64,000 nt of DNA from Selaginella moellendorffii (taxonomy: Eukaryota > Plantae > Lycopodiophyta), in contig NW_003314276.1 of assembly GCF_000143415.4 (NCBI RefSeq), positions 645,630-709,629 of the forward strand. Reading direction: 5' to 3'. Within the stretch, counting starts at the first letter, position 1. Each line of letters opens with the position of its first letter. The notes beneath the pieces are model-generated. The model was not told the DNA's origin. It did not search any database and worked only from the letters and a program-made list of their open reading frames with translations. Positions 1-64,000 of this stretch are shown here, piece after piece. The translations under genes and the position numbers were made by a program.

Positions 1-1285
1 ACATTCCTTTACAGGGTAATGTTCTTTGTATTTATAATTAAGAAACATGTTTATAATTTATAAACTTTCCTAAACATGTCTTAGTATATTCTAGTTTATT
101 TTACCATTTAATGGTTAATATTCAATAAGATCAATCTTGTTTTTATAAATTATAAACATGTTTATAATTATAAACTTTCATTTGATTAATTAGAACTATT
201 AAGTAAACCTGCAATGCACAGCAAATTAGTATTTATTTTACCATCTAATTTGATAAGATTAATTTTCAATTATAAATTGTAAAAATGTTTATAATTATTG
301 ATCAAATGGATTATTCAATAATACTAAACAGGAATGAATTGTTTCAAGTTTCTTGTCTTTTTCAATGATCTCCACCTTGCTCCATTTTAGAATGAGGTAG
401 AGGGCTATCTCTCTTTCCTTTACTTTGAAGCTCATGGTGAATAGCTTTCTTCTCTATAGCTAGAAAAAGTAATGAAGATCAAGTCATTAGTGTCTAAACC
501 CAGACACTGTTATTAGTGTTTGTAAGTCTTCATTCAAAAGTGGGATTAGGATTGTGACTATGACTTTTATCATCATGGTCCTAAAGCTCATTCTGTGTGG
601 GAGAGGACACACAAAATGTCATGGAAACAATACAGAATTTAGACAGTATTAAATGTCCAAACTTTTTGAAGGCTTTCCCTCTAGCTTGGGATGGAAAGGT
701 GGTGATGGTATATATGGACTTTTGAGCACTATTTGTAGGCTGACATTGAGAAATAAGTTACAAGCATAACACACATTTCGTTTTTGCAATGCTCATCTTA
801 GTTTGGTTTCGATTGATTGATCCCACCAATGAGTTTTTATTTTTTTTATTTATTTATTTCCTTTTCTTATCAGTTTCTGATGATAGAAACCGAAATGGCA
901 TTCCAGACCTTGCAACAAAATCTTTTAGAACAAACTTTAAGGCTAGTACATGCAAGAGTAATTACAAGCAATAGAAGAGAAATCAGGTCTTCAAACCATT
1001 TGAATCATAGTCTTTCATTAGATTGAGCATTTAAGATTCTCCTGGATATAAGATTGTAAAGAAAAATGTGAAATAAACTGATCTTGACTGGAAATCTTTG
1101 TTTGAGTTTTAAAGCATAATAATCTATTGCTCAAACGACTATTTTAGATATGATAATGTTTTAATTATCCATGTTGGATTATTTTTATAAAAAATATATA
1201 AAAAACCATTTGAAAGAAAACCAAGATATGAGTTTTTGAACAAAATTTACAAAGAAACATATAAATATAACCTTTGTGATTTTTT

Positions 1286-1600
1286 TGGTTTGCTTAAGCA
1301 AACCTATAGAGGGACTGGGATGGTAATGGATAAATCTAGAATATGCTTGAATATTCTAGAATATTCTACCATCTAATGGTTGTTATTCATTTAGATTAAT
1401 TTTGTATTTATAATTTATAAACATGTTTATAATTTATAAACTTTCTTAAACCCTTTCTAGTATATTCATTTTATTCTATCATCTAATGGTTGATATGTAG
1501 ATTAATCTTTTGTTTATAAATTACAAACATGCTTATAATTATAAACTTATTTGATTAATTAGATTAATAAGTAAGAATAACACTACTATTAAGCAAACCA
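1286..1600. repeat. AT-rich palindromic module, MITE-like (copies ~17601-17873, 29874-30188, 45919-46233; related pieces at 1-330, 8570-8810, 15900-16600)
   Basis: Ends tggtttgcttaa...ttaagcaaacca (12-bp inverted). Perfect 18-bp palindrome ggtttgcttaagcaaacc at 1287-1304. Recurrent aaacatgtttataatt(t)ataaac motif. Confidence 0.6.
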
Positions 1601-2327
1601 TACAATGTGTAGCAATTTATTTTAAGATTCAATTTCAAACTCATGTTATTGATGTGTTTATTTCAAGGGTTTATTACTAAGTTATTTTTGAATTAAGCTT
1701 TTATGAATGTTTTCTTCGTGTTTATAAAAGTGTTTATATTGCGCATTTTGATTACACGAGAAGAACTTAGATGCTTACTAGCAGCAGCTAGCAGCTCATA
1801 CAATACCTTGCCTAATGCATTGTAATCCAAAAAATGAAAATACCTCTAATGACTGTTGTAAATTCCAATCTAAGTTGTGTTTTCTTACAAAATCCCACCA
1901 GTGTTTCCGTTTGACACCTTTGTGTGAGCCCATTTGCCACAGCACCATGCTGCGTGCGTGTCCTTTTCGACCAGTTCTCCTCCCAGCTTTCAGGTAAAGT
2001 CTAAAGCAGAAGGATGACTATAGACGTGAGAAACTTACTTGATCAAGTGTTCTCTTGCACTGAAGTAGTAGGCTCCTCATTATCACTATAGGAAATTTTT
2101 TTCAATGATGCTTGACGGGACCTATAATTAAGCATCTATGGTTGGAATAAGTGGATTATGAACTCGACAAGTCATGTATCGCCACAAACGGTGCATGAAG
2201 GTCGCTAGAAACCAGTGGCTATTCAATTTTAAAATGGATCTGGGATTTCGTGGATGTTGTTTTGATTCTTGTGATACCAACAAGCGGCAGCAACTTCACA
2301 CAAGCAGAAACAACACTGCATCGCCCG

Positions 2328-3667
2328 CTAGACACCGATGTCGTGGTGAGCCAGGAGCTTGGTCATGGAAGATGTTTCTGTCATCTTATTGTGCTTGAGG
2401 AAGCGGGCCTTGAACTCATCATCATCAATGGGCGTTGCAGCCAGCCTTGCTGCAACCTGTTTTGGTGACAATCCGCGCTTGAGCAGGAAGCCCCGCCCCA
2501 ATCTTGACATCCTCGCCATGTAACAGCCGCGCCTCCCTGGCTCAAAATCCATTGGCGTCACGTAGGACACCGTCGACCCCGGGTCGCCGAGCATGCCCAA
2601 GTAGTTGCTCGCTTCAAGCTGCATCTGGAGGGAGGGAGGCTTGCCCTGCAGCTGCCGCACTACGAATTGCCTTGTCTATAAACCATGCATGAGCAACAAA
2701 AAAAATTTAAAAAAATCAGAACGCTGAAGGCTCACTCACATGATCCGCTATTCGGAAGAGGTTCGACAGGAAGCTGTGAATAGCCGAGCACAGCCGCGCG
2801 TCTAACACGGCCATGTAGACGTTCTCCATGTAAGGTAAGGGCACACAGTAATAAGAGAAGCAAGCCTTCCGCCGTCGCCCAGGCTCCAGCTCCACTGCAC
2901 TTACAGTCCCTGTTGTTTCATTTCTTTTTGTCAATATTTTCATCTGGCTGCGAGGGAAACTTCCATCGCTCGAGCGACTGCAGCGATGAGTTGCAGAGCG
3001 GGATATCATCAAGCAAGAAATCCAGCTTTGAGGACCTCACGTTTACAGCCTTTGGGAATTGAGCTTTATACCGTGCATATGGGTTTCTTTCCTCCAGGCC
3101 CTAAAGCAGCAAACTAAACTCGCATTACGTATTTCTTCACATACCACGCTTGCAGAGCTCCACCCTCCACGGAGAAGGCGAACTGTGCCTGAAGGCGGAG
3201 ATGACCCTCCGCAACTCGAGCGTGGCATCCACGGCTTCTCTCAAGCCCGGCGGCACGTCTGCAAGGTTATCCACTCCCTCCATAAGTTGGCCAACCCTGA
3301 AAAGGGACTGACGCCACGACCAAGTGCCCAGATTTCAGGTTCTTTCCAATGTGGAAGCTGTTTCCAAGAGCCATGGTTGCTCGAGAGCATTTTCCTGAGC
3401 GAAACCCAGGAAGTTCCGGAAGCTTGCGGAGATGGTGCACTCTTGCCGGGAGGCCCAATCCGTGGTTGCCAAGACCCTGGCGTGCGAGCTTTCACAACAT
3501 GCTGGCTCCACGATTTGGCGATTGGTTCCCTTCATACTGAAAAGTTTTTCTTCCAAGAATCTGGAAGCGAAGAGCCACGTCGATCTGATTGGAACTTCTT
3601 GCGGGATCCAATGTGTGAGCAGCAGCAGCACAGTGGCGATTGATGCGAGCGTCCACTCTGTTTCCAT
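2328..3667 (-). pseudogene. Unidentified multi-exon gene relic, copy 1
   Basis: GT-AG intron 2676-2739 joins ...LFRIADH to TRQFVVRQLQGK... in frame. Second short intron ~3101-3144. In-frame TGA at 3335-3337 plus frameshifts. Family not recognised. Confidence 0.6.
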
Positions 3668-3875
3668 TTCTCTTGGAAGTTGAAAAAAGAATGAAACTTT
3701 GCAGGCGGCCACATTGGTCTTCGCGAATCGCCGCTGCTCGTCTCAGTCTATGGCGAGGCCGAGGCCGCTGGATCGTTCTGTGCCCACTGCATTCATTTCT
3801 TCCAGTTCCTGGTGTGCGACGTGCTAAGATCAATGCCCGTTGGTTTGATGGCTCCCAGCTCTGAGCAAGGCGAGA

Positions 3876-4427
3876 GCTTCGATGCCACCCGCGTACCTGG
3901 TTGATCCTGAAGTCCCTTGAACCGTCAACCTTTGGCTCACCTGGAGAAAGATATAGGAATGTGTTACTTACCGGGAAAGAACAACCAAGCCATAGCCACG
4001 AAGACTACGAACAAAAGAAGCGAAGAACTGAGAGAACAAGGAACGAAAGCTACTCACCACATCGAGCGGGACGAAGATGAACTGCGAGACGACCGAGGGG
4101 AGAAAGCCCGCAGCTCCATTCGCGATGGCGGCGGCGGCGGTGTCTGGAAAGTTGAGCTTGGAAGTGAGGTTGAGCCGCCATCTGGGTCGCTTCGAGAGTT
4201 GTCAAGAACAGCACTCAACTGGAAACAGTGCCGGCAATCACGGTCCAAATCCCCGGTAGAGTCCTCTCACTCCATCCGTGCTAAGAATCGATCTGAGCTT
4301 TCATATTGCTCGCCTCATTCTCGTCTTGATCGGGTAGAGCGCCGCCGACAAGCCCGATATGTTCTCTCGAGATTCTACTCACTGTCACAGTTCGCACGAC
4401 ACCACCACTGGCGCCATCACGAGCCAT
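3876..4427 (-). pseudogene. Mitochondrial carrier (SLC25A44-like) 5' fragment, copy 1
   Basis: Manual translation across frameshifts: SGLSAALYPI-KTRM, ILSTDGVRGLYRGFG, VLFLTTLEAT, AAIANGAAGFLPSVVSQFIFVPLDV|VSQRLTVQG..RYAGGIEA. Carrier signature PLDVVSQRL is split by GT-AG intron 3941-4057. Confidence 0.85.
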
Positions 4428-4942
4428 GGTGACAGACAGGGCTTCAACGACGAGGTCCTGCCAGAAAAGATCACCCATTAACGGAGGAAAGTGGAGAGAA
4501 AGTTGGATCACATACTTGTGTTTCTTGTTTGCTCATTCCTGGCCTCCACGCTTGATCGAGAAAGCCAAATATATATGTCGATCCAGCTTAGGCACGCGGA
4601 GTGAAGATCCACCGATTGGCACACCGAAGATGCTACGTTTGTCGTGTCCCAACCTCGGACGATCATACCAGCCTCGAGAAAGGAGCAAAAGCAATACAGA
4701 CTGTTTATATACATCAATCAAAGCTGCTGCTAAACAAAACCTTGTTCGAATATCTCTAACCAGCCCTAGAAACTCAAAATAATAAAATAGTGTTTTCGCC
4801 CATTCCAGCCTTGACAATTGCTTGTTTCACCCATAAGGACGAAGAAATCACGAGAACAATCCAGATCGGCAAATGTAGACATGAGATTTGCGATCCTGTA
4901 CCTACACGCGACCCAAAGGAAAAGATGTTCACATTCAGGATC

Positions 4943-5492
4943 TTACAATCTGAAGCAATTGCTAATCAAGTTGGCACAGCCTTTTCCGCAACAAGAATGC
5001 TTCCCAACACTCCGCAGTCCGACGAGCTCAAACAATGCCGACTCCTTTGCGAGCCGGCGAGCAGCGCCATCCGGGAGCTCTCTCGGCTGGCTCAATCTCC
5101 ACAGATCCAGCATCGAGCAGTAGTGTCTGGGCTGAGGCTTGAATCCACAGTCGTTGCTCATCGAAACGAGAACTCGCGTCCCTTGCCTGCGTGGCTGCAA
5201 GCAACCAAAGGCACTCACATACGCAACTTGGTCGGGGATCATCTCACGAAAGTGGTCAATCGCTTGAAATCACCGACGTCCACGACACAACGTTCGATGG
5301 GAGAACGGCACCAGGATGGAGTTCCAGGAGACGATGTCCCTCTCGGGCATGAGAGCGAGGATCTCCCAGATGCCCTTGTTGGGCATTCCCGCAAGGAGCG
5401 AGTTCAGCTCCATAGCTCGCACTCGGGCTCTTGACGCCCGTGTTCCAGGTCACAAAGCTGGCGCGCGACAACGAGGCCCAAGATGCTGCCAA
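4943..5492 (-). pseudogene. PLS-class pentatricopeptide-repeat gene fragment
   Basis: Frameshifted PPR motifs: FVTWNT, NVVSWTSVIS, PDQVAYVSA, SMSNDCGFKPQPRHYCSMLDL. Confidence 0.85.
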
Positions 5493-5684
5493 GAGCCCGA
5501 GGTCTCCTCCATAAGCTGCTTCTTAGTTTTTAGTTTTAAGAAAATGGAGGCCTCGGGCTCTTGGCTGTGGGGGATCAGCCCAAGCCACACTACATGCCCC
5601 CTGCCACGAATAACACGAGGTGGCGGCTCGATCCACCGTGGCTTGGATCAACGGTAACCATTCTCTTGTGCATCAAATTTTAGG

Positions 5685-5967
5685 AGGTAAATAACGTTCA
5701 ACAGTCGTATCTCAAGTTCATGTCCTTTGCCTACAGATGAATGCTTACTTGAACAATGCCGAAGAAGTACGATTGAAAACTGTCTTCTGGACGGAAATGA
5801 ACAAAGGAGACCTTCAGGTAGGCAGCTCACGTTTGTCCTGCCAGCACATTTTAAAACTCACAGCAAAAGCTGCACAAGCTGCTGCTCTGTCTGCAATTTC
5901 GTCTGGAACTGGATCCGCCGCTGACATCTCTGCTGCTGCTGCCGCTGCTGTTGCGAGCTCCAAAAGG
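5685..5967 (+). pseudogene. BRF1: BRF1 (TFIIIB subunit) C-terminal TBP-binding exons, convergent with each lipase (also ~9261-9536, 12911-13447, 21910-22126, 25381-25662, 34273-34555, 37849-38125, 41419-41695)
   Basis: AG|MNAYLNNAEEVRLKTVFWTEMNKGDLQ|GT then AKAAQAAALS...AAAAAVASSKR. Matches the plant Brf1 pattern YLxNxEExxxKxxxWxEMNKEYL..AAKEAAA, and is homologous to the longer BRF1 relic at 50.7-51.5 kb. Confidence 0.8.
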
Positions 5968-6475
5968 ATTGTGCATTTCCACGAAACAACTCTTGTTTGT
6001 TCCTCACGCCATTGCACTAGGAAGTATTGAAATAAGGCTTGCAATACAAAGCAAATTCAAAACCAGAGCAAACAACACAGTCCGCAACTGCCAGATACTC
6101 CTGCTATCATCGAGGAATCGGCCAACCCCATGCATCCAAACATGGCTCACTACAGCTACATAATCGATCTCCTCAGCTGCACCGCACACCCTTGTGGCCA
6201 AGGAGCTCAAGAAGGGAAACAATGCAAGCAAATTGTTTGTGTCATGGAATAGCAAAATGTAAAGTAAGTTTTCAAATCAAGATATTTACAAGATTCGGTC
6301 CAATGAACTTCAAGGAGGCTTCTCGAACCAAAACTCTATAGGCCATTGCAAGCGTGCCACCTTTCAGATATACGTGCCAAACAGAGCTTGGTCCTACTGA
6401 TTAGCGTGAGGCCTCCGTAAAAGAATGAGTTTGTAAAAGTCCACCACCGTGATCGTGATGGAAGAAAGACGGGCT

Positions 6476-7801
6476 CTACTGCTTGGTGTCCTTAAACCAC
6501 CAGTTTGCTGGAACTCCAAGCTCTGCCTTGAGATAGTCCGATCTCTTGTTCACCAGCGCGATATCCCGGGTGCCTGAGACACTGAAGGGCTTGCTCGGCC
6601 CTTGGTAGCCATCAACCAGGTGAAGCAAGGCCTCCAAGTTGTGCAGATCGGTCAAGCCACCATCTTCCCTCAGAAACGGAGAGATGTCGCTGCTGAGCTC
6701 AAACTCGGTGCCAACATGGGTGTAGGCCCATGGGAACCTGTGGAAGATGAGCGAGATGATGTCACAGCTGTCCTCGTTGACAATCACCCCTGGAACTTTG
6801 GGCACCAGGTCTGCGCCATTGCGTGTCTGGAGGACTTTGAGCCCGAGCTCGAGGCACCTGTTCTTGAAACCCCGGTTCCCAACTCGGGGTGCCGAGAACG
6901 TGAAGACGGACACCGGGGTATTGCTCCCGGGCAGCCCAAGCTCTGTCACGTCGTAGGCGCTGAGGAGTGCAAGCGCGCCACCCAGGCTGTGGCCCGTGAA
7001 CGTCATACTCAGCTGCTCGCCCTGGTAGAGCCCGACCAATCGCTTGATCTCCGAGTGGAGCTGCTGCCTCGCGCTCATCCCGGCCTGATCGCCGGGGACT
7101 GGAGACGTGTAGATGCTGAGAAATCCCGTCTCCACTTTCACGCCTTTGGTGTTGTGATCCGTGGGGTCGAGCCCGGTGGGGCGGAGGAGATCCTTGAGGT
7201 TCTCGATCCACTCGAGCTGCGTCACCGTCCCGCGCCAGGCCACCACAATGTCGCGGCGTCCCAACCGTCGGATGGCCTCGTCCGACGTGGCAACCGCCAC
7301 GAAGCCCATCCAGTTGGTGTCCGACGTCCACGAGTCGTCGCCGGGTTGGGCGTTGGAATTGGAGCGCTTGAAGAAGCTGGGCAAGCCCAGCTGCGATGTT
7401 GCGTAGAGATAGGCCGTGATTTCGTATCCCGTGCTTGGGAGTCCCACGGATTGGAGGAGCTCCTCCTTGGAGAACTTTGTGTCTCCACAGAATTCCGAGC
7501 CCTCGCTGTATTCGAAGCCGTCGTAGCAAGCCTGCGCGAATTCGCCGTATCGGATGATCTCCCGCCGGAGCCGCTTGTCGATGGAGGCGTTGGCGGGCGG
7601 GAGGAGCGGACTCCAGTGGCATGCATCCCGCCAGCCTGGGGTCAGCACCAGCTGCGTCTCCTCCAGCTCCACAACGCGCGCGCCATGACCATCTCCTTCA
7701 GATCTCTCCAACGTTCTTCTCTTGAATGAGAATGACAATGAATCTCCTTCTCTCTCCAACGTCCTTCTCTTGAATGACAGTGACAATGAAACTCGTTCCA
7801 T
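6476..7801 (-). CDS. Phospholipase A1, DAD1-like/PLA1-Igamma-like class 3 lipase, copy 1 (441 aa)
   Basis: Motifs LRREIIRYGEFAQACYD, NWMGFVAV, LGRRDIVVAWRGT, GHSLGGALA (Ser), DLVPKVPG (Asp), HNLEALLHLVDGY (His). First ATG is at 7801 in context gagatcATGG; the ORF track starts at an upstream TTG. Confidence 0.95.
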   Translation of the reverse strand: MERVSLSLSFKRRTLEREGDSLSFSFKRRTLERSEGDGHGARVVELEETQLVLTPGWRDACHWSPLLPPANASIDKRLRREIIRYGEFAQACYDGFEYSEGSEFCGDTKFSKEELLQSVGLPSTGYEITAYLYATSQLGLPSFFKRSNSNAQPGDDSWTSDTNWMGFVAVATSDEAIRRLGRRDIVVAWRGTVTQLEWIENLKDLLRPTGLDPTDHNTKGVKVETGFLSIYTSPVPGDQAGMSARQQLHSEIKRLVGLYQGEQLSMTFTGHSLGGALALLSAYDVTELGLPGSNTPVSVFTFSAPRVGNRGFKNRCLELGLKVLQTRNGADLVPKVPGVIVNEDSCDIISLIFHRFPWAYTHVGTEFELSSDISPFLREDGGLTDLHNLEALLHLVDGYQGPSKPFSVSGTRDIALVNKRSDYLKAELGVPANWWFKDTKQ

Positions 7802-7979
7802 GATCTCGATGCTCGCTCTGATGGGCTTGGACAATTGTTGATACGCCTATCGATCGATCAGCTCGTCCTTGACGAGTATGGTGTCAATGAATCAGATGAT
7901 CGCTTCCTAAGGAACTTCTCCCCTTGTTGTTTCTCCCTTCGTGTAGATTGCTGGTGGAATGGTGAGATTGTGGCAGAGG

Positions 7980-7986
7980 ATTTATA
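7980..7986 (-). promoter_or_regulatory. Putative TATA box of the lipase (same position in all 8 copies)
   Basis: ctgcTATAAATcctc on the - strand, ~180 bp upstream of the ATG; no upstream ATG in the intervening leader of copy 1. Confidence 0.6.
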
Positions 7987-8369
7987 GCAGTATCGCTTTC
8001 GAAGTTTGCCACCGGGTCAAAAGCATATACGAAATTCTCGCGTTGATCTCTTCAATTTCTTCTCGAATGGGAAGCATAATAGTCAAAGTTCAAACCACCA
8101 GGGTCAACTATAGACAAGGAGGTATCGCGTCTTTGACCAGCAGACTTTCACTGAACTTTCACCTCTCATCCGTCCAGTAAAGCAACAAGTTGAGAGGTCG
8201 GGATCAGTGTTCTCCTCCTTTTCACCTGGTGATCAAAGGTTTAGATTGGAAGTCTTGACGCCAGGTTTCCTTGACGAATTGCCCAGAGTCTCGATCAAGG
8301 AAAGGCTCCCAAGAGTGGCGCCATCACACTCTGGGGCCACCACACTCTTGGAATCCCTGGCTGCTGCTG

Positions 8370-8555
8370 GCGATCGGGCACATGTGAACAATGAGATGGA
8401 CACAGATGGATCCGACCTGGCAGGAAGAATGGATGCAGGGGCAAAAAAAGTGGTGGGGAAGAGGATTGGCTTGGAACGGTGCAACGCGCAATGATCAAAA
8501 TCACGGTGAGGGTTTTGACTCAGCCTGGGCTTATGCCCATTTTAGAACCGCTACA
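8370..8555 (-). mobile_element. Related element remnant upstream of lipase promoters in short spacers (also ~12.0, 24.6, 37.1, 40.7 kb)
   Basis: gcccattttagaaccgctaca is the reverse complement of the 12925 terminus and is again followed by ACGT. Inner boundary uncertain. Confidence 0.6.
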
Positions 8556-8819
8556 ACGTTTCTAATATTTACTGGTTTGCTTAAAATGTAATTAGATATA
8601 CTTATTAATATTAATATTTAATTAGATTAATCTTGTATTTATAATAATTTATGGTTTGCTTAAGCAAAAGTGAAATATATTTAATTCTACCAAATAATTG
8701 TTATTCATTTAGATTAATCTTGCATTTATAATTTCCAAACATGTTTATAATTTATAACTTTCCTAAACTCTTTATAATTTATTTTTGGTGTGCTTAAGCA
8801 AACTTGTAGGGATATACCA

Positions 8820-9198
8820 CCACAGATCCAGCATCGAGCAGTAGTGTCTGGGCTGAGGCTTGAATCCACAGTCATTGCTCATCGAAACGAGAACTCGCGT
8901 CCCTTGCCTGCGTGGCTGCAAGCAACCAAAGCACTCACATACGCAACTTGGTCGGGGATCATCTCACGAAAGCGGTCAATCGCTTGCATCGGAATGACTA
9001 CATGCAGAGATCACTGATGTCCACGACACAACGTTCGATGGGAGAATGGTGCCAGGATGGAGTTCCAGGAAACGATGTTCCTCTCCCAGATGCCCTTGTT
9101 GGGCATTCCCCCAGCTCCATAGCTCGCACTCGGGCTCTTGACGCTGTGTTCCAGGTCACAAAGCTGGTGCACAACAACGAGGCCCAAGATGCTGCCAA
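8820..9198 (-). pseudogene. PLS-PPR fragment, short-spacer version (also 24940-25318, 37408-37786, 40978-41356)
   Basis: Truncated homolog of 5100-5492. Confidence 0.75.
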
Positions 9199-10039
9199 GA
9201 GCCCGAGGTCTCCTCCATAAGCTGCTTCTTAGTTTTTAGTTTTAAGAAAATGGAGGCCTCGTTCAACAGTCGTATCTCAAGTTCATGTATTTTGCCTACA
9301 GATGAATGCTTACTTGAACAATGCCGCAATTGAAAACTGTCTTCTGGACGGAAATGAACAAAGGAGACCTTCAGGTAGGCAGCTCACGTTTGTCCTGCCA
9401 GCACATTTTCAAACTCAAAGCAATAGCTGCAAGCAAAAGTTGCACAAGCTGCTGCTCTGTCTGCAATTTCGTCTGGAACTGGATCCGCCGCTGACATTTC
9501 TGCTGCTGCTGCAGCTGCTGTTGCGAGCTCCAAAAAGTTTGTGCATTTCCACGAAGCAACTCTTGTTTGTTCCTCACGCCATTGCACTAGGAAGTATTGA
9601 AATAAGGCTTGCAATACAAAGCAAATTCAAAACCAGAGCAAACAACACAGTCCGCAACTGCCAGATACTCCTGCTATCATCGAGGAATCGGCCAACCCCA
9701 TGCATCCAAACATCGCTCACTACAGCTACATCATCGATCTCCTCAGCTGCACCGCACACCCTTGTGGCCAAGGAGCTCAAGAAGGGAAACAATGCAAGCA
9801 AATTGTTTGTGTCATGGAATAGCAAAATGTAAAGTAAGTTTTCAAATCAAGATATTTACAAGATTCGGTCCAATGAACTTCAAGGAGGCTTCTCGAACCA
9901 AAACTCTATAGGCCATTGCAAGCGTGCCACCTTTCAGAAATACGTGCCAGCTTGGTCCTACCGATCAGCGTGAGGCCTCCGTAAAAGAATGACTTTGTAA
10001 AAGTCCACCACCGTGATCGTGATGGAAGAAAGACGGGCT

Positions 10040-11365
10040 CTACTGCTTGGTGTCCTTAAACCACCAGTTTGCTGGAACTCCAAGCTCTGCCTTGAGATAG
10101 TCCGATCTCTTGTTCACCAGTGCGATATCCCGGGTGCCCGAGACACTGAAGGGCTTGCTCGGCCCTTGGTAGCCATCAACCAGGTGAAGCAAGGCCTCCA
10201 AGTTGTGCAGATCGGTCAAGCCACCATCTTCCCTCAGAAACGGAGAGATGTCGCTGCTGAGCTCAAACTCGGTGCCAACATGGGTGTAGGCCCATGGGAA
10301 CCTGTGGAAGATGAGCGAGATGATATCACAGCTGTCCTCGTTGACAATCACCCCTGGAACTTTGGGCACCAGGTCTGCGGCATTGCGTGCCTGGAGGACT
10401 TTGAGCCCGAGCTCGAGGCACCTGTCCTTGAAACCCCGGTTCCCAACTCGGGGTGCCGAGAATGTGAAGACGGACAGCGGGGTATTGCTCCCGGGCAGCC
10501 CAAGCTCTGTCACGTCGTAGGCGCTGAGGAGTGCAAGCGCGCCACCCAGGCTGTGGCCCGTGAACGTCATACTCAGCTGCTCGCCCTGGTAGAGCCCGAC
10601 CAATCGCTTGATCTCCGAGTGGAGCTGCTGCCTCGCGCTCATCCCGGCCTGATCGCCGGGGACTGGAGACGTGTAGATGCTGAGAAATCCCGTCTCCACT
10701 TTCACGCCTTTGGTGTTGTGATCCGTGGGGTCGAGCCCGGTGGGGCGGAGGAGATCCTTGAGGTTCTCGATCCACTCGAGCTGCGTCACCGTCCCGCGCC
10801 AGGCCACCACAATGTCGCGGCGTCCCAACCGTCGGATGGCCTCGTCCGACGTGGCAACCGCCACGAAGCCCATCCAGTTGGTGTCCGACGTCCACGAGTC
10901 GTCGCCGGGTTGGGCGTTGGAATTGGAGCGCTTGAAGAAGCTGGGCAAGCCCAGCTGCGATGTTGCGTAGAGATAGGCCGTTATTTCGTATCCTGTGCTT
11001 GGGAGTCCCACGGATTGGAGGAGCTCCTCCTTGGAGAACTTTGTGTCTCCACAGAATTCCGAGCCCTCGCTGTATTCGAAGCCGTCGTAGCAAGCCTGGG
11101 CGAATTCGCCGTATCGGATGATCTCCCGCCGGAGCCGCTCGTCGATGGAGGCGTTGGCGGGCGGGAGGAGCGGACTCCAGTGGCATGCATCCCGCCAGCC
11201 TGAGCTCAGCGCCAACTGCGTCTCCTCCAGCTCCACAACGCGCGCGCCATGACCATCTCCTTCAGATCTCTCCAACGTTCTTCTCTTGAATGAGAATGAC
11301 AACGAATCTCCTTCTCTCTCCAACGTCCTTCTCTTGAATGACAGTGACAATGAAACTCGTTCCAT
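10040..11365 (-). CDS. PLA1/DAD1-like lipase, copy 2
   Basis: Intact ORF with all catalytic motifs; private changes TPLSV, FKDRC, LQARN. Confidence 0.94.
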   Translation of the reverse strand: MERVSLSLSFKRRTLEREGDSLSFSFKRRTLERSEGDGHGARVVELEETQLALSSGWRDACHWSPLLPPANASIDERLRREIIRYGEFAQACYDGFEYSEGSEFCGDTKFSKEELLQSVGLPSTGYEITAYLYATSQLGLPSFFKRSNSNAQPGDDSWTSDTNWMGFVAVATSDEAIRRLGRRDIVVAWRGTVTQLEWIENLKDLLRPTGLDPTDHNTKGVKVETGFLSIYTSPVPGDQAGMSARQQLHSEIKRLVGLYQGEQLSMTFTGHSLGGALALLSAYDVTELGLPGSNTPLSVFTFSAPRVGNRGFKDRCLELGLKVLQARNAADLVPKVPGVIVNEDSCDIISLIFHRFPWAYTHVGTEFELSSDISPFLREDGGLTDLHNLEALLHLVDGYQGPSKPFSVSGTRDIALVNKRSDYLKAELGVPANWWFKDTKQ

Positions 11366-12313
11366 GATCTCGATGATGGGCTTGGACAATTTTTGATACG
11401 CCTATCGATCGATCAGCTCGTCTTTGACAAGTATGGTGTCAATGAATCAGATGATCGCTTCCTAAGGAACTTCTCCCCTTGTTGTTTCTCCCTTCCTGTA
11501 GATTGCTGGTGGAATGCTGAGATTGTGGCAGAGGATTTATAGCAGTATCGCTTTCGAAGTTTTCCACCGGGTCAAAAGCATATACGAAATTCTCGCGTTG
11601 ATCTCTTCAATTTCTTCTCGAATGGGAAGCATAATAGTCAAAGTTCAAACCACCAGGGTCAACTATACACAAGGAGGTATCGCGTCTTTGACCAGCAGAC
11701 TTTCACTGAACTTTCACCTCTCATCTGTCCAGTAAAGCAACAAGTTGAGAGGTCGGGATCAGTGTTCTCCTCCTTTTCACCTGGTGATCAAAGGTTTAGA
11801 TTGGAAGTCCTGATGCCAAGTCTCTTTGACAAACTGCCCAGAGTCTCAATCAAGGAAAGGCTCCCAAGAGCGGTGCGCCATCACACTCTGGGGCCACCAC
11901 ACTCTTGGAATTCTTGGCTGCTGCTGGCAATCGGGCACATGTGGACAATGAGATGGACACAGATGGATCCGACCTGGCAGGAAGAATGGATGCAGGGGCA
12001 AAAAAAGTGGTGGGGAAGAGGATTGGCTTGGGAACGGTGCAACGAGCAATGATCAAAATCTAGGGTTTTGACTCAGCCCAGGCTTATGCCCATTTTAGAA
12101 CCGCTACAATATTTACTGGTTTGCTTAAAATGTAATTAGATATACTTATTAATATTAATATTTAATTAGATTAATCTTGATTTATAATAATTTATGGTTT
12201 GCTTAAGCAGTGAAATATATTTAATTCTACCAAATAATTTTTATTCATTTAGATTAATATTGCATTTATAATTTCCAAACATGTTTATAATTCATAACTT
12301 TCCATACCACCCC

Positions 12314-12701
12314 TCAATCTCCACAGATCCAGCATCGAGCAGTAGTGTCTGGGCTGAGGCTTGAATCCACAGTCGTTGCTCATCGAAACGAGAACTCGCG
12401 TCAAAGCACTCACATACGCAACTTGGTCGGGGATCATCTCACGAAAGTGGTCAATCGCTTGCGTCGGAATGGCTACACGTGGAAATCACCGACGTCCACG
12501 ACACAACGTTCGATGGGAGAATGGCGCCAGGATGGAGTTCCAGGAGACAATGTTCCTTTCGGGCATGAGAGAGAGGATCTCCCAGATGCCCTTGTTGGGC
12601 ATTCCCGCAAGGAGCAGCTCCATAGCTCGCACTCGGGCTCTTGACGCTGTGTTCCAGGTCACAAAGCTGGCGTGCGACAACGAGGCCCAAGATGCTGCCA
12701 A
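12314..12701 (-). pseudogene. PLS-PPR fragment
   Basis: MPERNIVSWNSILAPFS and NVVSWTSVISTCSHS. Confidence 0.85.
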
Positions 12702-12924
12702 GAGCCCAAGGTCTCCTCCATAAGCTGCTTCTTAGTTTTTAGTTTTAAGAAAATGGAGGCCTCGGGCTCTTGGCTGTGGGGGATCAGCCCAAGAGACCAA
12801 AGCCTCATGCACCATACTACATGCCCCCTGCCACGTATAACACGAGGTGGTGGCTCGATCCACCGTGGCTTGGATCAACAGTAACCATTCTCTTGTGCAT
12901 CAAATTTTAGGAGGTAAATAACGT

Positions 12925-13168
12925 TGTAGCGGTTCTAAAATGGGCGTAAGCCTGGGCGAGGCTTATTGGAGTCCACACCAAGTCAAAGCCCTTACAGTGC
13001 TCAGATAATGATCACCCTTGGCCCTGCTGCATCCCAAGAAGTCCCCGCTGATCTGCCGCCTGATCCTCTGTAACAAACCCCTCCCCGCCACATCAGATCT
13101 CCCTGCTGAGTCATCCCTCCATGTGTTCTGCCTCACTTTGTTCTACAGGCTTGTTATTGGCCGCTACA
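12925..13168. mobile_element. 244-bp insertion with TGTAGCGG...CCGCTACA ends and 4-bp TSD (solo-LTR-like or MITE)
   Basis: Empty site ataACGTtcaac in paralogs (e.g. 5691-5702); here flanked by ACGT (12921-24) and ACAT (13169-72). Confidence 0.85.
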
Positions 13169-13941
13169 ACATTCAACAGTTGTATCTCAAGTTCATGTCT
13201 TTTGCCTACAGATGAATGCTTACTTGAACAATGCCGCAATTGAAAACTGTCTTCTGGACGGAAATGAACAAAGGAGACCTTCAGGTAGGCAGCTCACGTT
13301 TGTCCTGCCAGCACATTTTAAAACTCAAAGCAATAGCTGCAAGCAAAAGTTGCACAAGCTGCTGCTCTGTCTGCAATTTCGTCTGGAACTGGATCCGCCG
13401 CTGACATTTCTGCTGCTGCTGCCGCTGCCGTTGCGAGCTCCAAAAGGTTTGTGCATTTCCACGAAGCAACTCTTGTTTGTTCCTCATGACAGTGCACTAG
13501 GAAGTATATATTTTGTTGAAATAAGGCTTGCAATACAGAGTAAAATCAAACCCAGAGCAAACAACACAGCCCGCAACTGCCAGCTACTCCTGCTAGCTCA
13601 CGAGGAATCGGCCAACCCCATGCATCAAAACATCACTCACTACAGCTGCATCATCAACCTCCTCAGCTGCACCGCACTCCCTTGTGGCCAAGGAGCTCAA
13701 GAAGGGAAACAATGCAAGCAAATTGTTTGTAGCAAAATGTAAACTAAGTTTTTCAAATCAACATATTTACAAGATTCAATCGAATGACCCAAACCAAAAC
13801 TCTATAGGCCATTGCAAGCGTGCCACCTTTCAGATATACGTGCCAAACTGAGCTTGGTCCTACTGATTAGCGTGAGGCCTCCGTAAAAGAATGACTTTGT
13901 AAAAGTCGACCACCGTGATCGTGATGGAAGAAAGACGGGCT

Positions 13942-15267
13942 CTACTGCTTGGTGTCCTTAAACCACCAGTTTGCTGGAACTCCAAGCTCTGCCTTGAGAT
14001 AGTCCGATCTCTTGTTCACCAGTGCGATATCCCGGGTGCCCGAGACACTGAAGGGCTTGCTTGGCCCTTGGTAGCCATCAACCAGGTGAAGCAAGGCCTC
14101 CAAGTTGTGCAGATCGGTCAAGCCACCATCTTCCCTCAGAAACGGAGAGATGTCGCTGCTGAGCTCAAACTCGGTGCCAACATGGGTGTAGGCCCATGGG
14201 AACCTGTGGAAGATGAGCGAGATGATGTCACAGCTGTCCTCGTTGACAATCACCCCTGGAACTTTGGGCACCAGGTCTGCGGCATTGCGTGTCTGGAGGA
14301 CTTTGAGCCCGAGCTCGAGGCACCTGTTCTTGAAACCCCGGTTCCCAACTCGGGGTGCCGAGAACGTGAAGACGGACACCGGGGTATTGCTCCCGGGCAG
14401 CCCAAGCTCTGTCACGTCGTAGGCGCTGAGGAGTGCAAGCGCGCCACCCAGGCTGTGGCCCGTGAACGTCATACTCAGCTGCTCGCCCTGGTAGAGCCCG
14501 ACCAATCGCTTGATCTCCGAGTGGAGCTGCTGCCTCGCGCTCATCCCGGCCTGATCGCCGGGGACTGGAGACGTGTAGATGCTGAGAAATCCCGTCTCCA
14601 CTTTCACGCCTTTGGTGTTGTGATCCGTGGGGTCGAGCCCGGTGGGGCGGAGGAGATCCTAGAGGTTCTCGATCCACTCGAGCTGCGTCACCGTCCCGCG
14701 CCAGGCCACCACAATGTCGCGGCGTCCCAACCGTCGGATGGCCTCGTCCGACGTGGCAACCGCCACGAAGCCCATCCAGTTGGTGTCCGACGTCCACGAG
14801 TCGTCGCCGGGTTGGGCGTTGGAATTGGAGCGCTTGAAGAAGCTGGGCAAGCCCAGCTGCGATGTTGCGTAGAGATAGGCCGTGATTTCGTATCCTGTGC
14901 TTGGGATTCCCACGGATTGGAGGAGCTCCTCCTTGGAGAACTTTGTGTCTCCACAGAATTCCGAGCCCTCGCTGTATTCGAAGCCGTCGTAGCAAGCCTG
15001 CGCGAATTCGCCGTATCGGATGATCTCCCGCCGGAGCCGCTCGTCGATGGAGGCGTTGGCGGGCGGGAGGAGCGGACTCCAGTGGCATGCATCCCGCCAG
15101 CCTGAGCTCAGCGCCAACTGCGTCTCCTCCAGCTCCACAACGCGCGCGCCATGACCATCTCCTTCAGATCTCTCCAACGTTCTTCTCTTGAATGAGAATG
15201 ACAATGAATCTCCTTCTCTCTCCAACGGCCTTCTCTTGAATGACAGTGACAATGAAACTCGTTCCAT
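13942..15267 (-). pseudogene. PLA1/DAD1-like lipase, copy 3, nonsense allele
   Basis: AAG(K)->TAG at 14659-14661 (+ strand ctt->cta) truncates the protein before the GHSLG serine; rest of the frame is intact. Confidence 0.9.
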
Positions 15268-16134
15268 GATCTCGATGCTCGCTCTGATGGGCTTGGACAA
15301 TTGTTGATACGCCTATCGATCGATCAGCTCGTCCTTGACGAGTATGGTGTCAATGAATCAGATGATCGCTTCCTAAGGAACTTCTCCCCTTGTTGTTTTT
15401 CCCTTCGTGTAGATTGCTGGTGGAATGCTGAGATTGTGGCAGAGGATTTATAGCAGTATCGCTTTCGAAGTTTGCCACCGGGTCAAAAGCATATACGAAA
15501 TTCTCGCGTTGATCTCTTCAATTTCTTCTCGTTGTCAAAGTTCAAACCACCAGGGTCAGCCGAAGGAGGTATCGCGTCTTTGACCAGCAGACTTTCACTG
15601 AACTTTCACTCTTGACTCTCATCCCTTCAGTAAAGCAGTTGCGAGGTCGGGATCACTGTTCTCCTCCTCACTTGGCGATCATAGGTGTAGATTGGAAGTC
15701 TTGACGCCAGATACTTGATCATCTCCTCCAGAGTCTCGATCAAGGAAAGGCTCCCAAGAGCGGCCCATCACACGCTAGGGCCACCACACTCTGGGGCCAC
15801 CACACTCTTGGAATCCTTGGCTGCTGCTGGTGATTATGGGTAGTCAACAATGAGCCTGTAGAACAAAGTGAGGTGGCACATGTGGATGATGAGAAGGTGC
15901 ATTGTTAAGGCCCAATTTTATTCTTAATATTAATATTTAATTATATTAATGTTTTATTTATATTAATTTATTGTTTGCATAAGCAAAAGTGAAATATATT
16001 AAGTTCTACCAAATAATTTTTATTCATTTAGATTAATCTTGTATCTAAACATATTTATAATCTATAAATTTCCTAAAAACTTAACCATTACTCTTTTCTA
16101 GCTCAATTACTCTTCAACCATTGTTTAACTGTAG

Positions 16135-16249
16135 GTACATGCATTCGATGGAGTATGTTGTGTCAGGAACAGCTGATGGAGTCATTTGCATCAATACTAC
16201 TGCTCATACTGGACAATTGGGTTTAGTACAGCAGCAAAAGTACTGGGAA
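16135..16249 (+). pseudogene. Possible isolated exon, weakly WD40-like (also ~28457-28571, 44490-44604)
   Basis: AG/GT-bounded, GC-richer island encoding EYVVSGTADGVICI; resemblance only. Confidence 0.3.
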
Positions 16250-18603
16250 GTATCAATGCGTAACATACAAGTTTCTCATTTGACATTCCTTTACAGGGTA
16301 ATGTTCTTTGTATTTATAATTAAGAAACATGTTTATAATTTAAAAACTTTCCTAAACATGTCTTAGTATATTCTAGTTTATTTTACCATTTAATGGTTAA
16401 TATTCAATAAGATTTATTTACATTTTTTTTATAAATTATAAACATGTTTATAATTATAAACTTTCATTTGATTAATTAGAAATATTAAGTAAACCTGCAA
16501 TGCACAGCAAATTAGTATTTATTTTACTATCTAATTTGAATGTAACAAGATTAATTTTCATTTATAAATTGTAAAAATGTTTATAATTATTGATCAAATG
16601 GATTATTCAATAATACTAAACAGGAATGAATTGTTTCAAGTTTCTTGTCTTTTTCTATGATCTCCACCTTGCTCCATTTTAGAATGAGGTAGAGGGCTAT
16701 CTCTCTTTCCTTTACTTTGAAGCTCATGGTGAATAGCTTTCTTCTCTATAGCTAGAAAAAGTAATGAAGATCAAGGTCATTAGTGTCTAAACCCAGACAC
16801 TATTATTAGTGTTTGTAAGCCTTCATTCAAAAGTGGGATTAGGATTGTGACTATGACTTTTATCATCATGGTCCTAAAATTCATTCTATGTGGGAGATGA
16901 CGCACAAAATGTCATGGAAACAATACAGAATTTAGACAGTATTAAATGTCCAAACTTTTTGAAGGCTTTCCCTCTAGCTTGGGATGGGAAGGTGATGGTA
17001 TATATGGACTTTTGAGCACTATTTGTAGGCTGACGTTGAGAAATAAGTTACAAGACTAACACACATTTCATCTTTGCAATGCTCATCTTAGTTTGGTTTT
17101 GATTGATTGATCCCACCAATGAGTTTTTATTTTATTTATTTATTTATTTCCTTTTTTTTTATCAGTTTCTGATGATAGAAACCAAAATGGAAGTAATTCT
17201 TATCACTACTTGCATTCCAGACCTTGCAACCTAATTCTTTTAGAACAAACTTTAAGGCTAGTACATGCAAGAGTAATTACAAGCAATAGAAGAGAAATCA
17301 GGTCTTCAAACCATTTGAATCATAGTCTTTCATTAGATTGAGCATTTAAGATTCTCCTGGATATAAGATTGTAAAGAAAAATGTGAAATAAACTGATCTT
17401 GACTGGAAATCTTTGTTTGAGTTTTAAAGCATAATAATCTATTGCTCAAACGACTATTTTAGATATGATAATGTTTTAATTATCCATGGTGGATAATTTT
17501 TACAACAAATATACAAAAAAACATTTGAAAGAAATCCAAGATATGAGTTTTTGAACCAAATTTACAAAGAAACATATAAAAATAACCTTTGTGATTTTTT
17601 TGGTTTGCTTAAGCAAACCTATAAATACGCTTGGATATTCTAGGATATTCTACCATCTAACGGTTGTTATTCATTTAGATTAATCTTGTATTTATAATTT
17701 ATAAACATGTTTATAATTTATAAACTTTCTTAAACCCTTTCTAGTATATTCTTTTTATTCTATCATCTAATGGTTGATATGTAGATTAATCTTTTTTTTA
17801 TAAATTACAAACATGCTTATAATTATAAACTTATTTGATTAATTAGATTAATAAGTAATAATTAAGCAAACCAAGCATTATTACATACAATTTTATTTTA
17901 AGATTCAATTTCAAACTCATGTTATTGATGTGTTTATTTCAAGGGTTTATTTCTAAGTTATTTTTGAATTAAGCTTTTATGAATGTTTTCTTTGTGTTTA
18001 TAAAAGTGTTTATATTGCACATTTTGATTAAACGAGAAGAACTTAGATGCTTACTAGCAGCAGCTAGCAGCTCATACAATACCTTGCCTAATGCATTGTA
18101 ATCCAAAAAATGAAAATACCTCTAATGACTGTTGTAAATTCCAATCTAAGTTGTGTTTTCTTACAAAGTCCCAACAGTGTTTCCGTTTGACACCTTTGTG
18201 TGAGCCCATTTGCCACACCACCATGCTGCGTGCGTGTTCTCTTCGACCAGTTCTCCTCCCAGCTTTCAGGTAAAGTCTAAAGCAGAAGGATGACTATAGA
18301 CGTGAGAAACGTACTTGATCATGTGTTCTCTTGCACTGAAGTAGTAGGCTCCTCATTATCACTATAGGAAATTTTTTTCAATGATGCTTGATGGGACCTA
18401 TAATTAAGCATCTATGGTTGGAATAAGTGGATTATGAACTCGACAAGTCATGTATCGCCACAAACGGTGCATGAAGGTCGCTAGAAACCAGTGGCTATTC
18501 AATTTTAAAATGGATCTGGGATTTCGTGGATGTTGTTTTGATTCTTGTGATACCAACAAGCGGCAGCAACTTCACACAAGCAGAAACAACACTGCATCGC
18601 CCG

Positions 18604-19981
18604 CTAGACACCGATGTCGTATACGTGGTGAGCCAGGAGCTTGGCCATGGAAGATGTTTCTGTCATCTTATTGTGCTTGAGGAAGCGGGCCTTGAACTCA
18701 TCATCATCAATGGGCGTTGCAGCCAGCCTTGCTGCAACCTGTTTTGGTGACAATCCGCGCTTGAGCAGGAAGCCCCGCCCCAATCTTGACATCCTCGCCA
18801 TGTAACAGCCGCGCCTCCCTGGCTCAAAATCCATTGGCGTCACGTAGGACACCGTCGACCCCGGGTCGCCGAGCATGCCCAAGTAGTTGCTCGCTTCAAG
18901 CTGCATCTGGAGGGAGGAAGGCTTGCCCTGCAGCTGCCGCACTACGAATTGCCTTGTCTATAAACCATGCATGAGCAACAAAAAAAATTTAAAAGAACGC
19001 TGAAGGCTCACTCACATGATCCGCTATTCGGAAGAGGTTCGACAGGAAGCTGTGAATAGCCGAGCACAGCCGCGCGTCTAACACGGCCATGTAGACGTTC
19101 TCCATGTAAGGTAAGGGCACACAGTAATAAGAGAAGCAAGCCTTCCGCCGTCGCCCAGATCTAGCAGGAGCTGCTCCAGGTCCACTGCACTTACAGTCCC
19201 TGTTGTTTCATTTCTTTTTGTCAATATTTTCATCTGGCTGCGAGGGAAACTTCCATCGCTCGAGCGACTGCAGCGATGAGTTGCAGAGCGGGATTTCATC
19301 AAGCAAGAAATCCAGCTTTGAGGACCTCACGTTTACAGCCTTTGGGAATTGAGCTTTATACCGTGCATATGGGTTTCTTTCCTCCAGGCCCTAAAGCAGC
19401 AAACTAAACTCGCATTACGTATTTCTTCACATACCACGCTTGGATTGTCTCGAACAGAGCTCCACCCTCCACGGAGAAGGCGAACTGTGCCTGAAGGCGG
19501 AGATGACCCTCCGCAACTCGAGCGTGGCATCCACGGCTTCTCTCATGCCCGGCGGCACGTCTGCAAGGTTATCCACTTCCTCCATAAGTTGGCCAACCCT
19601 GAAAAGGGACTGACGCCACGACCAAGTGCCCAGATTTCAGGTTCTTTCCAATGTGGAAGCTGTTTCCAAGAGCCATGGTTGCTCGAGAGCATTTTCCTGA
19701 GCGAAAGCCAGGAAGTTCCGGAAGCTTGCAGAGATGGTGCACTCTTGCCGGGAGGCCCAATCCGTGGTTGCCAAGACCCTGGCGTGCGAGCTTTCACAAC
19801 ATGCTGGCTCCACGATTTGGCGATTGAATTTGGGAGGGGTTCCCTTCATACTGAAAAGTTTTTCTTTCAAGAATCTGGAAGCGAAGAGCCACGTCGATCT
19901 GATTGGAACTTCTTGCGGGATCCAATGTGTGAGCAGCAGCAGCACAGTGGCGATTGATGCGACCGTCCACTCTGTTTCCAT
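18604..19981 (-). pseudogene. Unidentified multi-exon gene relic, copy 2 (carries extra short segments)
   Basis: Homologous to 2328-3667; same TGA (19637). Confidence 0.55.
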
Positions 19982-20189
19982 TTCTCTTGGAAGTTGAAAA
20001 AAGAATGAAACTTTGCAGGCGGCCACATTGGTCTTCGCGAATCGCCGCTGCTCGTCTCAGTCTATGGCGAGGCCGAGGCCGCTGGATCGTTCTGTGCCCA
20101 CTGCATTCATTTCTTCCAGTTCCTGGTGTGCGACGTGCTAAGATCAATGCCCGTTGGTTTGATGGCTCCCAGCTCTGGGCAAGGTGAGA

Positions 20190-20741
20190 GCTTCGATGCC
20201 ACCCGCGTACCTGGTTGATCCTGAAGTCCCTTGAACCGTCAACCTTTGGCTCACCTGGAGAAAGATATAGGAATGTGTTACTTACCGGGAAAGACCAACC
20301 AAGCCATAGCCACGAAGACTACGAACAAAAGAAGCGAAGAACTGAGAGAACAAGGAACGAAAGCTACTCACCACATCGAGCGGGACGAAGATGACCTGCG
20401 AGACGACCGAGGGGAGAAAGCCCGCAACTCCATTCGCGATGGCGGCGGCGGCGGTGTCTGGAAAGTTGAGCTTGGAAGTGAGGTTGAGCCGCCATCTTGG
20501 TCGCTTCGAGAGTTGTCAAGAACAGCACTCAACTGGAAACAGTGCCGGCAATCACGGTCCAAATCCCCGGTAGAGTCCTCTCACTCCATCCGTGCTAAGA
20601 ATCGATCTGAGCTTTCATATTGCTCGCCTCATTCTCGTCTTGATCGGGTAGAGCGCCGCCGACAAGCCCGATATGTTCTCTCGAGATTCTACTCACTGTC
20701 ACAGTTCGCACGACACCACCACTGGCGCCATCACGAGCCAT
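20190..20741 (-). pseudogene. SLC25A44-like mitochondrial carrier fragment, copy 2
   Basis: Homologous to 3876-4427. Confidence 0.8.
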
Positions 20742-21288
20742 GGTGACAGACAGGGAACGACGAGGTCCTGCCAGAAAAGATCACCCATTAACGGAGGAAA
20801 GTGGAGAGAAATTTAGATCACATACTTGTGTTTCTTGTTTGCTCATTCCTGGCCTCCACGCTTGATCGAGAAAGCCAAATATATATGTCGATCCAGCTTA
20901 GGCACGCGGAGTGAAGTTCCACCGATTGGCACACCGAAGATGCTACGTTTGTCGTGCTTGTCCCAATCTCGGCAGATCATTCCAGCCTCGAGAAAGGAGC
21001 AAAAGCAATACAGACTGTTTATATACATCAATCAAAGCTGCTGCTAAACAAAACCTTGTTCGAATATCTCTAACCAGCCATAGAAACTCAACACAGTTAA
21101 TCTAATAATAAAATAATAAAATAGTGTTTTCGCCCATTCCAACCTTGACAATTGCTTGTTTCACCCATAAGGACGAAGAAATCACGAGAACAATCCAGAT
21201 CGGCAAATGTAGACATGAGATTTTATCAGAAGCTTGCGATCCTGTACCTACACGCGACCCAAAGGAAAAGATGTTCACATTCAGGATC

Positions 21289-21843
21289 TTACAATCTGAA
21301 GCAATTGCTAATCAAGTTGGCACAGCCTTTTCCGCAACAAGAATGCTTCCCAACACTCCGCAGTCCGACGAGCTCAAACAATGCCGACTCCTTTGCGAGC
21401 CGGCGAGCAGCGCCATCCGGGAGCTCTCTCGGCTGGCTCAATCTCCACAGATCCAGCATCGAGCAGTAGTGTCTGGGCTGAGGCTTGAATCCACAGTCGT
21501 TGCTCATCGAAACGAGAACTCGCGTCCCTTGCCTGCGTGGCTGCAAGCAACCAAAGCACTCACATACGCAACTTGGTCGGGGATCATCTCACGAAAGTGG
21601 TCAATCGCTTGCGTCGGAATGGCTACACGCGGAAATCACCGACGTCCACGACACAACGTTCGATGGGAGAATGGCGCCAGGATGGAGTTCCAGGAGACGA
21701 TGAGAGCGAGGATCTCCCAGATGCCCTTGTTGGGCATTCCCGCAAGGAGCGAGTTCAGCTCCATAGCTCGCACTCGGGCTCTTGACGCCCGTGTTCCAGG
21801 TCACAAAGCTGGCGCGCGACAACGAGGCCCAAGATGCTGCCAA
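21289..21843 (-). pseudogene. PLS-PPR fragment
   Basis: NVVSWTSVISACSHS; HYCSMLDL. Confidence 0.8.
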
Positions 21844-22628
21844 GAGCCCGAGGTCTCCTCCATAAGCTGCTTCTTAGTTTTTAGTTTTAAGAAAATGGAG
21901 GCCTCGGGATTACTTGAACAATGCCGAAGAAGTACGATTGAAAACTGTCTTCTGGACGGAAATGAACAAAGGAGACTTTCAGGTAGGCAGCTCACGTTTG
22001 TCCTGCCAGCACATTTTAAAACTCGCAGCAAAAGCTGCACAAGCTGCTGTTCTGTCTGCAATTTCGTCTGGAACTGGATCCGCCGCTGACATCTCTGCTG
22101 CTGCTGCCGTTGCGAGCTCCAAAAGGTTTGTGCATTTCCACGAAGCAACTCTTGTTTGTTCCTCACGCCATTGCACTAGGAAGTATTGAAATAAGGCTTG
22201 CAATACAGAGCAAATTCAAAACCAAAGCAAACAACACAGTCCGCAACTGCCAGATACTCCTGCTATCATCGAGGAATCGGCCAACCCCATGCATCCAAAC
22301 ATCGCTCACTACAGCTACATCATCGATCTCCTCAGCTGCACCGCACACCCTTGTGGCCAAGGAGCTCAAGAAGGGAAACAATGCAAGCAAATGGTTTGTG
22401 TCATGGAATAGCAAAATGTAAAGTAAGTTTTCAAATCAAGATATTTACAAGATTCGGTCGAATGAACTTCAAGGAAGCTTCTCGAACCAAAACTCTATAA
22501 GCCATTGCAAGCGTGCCACCTTTCAGATATACGTGCCAAACAGAGCTTACTGATCAGCGTGAGGCCTCCGTAAAAGAATGAGTTTGTAAAAGTCCACCAC
22601 CGTGATCGTGATGGAAGAAAGACGGACT

Positions 22629-23954
22629 CTACTGCTTGGTGTCCTTAAACCACCAGTTTCCTGGAACTCCAAGCTCTGCCTTGAGATAGTCCGATCTCTT
22701 GTTCACCAGTGCGATATCCCGGGTGCCCGAGACACTGAAGGGCTTGCTCGGCCCTTGGTAGCCATCAACCAGGTGAAGCAAGGCCTCCAAGTTGTGCAGA
22801 TCGGTCAAGCCACCATCTTCCCTCAGAAACGGAGAGATGTCGCTGCTGAGCTCAAACTCGGTGCCAACATGGGTGTAGGCCCATGGGAACCTGTGGAAGA
22901 TGAGCGAGATGATATCACAGCTGTCCTCGTTGACAATCACCCCTGGAACTTTGGGCACCAGGTCTGCGGCATTGCGTGTCTGGAGGACTTTGAGCCCGAG
23001 CTCGAGGCACCTGTTCTTGAAACCCCGGTTCCCAACTCGGGGTGCCGAGAACGTGAAGACGGACACCGGGGTATTGCTCCCGGGCAGCCCAAGCTCTGTC
23101 ACGTCGTAGGCGCTGAGGAGTGCAAGCGCGCCACCCAGGCTGTGGCCCGTGAACGTCATACTCAGCTGCTCGCCCTGGTAGAGCCCGACCAATCGCTTGA
23201 TCTCCGAGTGGAGCTGCTGCCTCGCGCTCATCCCGGCCTGATCGCCGGGGACTGGAGACGTGTAGATGCTGAGAAATCCGGTCTCCACTTTCACGCCTTT
23301 GGTGTTGTGATCCGTGGGGTCGAGCCCGGTGGGGCGGAGGAGATCCTTGAGGTTCTCGATCCACTCGAGCTGCGTCACCGTCCCGCGCCAGGCCACCACA
23401 ATGTCGCGGCGTCCCAACCGTCGGATGGCCTCGTCCGACGTGGCAACCGCCACGAAGCCCATCCAGTTGGTGTCCGACGTCCACGAGTCGTCGCCGGGTT
23501 GGGCGTTGGAATTGGAGCGCTTGAAGAAGCTGGGCAAGCCCAGCTGCGATGTTGCGTAGAGATAGGCCGTGATTTCGTATCCCGTGCTTGGGAGTCCCAC
23601 GGATTGGAGGAGCTCCTCCTTAGAGAACTTTGTGTCTCCACAGAATTCCGAGCCCTCGCTGTATTCGAAGCCGTCGTAGCAAGCCTGGGCGAATTCGCCG
23701 TATCGGATGATCTCCCGCCGGAGCCGCTCGTCGATGGAGGCGTTGGCGGGCGGGAGGAGCGGACTCCAGTGGCATGCATCCCGCCAGCCTGAGCTCAGCG
23801 CCAACTGCGTCTCCTCCAGCTCCACAACGCGCGCGCCATGACCATCTCCTTCAGATCTCTCCAACGTTCTTCTCTTGAATGAGAATGACAACGAATCTCC
23901 TTCTCTCTCCAACGTCCTTCTCTTGAATGACAGTGACAATGAAACTCGTTCCAT
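22629..23954 (-). CDS. PLA1/DAD1-like lipase, copy 4
   Basis: Intact ORF, catalytic motifs present; private VPGNWW. Confidence 0.94.
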   Translation of the reverse strand: MERVSLSLSFKRRTLEREGDSLSFSFKRRTLERSEGDGHGARVVELEETQLALSSGWRDACHWSPLLPPANASIDERLRREIIRYGEFAQACYDGFEYSEGSEFCGDTKFSKEELLQSVGLPSTGYEITAYLYATSQLGLPSFFKRSNSNAQPGDDSWTSDTNWMGFVAVATSDEAIRRLGRRDIVVAWRGTVTQLEWIENLKDLLRPTGLDPTDHNTKGVKVETGFLSIYTSPVPGDQAGMSARQQLHSEIKRLVGLYQGEQLSMTFTGHSLGGALALLSAYDVTELGLPGSNTPVSVFTFSAPRVGNRGFKNRCLELGLKVLQTRNAADLVPKVPGVIVNEDSCDIISLIFHRFPWAYTHVGTEFELSSDISPFLREDGGLTDLHNLEALLHLVDGYQGPSKPFSVSGTRDIALVNKRSDYLKAELGVPGNWWFKDTKQ

Positions 23955-26171
23955 GATCTCGATGCTCGCTCTGATGGGCTTGGACAATTGTTGATACGCC
24001 TATCGATCGATCAGCTCGTCCTTGACGAGTATGGTGTCAATGAATCAGATGATCGCTTCCTTCTCCCCTTGTTGTTTCTCCCTTCGTGTAGATTGCTGGT
24101 GGAATGCTGAGATTGCGGCAGAGGATTTATAGCAGTATCGCTTTCGAAGTTTGCCACCGGGTCAAAAGCATATACGAAATTCTCGCGTTGATCTCTTCAA
24201 TTTCTTCTCGAATGGGAAACATAATAGTCAAAGTTCAAACCACTAGGGTCAACTATACACAAGGAGGTATCGCGTCTTTGACCAGCGGACTTTCACTGAA
24301 AAGCAACAAGTTGAGAGGTCGGGATCAGTGTTCTCCTCCTTTTCACCTGGTGATCAAAGGTTTAGATTGGAAGTCCTGATGCCAAGTCTCCTTGACGAAT
24401 TGCCCAGAGTCTCGATCAAGGAAAGGCTCCCAAGAGTGGCGCCATCACACTCTGGGGCCACCACACTCTTGGAATCCCTGGCTGCTGCTGGCGATCGGGC
24501 ACATGTGAACAATGAGATGGACACAGATGGATCCGACCTGGCAGGAAGAATGGATGCAGGGGCAAAAAAAGTGGTGGGGAAGAGGATTGGCTTGGAACGG
24601 TGCAACGCGCAATGATCAAATCACGGTGAGGGTTTTGACTCAGCCTGGGCTTATGCCCATTTTAGAACCGCTACAACGTTTCTAATATTTACTGGTTTGC
24701 TTAAAATGTAATTAGATATACTTATTAATATTAATATTTAATTAGATTAATCTTGTATTTATAATAATTTATGGTTTGCTTAAGCAAAAGTGAAATATAT
24801 TTAATTCTACCAAATAATTGTTATTCATTTAGATTAATCTTGCATTTATAATTTCCAAACATGTTTATAATTTATAACTTTCCTAAACTCTTTATAATTT
24901 ATTTTTGGTGTGCTTAAGCAAACTTGTAGGGATATACCACCACAGATCCAGCATCGAGCAGTAGTGTCTGGGCTGAGGCTTGAATCCACAGTCATTGCTC
25001 ATCGAAACGAGAACTCGCGTCCCTTGCCTGCGTGGCTGCAAGCAACCAAAGCACTCACATACGCAACTTGGTCGGGGATCATCTCACGAAAGCGGTCAAT
25101 CGCTTGCATCGGAATGACTACATGCAGAGATCACTGATGTCCACGACACAACGTTCGATGGGAGAATGGTGCCAGGATGGAGTTCCAGGAAACGATGTTC
25201 CTCTCCCAGATGCCCTTGTTGGGCATTCCCCCAGCTCCATAGCTCGCACTCGGGCTCTTGACGCTGTGTTCCAGGTCACAAAGCTGGTGCACAACAACGA
25301 GGCCCAAGATGCTGCCAAGAGCCCGAGGTCTCCTCCATAAGCTGCTTCTTAGTTTTTAGTTTTAAGAAAATGGAGGCCTCGTTCAACAGTCGTATCTCAA
25401 GTTCATGTATTTTGCCTACAGATGAATGCTTACTTGAACAATGCCGCAATTGAAAACTGTCTTCTGGACGGAAATGAACAAAGGAGACCTTCAGGTAGGC
25501 AGCTCACGTTTGTCCTGCCAGCACATTTTCAAACTCAAAGCAATAGCTGCAAGCAAAAGTTGCACAAGCTGCTGCTCTGTCTGCAATTTCGTCTGGAACT
25601 GGATCCGCCGCTGACATTTCTGCTGCTGCTGCTGCTGCAGCTGCTGTTGCGAGCTCCAAAAAGTTTGTGCATTTCCACGAAGCAACTCTTGTTTGTTCCT
25701 CACGCCATTGCACTAGGAAGTATTGAAATAAGGCTTGCAATACAAAGCAAATTCAAAACCAGAGCAAACAACACAGTCCGCAACTGCCAGATACTCCTGC
25801 TATCATCGAGGAATCGGCCAACCCCATGCATCCAAACATCGCTCACTACAGCTACATCATCGATCTCCTCAGCTGCACCGCACACCCTTGTGGCCAAGGA
25901 GCTCAAGAAGGGAAACAATGCAAGCAAATTGTTTGTGTCATGGAATAGCAAAATGTAAAGTAAGTTTTCAAATCAAGATATTTACAAGATTCGGTCCAAT
26001 GAACTTCAAGGAGGCTTCTCGAACCAAAACTCTATAGGCCATTGCAAGCGTGCCACCTTTCAGATATACGTGCCAAACAGAGCTTGGTCCTACTGATTAG
26101 CGTGAGGCCTCCGTAAGAGAATGAGTTTGTAAAAGTCCACCACCGTGATCGTGATGGAAGAAAGACGGGCT

Positions 26172-27497
26172 CTACTGCTTGGTGTCCTTAAACCACCAGT
26201 TTGCTGGAACTCCAAGCTCTGCCTTGAGATAGTCCGATCTCTTGTTCACCAGCGCGATATCCCGGGTGCCTGAGACACTGAAGGGCTTGCTCGGCCCTTG
26301 GTAGCCATCAACCAGGTGAAGCAAGGCCTCCAAGTTGTGCAGATCGGTCAAGCCACCATCTTCCCTCAGAAACGGAGAGATGTCGCTGCTGAGCTCAAAC
26401 TCGGTGCCAACATGGGTGTAGGCCCATGGGAACCTGTGGAAGATGAGCGAGATGATGTCACAGCTGTCCTCGTTGACAATCACCCCTGGAACTTTGGGCA
26501 CCAGGTCTGCGCCATTGCGTGTCTGGAGGACTTTGAGCCCGAGCTCGAGGCACCTGTTCTTGAAACCCCGGTTCCCAACTCGGGGTGCCGAGAACGTGAA
26601 GACGGACACCGGGGTATTGCTCCCGGGCAGCCCAAGCTCTGTCACGTCGTAGGCGCTGAGGAGTGCAAGCGCGCCACCCAGGCTGTGGCCCGTGAACGTC
26701 ATACTCAGCTGCTCGCCCTGGTAGAGCCCGACCAATCGCTTGATCTCCGAGTGGAGCTGCTGCCTCGCGCTCATCCCGGCCTGATCGCCGGGGACTGGAG
26801 ACGTGTAGATGCTGAGAAATCCCGTCTCCACTTTCACGCCTTTGGTGTTGTGATCCGTGGGGTCGAGCCCGGTGGGGCGGAGGAGATCCTTGAGGTTCTC
26901 GATCCACTCGAGCTGCGTCACCGTCCCGCGCCAGGCCACCACAATGTCGCGGCGTCCCAACCGTCGGATGGCCTCGTCCGACGTGGCAACCGCCACGAAG
27001 CCCATCCAGTTGGTGTCCGACGTCCACGAGTCGTCGCCGGGTTGGGCGTTGGAATTGGAGCGCTTGAAGAAGCTGGGCAAGCCCAGCTGCGATGTTGCGT
27101 AGAGATAGGCCGTGATTTCGTATCCCGTGCTTGGGAGTCCCACGGATTGGAGGAGCTCCTCCTTGGAGAACTTTGTGTCTCCACAGAATTCCGAGCCCTC
27201 GCTGTATTCGAAGCCGTCGTAGCAAGCCTGCGCGAATTCGCCGTATCGGATGATCTCCCGCCGGAGCCGCTTGTCGATGGAGGCGTTGGCGGGCGGGAGG
27301 AGCGGACTCCAGTGGCATGCATCCCGCCAGCCTGGGGTCAGCACCAGCTGCGTCTCCTCCAGCTCCACAACGCGCGCGCCATGACCATCTCCTTCAGATC
27401 TCTCCAACGTTCTTCTCTTGAATGAGAATGACAATGAATCTCCTTCTCTCTCCAACGTCCTTCTCTTGAATGACAGTGAAAATGAAACTCGTTCCAT
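26172..27497 (-). CDS. PLA1/DAD1-like lipase, copy 5
   Basis: Intact ORF, catalytic motifs present. Confidence 0.94.
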   Translation of the reverse strand: MERVSFSLSFKRRTLEREGDSLSFSFKRRTLERSEGDGHGARVVELEETQLVLTPGWRDACHWSPLLPPANASIDKRLRREIIRYGEFAQACYDGFEYSEGSEFCGDTKFSKEELLQSVGLPSTGYEITAYLYATSQLGLPSFFKRSNSNAQPGDDSWTSDTNWMGFVAVATSDEAIRRLGRRDIVVAWRGTVTQLEWIENLKDLLRPTGLDPTDHNTKGVKVETGFLSIYTSPVPGDQAGMSARQQLHSEIKRLVGLYQGEQLSMTFTGHSLGGALALLSAYDVTELGLPGSNTPVSVFTFSAPRVGNRGFKNRCLELGLKVLQTRNGADLVPKVPGVIVNEDSCDIISLIFHRFPWAYTHVGTEFELSSDISPFLREDGGLTDLHNLEALLHLVDGYQGPSKPFSVSGTRDIALVNKRSDYLKAELGVPANWWFKDTKQ

Positions 27498-30400
27498 GAT
27501 CTCGATGCTCGCTCTGATGGGCTTGGACAATTGTTGATACGCCTATCGATCGATCAGCTCCTCCTTGGCGAGTATGGTTGCAATGAATCAGATGATCGCT
27601 TCGTAAAAAACTTCTCCCCTTGTTGTTTCTCCCTTCGTGTAGATTGCTGGTGGAATGCTGAGATTGTGGCAGAGGATTTATAGCAGTATCGCTTTCGAAG
27701 TTTGCCACCGGGTCAAAAGCATATACGAAATTCTCGCGTTGATCTCTTCAATTTCTTCTCGAATGGGAAGCATAATAGTCAAAGTTCAAACCACCAGGGT
27801 CAGCCAAAGGAGCTATCGCGTCTTTGACCAGCAGACTTTCACTGAACTTTCACTCTTGACTCTCATCCCTTCAGTAAAGCAGTTGCGAGGTCGGGATCAC
27901 TGTTCTCCTCCTCACTTGGCGATCATAGGTGTAAATTGGAAGTCCCGACACCAGATACTTAATCATCTCCTTGACGAACAGCCTAGAGTCTTGATCAAGG
28001 AAAGGCTCCAAGAGCAGCCCATCACACTCTAGGGCCACCACACTCTTGGAATCCTTGGCTGCTGCTAGTGATTATGGGTAGACAACAATGAGCCTGTAGA
28101 ACAAAGTGAGGTGGCATATGTGGATGATGAGAAGGTGCATCGTTAAGCCAATTTTTATACTTCTTAATATTAATATTTAATTATATTAATTTTTTATTTA
28201 TATTAATTTATTTTTTACATAAGCAAAAGTGAAATATATTAAGTTCTACAAAATAATTGTTATTCATTTAGATTAATCTTGTATCTAAACATATTTATAA
28301 TCTATAACTTTCCTAAACACTTTCTAGTATATTTTTGGTTTGCTTAAGGTGTGTAGTGGATATACCTCGAATATACTTGGATATTCTAGATTATTTACTA
28401 TCTAACCATTACTCTTTTCTAACTCAATTACGCTTTCAACCATTGTTTAACTGTAGGTACATGCATTCAATGGAGTATGTTGTGTCAGGAACAGCTGATG
28501 GAGTCATTTGCATCAATACTACAGCTCACACTGGACAATTGGGTTTAGTACAGCAGCAAAAGTAGTGGGAGGTATCAATGCGATTCAAGTTTCTCGTTTG
28601 ACATTCCTTTACAGGGTAATGTTCTTTAAGAAACATGTTTATAATTTATAAACTTTCCTAAACATGTCTTAGTATATTCTAGTTTATTTTACCATTTAAT
28701 GGTTAATATTCAATAAGATCAATCTTGTTTTTATAAATTATAAACATGTTTATAATTATAAACTTTCATTTGATTAATTAGAACTATTAAGTAAACCTGC
28801 AATGCACAGCAAATTAGTATTTATTTTACCATCTAATTTGATAAGATTAATTTTCAATTATAAATTGTAAAAATGTTTATAATTATTGATCAAATGGATT
28901 ATTCAATAATACTAAACAGGAATGAATTGTTTCAAGTTTCTTGTCTTTTTCAATGATCTCCACCTTGCTCCATTTTAGAATGAGGTAGAGGGCTATCTCT
29001 CTTTCCTTTACTTTGAAGCTCATGGTGAATAGCTTTCTTCTCTATAGCTAGAAAAAGTAATGAAGATCAAGTCATTAGTGTCTAAACCCAGACACTGTTA
29101 TTAGTGTTTGTAAGTCTTCATTCAAAAGTGGGATTAGGATTGTGACTATGACTTTTATCATCATGGTCCTAAAGCTCATTCTGTGTGGGAGAGGACACAC
29201 AAAATGTCATGGAAACAATACAGAATTTAGACAGTATTAAATGTCCAAACTTTTTGAAGGCTTTCCCTCTAGCTTGGGATGGAAAGGTGGTGATGGTATA
29301 TATGGACTTTTGAGCACTATTTGTAGGCTGACATTGAGAAATAAGTTACAAGCATAACACACATTTCGTTTTTGCAATGCTCATCTTAGTTTGGTTTCGA
29401 TTGATTGATCCCACCAATGAGTTTTTATTTTATTTATTTATTTATTTCCTTTTCTTATCAGTTTCTGATGATAGAAACCGAAATGGCATTCCAGACCTTG
29501 CAACCAAATCTTTTAGAACAAACTTTAAGGCTAGTACATGCAAGAGTAATTACAAGCAATAGAAGAGAAATCAGGTCTTCAAACCATTTGAATCATAGTC
29601 TTTCATTAGATTGAGCATTTAAGATTCTCCTGGATATAAGATTGTAAAGAAAAATGTGAAATAAACTGATCTTGACTGGAAATCTTTGTTTGAGTTTTAA
29701 AGCATAATAATCTATTGCTCAAACGACTATTTTAGATATGATAATGTTTTAATTATCCATGTTGGATTATTTTTATAAAAAATATATAAAAAACCATTTG
29801 AAAGAAAACCAAGATATGAGTTTTTGAACAAAATTTACAAAGAAACATATAAATATAACCTTTGTGATTTTTTTGGTTTGCTTAAGCAAACCTATAGAGG
29901 GACTGGGATGGTAATGGATAAATCTAGAATATGCTTGAATATTCTAGAATATTCTACCATCTAATGGTTGTTATTCATTTAGATTAATTTTGTATTTATA
30001 ATTTATAAACATGTTTATAATTTATAAACTTTCTTAAACCCTTTCTAGTATATTCATTTTATTCTATCATCTAATGGTTGATATGTAGATTAATCTTTTG
30101 TTTATAAATTACAAACATGCTTATAATTATAAACTTATTTGATTAATTAGATTAATAAGTAAGAATAACACTACTATTAAGCAAACCATACAATGTGTAG
30201 CAATTTATTTTAAGATTCAATTTCAAACTCATGTTATTGATGTGTTTATTTCAAGGGTTTATTACTAAGTTATTTTTGAATTAAGCTTTTATGAATGTTT
30301 TCTTCGTGTTTATAAAAGTGTTTATATTGCGCATTTTGATTACACGAGAAGAACTTAGATGCTTACTAGCAGCAGCTAGCAGCTCATACAATACCTTGCC

Positions 30401-30915
30401 TAATGCATTGTAATCCAAAAAATGAAAATACCTCTAATGACTGTTGTAAATTCCAATCTAAGTTGTGTTTTCTTACAAAATCCCACCAGTGTTTCCGTTT
30501 GACACCTTTGTGTGAGCCCATTTGCCACAGCACCATGCTGCGTGCGTGTCCTTTTCGACCAGTTCTCCTCCCAGCTTTCAGGTAAAGTCTAAAGCAGAAG
30601 GATGACTATAGACGTGAGAAACTTACTTGATCAAGTGTTCTCTTGCACTGAAGTAGTAGGCTCCTCATTATCACTATAGGAAATTTTTTTCAATGATGCT
30701 TGACGGGACCTATAATTAAGCATCTATGGTTGGAATAAGTGGATTATGAACTCGACAAGTCATGTATCGCCACAAACGGTGCATGAAGGTCGCTAGAAAC
30801 CAGTGGCTATTCAATTTTAAAATGGATCTGGGATTTCGTGGATGTTGTTTTGATTCTTGTGATACCAACAAGCGGCAGCAACTTCACACAAGCAGAAACA
30901 ACACTGCATCGCCCG

Positions 30916-32255
30916 CTAGACACCGATGTCGTGGTGAGCCAGGAGCTTGGTCATGGAAGATGTTTCTGTCATCTTATTGTGCTTGAGGAAGCGGGCCTTG
31001 AACTCATCATCATCAATGGGCGTTGCAGCCAGCCTTGCTGCAACCTGTTTTGGTGACAATCCGCGCTTGAGCAGGAAGCCCCGCCCCAATCTTGACATCC
31101 TCGCCATGTAACAGCCGCGCCTCCCTGGCTCAAAATCCATTGGCGTCACGTAGGACACCGTCGACCCCGGGTCGCCGAGCATGCCCAAGTAGTTGCTCGC
31201 TTCAAGCTGCATCTGGAGGGAGGGAGGCTTGCCCTGCAGCTGCCGCACTACGAATTGCCTTGTCTATAAACCATGCATGAGCAACAAAAAAAATTTAAAA
31301 AAATCAGAACGCTGAAGGCTCACTCACATGATCCGCTATTCGGAAGAGGTTCGACAGGAAGCTGTGAATAGCCGAGCACAGCCGCGCGTCTAACACGGCC
31401 ATGTAGACGTTCTCCATGTAAGGTAAGGGCACACAGTAATAAGAGAAGCAAGCCTTCCGCCGTCGCCCAGGCTCCAGCTCCACTGCACTTACAGTCCCTG
31501 TTGTTTCATTTCTTTTTGTCAATATTTTCATCTGGCTGCGAGGGAAACTTCCATCGCTCGAGCGACTGCAGCGATGAGTTGCAGAGCGGGATATCATCAA
31601 GCAAGAAATCCAGCTTTGAGGACCTCACGTTTACAGCCTTTGGGAATTGAGCTTTATACCGTGCATATGGGTTTCTTTCCTCCAGGCCCTAAAGCAGCAA
31701 ACTAAACTCGCATTACGTATTTCTTCACATACCACGCTTGCAGAGCTCCACCCTCCACGGAGAAGGCGAACTGTGCCTGAAGGCGGAGATGACCCTCCGC
31801 AACTCGAGCGTGGCATCCACGGCTTCTCTCAAGCCCGGCGGCACGTCTGCAAGGTTATCCACTCCCTCCATAAGTTGGCCAACCCTGAAAAGGGACTGAC
31901 GCCACGACCAAGTGCCCAGATTTCAGGTTCTTTCCAATGTGGAAGCTGTTTCCAAGAGCCATGGTTGCTCGAGAGCATTTTCCTGAGCGAAAGCCAGGAA
32001 GTTCCGGAAGCTTGCGGAGATGGTGCACTCTTGCCGGGAGGCCCAATCCGTGGTTGCCAAGACCCTGGCGTGCGAGCTTTCACAACATGCTGGCTCCACG
32101 ATTTGGCGATTGGTTCCCTTCATACTGAAAAGTTTTTCTTCCAAGAATCTGGAAGCGAAGAGCCACGTCGATCTGATTGGAACTTCTTGCGGGATCCAAT
32201 GTGTGAGCAGCAGCAGCACAGTGGCGATTGATGCGAGCGTCCACTCTGTTTCCAT
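30916..32255 (-). pseudogene. Unidentified multi-exon gene relic, copy 3
   Basis: Near-identical to 2328-3667 (+28588). Confidence 0.55.
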
Positions 32256-32463
32256 TTCTCTTGGAAGTTGAAAAAAGAATGAAACTTTGCAGGCGGCCAC
32301 ATTGGTCTTCGCGAATCGCCGCTGCTCGTCTCAGTCTATGGCGAGGCCGAGGCCGCTGGATCGTTCTGTGCCCACTGCATTCATTTCTTCCAGTTCCTGG
32401 TGTGCGACGTGCTAAGATCAATGCCCGTTGGTTTGATGGCTCCCAGCTCTGAGCAAGGCGAGA

Positions 32464-33015
32464 GCTTCGATGCCACCCGCGTACCTGGTTGATCCTGAAG
32501 TCCCTTGAACCGTCAACCTTTGGCTCACCTGGAGAAAGATATAGGAATGTGTTACTTACCGGGAAAGAACAACCAAGCCATAGCCACGAAGACTACGAAC
32601 AAAAGAAGCGAAGAACTGAGAGAACAAGGAACGAAAGCTACTCACCACATCGAGCGGGACGAAGATGAACTGCGAGACGACCGAGGGGAGAAAGCCCGCA
32701 GCTCCATTCGCGATGGCGGCGGCGGCGGTGTCTGGAAAGTTGAGCTTGGAAGTGAGGTTGAGCCGCCATCTGGGTCGCTTCGAGAGTTGTCAAGAACAGC
32801 ACTCAACTGGAAACAGTGCCGGCAATCACGGTCCAAATCCCCGGTAGAGTCCTCTCACTCCATCCGTGCTAAGAATCGATCTGAGCTTTCATATTGCTCG
32901 CCTCATTCTCGTCTTGATCGGGTAGAGCGCCGCCGACAAGCCCGATATGTTCTCTCGAGATTCTACTCACTGTCACAGTTCGCACGACACCACCACTGGC
33001 GCCATCACGAGCCAT
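32464..33015 (-). pseudogene. SLC25A44-like mitochondrial carrier fragment, copy 3
   Basis: Near-identical to 3876-4427 (+28588). Confidence 0.8.
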
Positions 33016-33530
33016 GGTGACAGACAGGGCTTCAACGACGAGGTCCTGCCAGAAAAGATCACCCATTAACGGAGGAAAGTGGAGAGAAAGTTGGATCACA
33101 TACTTGTGTTTCTTGTTTGCTCATTCCTGGCCTCCACGCTTGATCGAGAAAGCCAAATATATATGTCGATCCAGCTTAGGCACGCGGAGTGAAGATCCAC
33201 CGATTGGCACACCGAAGATGCTACGTTTGTCGTGTCCCAACCTCGGACGATCATACCAGCCTCGAGAAAGGAGCAAAAGCAATACAGACTGTTTATATAC
33301 ACCAATCAAAGCTGCTGCTAAACAAAACCTTGTTCGAATATCTCTAACCAGCCCTAGAAACTCAAAATAATAAAATAGTGTTTTCGCCCATTCCAGCCTT
33401 GACAATTGCTTGTTTCACCCATAAGGACGAAGAAATCACGAGAACAATCCAGATCGGCAAATGTAGACATGAGATTTGCGATCCTGTACCTACACGCGAC
33501 CCAAAGGAAAAGATGTTCACATTCAGGATC

Positions 33531-34080
33531 TTACAATCTGAAGCAATTGCTAATCAAGTTGGCACAGCCTTTTCCGCAACAAGAATGCTTCCCAACACTC
33601 CGCAGTCCGACGAGCTCAAACAATGCCGACTCCTTTGCGAGCCGGCGAGCAGCGCCATCCGGGAGCTCTCTCGGCTGGCTCAATCTCCACAGATCCAGCA
33701 TCGAGCAGTAGTGTCTGGGCTGAGGCTTGAATCCACAGTCGTTGCTCATCGAAACGAGAACTCGCGTCCCTTGCCTGCGTGGCTGCAAGCAACCAAAGGC
33801 ACTCACATACGCAACTTGGTCGGGGATCATCTCACGAAAGTGGTCAATCGCTTGAAATCACCGACGTCCACGACACAACGTTCGATGGGAGAACGGCACC
33901 AGGATGGAGTTCCAGGAGACGATGTCCCTCTCGGGCATGAGAGCGAGGATCTCCCAGATGCCCTTGTTGGGCATTCCCGCAAGGAGCGAGTTCAGCTCCA
34001 TAGCTCGCACTCGGGCTCTTGACGCCCGTGTTCCAGGTCACAAAGCTGGCGCGCGACAACGAGGCCCAAGATGCTGCCAA
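33531..34080 (-). pseudogene. PLS-PPR fragment
   Basis: Near-identical to 4943-5492. Confidence 0.8.
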
Positions 34081-35063
34081 GAGCCCGAGGTCTCCTCCAT
34101 AAGCTGCTTCTTAGTTTTTAGTTTTAAGAAAATGGAGGCCTCGGGCTCTTGGCTGTGGGGGATCAGCCCAAGCCACACTACATGCCCCCTGCCACGAATA
34201 ACACGAGGTGGCGGCTCGATCCACCGTGGCTTGGATCAACGGTAACCATTCTCTTGTGCATCAAATTTTAGGAGGTAAATAACGTTCAACAGTCGTATCT
34301 CAAGTTCATGTCCTTTGCCTACAGATGAATGCTTACTTGAACAATGCCGAAGAAGTACGATTGAAAACTGTCTTCTGGACGGAAATGAACAAAGGAGACC
34401 TTCAGGTAGGCAGCTCACGTTTGTCCTGCCAGCACATTTTAAAACTCACAGCAAAAGCTGCACAAGCTGCTGCTCTGTCTGCAATTTCGTCTGGAACTGG
34501 ATCCGCCGCTGACATCTCTGCTGCTGCTGCCGCTGCTGTTGCGAGCTCCAAAAGGATTGTGCATTTCCACGAAACAACTCTTGTTTGTTCCTCACGCCAT
34601 TGCACTAGGAAGTATTGAAATAAGGCTTGCAATACAAAGCAAATTCAAAACCAGAGCAAACAACACAGTCCGCAACTGCCAGATACTCCTGCTATCATCG
34701 AGGAATCGGCCAACCCCATGCATCCAAACATGGCTCACTACAGCTACATAATCGATCTCCTCAGCTGCACCGCACACCCTTGTGGCCAAGGAGCTCAAGA
34801 AGGGAAACAATGCAAGCAAATTGTTTGTGTCATGGAATAGCAAAATGTAAAGTAAGTTTTCAAATCAAGATATTTACAAGATTCGGTCCAATGAACTTCA
34901 AGGAGGCTTCTCGAACCAAAACTCTATAGGCCATTGCAAGCGTGCCACCTTTCAGATATACGTGCCAAACAGAGCTTGGTCCTACTGATTAGCGTGAGGC
35001 CTCCGTAAAAGAATGAGTTTGTAAAAGTCCACCACCGTGATCGTGATGGAAGAAAGACGGGCT

Positions 35064-36389
35064 CTACTGCTTGGTGTCCTTAAACCACCAGTTTGCTGGA
35101 ACTCCAAGCTCTGCCTTGAGATAGTCCGATCTCTTGTTCACCAGCGCGATATCCCGGGTGCCTGAGACACTGAAGGGCTTGCTCGGCCCTTGGTAGCCAT
35201 CAACCAGGTGAAGCAAGGCCTCCAAGTTGTGCAGATCGGTCAAGCCACCATCTTCCCTCAGAAACGGAGAGATGTCGCTGCTGAGCTCAAACTCGGTGCC
35301 AACATGGGTGTAGGCCCATGGGAACCTGTGGAAGATGAGCGAGATGATGTCACAGCTGTCCTCGTTGACAATCACCCCTGGAACTTTGGGCACCAGGTCT
35401 GCGCCATTGCGTGTCTGGAGGACTTTGAGCCCGAGCTCGAGGCACCTGTTCTTGAAACCCCGGTTCCCAACTCGGGGTGCCGAGAACGTGAAGACGGACA
35501 CCGGGGTATTGCTCCCGGGCAGCCCAAGCTCTGTCACGTCGTAGGCGCTGAGGAGTGCAAGCGCGCCACCCAGGCTGTGGCCCGTGAACGTCATACTCAG
35601 CTGCTCGCCCTGGTAGAGCCCGACCAATCGCTTGATCTCCGAGTGGAGCTGCTGCCTCGCGCTCATCCCGGCCTGATCGCCGGGGACTGGAGACGTGTAG
35701 ATGCTGAGAAATCCCGTCTCCACTTTCACGCCTTTGGTGTTGTGATCCGTGGGGTCGAGCCCGGTGGGGCGGAGGAGATCCTTGAGGTTCTCGATCCACT
35801 CGAGCTGCGTCACCGTCCCGCGCCAGGCCACCACAATGTCGCGGCGTCCCAACCGTCGGATGGCCTCGTCCGACGTGGCAACCGCCACGAAGCCCATCCA
35901 GTTGGTGTCCGACGTCCACGAGTCGTCGCCGGGTTGGGCGTTGGAATTGGAGCGCTTGAAGAAGCTGGGCAAGCCCAGCTGCGATGTTGCGTAGAGATAG
36001 GCCGTGATTTCGTATCCCGTGCTTGGGAGTCCCACGGATTGGAGGAGCTCCTCCTTGGAGAACTTTGTGTCTCCACAGAATTCCGAGCCCTCGCTGTATT
36101 CGAAGCCGTCGTAGCAAGCCTGCGCGAATTCGCCGTATCGGATGATCTCCCGCCGGAGCCGCTTGTCGATGGAGGCGTTGGCGGGCGGGAGGAGCGGACT
36201 CCAGTGGCATGCATCCCGCCAGCCTGGGGTCAGCACCAGCTGCGTCTCCTCCAGCTCCACAACGCGCGCGCCATGACCATCTCCTTCAGATCTCTCCAAC
36301 GTTCTCCTCTTGAATGAGAATGACAATGAATCTCCTTCTCTCTCCAACGTCCTTCTCTTGAATGACAGTGACAATGAAACTCGTTCCAT
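35064..36389 (-). CDS. PLA1/DAD1-like lipase, copy 6
   Basis: Intact ORF; translation appears identical to copy 1. Confidence 0.94.
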   Translation of the reverse strand: MERVSLSLSFKRRTLEREGDSLSFSFKRRTLERSEGDGHGARVVELEETQLVLTPGWRDACHWSPLLPPANASIDKRLRREIIRYGEFAQACYDGFEYSEGSEFCGDTKFSKEELLQSVGLPSTGYEITAYLYATSQLGLPSFFKRSNSNAQPGDDSWTSDTNWMGFVAVATSDEAIRRLGRRDIVVAWRGTVTQLEWIENLKDLLRPTGLDPTDHNTKGVKVETGFLSIYTSPVPGDQAGMSARQQLHSEIKRLVGLYQGEQLSMTFTGHSLGGALALLSAYDVTELGLPGSNTPVSVFTFSAPRVGNRGFKNRCLELGLKVLQTRNGADLVPKVPGVIVNEDSCDIISLIFHRFPWAYTHVGTEFELSSDISPFLREDGGLTDLHNLEALLHLVDGYQGPSKPFSVSGTRDIALVNKRSDYLKAELGVPANWWFKDTKQ

Positions 36390-38633
36390 GATCTCGATGC
36401 TCGCTCTGATGGGCTTGGACAATTGTTGATACGCCTATCGATCGATCAGCTCGTCCTTGACGAGTATGGTGTCAATGAATCAGATGATCGCTTCCTAAGG
36501 AACTTCTCCCCTTGTTGTTTCTCCCTTCGTGTAGATTGCTGGTGGAATGGTGAGATTGTGGCAGAGGATTTATAGCAGTATCGCTTTCGAAGTTTGCCAC
36601 CGGGTCAAAAGCATATACGAAATTCTCGCGTTGATCTCTCCAATTTCTTCTCGAATGGGAAGCATAATAGTCAAAGTTCAAACCACCAGGGTCAACTATA
36701 GACAAGGAGGTATCGCGTCTTTGACCAGCAGACTTTCACTGAACTTTCACCTCTCATCCGTCCAGTAAAGCAACAAGTTGAGAGGTCGGGATCAGTGTTC
36801 TCCTCCTTTTCACCTGGTGATCAAAGGTTTAGATTGGAAGTCTTGACGCCAGGTTTCCTTGACGAATTGCCCAGAGTCTCGATCAAGGAAAGGCTCCCAA
36901 GAGTGGCGCCATCACACTCTGGGGCCACCACACTCTTGGAATCCCTGGCTGCTGCTGGCGATCGGGCACATGTGAACAATGAGATGGACACAGATGGATC
37001 CGACCTGGCAGGAAGAATGGATGCAGGGGCAAAAAAAGTGGTGGGGAAGAGGATTGGCTTGGAACGGTGCAACGCGCAATGATCAAAATCACGGTGAGGG
37101 TTTTGACTCAGCCTGGGCTTATGCCCATTTTAGAACCGCTACAACGTTTCTAATATTTACTGGTTTGCTTAAAATGTAATTAGATATACTTATTAATATT
37201 AATATTTAATTAGATTAATCTTGTATTTATAATAATTTATGGTTTGCTTAAGCAAAAGTGAAATATATTTAATTCTACCAAATAATTGTTATTCATTTAG
37301 ATTAATCTTGCATTTATAATTTCCAAACATGTTTATAATTTATAACTTTCCTAAACTCTTTATAATTTATTTTTGGTGTGCTTAAGCAAACTTGTAGGGA
37401 TATACCACCACAGATCCAGCATCGAGCAGTAGTGTCTGGGCTGAGGCTTGAATCCACAGTCATTGCTCATCGAAACGAGAACTCGCGTCCCTTGCCTGCG
37501 TGGCTGCAAGCAACCAAAGCACTCACATACGCAACTTGGTCGGGGATCATCTCACGAAAGCGGTCAATCGCTTGCATCGGAATGACTACATGCAGAGATC
37601 ACTGATGTCCACGACACAACGTTCGATGGGAGAATGGTGCCAGGATGGAGTTCCAGGAAACGATGTTCCTCTCCCAGATGCCCTTGTTGGGCATTCCCCC
37701 AGCTCCATAGCTCGCACTCGGGCTCTTGACGCTGTGTTCCAGGTCACAAAGCTGGTGCACAACAACGAGGCCCAAGATGCTGCCAAGAGCCCGAGGTCTC
37801 CTCCATAAGCTGCTTCTTAGTTTTTAGTTTTAAGAAAATGGAGGCCTCGTTCAACAGTCGTATCTCAAGTTCATGTATTTTGCCTACAGATGAATGCTTA
37901 CTTGAACAATGCCGCAATTGAAAACTGTCTTCTGGACGGAAATGAACAAAGGAGACCTTCAGGTAGGCAGCTCACGTTTGTCCTGCCAGCACATTTTCAA
38001 ACTCAAAGCAATAGCTGCAAGCAAAAGTTGCACAAGCTGCTGCTCTGTCTGCAATTTCGTCTGGAACTGGATCCGCCGCTGACATCTCTGCTGCTGCTGC
38101 AGCTGCTGTTGCGAGCTCCAAAAAGTTTGTGCATTTCCACGAAACAACTCTTGTTTGTTCCTCACGCCATTGCACTAGGAAGTATTGAAATAAGGCTTGC
38201 AATACAAAGCAAATTCAAAACCAGAGCAAACAACACAGTCCGCAACTGCCAGATACTCCTGCTATCATCGAGGAATCGGCCAACCCCATGCATCCAAACA
38301 TGGCTCACTACAGCTACATAATCGATCTCCTCAGCTGCACCGCACACCCTTGTGGCCAAGGAGCTCAAGAAGGGAAACAATGCAAGCAAATTGTTTGTGT
38401 CATGGAATAGCAAAATGTAAAGTAAGTTTTCAAATCAAGATATTTACAAGATTCGGTCCAATGAACTTCAAGGAGGCTTCTCGAACCAAAACTCTATAGG
38501 CCATTGCAAGCGTGCCACCTTTCAGATATACGTGCCAAACAGAGCTTGGTCCTACTGATTAGCGTGAGGCCTCCGTAAAAGAATGAGTTTGTAAAAGTCC
38601 ACCACCGTGATCGTGATGGAAGAAAGACGGGCT

Positions 38634-39959
38634 CTACTGCTTGGTGTCCTTAAACCACCAGTTTGCTGGAACTCCAAGCTCTGCCTTGAGATAGTCCGAT
38701 CTCTTGTTCACCAGCGCAATATCCCGGGTGCCTGAGACACTGAAGGGCTTGCTCGGCCCTTGGTAGCCATCAACCAGGTGAAGCAAGGCCTCCAAGTTGT
38801 GCAGATCGGTCAAGCCACCATCTTCCCTCAGAAACGGAGAGATGTCGCTGCTGAGCTCAAACTCGGTGCCAACATGGGTGTAGGCCCATGGGAACCTGTG
38901 GAAGATGAGCGAGATGATGTCACAGCTGTCCTCGTTGACAATCACCCCTGGAACTTTGGGCACCAGGTCTGCGGCATTGCGTGTCTGGAGGACTTTGAGC
39001 CCGAGCTCGAGGCACCTGTTCTTGAAACCCCGGTTCCCAACTCGGGGTGCCGAGAACGTGAAGACGGACACCGGGGTATTGCTCCCGGGCAGCCCAAGCT
39101 CTGTCACGTCGTAGGCGCTGAGGAGTGCAAGCGCGCCACCCAGGCTGTGGCCCGTGAACGTCATACTCAGCTGCTCGCCCTGGTAGAGCCCGACCAATCG
39201 CTTGATCTCCGAGTGGAGCTGCTGCCTCGCGCTCATCCCGGCCTGATCGCCGGGGACTGGAGACGTGTAGATGCTGAGAAATCCCGTCTCCACTTTCACG
39301 CCTTTGGTGTTGTGATCCGTGGGGTCGAGCCCGGTGGGGCGGAGGAGATCCTTGAGGTTCTCGATCCACTCGAGCTGCGTCACCGTCCCGCGCCAGGCCA
39401 CCACAATGTCGCGGCGTCCCAACCGTCGGATGGCCTCGTCCGACGTGGCAACCGCCACGAAGCCCATCCAGTTGGTGTCCGACGTCCACGAGTCGTCGCC
39501 GGGTTGGGCGTTGGAATTGGAGCGCTTGAAGAAGCTGGGCAAGCCCAGCTGCGATGTTGCGTAGAGATAGGCCGTGATTTCGTATCCCGTGCTTGGGAGT
39601 CCCACGGATTGGAGGAGCTCCTCCTTGGAGAACTTTGTGTCTCCACAGAATTCCGAGCCCTCGCTGTATTCGAAGCCGTCGTAGCAAGCCTGCGCGAATT
39701 CGCCGTATCGGATGATCTCCCGCCGGAGCCGCTTGTCGATGGAGGCGTTGGCGGGCGGGAGGAGCGGACTCCAGTGGCATGCATCCCGCCAGCCTGGGGT
39801 CAGCACCAGCTGCGTCTCCTCCAGCTCCACAACGCGCGCGCCATGACCATCTCCTTCAGATCTCTCCAACGTTCTTCTCTTGAATGAGAATGACAATGAA
39901 TCTCCTTCTCTCTCCAACGTCCTTCTCTTGAATGACAGTGACAATGAAACTCGTTCCAT
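38634..39959 (-). CDS. PLA1/DAD1-like lipase, copy 7
   Basis: Intact ORF, catalytic motifs present. Confidence 0.94.
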   Translation of the reverse strand: MERVSLSLSFKRRTLEREGDSLSFSFKRRTLERSEGDGHGARVVELEETQLVLTPGWRDACHWSPLLPPANASIDKRLRREIIRYGEFAQACYDGFEYSEGSEFCGDTKFSKEELLQSVGLPSTGYEITAYLYATSQLGLPSFFKRSNSNAQPGDDSWTSDTNWMGFVAVATSDEAIRRLGRRDIVVAWRGTVTQLEWIENLKDLLRPTGLDPTDHNTKGVKVETGFLSIYTSPVPGDQAGMSARQQLHSEIKRLVGLYQGEQLSMTFTGHSLGGALALLSAYDVTELGLPGSNTPVSVFTFSAPRVGNRGFKNRCLELGLKVLQTRNAADLVPKVPGVIVNEDSCDIISLIFHRFPWAYTHVGTEFELSSDISPFLREDGGLTDLHNLEALLHLVDGYQGPSKPFSVSGTRDIALVNKRSDYLKAELGVPANWWFKDTKQ

Positions 39960-42203
39960 GATCTCGATGCTCGCTCTGATGGGCTTGGACAATTGTTGAT
40001 ACGCCTATCGATCGATCAGCTCGTCCTTGACGAGTATGGTGTCAATGAATCAGATGATCGCTTCCTAAGGAACTTCTCCCCTTGTTGTTTCTCCCTTCGT
40101 GTAGATTGCTGGTGGAATGGTGAGATTGTGGCAGAGGATTTATAGCAGTATCGCTTTCGAAGTTTGCCACCGGGTCAAAAGCATATACGAAATTCTCGCG
40201 TTGATCTCTTCAATTTCTTCTCGAATGGGAAGCATAATAGTCAAAGTTCAAACCACCAGGGTCAACTATAGACAAGGAGGTATCGCGTCTTTGACCAGCA
40301 GACTTTCACTGAACTTTCACCTCTCATCCGTCCAGTAAAGCAACAAGTTGAGAGGTCGGGATCAGTGTTCTCCTCCTTTTCACCTGGTGATCAAAGGTTT
40401 AGATTGGAAGTCTTGACGCCAGGTTTCCTTGACGAATTGCCCAGAGTCTCGATCAAGGAAAGGCTCCCAAGAGTGGCGCCATCACACTCTGGGGCCACCA
40501 CACTCTTGGAATCCCTGGCTGCTGCTGGCGATCGGGCACATGTGAACAATGAGATGGACACAGATGGATCCGACCTGGCAGGAAGAATGGATGCAGGGGC
40601 AAAAAAAGTGGTGGGGAAGAGGATTGGCTTGGAACGGTGCAACGCGCAATGATCAAAATCACGGTGAGGGTTTTGACTCAGCCTGGGCTTATGCCCATTT
40701 TAGAACCGCTACAACGTTTCTAATATTTACTGGTTTGCTTAAAATGTAATTAGATATACTTATTAATATTAATATTTAATTAGATTAATCTTGTATTTAT
40801 AATAATTTATGGTTTGCTTAAGCAAAAGTGAAATATATTTAATTCTACCAAATAATTGTTATTCATTTAGATTAATCTTGCATTTATAATTTCCAAACAT
40901 GTTTATAATTTATAACTTTCCTAAACTCTTTATAATTTATTTTTGGTGTGCTTAAGCAAACTTGTAGGGATATACCACCACAGATCCAGCATCGAGCAGT
41001 AGTGTCTGGGCTGAGGCTTGAATCCACAGTCATTGCTCATCGAAACGAGAACTCGCGTCCCTTGCCTGCGTGGCTGCAAGCAACCAAAGCACTCACATAC
41101 GCAACTTGGTCGGGGATCATCTCACGAAAGCGGTCAATCGCTTGCATCGGAATGACTACATGCAGAGATCACTGATGTCCACGACACAACGTTCGATGGG
41201 AGAATGGTGCCAGGATGGAGTTCCAGGAAACGATGTTCCTCTCCCAGATGCCCTTGTTGGGCATTCCCCCAGCTCCATAGCTCGCACTCGGGCTCTTGAC
41301 GCTGTGTTCCAGGTCACAAAGCTGGTGCACAACAACGAGGCCCAAGATGCTGCCAAGAGCCCGAGGTCTCCTCCATAAGCTGCTTCTTAGTTTTTAGTTT
41401 TAAGAAAATGGAGGCCTCGTTCAACAGTCGTATCTCAAGTTCATGTATTTTGCCTACAGATGAATGCTTACTTGAACAATGCCGCAATTGAAAACTGTCT
41501 TCTGGACGGAAATGAACAAAGGAGACCTTCAGGTAGGCAGCTCACGTTTGTCCTGCCAGCACATTTTCAAACTCAAAGCAATAGCTGCAAGCAAAAGTTG
41601 CACAAGCTGCTGCTCTGTCTGCAATTTCGTCTGGAACTGGATCCGCCGCTGACATTTCTGCTGCTGCTGCAGCTGCTGTTGCGAGCTCCAAAAAGTTTGT
41701 GCATTTCCACGAAGCAACTCTTGTTTGTTCCTCACGCCATTGCACTAGGAAGTATTGAAATAAGGCTTGCAATACAAAGCAAATTCAAAACCAGAGCAAA
41801 CAACACAGTCCGCAACTGCCAGATACTCCTGCTATCATCGAGGAATCGGCCAACCCCATGCATCCAAACATCGCTCACTACAGCTACATCATCGATCTCC
41901 TCAGCTGCACCGCACACCCTTGTGGCCAAGGAGCTCAAGAAGGGAAACAATGCAAGCAAATTGTTTGTGTCATGGAATAGCAAAATGTAAAGTAAGTTTT
42001 CAAATCAAGATATTTACAAGATTCGGTCCAATGAACTTCAAGGAGGCTTCTCGAACCAAAACTCTATAGGCCATTGCAAGCGTGCCACCTTTCAGATATA
42101 CGTGCCAAACAGAGCTTGGTCCTACTGATTAGCGTGAGGCCTCCGTAAGAGAATGAGTTTGTAAAAGTCCACCACTGTGATCGTGATGGAAGAAAGACGG
42201 GCT

Positions 42204-43529
42204 CTACTGCTTGGTGTCCTTAAACCACCAGTTTGCTGGAACTCCAAGCTCTGCCTTGAGATAGTCCGATCTCTTGTTCACCAGCGCGATATCCCGGGTG
42301 CCTGAGACACTGAAGGGCTTGCTCGGCCCTTGGTAGCCATCAACCAGGTGAAGCAAGGCCTCCAAGTTGTGCAGATCGGTCAAGCCACCATCTTCCCTCA
42401 GAAACGGAGAGATGTCGCTGCTGAGCTCAAACTCGGTGCCAACATGGGTGTAGGCCCATGGGAACCTGTGGAAGATGAGCGAGATGATGTCACAGCTGTC
42501 CTCGTTGACAATCACCCCTGGAACTTTGGGCACCAGGTCTGCGCCATTGCGTGTCTGGAGGACTTTGAGCCCGAGCTCGAGGCACCTGTTCTTGAAACCC
42601 CGGTTCCCAACTCGGGGTGCCGAGAACGTGAAGACGGACACCGGGGTATTGCTCCCGGGCAGCCCAAGCTCTGTCACGTCGTAGGCGCTGAGGAGTGCAA
42701 GCGCGCCACCCAGGCTGTGGCCCGTGAACGTCATACTCAGCTGCTCGCCCTGGTAGAGCCCGACCAATCGCTTGATCTCCGAGTGGAGCTGCTGCCTCGT
42801 GCTCATCCCGGCCTGATCGCCGGGGACTGGAGACGTGTAGATGCTGAGAAATCCCGTCTCCACTTTCACGCCTTTGGTGTTGTGATCCGTGGGGTCGAGC
42901 CCGGTGGGGCGGAGGAGATCCTTGAGGTTCTCGATCCACTCGAGCTGCGTCACCGTCCCGCGCCAGGCCACCACAATGTCGCGGCGTCCCAACCGTCGGA
43001 TGGCCTCGTCCGACGTGGCAACCGCCACGAAGCCCATCCAGTTGGTGTCCGACGTCCACGAGTCGTCGCCGGGTTGGGCGTTGGAATTGGAGCGCTTGAA
43101 GAAGCTGGGCAAGCCCAGCTGCGATGTTGCGTAGAGATAGGCCGTGATTTCGTATCCCGTGCTTGGGAGTCCCACGGATTGGAGGAGCTCCTCCTTGGAG
43201 AACTTTGTGTCTCCACAGAATTCCGAGCCCTCGCTGTACTCGAAGCCGTCGTAGCAAGCCTGGGCGAATTCGCCGTATCGGATGATCTCCCGCCGGAGCC
43301 GCTCGTCGATGGAGGCGTTGGCGGGCGGGAGGAGCGGACTCCAGTGGCATGCATCCCGCCAGCCTGAGCTCAGCGCCAACTGCGTCTCCTCCAGCTCCAC
43401 AACGCGCGCGCCATGACCATCTCCTTCAGATCTCTCCAACGTTCTTCTCTTGAATGAGAATGACAATGAATCTCCTTCTCTCTCCAACGTCATTCTCTTG
43501 AATGACAGTGACAATGAAACTCGTTCCAT
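42204..43529 (-). CDS. PLA1/DAD1-like lipase, copy 8
   Basis: Intact 441-aa ORF from ATG. Loss of the upstream TTG in this copy supports the ATG start in all copies. Confidence 0.94.
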   Translation of the reverse strand: MERVSLSLSFKRMTLEREGDSLSFSFKRRTLERSEGDGHGARVVELEETQLALSSGWRDACHWSPLLPPANASIDERLRREIIRYGEFAQACYDGFEYSEGSEFCGDTKFSKEELLQSVGLPSTGYEITAYLYATSQLGLPSFFKRSNSNAQPGDDSWTSDTNWMGFVAVATSDEAIRRLGRRDIVVAWRGTVTQLEWIENLKDLLRPTGLDPTDHNTKGVKVETGFLSIYTSPVPGDQAGMSTRQQLHSEIKRLVGLYQGEQLSMTFTGHSLGGALALLSAYDVTELGLPGSNTPVSVFTFSAPRVGNRGFKNRCLELGLKVLQTRNGADLVPKVPGVIVNEDSCDIISLIFHRFPWAYTHVGTEFELSSDISPFLREDGGLTDLHNLEALLHLVDGYQGPSKPFSVSGTRDIALVNKRSDYLKAELGVPANWWFKDTKQ

Positions 43530-46500
43530 GATCTCGATGCTCGCTCTGATGGGCTTGGACAGTTTTTGATATGCCTATCGATCGATCAGCTCCTCCTTGG
43601 CGAGTATGGTTGCAATGAATCAGATTATCGGCTTCCTAAAGAACTTCTCCCCTTGTTGTTTCTCCCTTCGTGTAGATTGCTGGTGGAATGGTGAGATTGT
43701 GGCAGAGGATTTATAGCAGTATCGCTTTCGAAGTTTGCCACCGGGTCAAAAGCATATACGAAATTCTCGCGTTGATCTCTTCAATTTCTTCTCGAATGGG
43801 AAGCATAATAGTCAAAGTTCAAACCACCAGGGTCAGCCAAAGGAGCTATCGCGTCTTTGACCAGCAGACTTTCACTGAACTTTCACTCTTGACTCTCATC
43901 CCTTCAGTAAAGCAGTTGCGAGGTCGGGATCACTGTTCTCCTCCTCACTTGGCGATCATAGGTGTAAATTGGAAGTCCCGACACCAGATACTTAATCATC
44001 TCCTTGACGAACAGCCTAGAGTCTTGATCAAGGAAAGGCTCCAAGAGCAGCCCATCACACTCTAGGGCCACCACACTCTTGGAATCCTTGGCTGCTGCTA
44101 GTGATTATGGGTAGACAACAATGAGCCTGTAGAACAAAGTGAGGTGGCATATGTGGATGATGAGAAGGTGCATCGTTAAGCCAATTTTTATACTTCTTAA
44201 TATTAATATTTAATTATATTAATTTTTTATTTATATTAATTTATTTTTTACATAAGCAAAAGTGAAATATATTAAGTTCTACAAAATAATTGTTATTCAT
44301 TTAGATTAATCTTGTATCTAAACATATTTATAATCTATAACTTTCCTAAACACTTTCTAGTATATTTTTGGTTTGCTTAAGGTGTGTAGTGGATATACCT
44401 CGAATATACTTGGATATTCTAGATTATTTACTATCTAACCATTACTCTTTTCTAACTCAATTACGCTTTCAACCATTGTTTAACTGTAGGTACATGCATT
44501 CAATGGAGTATGTTGTGTCAGGAACAGCTGATGGAGTCATTTGCATCAATACTACAGCTCACACTGGACAATTGGGTTTAGTACAGCAGCAAAAGTAGTG
44601 GGAGGTATCAATGCGATTCAAGTTTCTCGTTTGACATTCCTTTACAGGGTAATGTTCTTTGTATTTATAATTAAGAAACATGTTTATAATTTATAAACTT
44701 TCCTAAACATGTCTTAGTATATTCTAGTTTATTTTACCATTTAATGGTTAATATTCAATAAGATCAATCTTGTTTTTATAAATTATAAACATGTTTATAA
44801 TTATAAACTTTCATTTGATTAATTAGAACTATTAAGTAAACCTGCAATGCACAGCAAATTAGTATTTATTTTACCATCTAATTTGATAAGATTAATTTTC
44901 AATTATAAATTGTAAAAATGTTTATAATTATTGATCAAATGGATTATTCAATAATACTAAACAGGAATGAATTGTTTCAAGTTTCTTGTCTTTTTCAATG
45001 ATCTCCACCTTGCTCCATTTTAGAATGAGGTAGAGGGCTATCTCTCTTTCCTTTACTTTGAAGCTCATGGTGAATAGCTTTCTTCTCTATAGCTAGAAAA
45101 AGTAATGAAGATCAAGTCATTAGTGTCTAAACCCAGACACTGTTATTAGTGTTTGTAAGTCTTCATTCAAAAGTGGGATTAGGATTGTGACTATGACTTT
45201 TATCATCATGGTCCTAAAGCTCATTCTGTGTGGGAGAGGACACACAAAATGTCATGGAAACAATACAGAATTTAGACAGTATTAAATGTCCAAACTTTTT
45301 GAAGGCTTTCCCTCTAGCTTGGGATGGAAAGGTGGTGATGGTATATATGGACTTTTGAGCACTATTTGTAGGCTGACATTGAGAAATAAGTTACAAGCAT
45401 AACACACATTTCGTTTTTGCAATGCTCATCTTAGTTTGGTTTCGATTGATTGATCCCACCAATGAGTTTTTATTTTTTTTATTTATTTATTTCCTTTTCT
45501 TATCAGTTTCTGATGATAGAAACCGAAATGGCATTCCAGACCTTGCAACAAAATCTTTTAGAACAAACTTTAAGGCTAGTACATGCAAGAGTAATTACAA
45601 GCAATAGAAGAGAAATCAGGTCTTCAAACCATTTGAATCATAGTCTTTCATTAGATTGAGCATTTAAGATTCTCCTGGATATAAGATTGTAAAGAAAAAT
45701 GTGAAATAAACTGATCTTGACTGGAAATCTTTGTTTGAGTTTTAAAGCATAATAATCTATTGCTCAAACGACTATTTTAGATATGATAATGTTTTAATTA
45801 TCCATGTTGGATTATTTTTATAAAAAATATATAAAAAACCATTTGAAAGAAAACCAAGATATGAGTTTTTGAACAAAATTTACAAAGAAACATATAAATA
45901 TAACCTTTGTGATTTTTTTGGTTTGCTTAAGCAAACCTATAGAGGGACTGGGATGGTAATGGATAAATCTAGAATATGCTTGAATATTCTAGAATATTCT
46001 ACCATCTAATGGTTGTTATTCATTTAGATTAATTTTGTATTTATAATTTATAAACATGTTTATAATTTATAAACTTTCTTAAACCCTTTCTAGTATATTC
46101 ATTTTATTCTATCATCTAATGGTTGATATGTAGATTAATCTTTTGTTTATAAATTACAAACATGCTTATAATTATAAACTTATTTGATTAATTAGATTAA
46201 TAAGTAAGAATAACACTACTATTAAGCAAACCATACAATGTGTAGCAATTTATTTTAAGATTCAATTTCAAACTCATGTTATTGATGTGTTTATTTCAAG
46301 GGTTTATTTCTAAGTTATTTTTGAATTAAGCTTTTATGAATGTTTTCTTTGTGTTTATAAAAGTGTTTATATTGCACATTTTGATTAAACGAGAAGAACT
46401 TAGATGCTTACTAGCAGCAGCTAGCAGCTCATACAATACCTTGCCTAATGCATTGTAATCCAAAAAATGAAAATACCTCTAATGACTGTTGTAAATTCCA

Positions 46501-46599
46501 ATCTAAGTTGTGTTTTCTTACAAAGTCCCAACAGTGTTTCCGTTTGACACCTGTGTGTGAGCCCCATTTGCCACACCACCATGCTGCGTGCGTGTTCTC

Positions 46600-46873
46600 N
46601 NNNNNNNNNNNNNNNNNNNNNNNNNNNNNNNNNNNNNNNNNNNNNNNNNNNNNNNNNNNNNNNNNNNNNNNNNNNNNNNNNNNNNNNNNNNNNNNNNNNN
46701 NNNNNNNNNNNNNNNNNNNNNNNNNNNNNNNNNNNNNNNNNNNNNNNNNNNNNNNNNNNNNNNNNNNNNNNNNNNNNNNNNNNNNNNNNNNNNNNNNNNN
46801 NNNNNNNNNNNNNNNNNNNNNNNNNNNNNNNNNNNNNNNNNNNNNNNNNNNNNNNNNNNNNNNNNNNNNNNNN
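46600..46873. other. Assembly gap
   Basis: Run of N. Confidence 1.
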
Positions 46874-46961
46874 CTGGGATTTCGTGGATGTTGTTTTGAT
46901 TCTTGTGATACCAACAAGCGGCAGCAACTTCACACAAGCAGAAACAACACTGCATCGCCCG

Positions 46962-48095
46962 CTAGACACCGATGTCGTGGTGAGCCAGGAGCTTGGTCAT
47001 GGAAGATGTTTCGGTCATCTTATTGTGCTTGAGGAAGCGGGCCTTGAACTCATCATCATCAATGGGCGTTGCAGCCAGCCTTGCTGCAACCTGTTTTGGT
47101 GACAATCCGCGCTTGAGCAGGAAGCCCCGCCCCAATCTTGACATCCTCGCCATGTAACAGCCGCGCCTCCCTGGCTCAAAATCCATTGGCGTCACGTAGG
47201 ACACCGTCGACCCCGGGTCGCCGAGCATGCCCAAGTAGTTGCTCGCTTCAAGCTGCATCTGGAGGGAGGGAGGCTTGCCCTGCAGCTGCCGCACTACGAA
47301 TTGCCTTGTCTATAAACCATGCATGAGCAACAAAAAAAATTTAAAAAAATCAGAACGCTGAAGGCTCACTCACATGATCCGCTATTCGGAAGAGGTTCGA
47401 CAGGAAGCTGTGAATAGCCGAGCACAGCCGCGCGTCTAACACGGCCATGTAGACGTTCTCCATGTAAGGTAAGGGCACACAGTAATAAGAGAAGCAAGCC
47501 TTCCGCCGTCGCCCAGGCTCCAGCTCCACTGCACTTACAGTCCCTGTTGTTTCATTTCTTTTTGTCAATATTTTCATCTGGCTGCGAGGGAAACTTCCAT
47601 CGCTCGAGCGACTGCAGCGATGAGTTGCAGAGCGGGATATCATCAAGCAAGAAATCCAGCTTTGAGGACCTCACGTTTACAGCCTTTGGGAATTGAGCTT
47701 TATACCGTGCATATGGGTTTCTTTCCTCCAGGCCCTAAAGCAGCAAACTAAACTCGCATTACGTATTTCTTCACATACCACGCTTGCAGAGCTCCACCCT
47801 CCACGGAGAAGGCGAACTGTGCCTGAAGGCGGAGATGACCCTCCGCAACTCGAGCGTGGCATCCACGGCTTCTCTCAAGCCCGGCGGCACGTCTGCAAGG
47901 TTATCCACTCCCTCCATAAGTTGGCCAACCCTGAAAAGGGACTGACGCCACGACCAAGTGCCCAGATTTCAGGTTCTTTCCAATGTGGAAGCTGTTTCCA
48001 AGAGCCATGGTTGCTCGAGAGCATTTTCCTGAGCGAAACCCAGGAAGTTCCGGAAGCTTGCGGAGATGGTGCACTCTTGCCGGGAGGCCCAATCC
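46962..48095 (-). pseudogene. Unidentified multi-exon gene relic, copy 4, truncated by gap
   Basis: Near-identical to 2328-3461. Confidence 0.5.
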
Positions 48096-48195
48096 NNNNN
48101 NNNNNNNNNNNNNNNNNNNNNNNNNNNNNNNNNNNNNNNNNNNNNNNNNNNNNNNNNNNNNNNNNNNNNNNNNNNNNNNNNNNNNNNNNNNNNNN
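48096..48195. other. Assembly gap (100 N, probably unknown size)
   Basis: Run of N between the array and the copia element. Confidence 1.
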
Positions 48196-50350
48196 AAAAG
48201 TCCGATCGAGCAAAGTAACATTACTTGAGGTGCATGCCAACTTCCATTGACTCCTATCAGAGTTGATGTCACTAAGCTTGAATTTCTGGAGGAGCTCTTC
48301 AATATATTTCTTCTGAGACATTTCTAGTGTGCCCTTCCTCCTGTCTCTGAAGATCTGGATGCCAAGACAATACTTGACACTCCCAAGGTCCACCATCTTG
48401 AATCTCGAGCTGAGATCTTTCTTCAGTTGATGAATCAGCTTCTTGCTTTTGCTGAGGAGCAAGCAGTCGTCCACATACAAAGCCAACAGCACCAGGAGAG
48501 CTCCCACTTGCTTAATATACACATTAGTGTCTGCAGAGAGACTCTCGAAGCCAAGGGCAAGAAGAAACGAGTTCATCTTTGCATACCAGGCGATCGCTTC
48601 AGGCCGTAGAGGGCCTTCTTGAGCTTGCACACCAAGTGCTCTCGTCCTTTGGCAATAAATCCGGCTGGTTGCTCAATGTAGACTTCCTCCTCCAAGTCAC
48701 CATTCAGGAATGCCGTCGTTACATCCATGTGCTCAACGTGCATGTCTTCGTGAGCTGCTAAGTTGTAGAGAAGTCGAATTGATGCAAGCTTCACCACTGG
48801 TGAAAACGTCTCATAGAAGGCGACTCCTTCCGACTTGTGAGAATCCTCTCGCAACAAATCTAACTTTGTAGCTCGTGTCTCCATCAGGTCCTGTCTTGAG
48901 CCGCAAGAGGAACTTGGTCTTAATCACCTTCCTCCCAGGTGGCAGCTCCACAAGATCCCAGGTCTTGTTCTCCATCAATGAGCTATACTCAGCTTGACAA
49001 GCAGTGCGCCACTGATCTGCATCAGGTCCGGCAAGAGCATCTTCCATGGTCTTCTGAACAAGTGCATCTCGGCCATGGCTGAAGAGAAGGAGAAGCTGGT
49101 TCTTGCCTTGCTCCCCTTCTTCCTCCATGCTAGAGTTGGCAAAATAAAAGACTGGATCGTAAGAGGTCTCAGGAATTGGCACTGATCGGTCTCTAGTAGC
49201 CTTGGTTTCTTGCCGAGAAGCCTGCTCAGCTGCTTGTATGTCCAGCTGCTCCCTGCATTGACGCCCAGCCTCTGTGAGTGCGCGCTCACGGTCAGAATGT
49301 CTCAAACTGCCCTCACTATTTTCAGCCCTGGTCCTGCCAATAGTGCGCTCACCACCGTGGTCTTCCTCTCTGCCAACTGGGTTTGCTGTCCTAGCGCTCC
49401 CACTGGTTCCAACGCCTACTGTGTCGAGTGGCAAGCCTTCAGCTTCAGGGAGCAAGCCCTCACCTCCATTTGGATCGCCCCCAGCACCATCCACGCTCTC
49501 TGCACCGTCCTCGTTGCCTCTGGATCATCCTGGTCGCCACTTCCATTCCCCTCGCCGGCTCCTTCAGCTCTGGCCCTAACTGGAAATTCATTGTCACTTT
49601 CTTCCGAGTCATCCGCAGCTACTTCCGTGAGAGAAAACTGTGGCGGTGGCAGGAGATTTCTTGTCACATATGTCCTAGACAATTTCCCTGCTGGAAATTT
49701 CCTGATGTGTGTCATGTGTTTGTTTGCCCCAGAATCAAGGTACACCACTTCTGCTTCTGTGCCAAGAGCGTTCTTTGCAACCTGCTGGATATTAGTGGCC
49801 ATGAACAAGCTGCCATGGTCGTCCACATCCTCCTGGTTGTCTTCCTTGGTACTTTCTGCTGTCCTGGCAAAGTTGGCCGATTTGTTCTTCCTTGCCACCA
49901 GTCTCTTTGCCTCAGCTTTTCGAGCCTCTTTAGCTTTCTTGGCCTCTTCGTCTGTGCAATCTCGTGCCCAGTGCCCTGATCATTCTTCTTTTCCTTCTTG
50001 AACTTTTCTGGTTTGCTGCTCTCGCCTTGATTGTTCGTTGGTCCTAGTCTGTCCCACACTGTGATAGATCGTTTCCCCTTTCCTGCAAAGAGTGACAATT
50101 CTTTCTCATTTGAGCTTGCTTGCCCTGACTTGAGAAAACCCTCCAACGTTGTGAGGTTGGTTACGATCTGGCTGAAAGTGTTACTAGAACTTAAATGATG
50201 CGACTTTGTGAGTTGCATTGGTCCACTAAACCCCTTGAAGAAAGCTGTAATCAGCTCATCTTCATCGAAGTCCTTCATTTGAACTGCATCGATCTGCTTG
50301 GCGATGTCTACAAGAGCACTGGCAAAATCGCTTACAGATTCAGTTTCATT
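48196..50350 (-). mobile_element. Ty1/copia gag-protease-(integrase deleted)-RT, frameshifted
   Basis: gag ETESVSDF...LITAFFKG; zinc-knuckle remnant GHWARDC; protease YLDSGANKHM; RT NKTWDLVELP, ARGFSQ, MDVTTAFLNG, LKKALYGLK, LYVDD. Confidence 0.95.
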
Positions 50351-50651
50351 TTATTCGTGAACAGGTAGCGGTGAAGAAAGTGGAACTCGTCTACTGTGCT
50401 ACCACGGAGATGGTGGCAGATATATTCACGAAGGCACTTCCACCAGCAGTGTTCTTGCGACATGTACAAGCTCTGGGCGTGAAGAAACGAAGTATTGCGA
50501 GCTCAACTTGAGTGGGAGTATTGAGGGAATATTCGTGATTCTGCTTAGGTCAAGTTGACCCGTCGTGTCTGTTCATTCTCTCATTAGTCAATAAGAGAAA
50601 CGCCCAGCAGGCCCCGGGCGTAGCACCAGCAGCGGCTGGCATTCCCGAATA
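50338..50651 (+). mobile_element. Copia RNase H C-terminus, PPT and short 3' LTR (50519-50651), opposite orientation to gag-RT
   Basis: IQFHFIREQV...EMVADIFTKAL; PPT gagtgggag; LTR ends tattgagggaat...attcccgaata; host BRF1 sequence resumes at 50652. Confidence 0.85.
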
Positions 50652-51511
50652 AAACCTTTTGGAGCTCGCGACGGCAGCGGCAGCAGCAGCAGAGATGTCA
50701 GTGGCGGATCCAGTTCCAGACGAAATTGCAGACAGAGCAGCAGCTTGTGCAGCTTTTGCTTGCAGCTATTGATGCGAGTTTTAAAATGTGTTGGCAGGAC
50801 AAACGTGAGCTGCCTACCTGAAGGTCTTCTTTGTTCATTTCCGTCCAGAAGACAGTTTTCAATCGTTCTTCTTCGGCATTGTTCAAGTAAGCATTCATCT
50901 GTAGGCAAAAGACATGAACTTGAGATACGACTGTTGAACGTTATTACCTCCTCGTCATCGAGGTCTGACAAAGTTTCTTCCACATCTGAGTTGCCCAGAG
51001 TTTCCGGAATTGTACTTTCTTCAAAATCTTCCAAGACACTTTCGGACATGGCTAAGTAGCCCGAGGAGTTCAAGGCTAAAGCAAAAGAGTTGGAACTTCA
51101 GGAGCCTGGTCCTCATGGACATTTAACCTAAATTCTTTGCGAACATAAAGAACAAGGTGCAGAAGCTGCTTTGACGAGGCTTTTTTTTTTCTTCTTTGAA
51201 AGGAAAGTATCCGGAAGGAGGCATTTCAACGAGCCAAAAATAAACTTTTTGATGCTGAAGGAGTAATTGCCGCGCAAACATGGACAATACTCACCTGCAT
51301 GCAGACATAGGCATCAAGCAGCGAAAGTAAGTGCACTCTTATCACCAAAATCGTGAATTTGAGCCGCAACAAAACTCCACTTGGTTTTCTGCCCGTCTGT
51401 ATAACAGAGGTTAAGCGAATTCAAAATGTAATCGAGCTGACCTGAATCCAATCCCGCTTCATGCTGACAGAAATTCTTAATGCGGAAGTCGCAATGGCAT
51501 GATCTATCCGT
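50652..51511 (-). pseudogene. BRF1: BRF1 (TFIIIB 90-kDa subunit) pseudogene fragment
   Basis: Spliced translation ALRISVSMKRDWIQ|TGRKPSG (intron 51397-51441), VSIVHVC, EETLSDLDDEE|MNAYLNNAEEERLKTVFWTEMNKEDLQ|LQAKAAQAA (introns 50899-50947, 50766-50817). Internal deletions; interrupted by the copia. Confidence 0.9.
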
Positions 51512-52356
51512 CTAAAGGAGCCTTTGCTTAATCCCAACGTACGAGACAGTAGAATAGCTCAAAAACTCATACTATCTAAATAGACTCGGATCGATAGGCT
51601 TTGCCATCATGGGATGTTCTTCTAGCTTCGGCGCTCATGCTTAGGAAGCTTGGTCGGACTTCCAGGAGTAGAATTGGAAAGTCTTCCTCGCCAGAAACCA
51701 AAAAATGGGGGAATCGAACCCTCACCTTTGAACCATGCCCCCGTGGCTGTGGAGCTTCATTCGCATTTAAGAATAAATCGACTGGACGAGCTCTTGCGCC
51801 GAGAGAGCCTGTCTTGATCATGGTCAGCCTCTCTTAAACTTGTAAATAATGATCGTGGGTAAAAGCTATTTTGATTCTTTGGATACCAACAAGCGGCAGC
51901 AACTGAAAGAAAGACTGCACAAACAGAAACAACACTCCCGGAAAACAAGTGGGATTTTGAGAAAATCTCGCGTAGAAAGTGGGATTTTTCCCACCCAGGA
52001 TCCTAACAAGAAGAGCGCTGGCTGAGTGATAATCGTTTTAATACTCTTCATAGTACTCTTCTTCTTGCGGTTGCACATAGAGTCCTCCCTTGCAATCTTC
52101 TTGTTCCTCTTCCTCTTCTCCTCCTTCGTTTCCATTTTCTTGTCCATCTCATTGATATTCCACTTCTTTCTTCTCGTCCAATGACATCTGTACGAGGCAT
52201 CGGCCCCTGACATCGCCGCTGCGCCGTCGCAGGCTCCGAAAAGGTTCGTGCATTTCAATGAAGTAATTCCTGTTCCTCGAAGTCCAGGCAAAAAAAATCG
52301 AGAAAAATTGCTGTAGCAGCTTTCAAAATGTTATCAATCTACATACTCTTTCTCAC

Positions 52357-52560
52357 CTTTACTTCCAGCATCTGACGTGCTGCCTCTGCCATGGACTCTG
52401 CCATGTGCATCTTCACTTGCAGCTATTATTGCTGCTTCCTTTCCAGCTCCTGTGAGCTTTAAAACACCTGACACCTGAAGTATTAGACAAACACCTGAAG
52501 GTGTTCTTTGTTCATTTCCGTCCAGATGACTTCCTCATTGTTGTTCAAGTAAGCATTCAT
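52357..52560 (-). pseudogene. BRF1: Second, diverged BRF1 C-terminal fragment
   Basis: MNAYLNNNEEVIWTEMNKEHLQ|...MAEAARQMLEVK| with GT-AG boundaries and in-frame stops. A further small + strand piece lies at ~52195-52290. Confidence 0.75.
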
Positions 52561-52606
52561 CTATAGGCAAAGGACATGAACTCAATTGAGAGAATGTTAG
52601 ATCACC

Positions 52607-55600
52607 TGTTAGGTGTGGTTAACGTTAGTCAAAGGGAAGCTCAAAGGGTATATTAAAGCATGTTAAGGAGTTTTTTAGGTAGTTTAGGGGTGGTTAGGTG
52701 AAAAAGAACCTTAAAAAGAGGTATAATGTAGTTTAGAGAGAGTAGACCTTTGTCTTTTCACATTAGATTATAACATCAGTATTAGAGAAGTTGGTTGCAA
52801 TGGCCAATTAAATTGAACATTGGAATTCTATTGTTAATGGTGGTGTCGATGAAGTTGTAAAGGTTTGAACCATTTAAGATGTTGTTCATGAGCTATGAGC
52901 TTTTAATCAAAATCAGCAAAAGATGCAAAACAAGATGCATGGTATAATATATATCATTCATGGATGTGGTGGCATTCTAAGTAAGACTTCCTTGGTAAAT
53001 TGACTTAAGATAGCAATGTTTTTTGGTGATGGTGGTGTGGAGGAGCGTCTAACTTAATTAGCAAATATGAAGAAGTTTTTGGCTGCTAGGGGAACTTTAA
53101 ATACAAAGACTTTAATGGTCATTCTAATGGTTTTGTGTGATATGGATCTTTAGTGGTAGAATTGGTTTAAGGAGTTTTATGTTGTAGATAAGAAACCACT
53201 AATGTCTACTGTGGATGAGTTTGAAGTTGCTTTTTGTTTACGTTTTGCCCCTCACTATGACGTGGAGAATACTTGCATAGAATTTTGACATTTCTAGCAA
53301 GGGAAAATAACGTTTAAGCACTATATTGAGAAGCTTATTTGCTTGATTAGTCATGTTCCAATGAAGGATCTAAATTAAAATAAGTCTTACTTCATTAATG
53401 ACCTTTATAGTGAGAGTATGCAACAACACTTGCATCATTATTAGGCTATAAAGAGTCTGGAGGAGCTCTTTGATGTGGCTCGTCGACTTGATAATGACAA
53501 GCAGGTCTTGCAAGTGTTCGAGAGGTCCTTCTGTCGAGCATTGTCATAATGATCATTGTGGACATAAGGATGGGAACAAATATCACAAGCTGAAGTTTAT
53601 GGTAGTTACTTCAGATGCAAAGGAAAAGTTATTCGTGTAGAATTATAGACAGAGTTGTCATCATTGCAGTGAATTTAAATGCTTAAAGGCTAATTATCCA
53701 CAATTGAAGAGTAAATAGTAAGGTAAAAAGAATGGTCAATCTTCTACTAATGGTAAACCAAATACTAAAAAGTTGTAAGCTTTGCAATGTAAAGATTACA
53801 GGGATGACCATTTCGGTCGGAGGAAGAGGTTTTTGATCATTGTTCATCAATTTAACTACGTGTGGAATAAGATAGAACTCAAAGACACTTGTATATCAAC
53901 TTTAATGTTAGAGGGTGTATTTTGTGGTAGTCTAATGCAAATTTTACTAAATAATAGACGATGACAACTTTGTTTTAGTAATGTTTATTGAGGAGTATGG
54001 CTTAGTGATATGAGGAGTTCTTCTATATACAGTGGAAGGTGCAACTACTTCTGCTTAGCATTTGGATGCTTGTATAGAGGTGCTAGAAGTGTTGTTTGGC
54101 AAAACCACATTTTTGGAGACTTCTTATTTCGTAAATATCTATTGTATGGATTTCATTTTTGGGATGCTATAGTTGATGAAGGTGGATCCAGAGATAAAGT
54201 GGAATATAAGTGTGTTTTGCTAGAGTTCGATGGCATTAAAGATGTGTAGCTTGGAGAGGGAGTTCAATCTTTACTTGTTATGCTCTCCACTACATCTTTG
54301 AAGTAGGCTTGTTGTAATGGAAAAACACTTTCAAGTTACTTGTTATTTATTCGTGACTTGGGGGATTTAAGGCATATGTAGAGGAAAGGTAGCTATACAG
54401 GTTGTACTTAAAGAGTTTTTTTATATTTTTCCATCTAAACTTCCTCTTGGGTTGCCTCCATTACGAGGTGTGGAGCATGGGATTACACTAGAGCTAAGGA
54501 CACAACCAATTTATTAGTGTCCATTTCGGTTGAGTTATGTAGATGAGCAAGAAGTTTAACAATAAGTCAAAAAGTTATCTGAATTTAGATTTATTCAACC
54601 AAGTAGGTCTTTATTTAGTGTTCCGGTCTTGCTTATGAAAAAGAAAGACAATTCAATATAGATGTGTATTGACTACCATGCCTTGAATAAAAAAGGATAA
54701 AATGCCGATATTGCGTATGGATGATATCTTAGACAAACTTGGTAAAGGACGAGTGTTTACCAAGATTGATTTGAGGAGTGGATATTATCAGATTGTAATG
54801 GATGATATATCTATCTCTAAGATGGCATTTAACATGAGTTTCAGGCATTTTGAGTTTATAGTTTGTTTTTTGGTTTGACAAATGCACCAGCCACATTTAC
54901 TTAGTTGATAACGGAGGTATCTAAGTGTTATTTTCATGAGTTTGTAAAGATTTTTTTGGATGATATTCTTGTTTTCAACAAGAATATAAAAGAGCATAAA
55001 ATGCATTTACACAAGGTTCTTTTGTTACTACTTGGATAGCAAATTTTATATAAAGAAGAGCAAATATGAATTTGCAAAGCTAGAAATGGGATATTTAGGC
55101 TATATTGTGACATATCCAAGAAAGGTGGCTATGATGGAGAACAAACTTACACCAACTTCTATAACCGAGTTACACAGCTTCCTTGGTATGGCTAGTTGCT
55201 ACCGACGTTTTTAACACAAGTTTGCAAAGATGGCTATTTCTTTTACAGTTGTTATGCAAGAACGTGCCATTAGAATGGAAAAAGCCACATAAAAAATGTT
55301 TTGTGGTATTGAAATAATTATTGAGTGAGGCTGCAATGCTTTACATTGCTAATCTATCAAAACCTTATAAAGTGATATGTGATGTGAATGGTTGTGCACT
55401 AGGAGGAATTCTCATGCAAGAAGGACATCCTATTGCATATGAGAGTCAAACTTCAAATCCTATAGAGTAATGTTATTCCATATATGAGCAAGAGTTACTC
55501 TCTATTGTTCATGTTTTGCAAATATGGCAATATTATCTTTATAGTGTAGTGTTTGTAGTGTTGATGGATCACAAACATTTTATGTATCTTTTTACACAAA

Positions 55601-57553
55601 AGGAGTTGAACACTAGACAAGTTCGTTAGATGGTTAAATTCATAGAGTTTGGGGAATTTCCTATTGAGCATTGTTTGGGAAAATTGAATATGGTGGAAGA
55701 TGTTTTATCTTGTATTCATCATGTGATGGCATTACAAACACAATTTTGTCATAATTTGAGTAAAGTGGTCAGTGAGTTTGGGCAGTTGGTTAAGTCTGCT
55801 CAAGGTCAAGATATTGAGGTGGTCTCTTTCATTGATGGATTGGATTCTTTACTACAATAGTTGTGTATATTTGCTATGGGTGGATGTGTTAATTACTCAA
55901 GTTTTATTCCACTATCATGATTGTTTAGAGGCTGGTTATTTTGAGGGGAAGAAAATATATGACTTGATTAAGTGCAATTTTTATTGGAAGAATATAAAAG
56001 CTAATATCCTTGAGTATTGTAAATCATGTAAGCTCTTTCGGCAAGTAAAGGTGCTATAGGAGAAACTAAAAGGACTTTTACAACTTTTTATCTATTCTTC
56101 AAAGCTATTGATATAGTATTTCTATAGACTTCATAACTTGCTTGCCACAAACATAGAGGCAAAATGAGCAAGTATAGGTTATAGTGGATCTTTTAACAAA
56201 GTATGTGCAATTGTTGGTTCTTTGGAGGACTGTCATTGCCTCAAACTTGGCTGCAATTTATTTAGAGAAGGTTTTTCCTAACTTTGGTTTGCTGGAGAAT
56301 ATCATTAGTGATTGAGATTCAAAGTTCACTAGTGGATTTTGGAAGAGTTTTCCAAAGGCTATACAAGTGATTTTAAAACTCTCAAATGGAGATCATTCTT
56401 AAATGAATAAGCAAACCAAGCATGTGAATCAAGTGGTGGAAGATATACTACACTATAGCATTAATCAAAATCAAGAACAATGGGATTTGTATCTTCCATT
56501 AGTGCAATTTTCCTAACACAATGGAACCAAGTTAAATTTTTACTTTGCGATGTTTGGAAAACATCCTTGAATAGTGGTAGAGTTGGAATTGCATTTGAGT
56601 AAATATGTTTAAAATAAGCTTGATTTTGAGGCAAATGATTTGGCTATAGAATTTGATAAGATTCTGGTGGTGTGTAAATGAAATTTGTAGGCAGTTTAGG
56701 ATAGAGTGGAAAAGTTTGCTAATGAGCATTGCTAATTTTGAGAATATAGGGTGGGTGATCTTGTCTTTGTGCAAGTGATTTTTCTGTCAAGTGAGCAGCA
56801 GAACACTTTGGTGCCTTTACAAAATGGGAAGAGTGACAAAATTTTCATTGATATACTAGTCTATATAAAGTGCTAGAGCACATTGGTAAAGTGGGTTATT
56901 GGTACGACTATCAATTAGGGTGAAAATTCATTTAGTATTTTATATTAGCCAGTTAAAAGGTGTAATATCTTGGAGTGAAAGGCCTAATACTTCATTACTT
57001 GATATATACAACTGTGGACAATAGACTAGGAGTTTGAGTAGAGTTCCCCAAAAAGGGTGATCATCAGTACAACTAGTCTTTGGGATAAGGACTTTATTGG
57101 GGGGGGGGTTGGGGGTGGGGGGTATATCTTAAAAATATTCGACCAAGTGCTATAATATATGAAATAGGTATCCACCTCCTTTTTTTTCTACTTTTAAGTC
57201 ATAGTTCAATTCACTTATTATTATTTAGGTTTATTGGGTTTGAAATAAAATTTTTGAATTATGAATTTTGTGAAGATCTTTCAGCTAATCAATAACTTAC
57301 AATTAACAGTTGATTCATTTTAAGAGTTGAGTTAGTGGGGCAGAATTGTTAGGTGTTAGCTTTGACGATATGGTCAATGTTGGTTAGAGTGAAGTTTAAA
57401 GGTATACTTAGGCATGTTAAGATCAGGAATTTAACCTACCCTAGGGTTCATAGTGGAGTAGTGGCACAAGTTACTCTAGAGAGGAATCTTAAAAAGAGGT
57501 GTAATATTGTTTAAGGAGACTAAATCTTTGTATTTTCATATTAGATCATAATA
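52607..57553 (+). mobile_element. Old degenerate full-length Ty3/gypsy LTR retrotransposon (LTRs 52607-52775 and 57347-57553)
   Basis: Both LTRs start tgttaggtgt and end ttagat(t/c)ataa(c/t)a; flanks tcacc/tcaca; decayed PBS. RT motifs MCIDYHALN, FTKIDLRSGYYQI, FLDDILVF, then RNase H and integrase remnants; many stops. Confidence 0.9.
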
Positions 57554-58943
57554 TCACATGGTTAAATATATAAGCAAATAAGAGATTCAATACCTTTAAA
57601 GCCTTTCCTTAATCACGCATATGCAATTCTTCAAGGTCTTCCAAGAGAAACTCCTTTAGCTTTCTTTTTTTAGCATCAAAACATTTCTGACTAGCTAGTT
57701 AAAGTATAGATGGATTGGACTCTCCTTCCAAACCATTAGATCCTTTCATAAATTGAAATGCCAAATGTTATATAGTGAAGATCTAAGTTACAAGAAAGAA
57801 AAAATAGCTCAACAAAGAGCACACCAGTGTATGTTTATTTTTTTAAAATTTTGAATCCACTTTATTTCATATTTCCTTATAATATTTTTTAAATATGACA
57901 GGAAGAAAAGTGAGTTTTCTTTTAAAGTTTTTTATATTATTAGTATTGTATTTGAAATGCCTTTTCTTTTCACCTTCATAAAGGATTGGACAAGGAAGAG
58001 AAAGAATTAATAGTGTATGGTTTAAGTGATTTAAGTTGTTTTCTTAGGATTAAAAAATTTATCTTTAAAAATCATATAAATTAGTAACTTTAAAAATTGA
58101 GATAATGAAATTGAGTTGAAATAGATTGACTTTATTTAAATTAAAATTTATTGTTGTGTCTTCCACAAATATCTAGTACTTGGCAATTGTCAATCCAGTT
58201 GACTACCAATGTCTCTCTAACTTTGTTCCACCTAAATGCATCAATATGTAAATCTTTACCTAAGTTAACGTTAATCTTTTATATAATACTTTAGTGCCAA
58301 TAGTAAGTTCCTAAACTAAAGATTTTTGATTTTTTATAGCAACTTTGTTATTTTAGTGAGGTTGTAATTATTAAACTCTGTAACTGTAGCAATAAATAAT
58401 TGTGTTTCATAGTATAAGTAATGAAAGTTATAAAGACAAAAGAATAAAGTCTTTTACGAATGTTGTTTATGAAAAATAAAAAGTTAAGATTACAAATCAA
58501 ATAAATAGTTACAAAGTTGTTAGAACTTTGTGCATTAGGAAGCTTTGCATTTTCAAGAGTCAAACAACATAAAATAATAGTATATATATAAATCTACATA
58601 TTTTATTTTCAATCCAAAATTTCTAACTTATTTTGTAGTGTTTTTTTTGCCATAAGAAGAAAAAAAGATTTTTGAGTCCTATCTTTAACACTTATAGAGA
58701 ACGTGATAACTTTCTTATTTTCTACTTAAAAAATCTTAAAAATATTCGACCAAGTGCTACAATATATGAAATAGGTATCCACCTCCTTTTTTTTCTACTT
58801 TTAAGTCATAGTTCAATTCACTTATTATTATTTAGGTTTATTGGGTTTGAAATAAATTTTTTGAATTATGAATTTTGTGAAGATCTTTCAGCTAATCAAT
58901 AACTTACAATTAACAGTTGATTCATTTTAAGAGTTGAGTTAGT
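57126..58943 (+). repeat. 211-bp direct duplication (57126-57336 = 58733-58943)
   Basis: Near-identical atcttaaaaatattcgaccaag...gagttgagttagt segments. Confidence 0.92.
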
Positions 58944-60120
58944 AGCATGTTGTGAGTGGTAAATATATATATAATTGCAGTTATATTTTTAAAATCAAGC
59001 ATAGTGAATTAGCAATTGATCCTATCACTACTGCTTGCTCAAGTACTTGATCTTGTTGTAATAATCATTAATAACTATTTATTTTTTAATTTTTATTATA
59101 TTATTGAAAATTTCATAAATTAAGTATTTTCCATGCTTCTTTTTAACTTTTACTTTTCTATTGTACTTTTTTAGAAATTGTTTTTAGAAGCTATATATAA
59201 GCTCTTGAAAAGAGGCATATTTTTATAATTATCCATAGTTTCAAGTCAATATAGAACTCCTTAACAAAAGATAAAATATGTAATCATATGATAAAGCTAT
59301 AGTAAAAAAATAAATAAATGGCTAACATATATGTTTTTCCTTTCTTGATGATATATGATTTAATATTGTATTATTTAATCTTTCATTTGAAATGATTTTT
59401 AATCATAAATAGTTCTTGCATTTTTTTATATTTTTAGATGAATTTTGGTACCATGTCATACAAAGAAATGATTACCTAACAACATTATCTATATTAGATT
59501 AAGTTCAAATTTTTAAATGGACTTTTTCAAGTTTGACTCTATCAATTGGTATGGGTATGCAATTTTAAAATCAGTCTACAAAAGCCTGAGAATGTATAAA
59601 TTAAGTTTATTAACCAGTAAAAATTATAAAAAACAAAATAATAAAGTGGCAAAAGTGGCGAATGGAGAAAAAATATTACAAAAGTTGAAAAGGTGGAGAA
59701 AGGTATGGTGAAAATTCCAAAAGTGGTAAAAATAAAGGATAAAAACTAATATATAAAAAAAATGAGAAAAATCAACAATAGTATTTATCTGTGAAAGATA
59801 TACCTATGTATGCAACGCAAGAACCATAATTCTATCCTGATTAGTTTTAAATCCATGAAATTGAAATATATTCAAATTAAAGGTTAAATTTTTTTATTAT
59901 ATTTCATAGTGATTATGACTTTCATTTATACTTTGGCCATAAGTACTTTATAAGGATTGAAGAATCCCATCTCTTAAGCATAGGTGGTTGAAACTTAGAT
60001 TTTAATGACAATTGCAAAAGTTGCAACCACTTGTAAAATGTTTCAAGAAGTGAATCAGAATTTTTAACTCCTAAGTCATGACATGCATTAATATTCAAAT
60101 AACACCATTTTTCTTATGCA

Positions 60121-63100
60121 TGTAAGGAACAAACTCCCCGAGGTGTCAAAGGATAAAGGATCCCCGAAAGCACAACTGAAATGATAAAGAGTTCATCGGA
60201 TGGGACCGAGTTTAAGATCAAGTCCAAAACCGACTCTGAGACCGATAAGCCACAAATTTTTCCTTTCCAATTTACCAACTTACCTTGTCTATCCGACCAA
60301 CATTGCCTTGGCTTTTGCTAAGTTCCCTTGCCAAGGTTCCCGCTTATTGTATCAGCTCTTACTTGGTCTTACTTGGTTTTAGCTACTCACTGCACGAGCA
60401 ATGAAGCATTAACCATCCATCCACGAATTCCCAAATCTCTCCCAATCCCCAAGTTTGATTGGACTTAAAGTTTAGCTATACTCCCCACAGGCACAAGCAG
60501 CCAAGCACACCAAGCCCCCAAGTTCTTAACATCCCTTAGTACAATAAGACTTGATCATAAGACCTTATAAATCCCAAGCCTTGGGTACAACACTTGCTTC
60601 GGGAGATCGGGGCGAAACACCGTGGCCTAACGGCCCGTATAGGTACCTCTACCCCCCCACTTCCATCTTGAAGGGAAGGCCCAAGCCCTTGGAAGGGCGA
60701 GGACCAATGAGCCGCAAGGTACTCAAATAGGGCACCATTCTATATGAGCCGGGAGCATTGCAAGTGATTTCCCTTTCAGGAATGGGAGCTGCTCTTGAGC
60801 ACTTCCTTAGGTGGCCCCTCCGGCACCACCCAAGTCCATGCTCACTCCCACCCAAGGCCCTTCGGTCCCAGTCTCAACCTTAAGTCAGTTTGGAAGCACC
60901 ACTGGAGAGTTTCTTCAAGACTCGTTCCTAGACCTCAATATCCCTACTATACTTTTACCCCCTGTAGCCCCCCTAGGAGATGCACGCTTTGGGCTTTCAC
61001 CCCTTGACCTATATTAGTACTTGGACTCGATCTCGGACCTGACTTCGGACTCGGTCTCGGACTTGATCTCGGACTCGACCTCGGACCTGATCTCGGACTT
61101 GACCTCGGACTTGATCACGGACTCAACCTCGGACTCGAACTCGAACTCGGTCTTGGATCTGTTCTCGGATCTTGGACTCGGTCTCGAACTCAGTTTCGAA
61201 CACAGTCTCGAAGTCGGCGTCAGACTCAATCCCAGACTCTATCTCAAACTCGGTCTCAGAGTCGGTCTTGGACTCGATCTCAGACTCGGTCTCATCTGAT
61301 GAACTCTTTATCATTTCAGTCATGCTTTCAGGGATCCTTTAGCTTGTGACACCTCAAAGAGTTGGTTCCTTACAACTCCACCACCCATAGAAGAAGTTCG
61401 ATACCCACATCGAACGTCTCTTTTTAAATCCTACGACTTATTAACCATTTCTCCAAGGGCATCCCCCACTTAGCGGTGTGCTTAAGTTAGCCTCCCTGGC
61501 CAAAAGCCCATGACAACGGAATATAAGTGTCCCTATACCCTCACCTCACCACACCCTAGTATGGGGTTGGGACTTGAACCCAACTTTGCTTTACTTGGGG
61601 GTTGGGACTCGAACCCAACTTCCATAGAATATGTCTACGGATTCGATATCCCCGCGGGGAGTCGGGCGTAGTGCCTTGCGCCTGGTCGACCTAACTAACC
61701 CATGCTAATTAATTTACCTTTGGTGTGCCTTTGGGTCCTAATATATACCATTGCTCAACTTCACAAATTGATATATGTTAATTGAACTTTGCATAAGTAT
61801 ATAGAGTTCTGCCATGTAGAAATTCCTCCATTAGATCTTACACATTCACTAGGTTCTCCTCTGGTTTCAATATTGCTTCGCAGTGTGGAAATCTTTTCCA
61901 CTTCATATGGAACTCTCTCACTTGTGTTTTTGTCGGTTGCTCTTGCATGCATTAAGGATGGCCTTGATTTTGTATTCCTCTTCCCATTGGATAACCTCAG
62001 GTAAAGGTCTCACTTGGTCCTTGTGAAGCGGATCTTCAAAGTACGGCTTGAGTAGGTTCACATGGAACACCTCTCTCGAGGAAGTCGGAGGTGGTAAGCC
62101 ACTTTACCGATTGGTGCCTTAATCTCGTAAGACCCTGCGAACTTGCTTAAGGAACTCAAGATCAGTTCATTTCTGGGAATACATAACTTCCGGCTGATCC
62201 CACTTGGTAGCCTTAGATTTTTGGTGTTCAGCCACACCTTCTCCCTAGGTTGGAACTCTATGTCCCGGCGCTTCTAGTTGGCATACTTAATTTGCCTTTG
62301 TTGAGCCCGTTCCAAGGGATCCCTCACTAAATTCCAAATGTTGAGCCTTTTCACCATGAATACCTCCACTACGGGTAACTCTCCATGATACTCGGCTACG
62401 CTGAGTTCCACAGGACCTTTAATAGCTCACCCATTGATGATTTCCCATGGACTCACCTCGATACTCGAGTGTGGTGAATTGTTATACCACATTTCCACAA
62501 GTCCCAAATGACTTACCCAATCGGTCTGGTCTCCTAAGACATAGCATTGCAAATAATCCTCCAGCTGCCTATTCACCCTTTCCGTTTGTCCATTTGTTAA
62601 GAAGTGTTAATGCCATCAAACTTGACTTAATACCCAATACCTATTTGTGGGTGATAGGTTGTGCTTAATTTCAACTTGGTGCGATATTGTTCCAAGAGAG
62701 TTCTCCAGAACTTACTGGTGAAGATCTTATCTCGATCTAAGATGATCTCTTTTGGCCTTTTCCGCACTCGAACCACCTATTCAAAGAACAGCTTTGCCAC
62801 ACCTTCTGCATCCACATCCGTTGTGGTGGGTATGAAATGTGCCATCTTCGAAAATCGGTCTACCACCACGAATATCGCATCGAACCCCTCACTTGGGGGG
62901 AGTCCCGTGATGAAGTCCATAGTAAGACATTTCCACGGGTGATTTGGATTTGGGATGCTTTGTAACAAGCCCCCACTAGCCTTAGTCACGGCTTTAACCT
63001 ACTGACATGTTGGACATGTCTTTACATAGTCTTGGATGTCCTTAGCCATATTTGGCTAGTGATATTTCCTCTTGAGTAAGCCCATCGTATTGGGCACTCC

Positions 63101-64000
63101 ACCATGCCCCGCAAGAGGTCCGTCATGACACTCTTCTAAGGCTACCTTCTTTAGTTCCCCTTCTGGAATATACATCCTTGTCTATTTATAATAGATGAGT
63201 CCATTGTGTTCCGTATAGCTTGTTTTCTCTTCCGTTGGCAGCTCACCTCTTTGGTGAGCTTCCCGTGCCTCTCGGTTCCTTAGCAACACTTCTTGTGCTA
63301 GACTATCATTCTCATATACTGTCCGCACATCATCCCAAAAGGTTGCTGTCGTGCTGGATATTGCCAACTTTAAGTTTGCTTTTCGACTTAGAGCATCTGC
63401 CATGATATTGCTCTTCCCAGGCTTGTATAGAATCTCGCAATCAAACTCGGCCAAAGCATTGGCCCACCGACCTTGTTTCCCTCTTAGGTCGGGCTGTGAT
63501 AAGAAGGGTTTTATTGCCACATTGTCTGTGTAAACTTTGAAGTGCCTCCCAAGGTAGTGTCACCACTCCTTGAGTGCCTTGACCACCGCAAATAATTCCT
63601 TCCCATGGGTAGGCCACTTTCGCTGAGCCTTGTCCAACTTCTTCAAGAAGAATTTCACTGGGTGGTTGTTTTGTTTCAAAACTGCGCCCAATGCAAAGTC
63701 TGAAGCATTCGTTTCTACCTCAAAGGCTTTACCAAAGTTGGGTAACACTAACATGGGGGTCTTCCTCAACTTCCATTTTAGATGGACAAATGCACCTCAC
63801 ATTTTGCTATTCATACCATCTTCCCCTTACTCGTTTGGTTTGTTAAGGGTAGGGCTACTTTCAAATAGTGTTTGATAAACTTTTGATAGTAGTTGCATAG
63901 CCCCAAGAATGCCCTCAACTTATGTACATTTGATGGTCGCTCCCATTTTCTAGATCGCTTGGACCTTCTCAGGGTCCACTTTGAGCCCATCCTTGCCCAC
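60121..64000 (-). mobile_element. Ty3/gypsy chromovirus, 3' portion (RT end, RNase H, integrase, chromodomain, PPT, 3' LTR 60121-61374)
   Basis: [63 protein letters not shown]; chromodomain-like EFHMKWKRFPHCEAILKPEENL (~61840-61920); purine-rich tract gggtggtggagt precedes TGTAAGGAAC. Confidence 0.92.
61021..61295. repeat. Degenerate 6/12-bp tandem repeat (tcggac/tcgatc) inside the LTR
   Basis: tcggactcgatctcggacctgacttcggactcggtc... Confidence 0.85.

Follow-up and report, generated by a model that had tools for sequence, protein, structure and literature searches.

How do intron-bearing fragments of several unrelated genes come to be packed beside an intact enzyme gene and multiplied with it? 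The question is raised by a stretch of 64,000 nucleotides from Selaginella moellendorffii (contig NW_003314276.1), hereafter the window, in which positions 1-48095 carry such an assemblage. The original prediction proposed that a gene-capturing element, Helitron or Pack-MULE, had built and amplified the unit. The reading we favour, to which we give a probability of roughly 0.7, is that of a young, still-changing tandem array, shaped by unequal recombination, in which the gene fragments are passengers.

A nested tandem array

Self-BLAST of positions 1-48095 reveals a nested tandem array, head to tail. The head-to-tail amplification that had been proposed is thus borne out, but not the single cassette: an inner unit of 3.57 kb (period 3565 bp) is repeated two or three times within each outer unit of 12.3-16 kb, and 3.2 outer units are present, with 3, 2 and 3 inner units respectively. 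The inner unit contains an intronless, DAD1-like PLA1 lipase gene together with a PPR scrap and a BRF1 scrap, to which the outer unit adds 3.7 kb of frameshifted relics that retain introns, as well as an AT-rich spacer. The start of the window falls inside the array, within unit A.

1..16282, outer unit A: three lipase modules preceded by spacer S (1-2000), relic block K (2001-5090) and PPR scrap P (5091-5694)
8724..8819, inner-unit junction: spacer start with one palindromic module, bluntly abutting the shortened PPR scrap P' at 8820
16283..28600, outer unit B: block K about 96% identical to that of A, two lipase modules, 12.3 kb in all
28601..44633, outer unit C: 99.9% identical to A in K, in P and in the first of its three lipase modules
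44634..48095, outer unit D: A-type, incomplete, broken off at unit-A coordinate 3461 by the 100-N gap
46600..46873, assembly gap of 274 N, replacing 275 bp of non-coding spacer or block-K edge
48096..48195, assembly gap of 100 N, of unknown size, the last visible point of the array
48196..50350, minus strand, Ty1/copia retrotransposon fragment (RVT_2)

The flanks of the 274-N gap are collinear with unit A (1-1964 and 2240-3461), so that its two sides are continuous; it touches no reading frame. The 100-N gap is followed by the copia element, which places the right end of the array out of view. Since the identity among A, C and D is 99.9% across 7 kb, the order and number of the copies rest on a hard assembly. 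Stitching of haplotypes or collapsed reads in tandem would produce such an identity across block K and could explain the two N gaps within the last unit. We nevertheless hold it to be very improbable that most of the amplification is an artefact of this kind, as each unit carries private substitutions and indels, and B is 4% diverged with another number of inner units. Furthermore, at least eight further distinct lipase proteins are encoded on a second scaffold, and one more on this scaffold outside the window. The cluster formed by these proteins at 90% identity has 20 members on three scaffolds, and the amplification is therefore not a single-contig artefact.

The lipase genes are the constrained part of the array

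The eight lipase copies all lie on the minus strand.

6479..7801, minus, A1: intact, 441-aa predicted DAD1-like PLA1 with the GHSLGG serine motif
10043..11365, minus, A2: intact
13945..15267, minus, A3: pseudogene, in-frame stop at codon 203
22632..23954, minus, B1: intact
26175..27497, minus, B2: intact, coding sequence with one difference from A1
35067..36389, minus, C1: intact
38637..39959, minus, C2: intact
42207..43529, minus, C3: intact

The lipase had been described as intact, which holds for seven of the eight copies, the premature stop of A3 being the exception. Pfam Lipase_3 (PF01764) is recognized at 1e-34 and Arabidopsis PLA1-IIgamma matches at E 1e-61 with about 390 residues aligned; GHSLGG is present in all eight copies, and the Asp and His motifs are conserved in the alignment to 7x0c. 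From this domain and these motifs, the proteins are predicted to be DAD1-like phospholipases A1 of the class 3 lipases. They are matched exactly by RefSeq proteins of S. moellendorffii named PLA1-Igamma-like.

The proposal that the lipase alone stays intact agrees with the comparison of the eight copies: in the coding sequence, 2.3% of the columns vary and no indel occurs, against 9.7-12.3% variable columns and 42 indel events (13 + 29) in the flanks. The pN/pS ratio, in the comparisons with pS above zero, is mostly 0.2-0.6 and reaches 0.73. The coding sequence is under purifying constraint, and the data support the lipase as the sole array part under constraint, the remainder being decaying passengers. 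Lipase dosage, originally proposed as the driver of the amplification, may have contributed to it.

Mosaic relations among the copies

The unit copies combine stretches shared with different other copies, a mosaic pattern that points to gene conversion or unequal crossing-over. In unit C, the left part is A-like and the right part B-like, and the C2 module is a chimera whose A2-like part switches to an A1-like one. Between A1 and B2, no difference is found in the 200-bp windows covering 6462-7661, against 8-27 per 200 bp upstream; a B2 coding sequence nearly identical to A1 and set in diverged flanks is the mark of a conversion tract. The spacer-adjacent lipase modules A3, B2 and C3 cluster together, apart from the internal modules, which indicates that the inner duplication is older than the copying of the outer units. 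The nested periods, the inner counts of 3, 2 and 3, the position-specific similarity and the conversion tracts argue for homologous unequal recombination and not for a rolling-circle process. With head-to-tail repeats of variable content and polymorphisms shared in mosaic fashion, the locus shows the features of a tandem gene array turning over by unequal crossing-over and gene conversion.

Gene relics carried by the outer units

Block K and the PPR scrap contain the following relics in unit A, beside an old BRF1 exon described below.

2331..2675, minus, anonymous coding-like relic: GC by codon position.57/.44/.71, resembling the lipase
3140..3334, minus, second anonymous coding-like relic: GC by codon position.58/.51/.71
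3850..4280, minus, SLC25A44-like mitochondrial-carrier relic (putative): two exons, a 117-nt GT-AG intron at 4057-3941, two frameshifts
4383..4883, minus, predicted proteasome beta-1 (PBA1) relic: residues ~55-193 of 236, internal deletions and a frameshift
4946..5520, minus, probable PLS-type PPR relic, frameshifted, from motif reading only
8820-9261, 12313-12921, 21437-21908, 24940-25381, 33679-34282, 37408-37849 and 40978-41419, shortened PPR copies P' along the array

Fragments of at least four unrelated genes had been announced, and five or more are found; the GT-AG introns that they were said to keep are present in the BRF1 scrap (5682-5970), the proteasome relic (4515-4458) and the carrier relic. 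As the introns are retained, the fragments are copies made at the DNA level. One strand is common to all the relics of the block except the BRF1 3' scrap.

Part of what had been taken for a multi-exon relic of an unknown gene now receives a name, while the pieces at 2331-2675 and 3140-3334 stay anonymous. The named part has a 58-nt intron and a retained donor at 4382, and matches PDB 7qve at E 2e-4. The matches of phmmer against 1.84 billion proteins all carry the PBA1 exon, and when full-length plant PBA1 is the tblastn query, the match extends over residues 55-220 at E 1e-8 to 2.5e-17. This multi-exon match to 20S beta-1 subunits provides a new identification, the relic being predicted to derive from PBA1. 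For the carrier relic, 29 of the 30 nearest Atlas clusters are Mito_carr (score 0.92, 169 shared features); Pfam and PDB searches with it were blank. It contains a P-x-D motif followed by SQRL-VQG, which we take to fit the SLC25A44 subfamily, and from the Atlas match and these motifs we read it as SLC25A44-like. We likewise read the remaining scrap as a PPR sequence of the PLS type, from motifs alone, its Pfam search being blank.

The relics continue to erode. The PBA1 relics of units A and B are separated by five independent small deletions, including 4-bp exon losses in each copy; the relics are still shedding small pieces, independently in each copy.

Putative BRF1 pieces have a probable source next to the array

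2260..2327, minus, old BRF1 cyclin-repeat exon relic (putative): 78% identical to flank 51869-51936, same orientation
5682..5970, plus, probable BRF1 scrap: two exons with GT-AG introns 5689-5737 and 5819-5864, covering the start of the TBP-binding domain
50553..52000, minus, BRF1-like gene or relic of the right flank: cyclin-repeat exons through TBP-binding domain
52179-52582, flank, older third copy of the TBP-binding piece

The BRF1 scrap opens every lipase module, antisense to the lipase, and, like the PPR scrap, is part of both the inner lipase unit and the large unit. In both array and flank copies, the Brf1 TBP-binding domain (PF07741) scores 17.5-17.8 bits (E 0.004-0.005), below the 25-bit cut-off, and PDB searches with the BRF1 pieces gave no match. 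The motifs presumably correspond to BRF1 cyclin repeat 2 and to the acidic stretch preceding the TBP-binding domain; from these and the sub-threshold Pfam match, we read the scraps as BRF1. Their nearest copy is the BRF1-like locus at 50553..52000, just past the array, where the scrap has a 92% identical copy with the same introns. BRF1 is the only relic with a nearby source visible in the window; the PPR, PBA1, carrier and anonymous relics may have a distant, unlinked origin.

The AT-rich spacer (1..2000, GC 0.29) is built of modules of about 110 bp bearing an 18-nt perfect palindrome, with 32 matches against 0.03 expected. Palindromic AT modules had been foreseen as separators of the blocks; they exist, but at the spacer and the lipase-module ends only, and not between the gene scraps. 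Neither the palindromic module nor copies of block K occur in the 16-kb flank.

Search for the marks of a transposon

Pack-MULEs are recognized by long terminal inverted repeats and target-site duplications of 9-11 bp, and Helitrons by autonomous relatives with a Rep/helicase gene and by copies dispersed in the genome. Helitron ends are 5'-TC and 3'-CTRR, with a GC-rich hairpin 10-12 bp upstream of the latter, and the insertion site lies between an A and a T (PMC3288121).

No terminal inverted repeats of at least 35 nt bracket any block or unit, the inverted pairs seen being just short AT-rich modules and small internal inversions. On both strands of unit A, hairpin-plus-CTRR ends number 2 against 0.9 in shuffles, which is chance level; the two matches are a single site upstream of the lipase, which does not coincide with a module border. 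Pfam searches of open stretches of at least 28-30 aa detected no Rep/helicase, MuDR or transposase domain in the block K, spacer and lipase-module flanks of unit A. The original prediction had itself seen neither transposase nor clear termini. Both array ends are out of view (the window starts inside, and the 100-N gap closes the other side), so that terminal structures could lie beyond the readable sequence. Within the readable sequence, the lack of 5' TC ends and of 3' CTRR ends with their hairpin in unit A speaks against a Helitron, and the lack of long inverted repeats around the captured fragments against a Pack-MULE.

A non-autonomous Helitron or Pack-MULE that captured the exon-intron pieces and the lipase, and formed the array by rolling-circle or repeated local transposition, would explain why intron-bearing fragments of at least five genes lie within 3.7 kb. 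Their common strand, apart from the BRF1 3' scrap, is also typical of Helitron cargo, AT-rich palindromic modules occur at the unit borders, and the region is rich in transposons. We nonetheless consider such an origin quite unlikely: the terminal and coding marks listed above are missing, the palindromic module does not extend into the flank, the nested periods, mosaic tracts and position-specific similarity suit homologous recombination, and the BRF1 scraps have local sources and two ages (92% and 78% identity). The capture that was originally proposed is not upheld.

Proposed history of the array

The observed architecture, mosaicism, coding constraint, relic erosion, missing transposon hallmarks and nearby BRF1 source are integrated in a model whose order of events we infer. 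An ancestral segment comprising the AT-rich spacer, the dead gene fragments, the BRF1 scrap and the DAD1-like PLA1 gene would have been duplicated head to tail. An illegitimate event of the end-joining type would have duplicated a shorter piece, made up of the BRF1 scrap and the lipase with part of the PPR scrap and the beginning of the spacer, generating the 3.57-kb inner unit; at the one inner-unit junction open to checking, the join is blunt and microhomology amounts to 0-2 bp. Homologous recombination between misaligned units, together with gene conversion, would then lead to expansion, contraction and partial homogenisation, while purifying selection would keep the lipase coding sequence and the passengers would decay by substitutions and small deletions. 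The fragment block itself would be what deletions left of a duplicated gene neighbourhood, or a product of break-repair patching, and not the work of a transposon.

In a rival reading, the fragment block is a patchwork made by break repair. Double-strand breaks at the AT-rich palindromes, repaired by synthesis-dependent filler DNA or replication template switching, would take in short copies of nearby genes, in one or the other orientation, and unequal recombination would amplify the patchwork. This would account for the 290-bp BRF1 scrap, which runs opposite to its neighbours, begins where an exon meets an intron and has a source adjoining the array, for the blunt junctions, and for a 242-bp insert (12926-13167) that contains inverted copies of nearby lipase-upstream sequence; maize P1-wr likewise pairs filler DNA copied from nearby with tandem 12-kb repeats (PMC2686159). 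At 300-600 bp, however, the fragments are longer than filler DNA in most reports (for the maize cases cited in PMC2686159, 1-131 bp), and we regard this route as doubtful, if less so than transposon capture. There is a small chance that the 3.7-kb fragment block and the inverted BRF1 scrap result from a transposase-free capture, in which repair of breaks at the perfect palindromes takes in several hundred bases of other genes per event, introns included. If so, the palindromic spacer would be a site of recurrent breakage, both seeding gene-fragment mosaics and setting the duplication breakpoints of the array.

Relation to known systems

The closest parallel to an array turning over by unequal recombination is maize P1-wr, made of eleven 12-kb head-to-tail repeats with a chimeric neighbour formed by NHEJ and filler DNA (PMC2686159). 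Both loci have multi-kb genic units head to tail, kilobase-scale polymorphism tracts common to copies and attributed to unequal crossing-over and gene conversion, and gene chimeras at the edge from illegitimate junctions. Unlike P1-wr, the lipase array has two nested periods and carries scraps of at least five unrelated genes as passengers, the amplified gene encodes an enzyme and not a Myb regulator, and the array is known from sequence alone. It resembles the fragment-carrying Helitrons of maize (PMC3288121) and Pack-MULEs in its adjacent exon-intron fragments of unrelated genes, mostly on one strand and without transposase, but differs in that the defining termini were not found and the copies are strictly local and tandem. 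Intron-bearing gene-fragment mosaics can mimic Helitron or Pack-MULE cargo, a caution for annotation, where here they would be passengers of unequal recombination. Relic copies of differing ages provide a possible gauge of the genome deletion rate.

In seed plants, the DAD1-like PLA1 class is tied to oxylipin and jasmonate lipid release. The proteins of the array share Lipase_3, GHSLG and the aligned Asp and His with this family (Arabidopsis PLA1-I/II/III; 2yij, 7x0c, 7x0d; PMC9000616). In contrast to the 12 dispersed members of Arabidopsis (PMC3223057), this lineage has at least 20 near-identical copies in arrays, and the locus illustrates the lineage-specific build-up and turnover of an enzyme family in a compact lycophyte genome. 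Their N-terminus, rich in acidic residues, bears a duplicated 16-residue acidic/basic repeat; although RefSeq names the proteins 'chloroplastic-like', this N-terminus has not the look of a usual transit peptide.

Architecture of the lipase array

Self-BLAST shows that the array of DAD1-like phospholipase A1 (PLA1) genes described here is nested, with units that follow one another head-to-tail between base 1 and the gap at 48096. Every outer unit starts with the spacer, which is followed by a block K of decayed gene relics and by a PPR scrap P. In each full outer unit, two or three lipase modules of ~3.0 kb each come after P. Between neighbouring modules lie 96 bp of spacer and a shorter form of the PPR scrap, P', so that the inner period is 3565 bp.

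Outer units (self-BLAST) and leading segments (unit-A coordinates)
1-16282, outer unit A, three lipase modules (A1-A3)
16283-28600, outer unit B, two lipase modules (B1-B2)
28601-44633, outer unit C, three lipase modules (C1-C3)
44634-48095, outer unit D, partial
1-2000, AT-rich spacer, GC 0.29
2001-5090, relic block K, 3.1 kb
5091-5694, PPR scrap P, 0.6 kb

On its right side the array meets a 100-N gap and then a copia element. The window begins within the array, neither array end is in view, and the copy number is a lower bound. The flanks of the 274-N gap at 46600-46873 align to unit A 1-1964 (99.5%) and 2240-3461 (99.9%), so that the 275 bp missing here are non-coding and belong to the edge between the spacer and block K; the sequence on either side is collinear, and the gap touches no reading frame.

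A GC-richer island of 200 bp separates the last lipase module from the spacer (16082-16282, 28403-28600 and 44436-44633). It contains an exon-like open frame between AG and GT and may be another gene relic.

The lipase genes

The eight lipase copies are all on the minus strand, intronless and 441 codons long. The original prediction that only the lipase stays intact is borne out for the seven copies that are open, the exception being A3 (13945-15267), which stops at codon 203. The protein matches Pfam Lipase_3 at 1e-34; among solved structures its best match is Arabidopsis PLA1-IIgamma (7x0c, 2yij; 1e-61 over ~390 residues), whose serine motif and Asp and His positions are conserved in the lipase. 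When the eight modules are aligned, 2.3% of columns vary in the coding sequence, which is free of indels, as against 9.7% with 13 indel events in the 0.8 kb downstream and 12.3% with 29 indel events in the 0.95 kb upstream. The pN/pS ratio, for pairs with pS > 0, is mostly 0.2-0.6 and reaches a maximum of 0.73.

Six of the lipase proteins were compared with RefSeq, and each is identical to a Selaginella moellendorffii entry; RefSeq gives members of the family the name 'phospholipase A1-Igamma1/2, chloroplastic-like'. At 90% identity, the cluster to which they belong counts 20 members, spread over three scaffolds (2.68 Mb, which is the window's own, 2.90 Mb and 3.91 Mb). The window's scaffold also has on record a 216-aa lipase fragment whose identity to any sequence of the window is at best 96%, which indicates further lipase copies outside it. 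The 5' coding region carries a 48-bp tandem repeat in two copies (7703-7798, 11267-11362, 15169-15264), which encodes a duplicated 16-residue acidic/basic motif at the N-terminus; despite the RefSeq name, this motif is unlike a chloroplast transit peptide.

Signs of recombination between the units

The spacer-adjoining modules A3, B2 and C3 diverge from one another by 0.6-2.9%, as against 3-5% from the internal modules of their own units, and the inner duplication therefore preceded the copying of the outer units. Mosaics are evident. A1 and B2 are identical in the 200-bp windows of 6462-7661 but have 8-27 differences in each 200 bp upstream; C2 has an A2-like start and is A1-like thereafter; the left part of unit C matches A (99.2%) and its right part B (98.3%). 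The K blocks of A, C and D are mutually 99.9% identical and ~96% identical to that of B. At synonymous sites the lipase copies diverge by 0-3%, far less than the adjoining non-coding DNA (7-12%; 6462-7662 versus 26158-27358), which suggests that the conversion tracts are centred on the lipase coding sequence.

The gene relics

Every exon or open stretch was searched singly.

Relics of the array and the BRF1 copy in the flank
2260-2327, minus strand, older BRF1 piece, 78% match to flank 51869-51936
2331-2675, minus strand, coding-like relic without assigned homologue, lipase-like GC at codon positions
3140-3334, minus strand, coding-like relic without assigned homologue, lipase-like GC at codon positions
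4280-3850, minus strand, carrier relic, two exons, 117-nt GT-AG intron, two frameshifts
4883-4383, minus strand, proteasome beta-1 (PBA1) relic (PDB, phmmer, full-length PBA1 alignment)
5520-4946, minus strand, PPR relic (PLS-type motif reading only)
5682-5970, plus strand, BRF1 scrap, first part of every lipase module
52179-52582, still older copy of the BRF1 TBP-binding piece

The proteasome beta-1 relic is a new identification, absent from the original prediction. It matches the spinach 20S beta subunit at E 2e-4, a PBA1 exon is found in all the matches listed for it among 1.84 billion proteins, and it aligns with residues 55-220 of full-length plant PBA1 (E 1e-8 to 2.5e-17); on Pfam, its single open stretches reach only E 0.27. 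It contains a frameshift, internal deletions and a 58-nt GT-AG intron, and has kept a donor after its last exon. Over 620 bp, five independent deletions of 4-20 bp set the copy of unit A apart from that of unit B, including one 4-bp loss within an exon in each copy. As for a Selaginella parent, phmmer gave only mispredicted fragments, and a word search gave at least 120 seed-plant proteins, with none from Selaginella among the matches listed.

Neither the carrier relic nor the PPR relic has a match in Pfam (single open stretches) or PDB. Mito_carr accounts for 29 of the 30 Atlas clusters nearest to the carrier relic, and the motif around its intron fits the SLC25A44 subfamily. No homologue was found for 2331-2675 or 3140-3334, PDB searches included: for the former, a SUMO-like match in PDB was weak (E 0.09), HEAT-like matches in the Atlas were unconvincing and under the recognition level, and a word search among proteins of 63-201 aa gave no match.

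The BRF1 scrap at 5682-5970 gives a sub-threshold match to the Pfam Brf1 TBP-binding domain (E 0.005) and none in PDB, and retains two GT-AG introns. An inverted copy with 92% identity and the same introns lies at 50652-50952, within a minus-strand BRF1-like locus of the flank in which the exons for cyclin repeat 2 and an acidic stretch are recognisable. This locus (50553-52600) seems incomplete, as neither a zinc ribbon nor a clear first cyclin repeat was recognised, and a second copy of its own TBP-binding exons, 70% identical, lies upstream; it could be a relic and not the working BRF1 gene. BLAST and tblastx of the unit found no parents of the PPR, PBA1 and carrier relics in the 16-kb flank. 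The gene relics of the array are decaying passengers.

Origin of the array

The amplification is best explained as an ordinary tandem segmental duplication. In the model we propose, one illegitimate event would have created the inner unit, unequal crossing-over and gene conversion would have acted afterwards on the array, and selection keeps the lipase. Where the spacer meets the PPR scrap at the inner-unit junction, no more than 2 bp are shared, and a second, different junction precedes module A3. No paper on this lipase array was found in the literature search; its closest documented analogue is the 12-kb array of maize P1-wr, with its NHEJ/filler-DNA chimera (PMC2686159).

The capture of the fragments by a Helitron or Pack-MULE-type transposon, originally predicted, is improbable from the part of the array that lies in the window. 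No inverted repeats of at least 35 nt bracket any block, and a scan with Helitron-defining features (PMC3288121) found a GC-rich hairpin followed by CTRR-T at two sites, against 0.9 in shuffles, both being one and the same lipase-upstream sequence. The absence of a transposase, already remarked in that prediction together with that of clear termini, is confirmed and extends to Rep and helicase domains in the open stretches of at least 28-30 aa of unit A (K block, spacer and lipase-module flanks). The fragment block could instead have arisen by deletional decay of a duplicated neighbourhood or by break-repair patching. The BRF1 scrap of 290 bp, which is inverted and was copied from the adjoining locus, is a hint of the latter.

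Palindromic AT modules had also been said to separate the blocks. There are 32 exact or near matches to an 18-nt perfect AT-rich palindrome (0.03 expected). They all fall within the array, in the spacer and at that end of each lipase module which faces the spacer, and are absent from block K and from the 16-kb flank. These positions indicate that the modules bound the lipase modules and do not separate the gene scraps. The spacer consists of reiterated ~110-bp modules around this palindrome (1-2000, 8724-8782, 16004-16082); its 180-bp direct repeats, which could recall a small LTR-like element, are mere reiterations of the AT modules.

The array sits in a transposon-rich neighbourhood: the flank contains a fragment of a copia reverse transcriptase together with two elements of gypsy type, of which one is very AT-rich (48196-50350, 54687-56056, 61900-64000). 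Within the array, unit A alone has an insert of 242 bp (12926-13167). It holds inverted copies of lipase-upstream sequence, matching 8523-8560 and 15845-15886, and is a small templated inversion at an inner junction.
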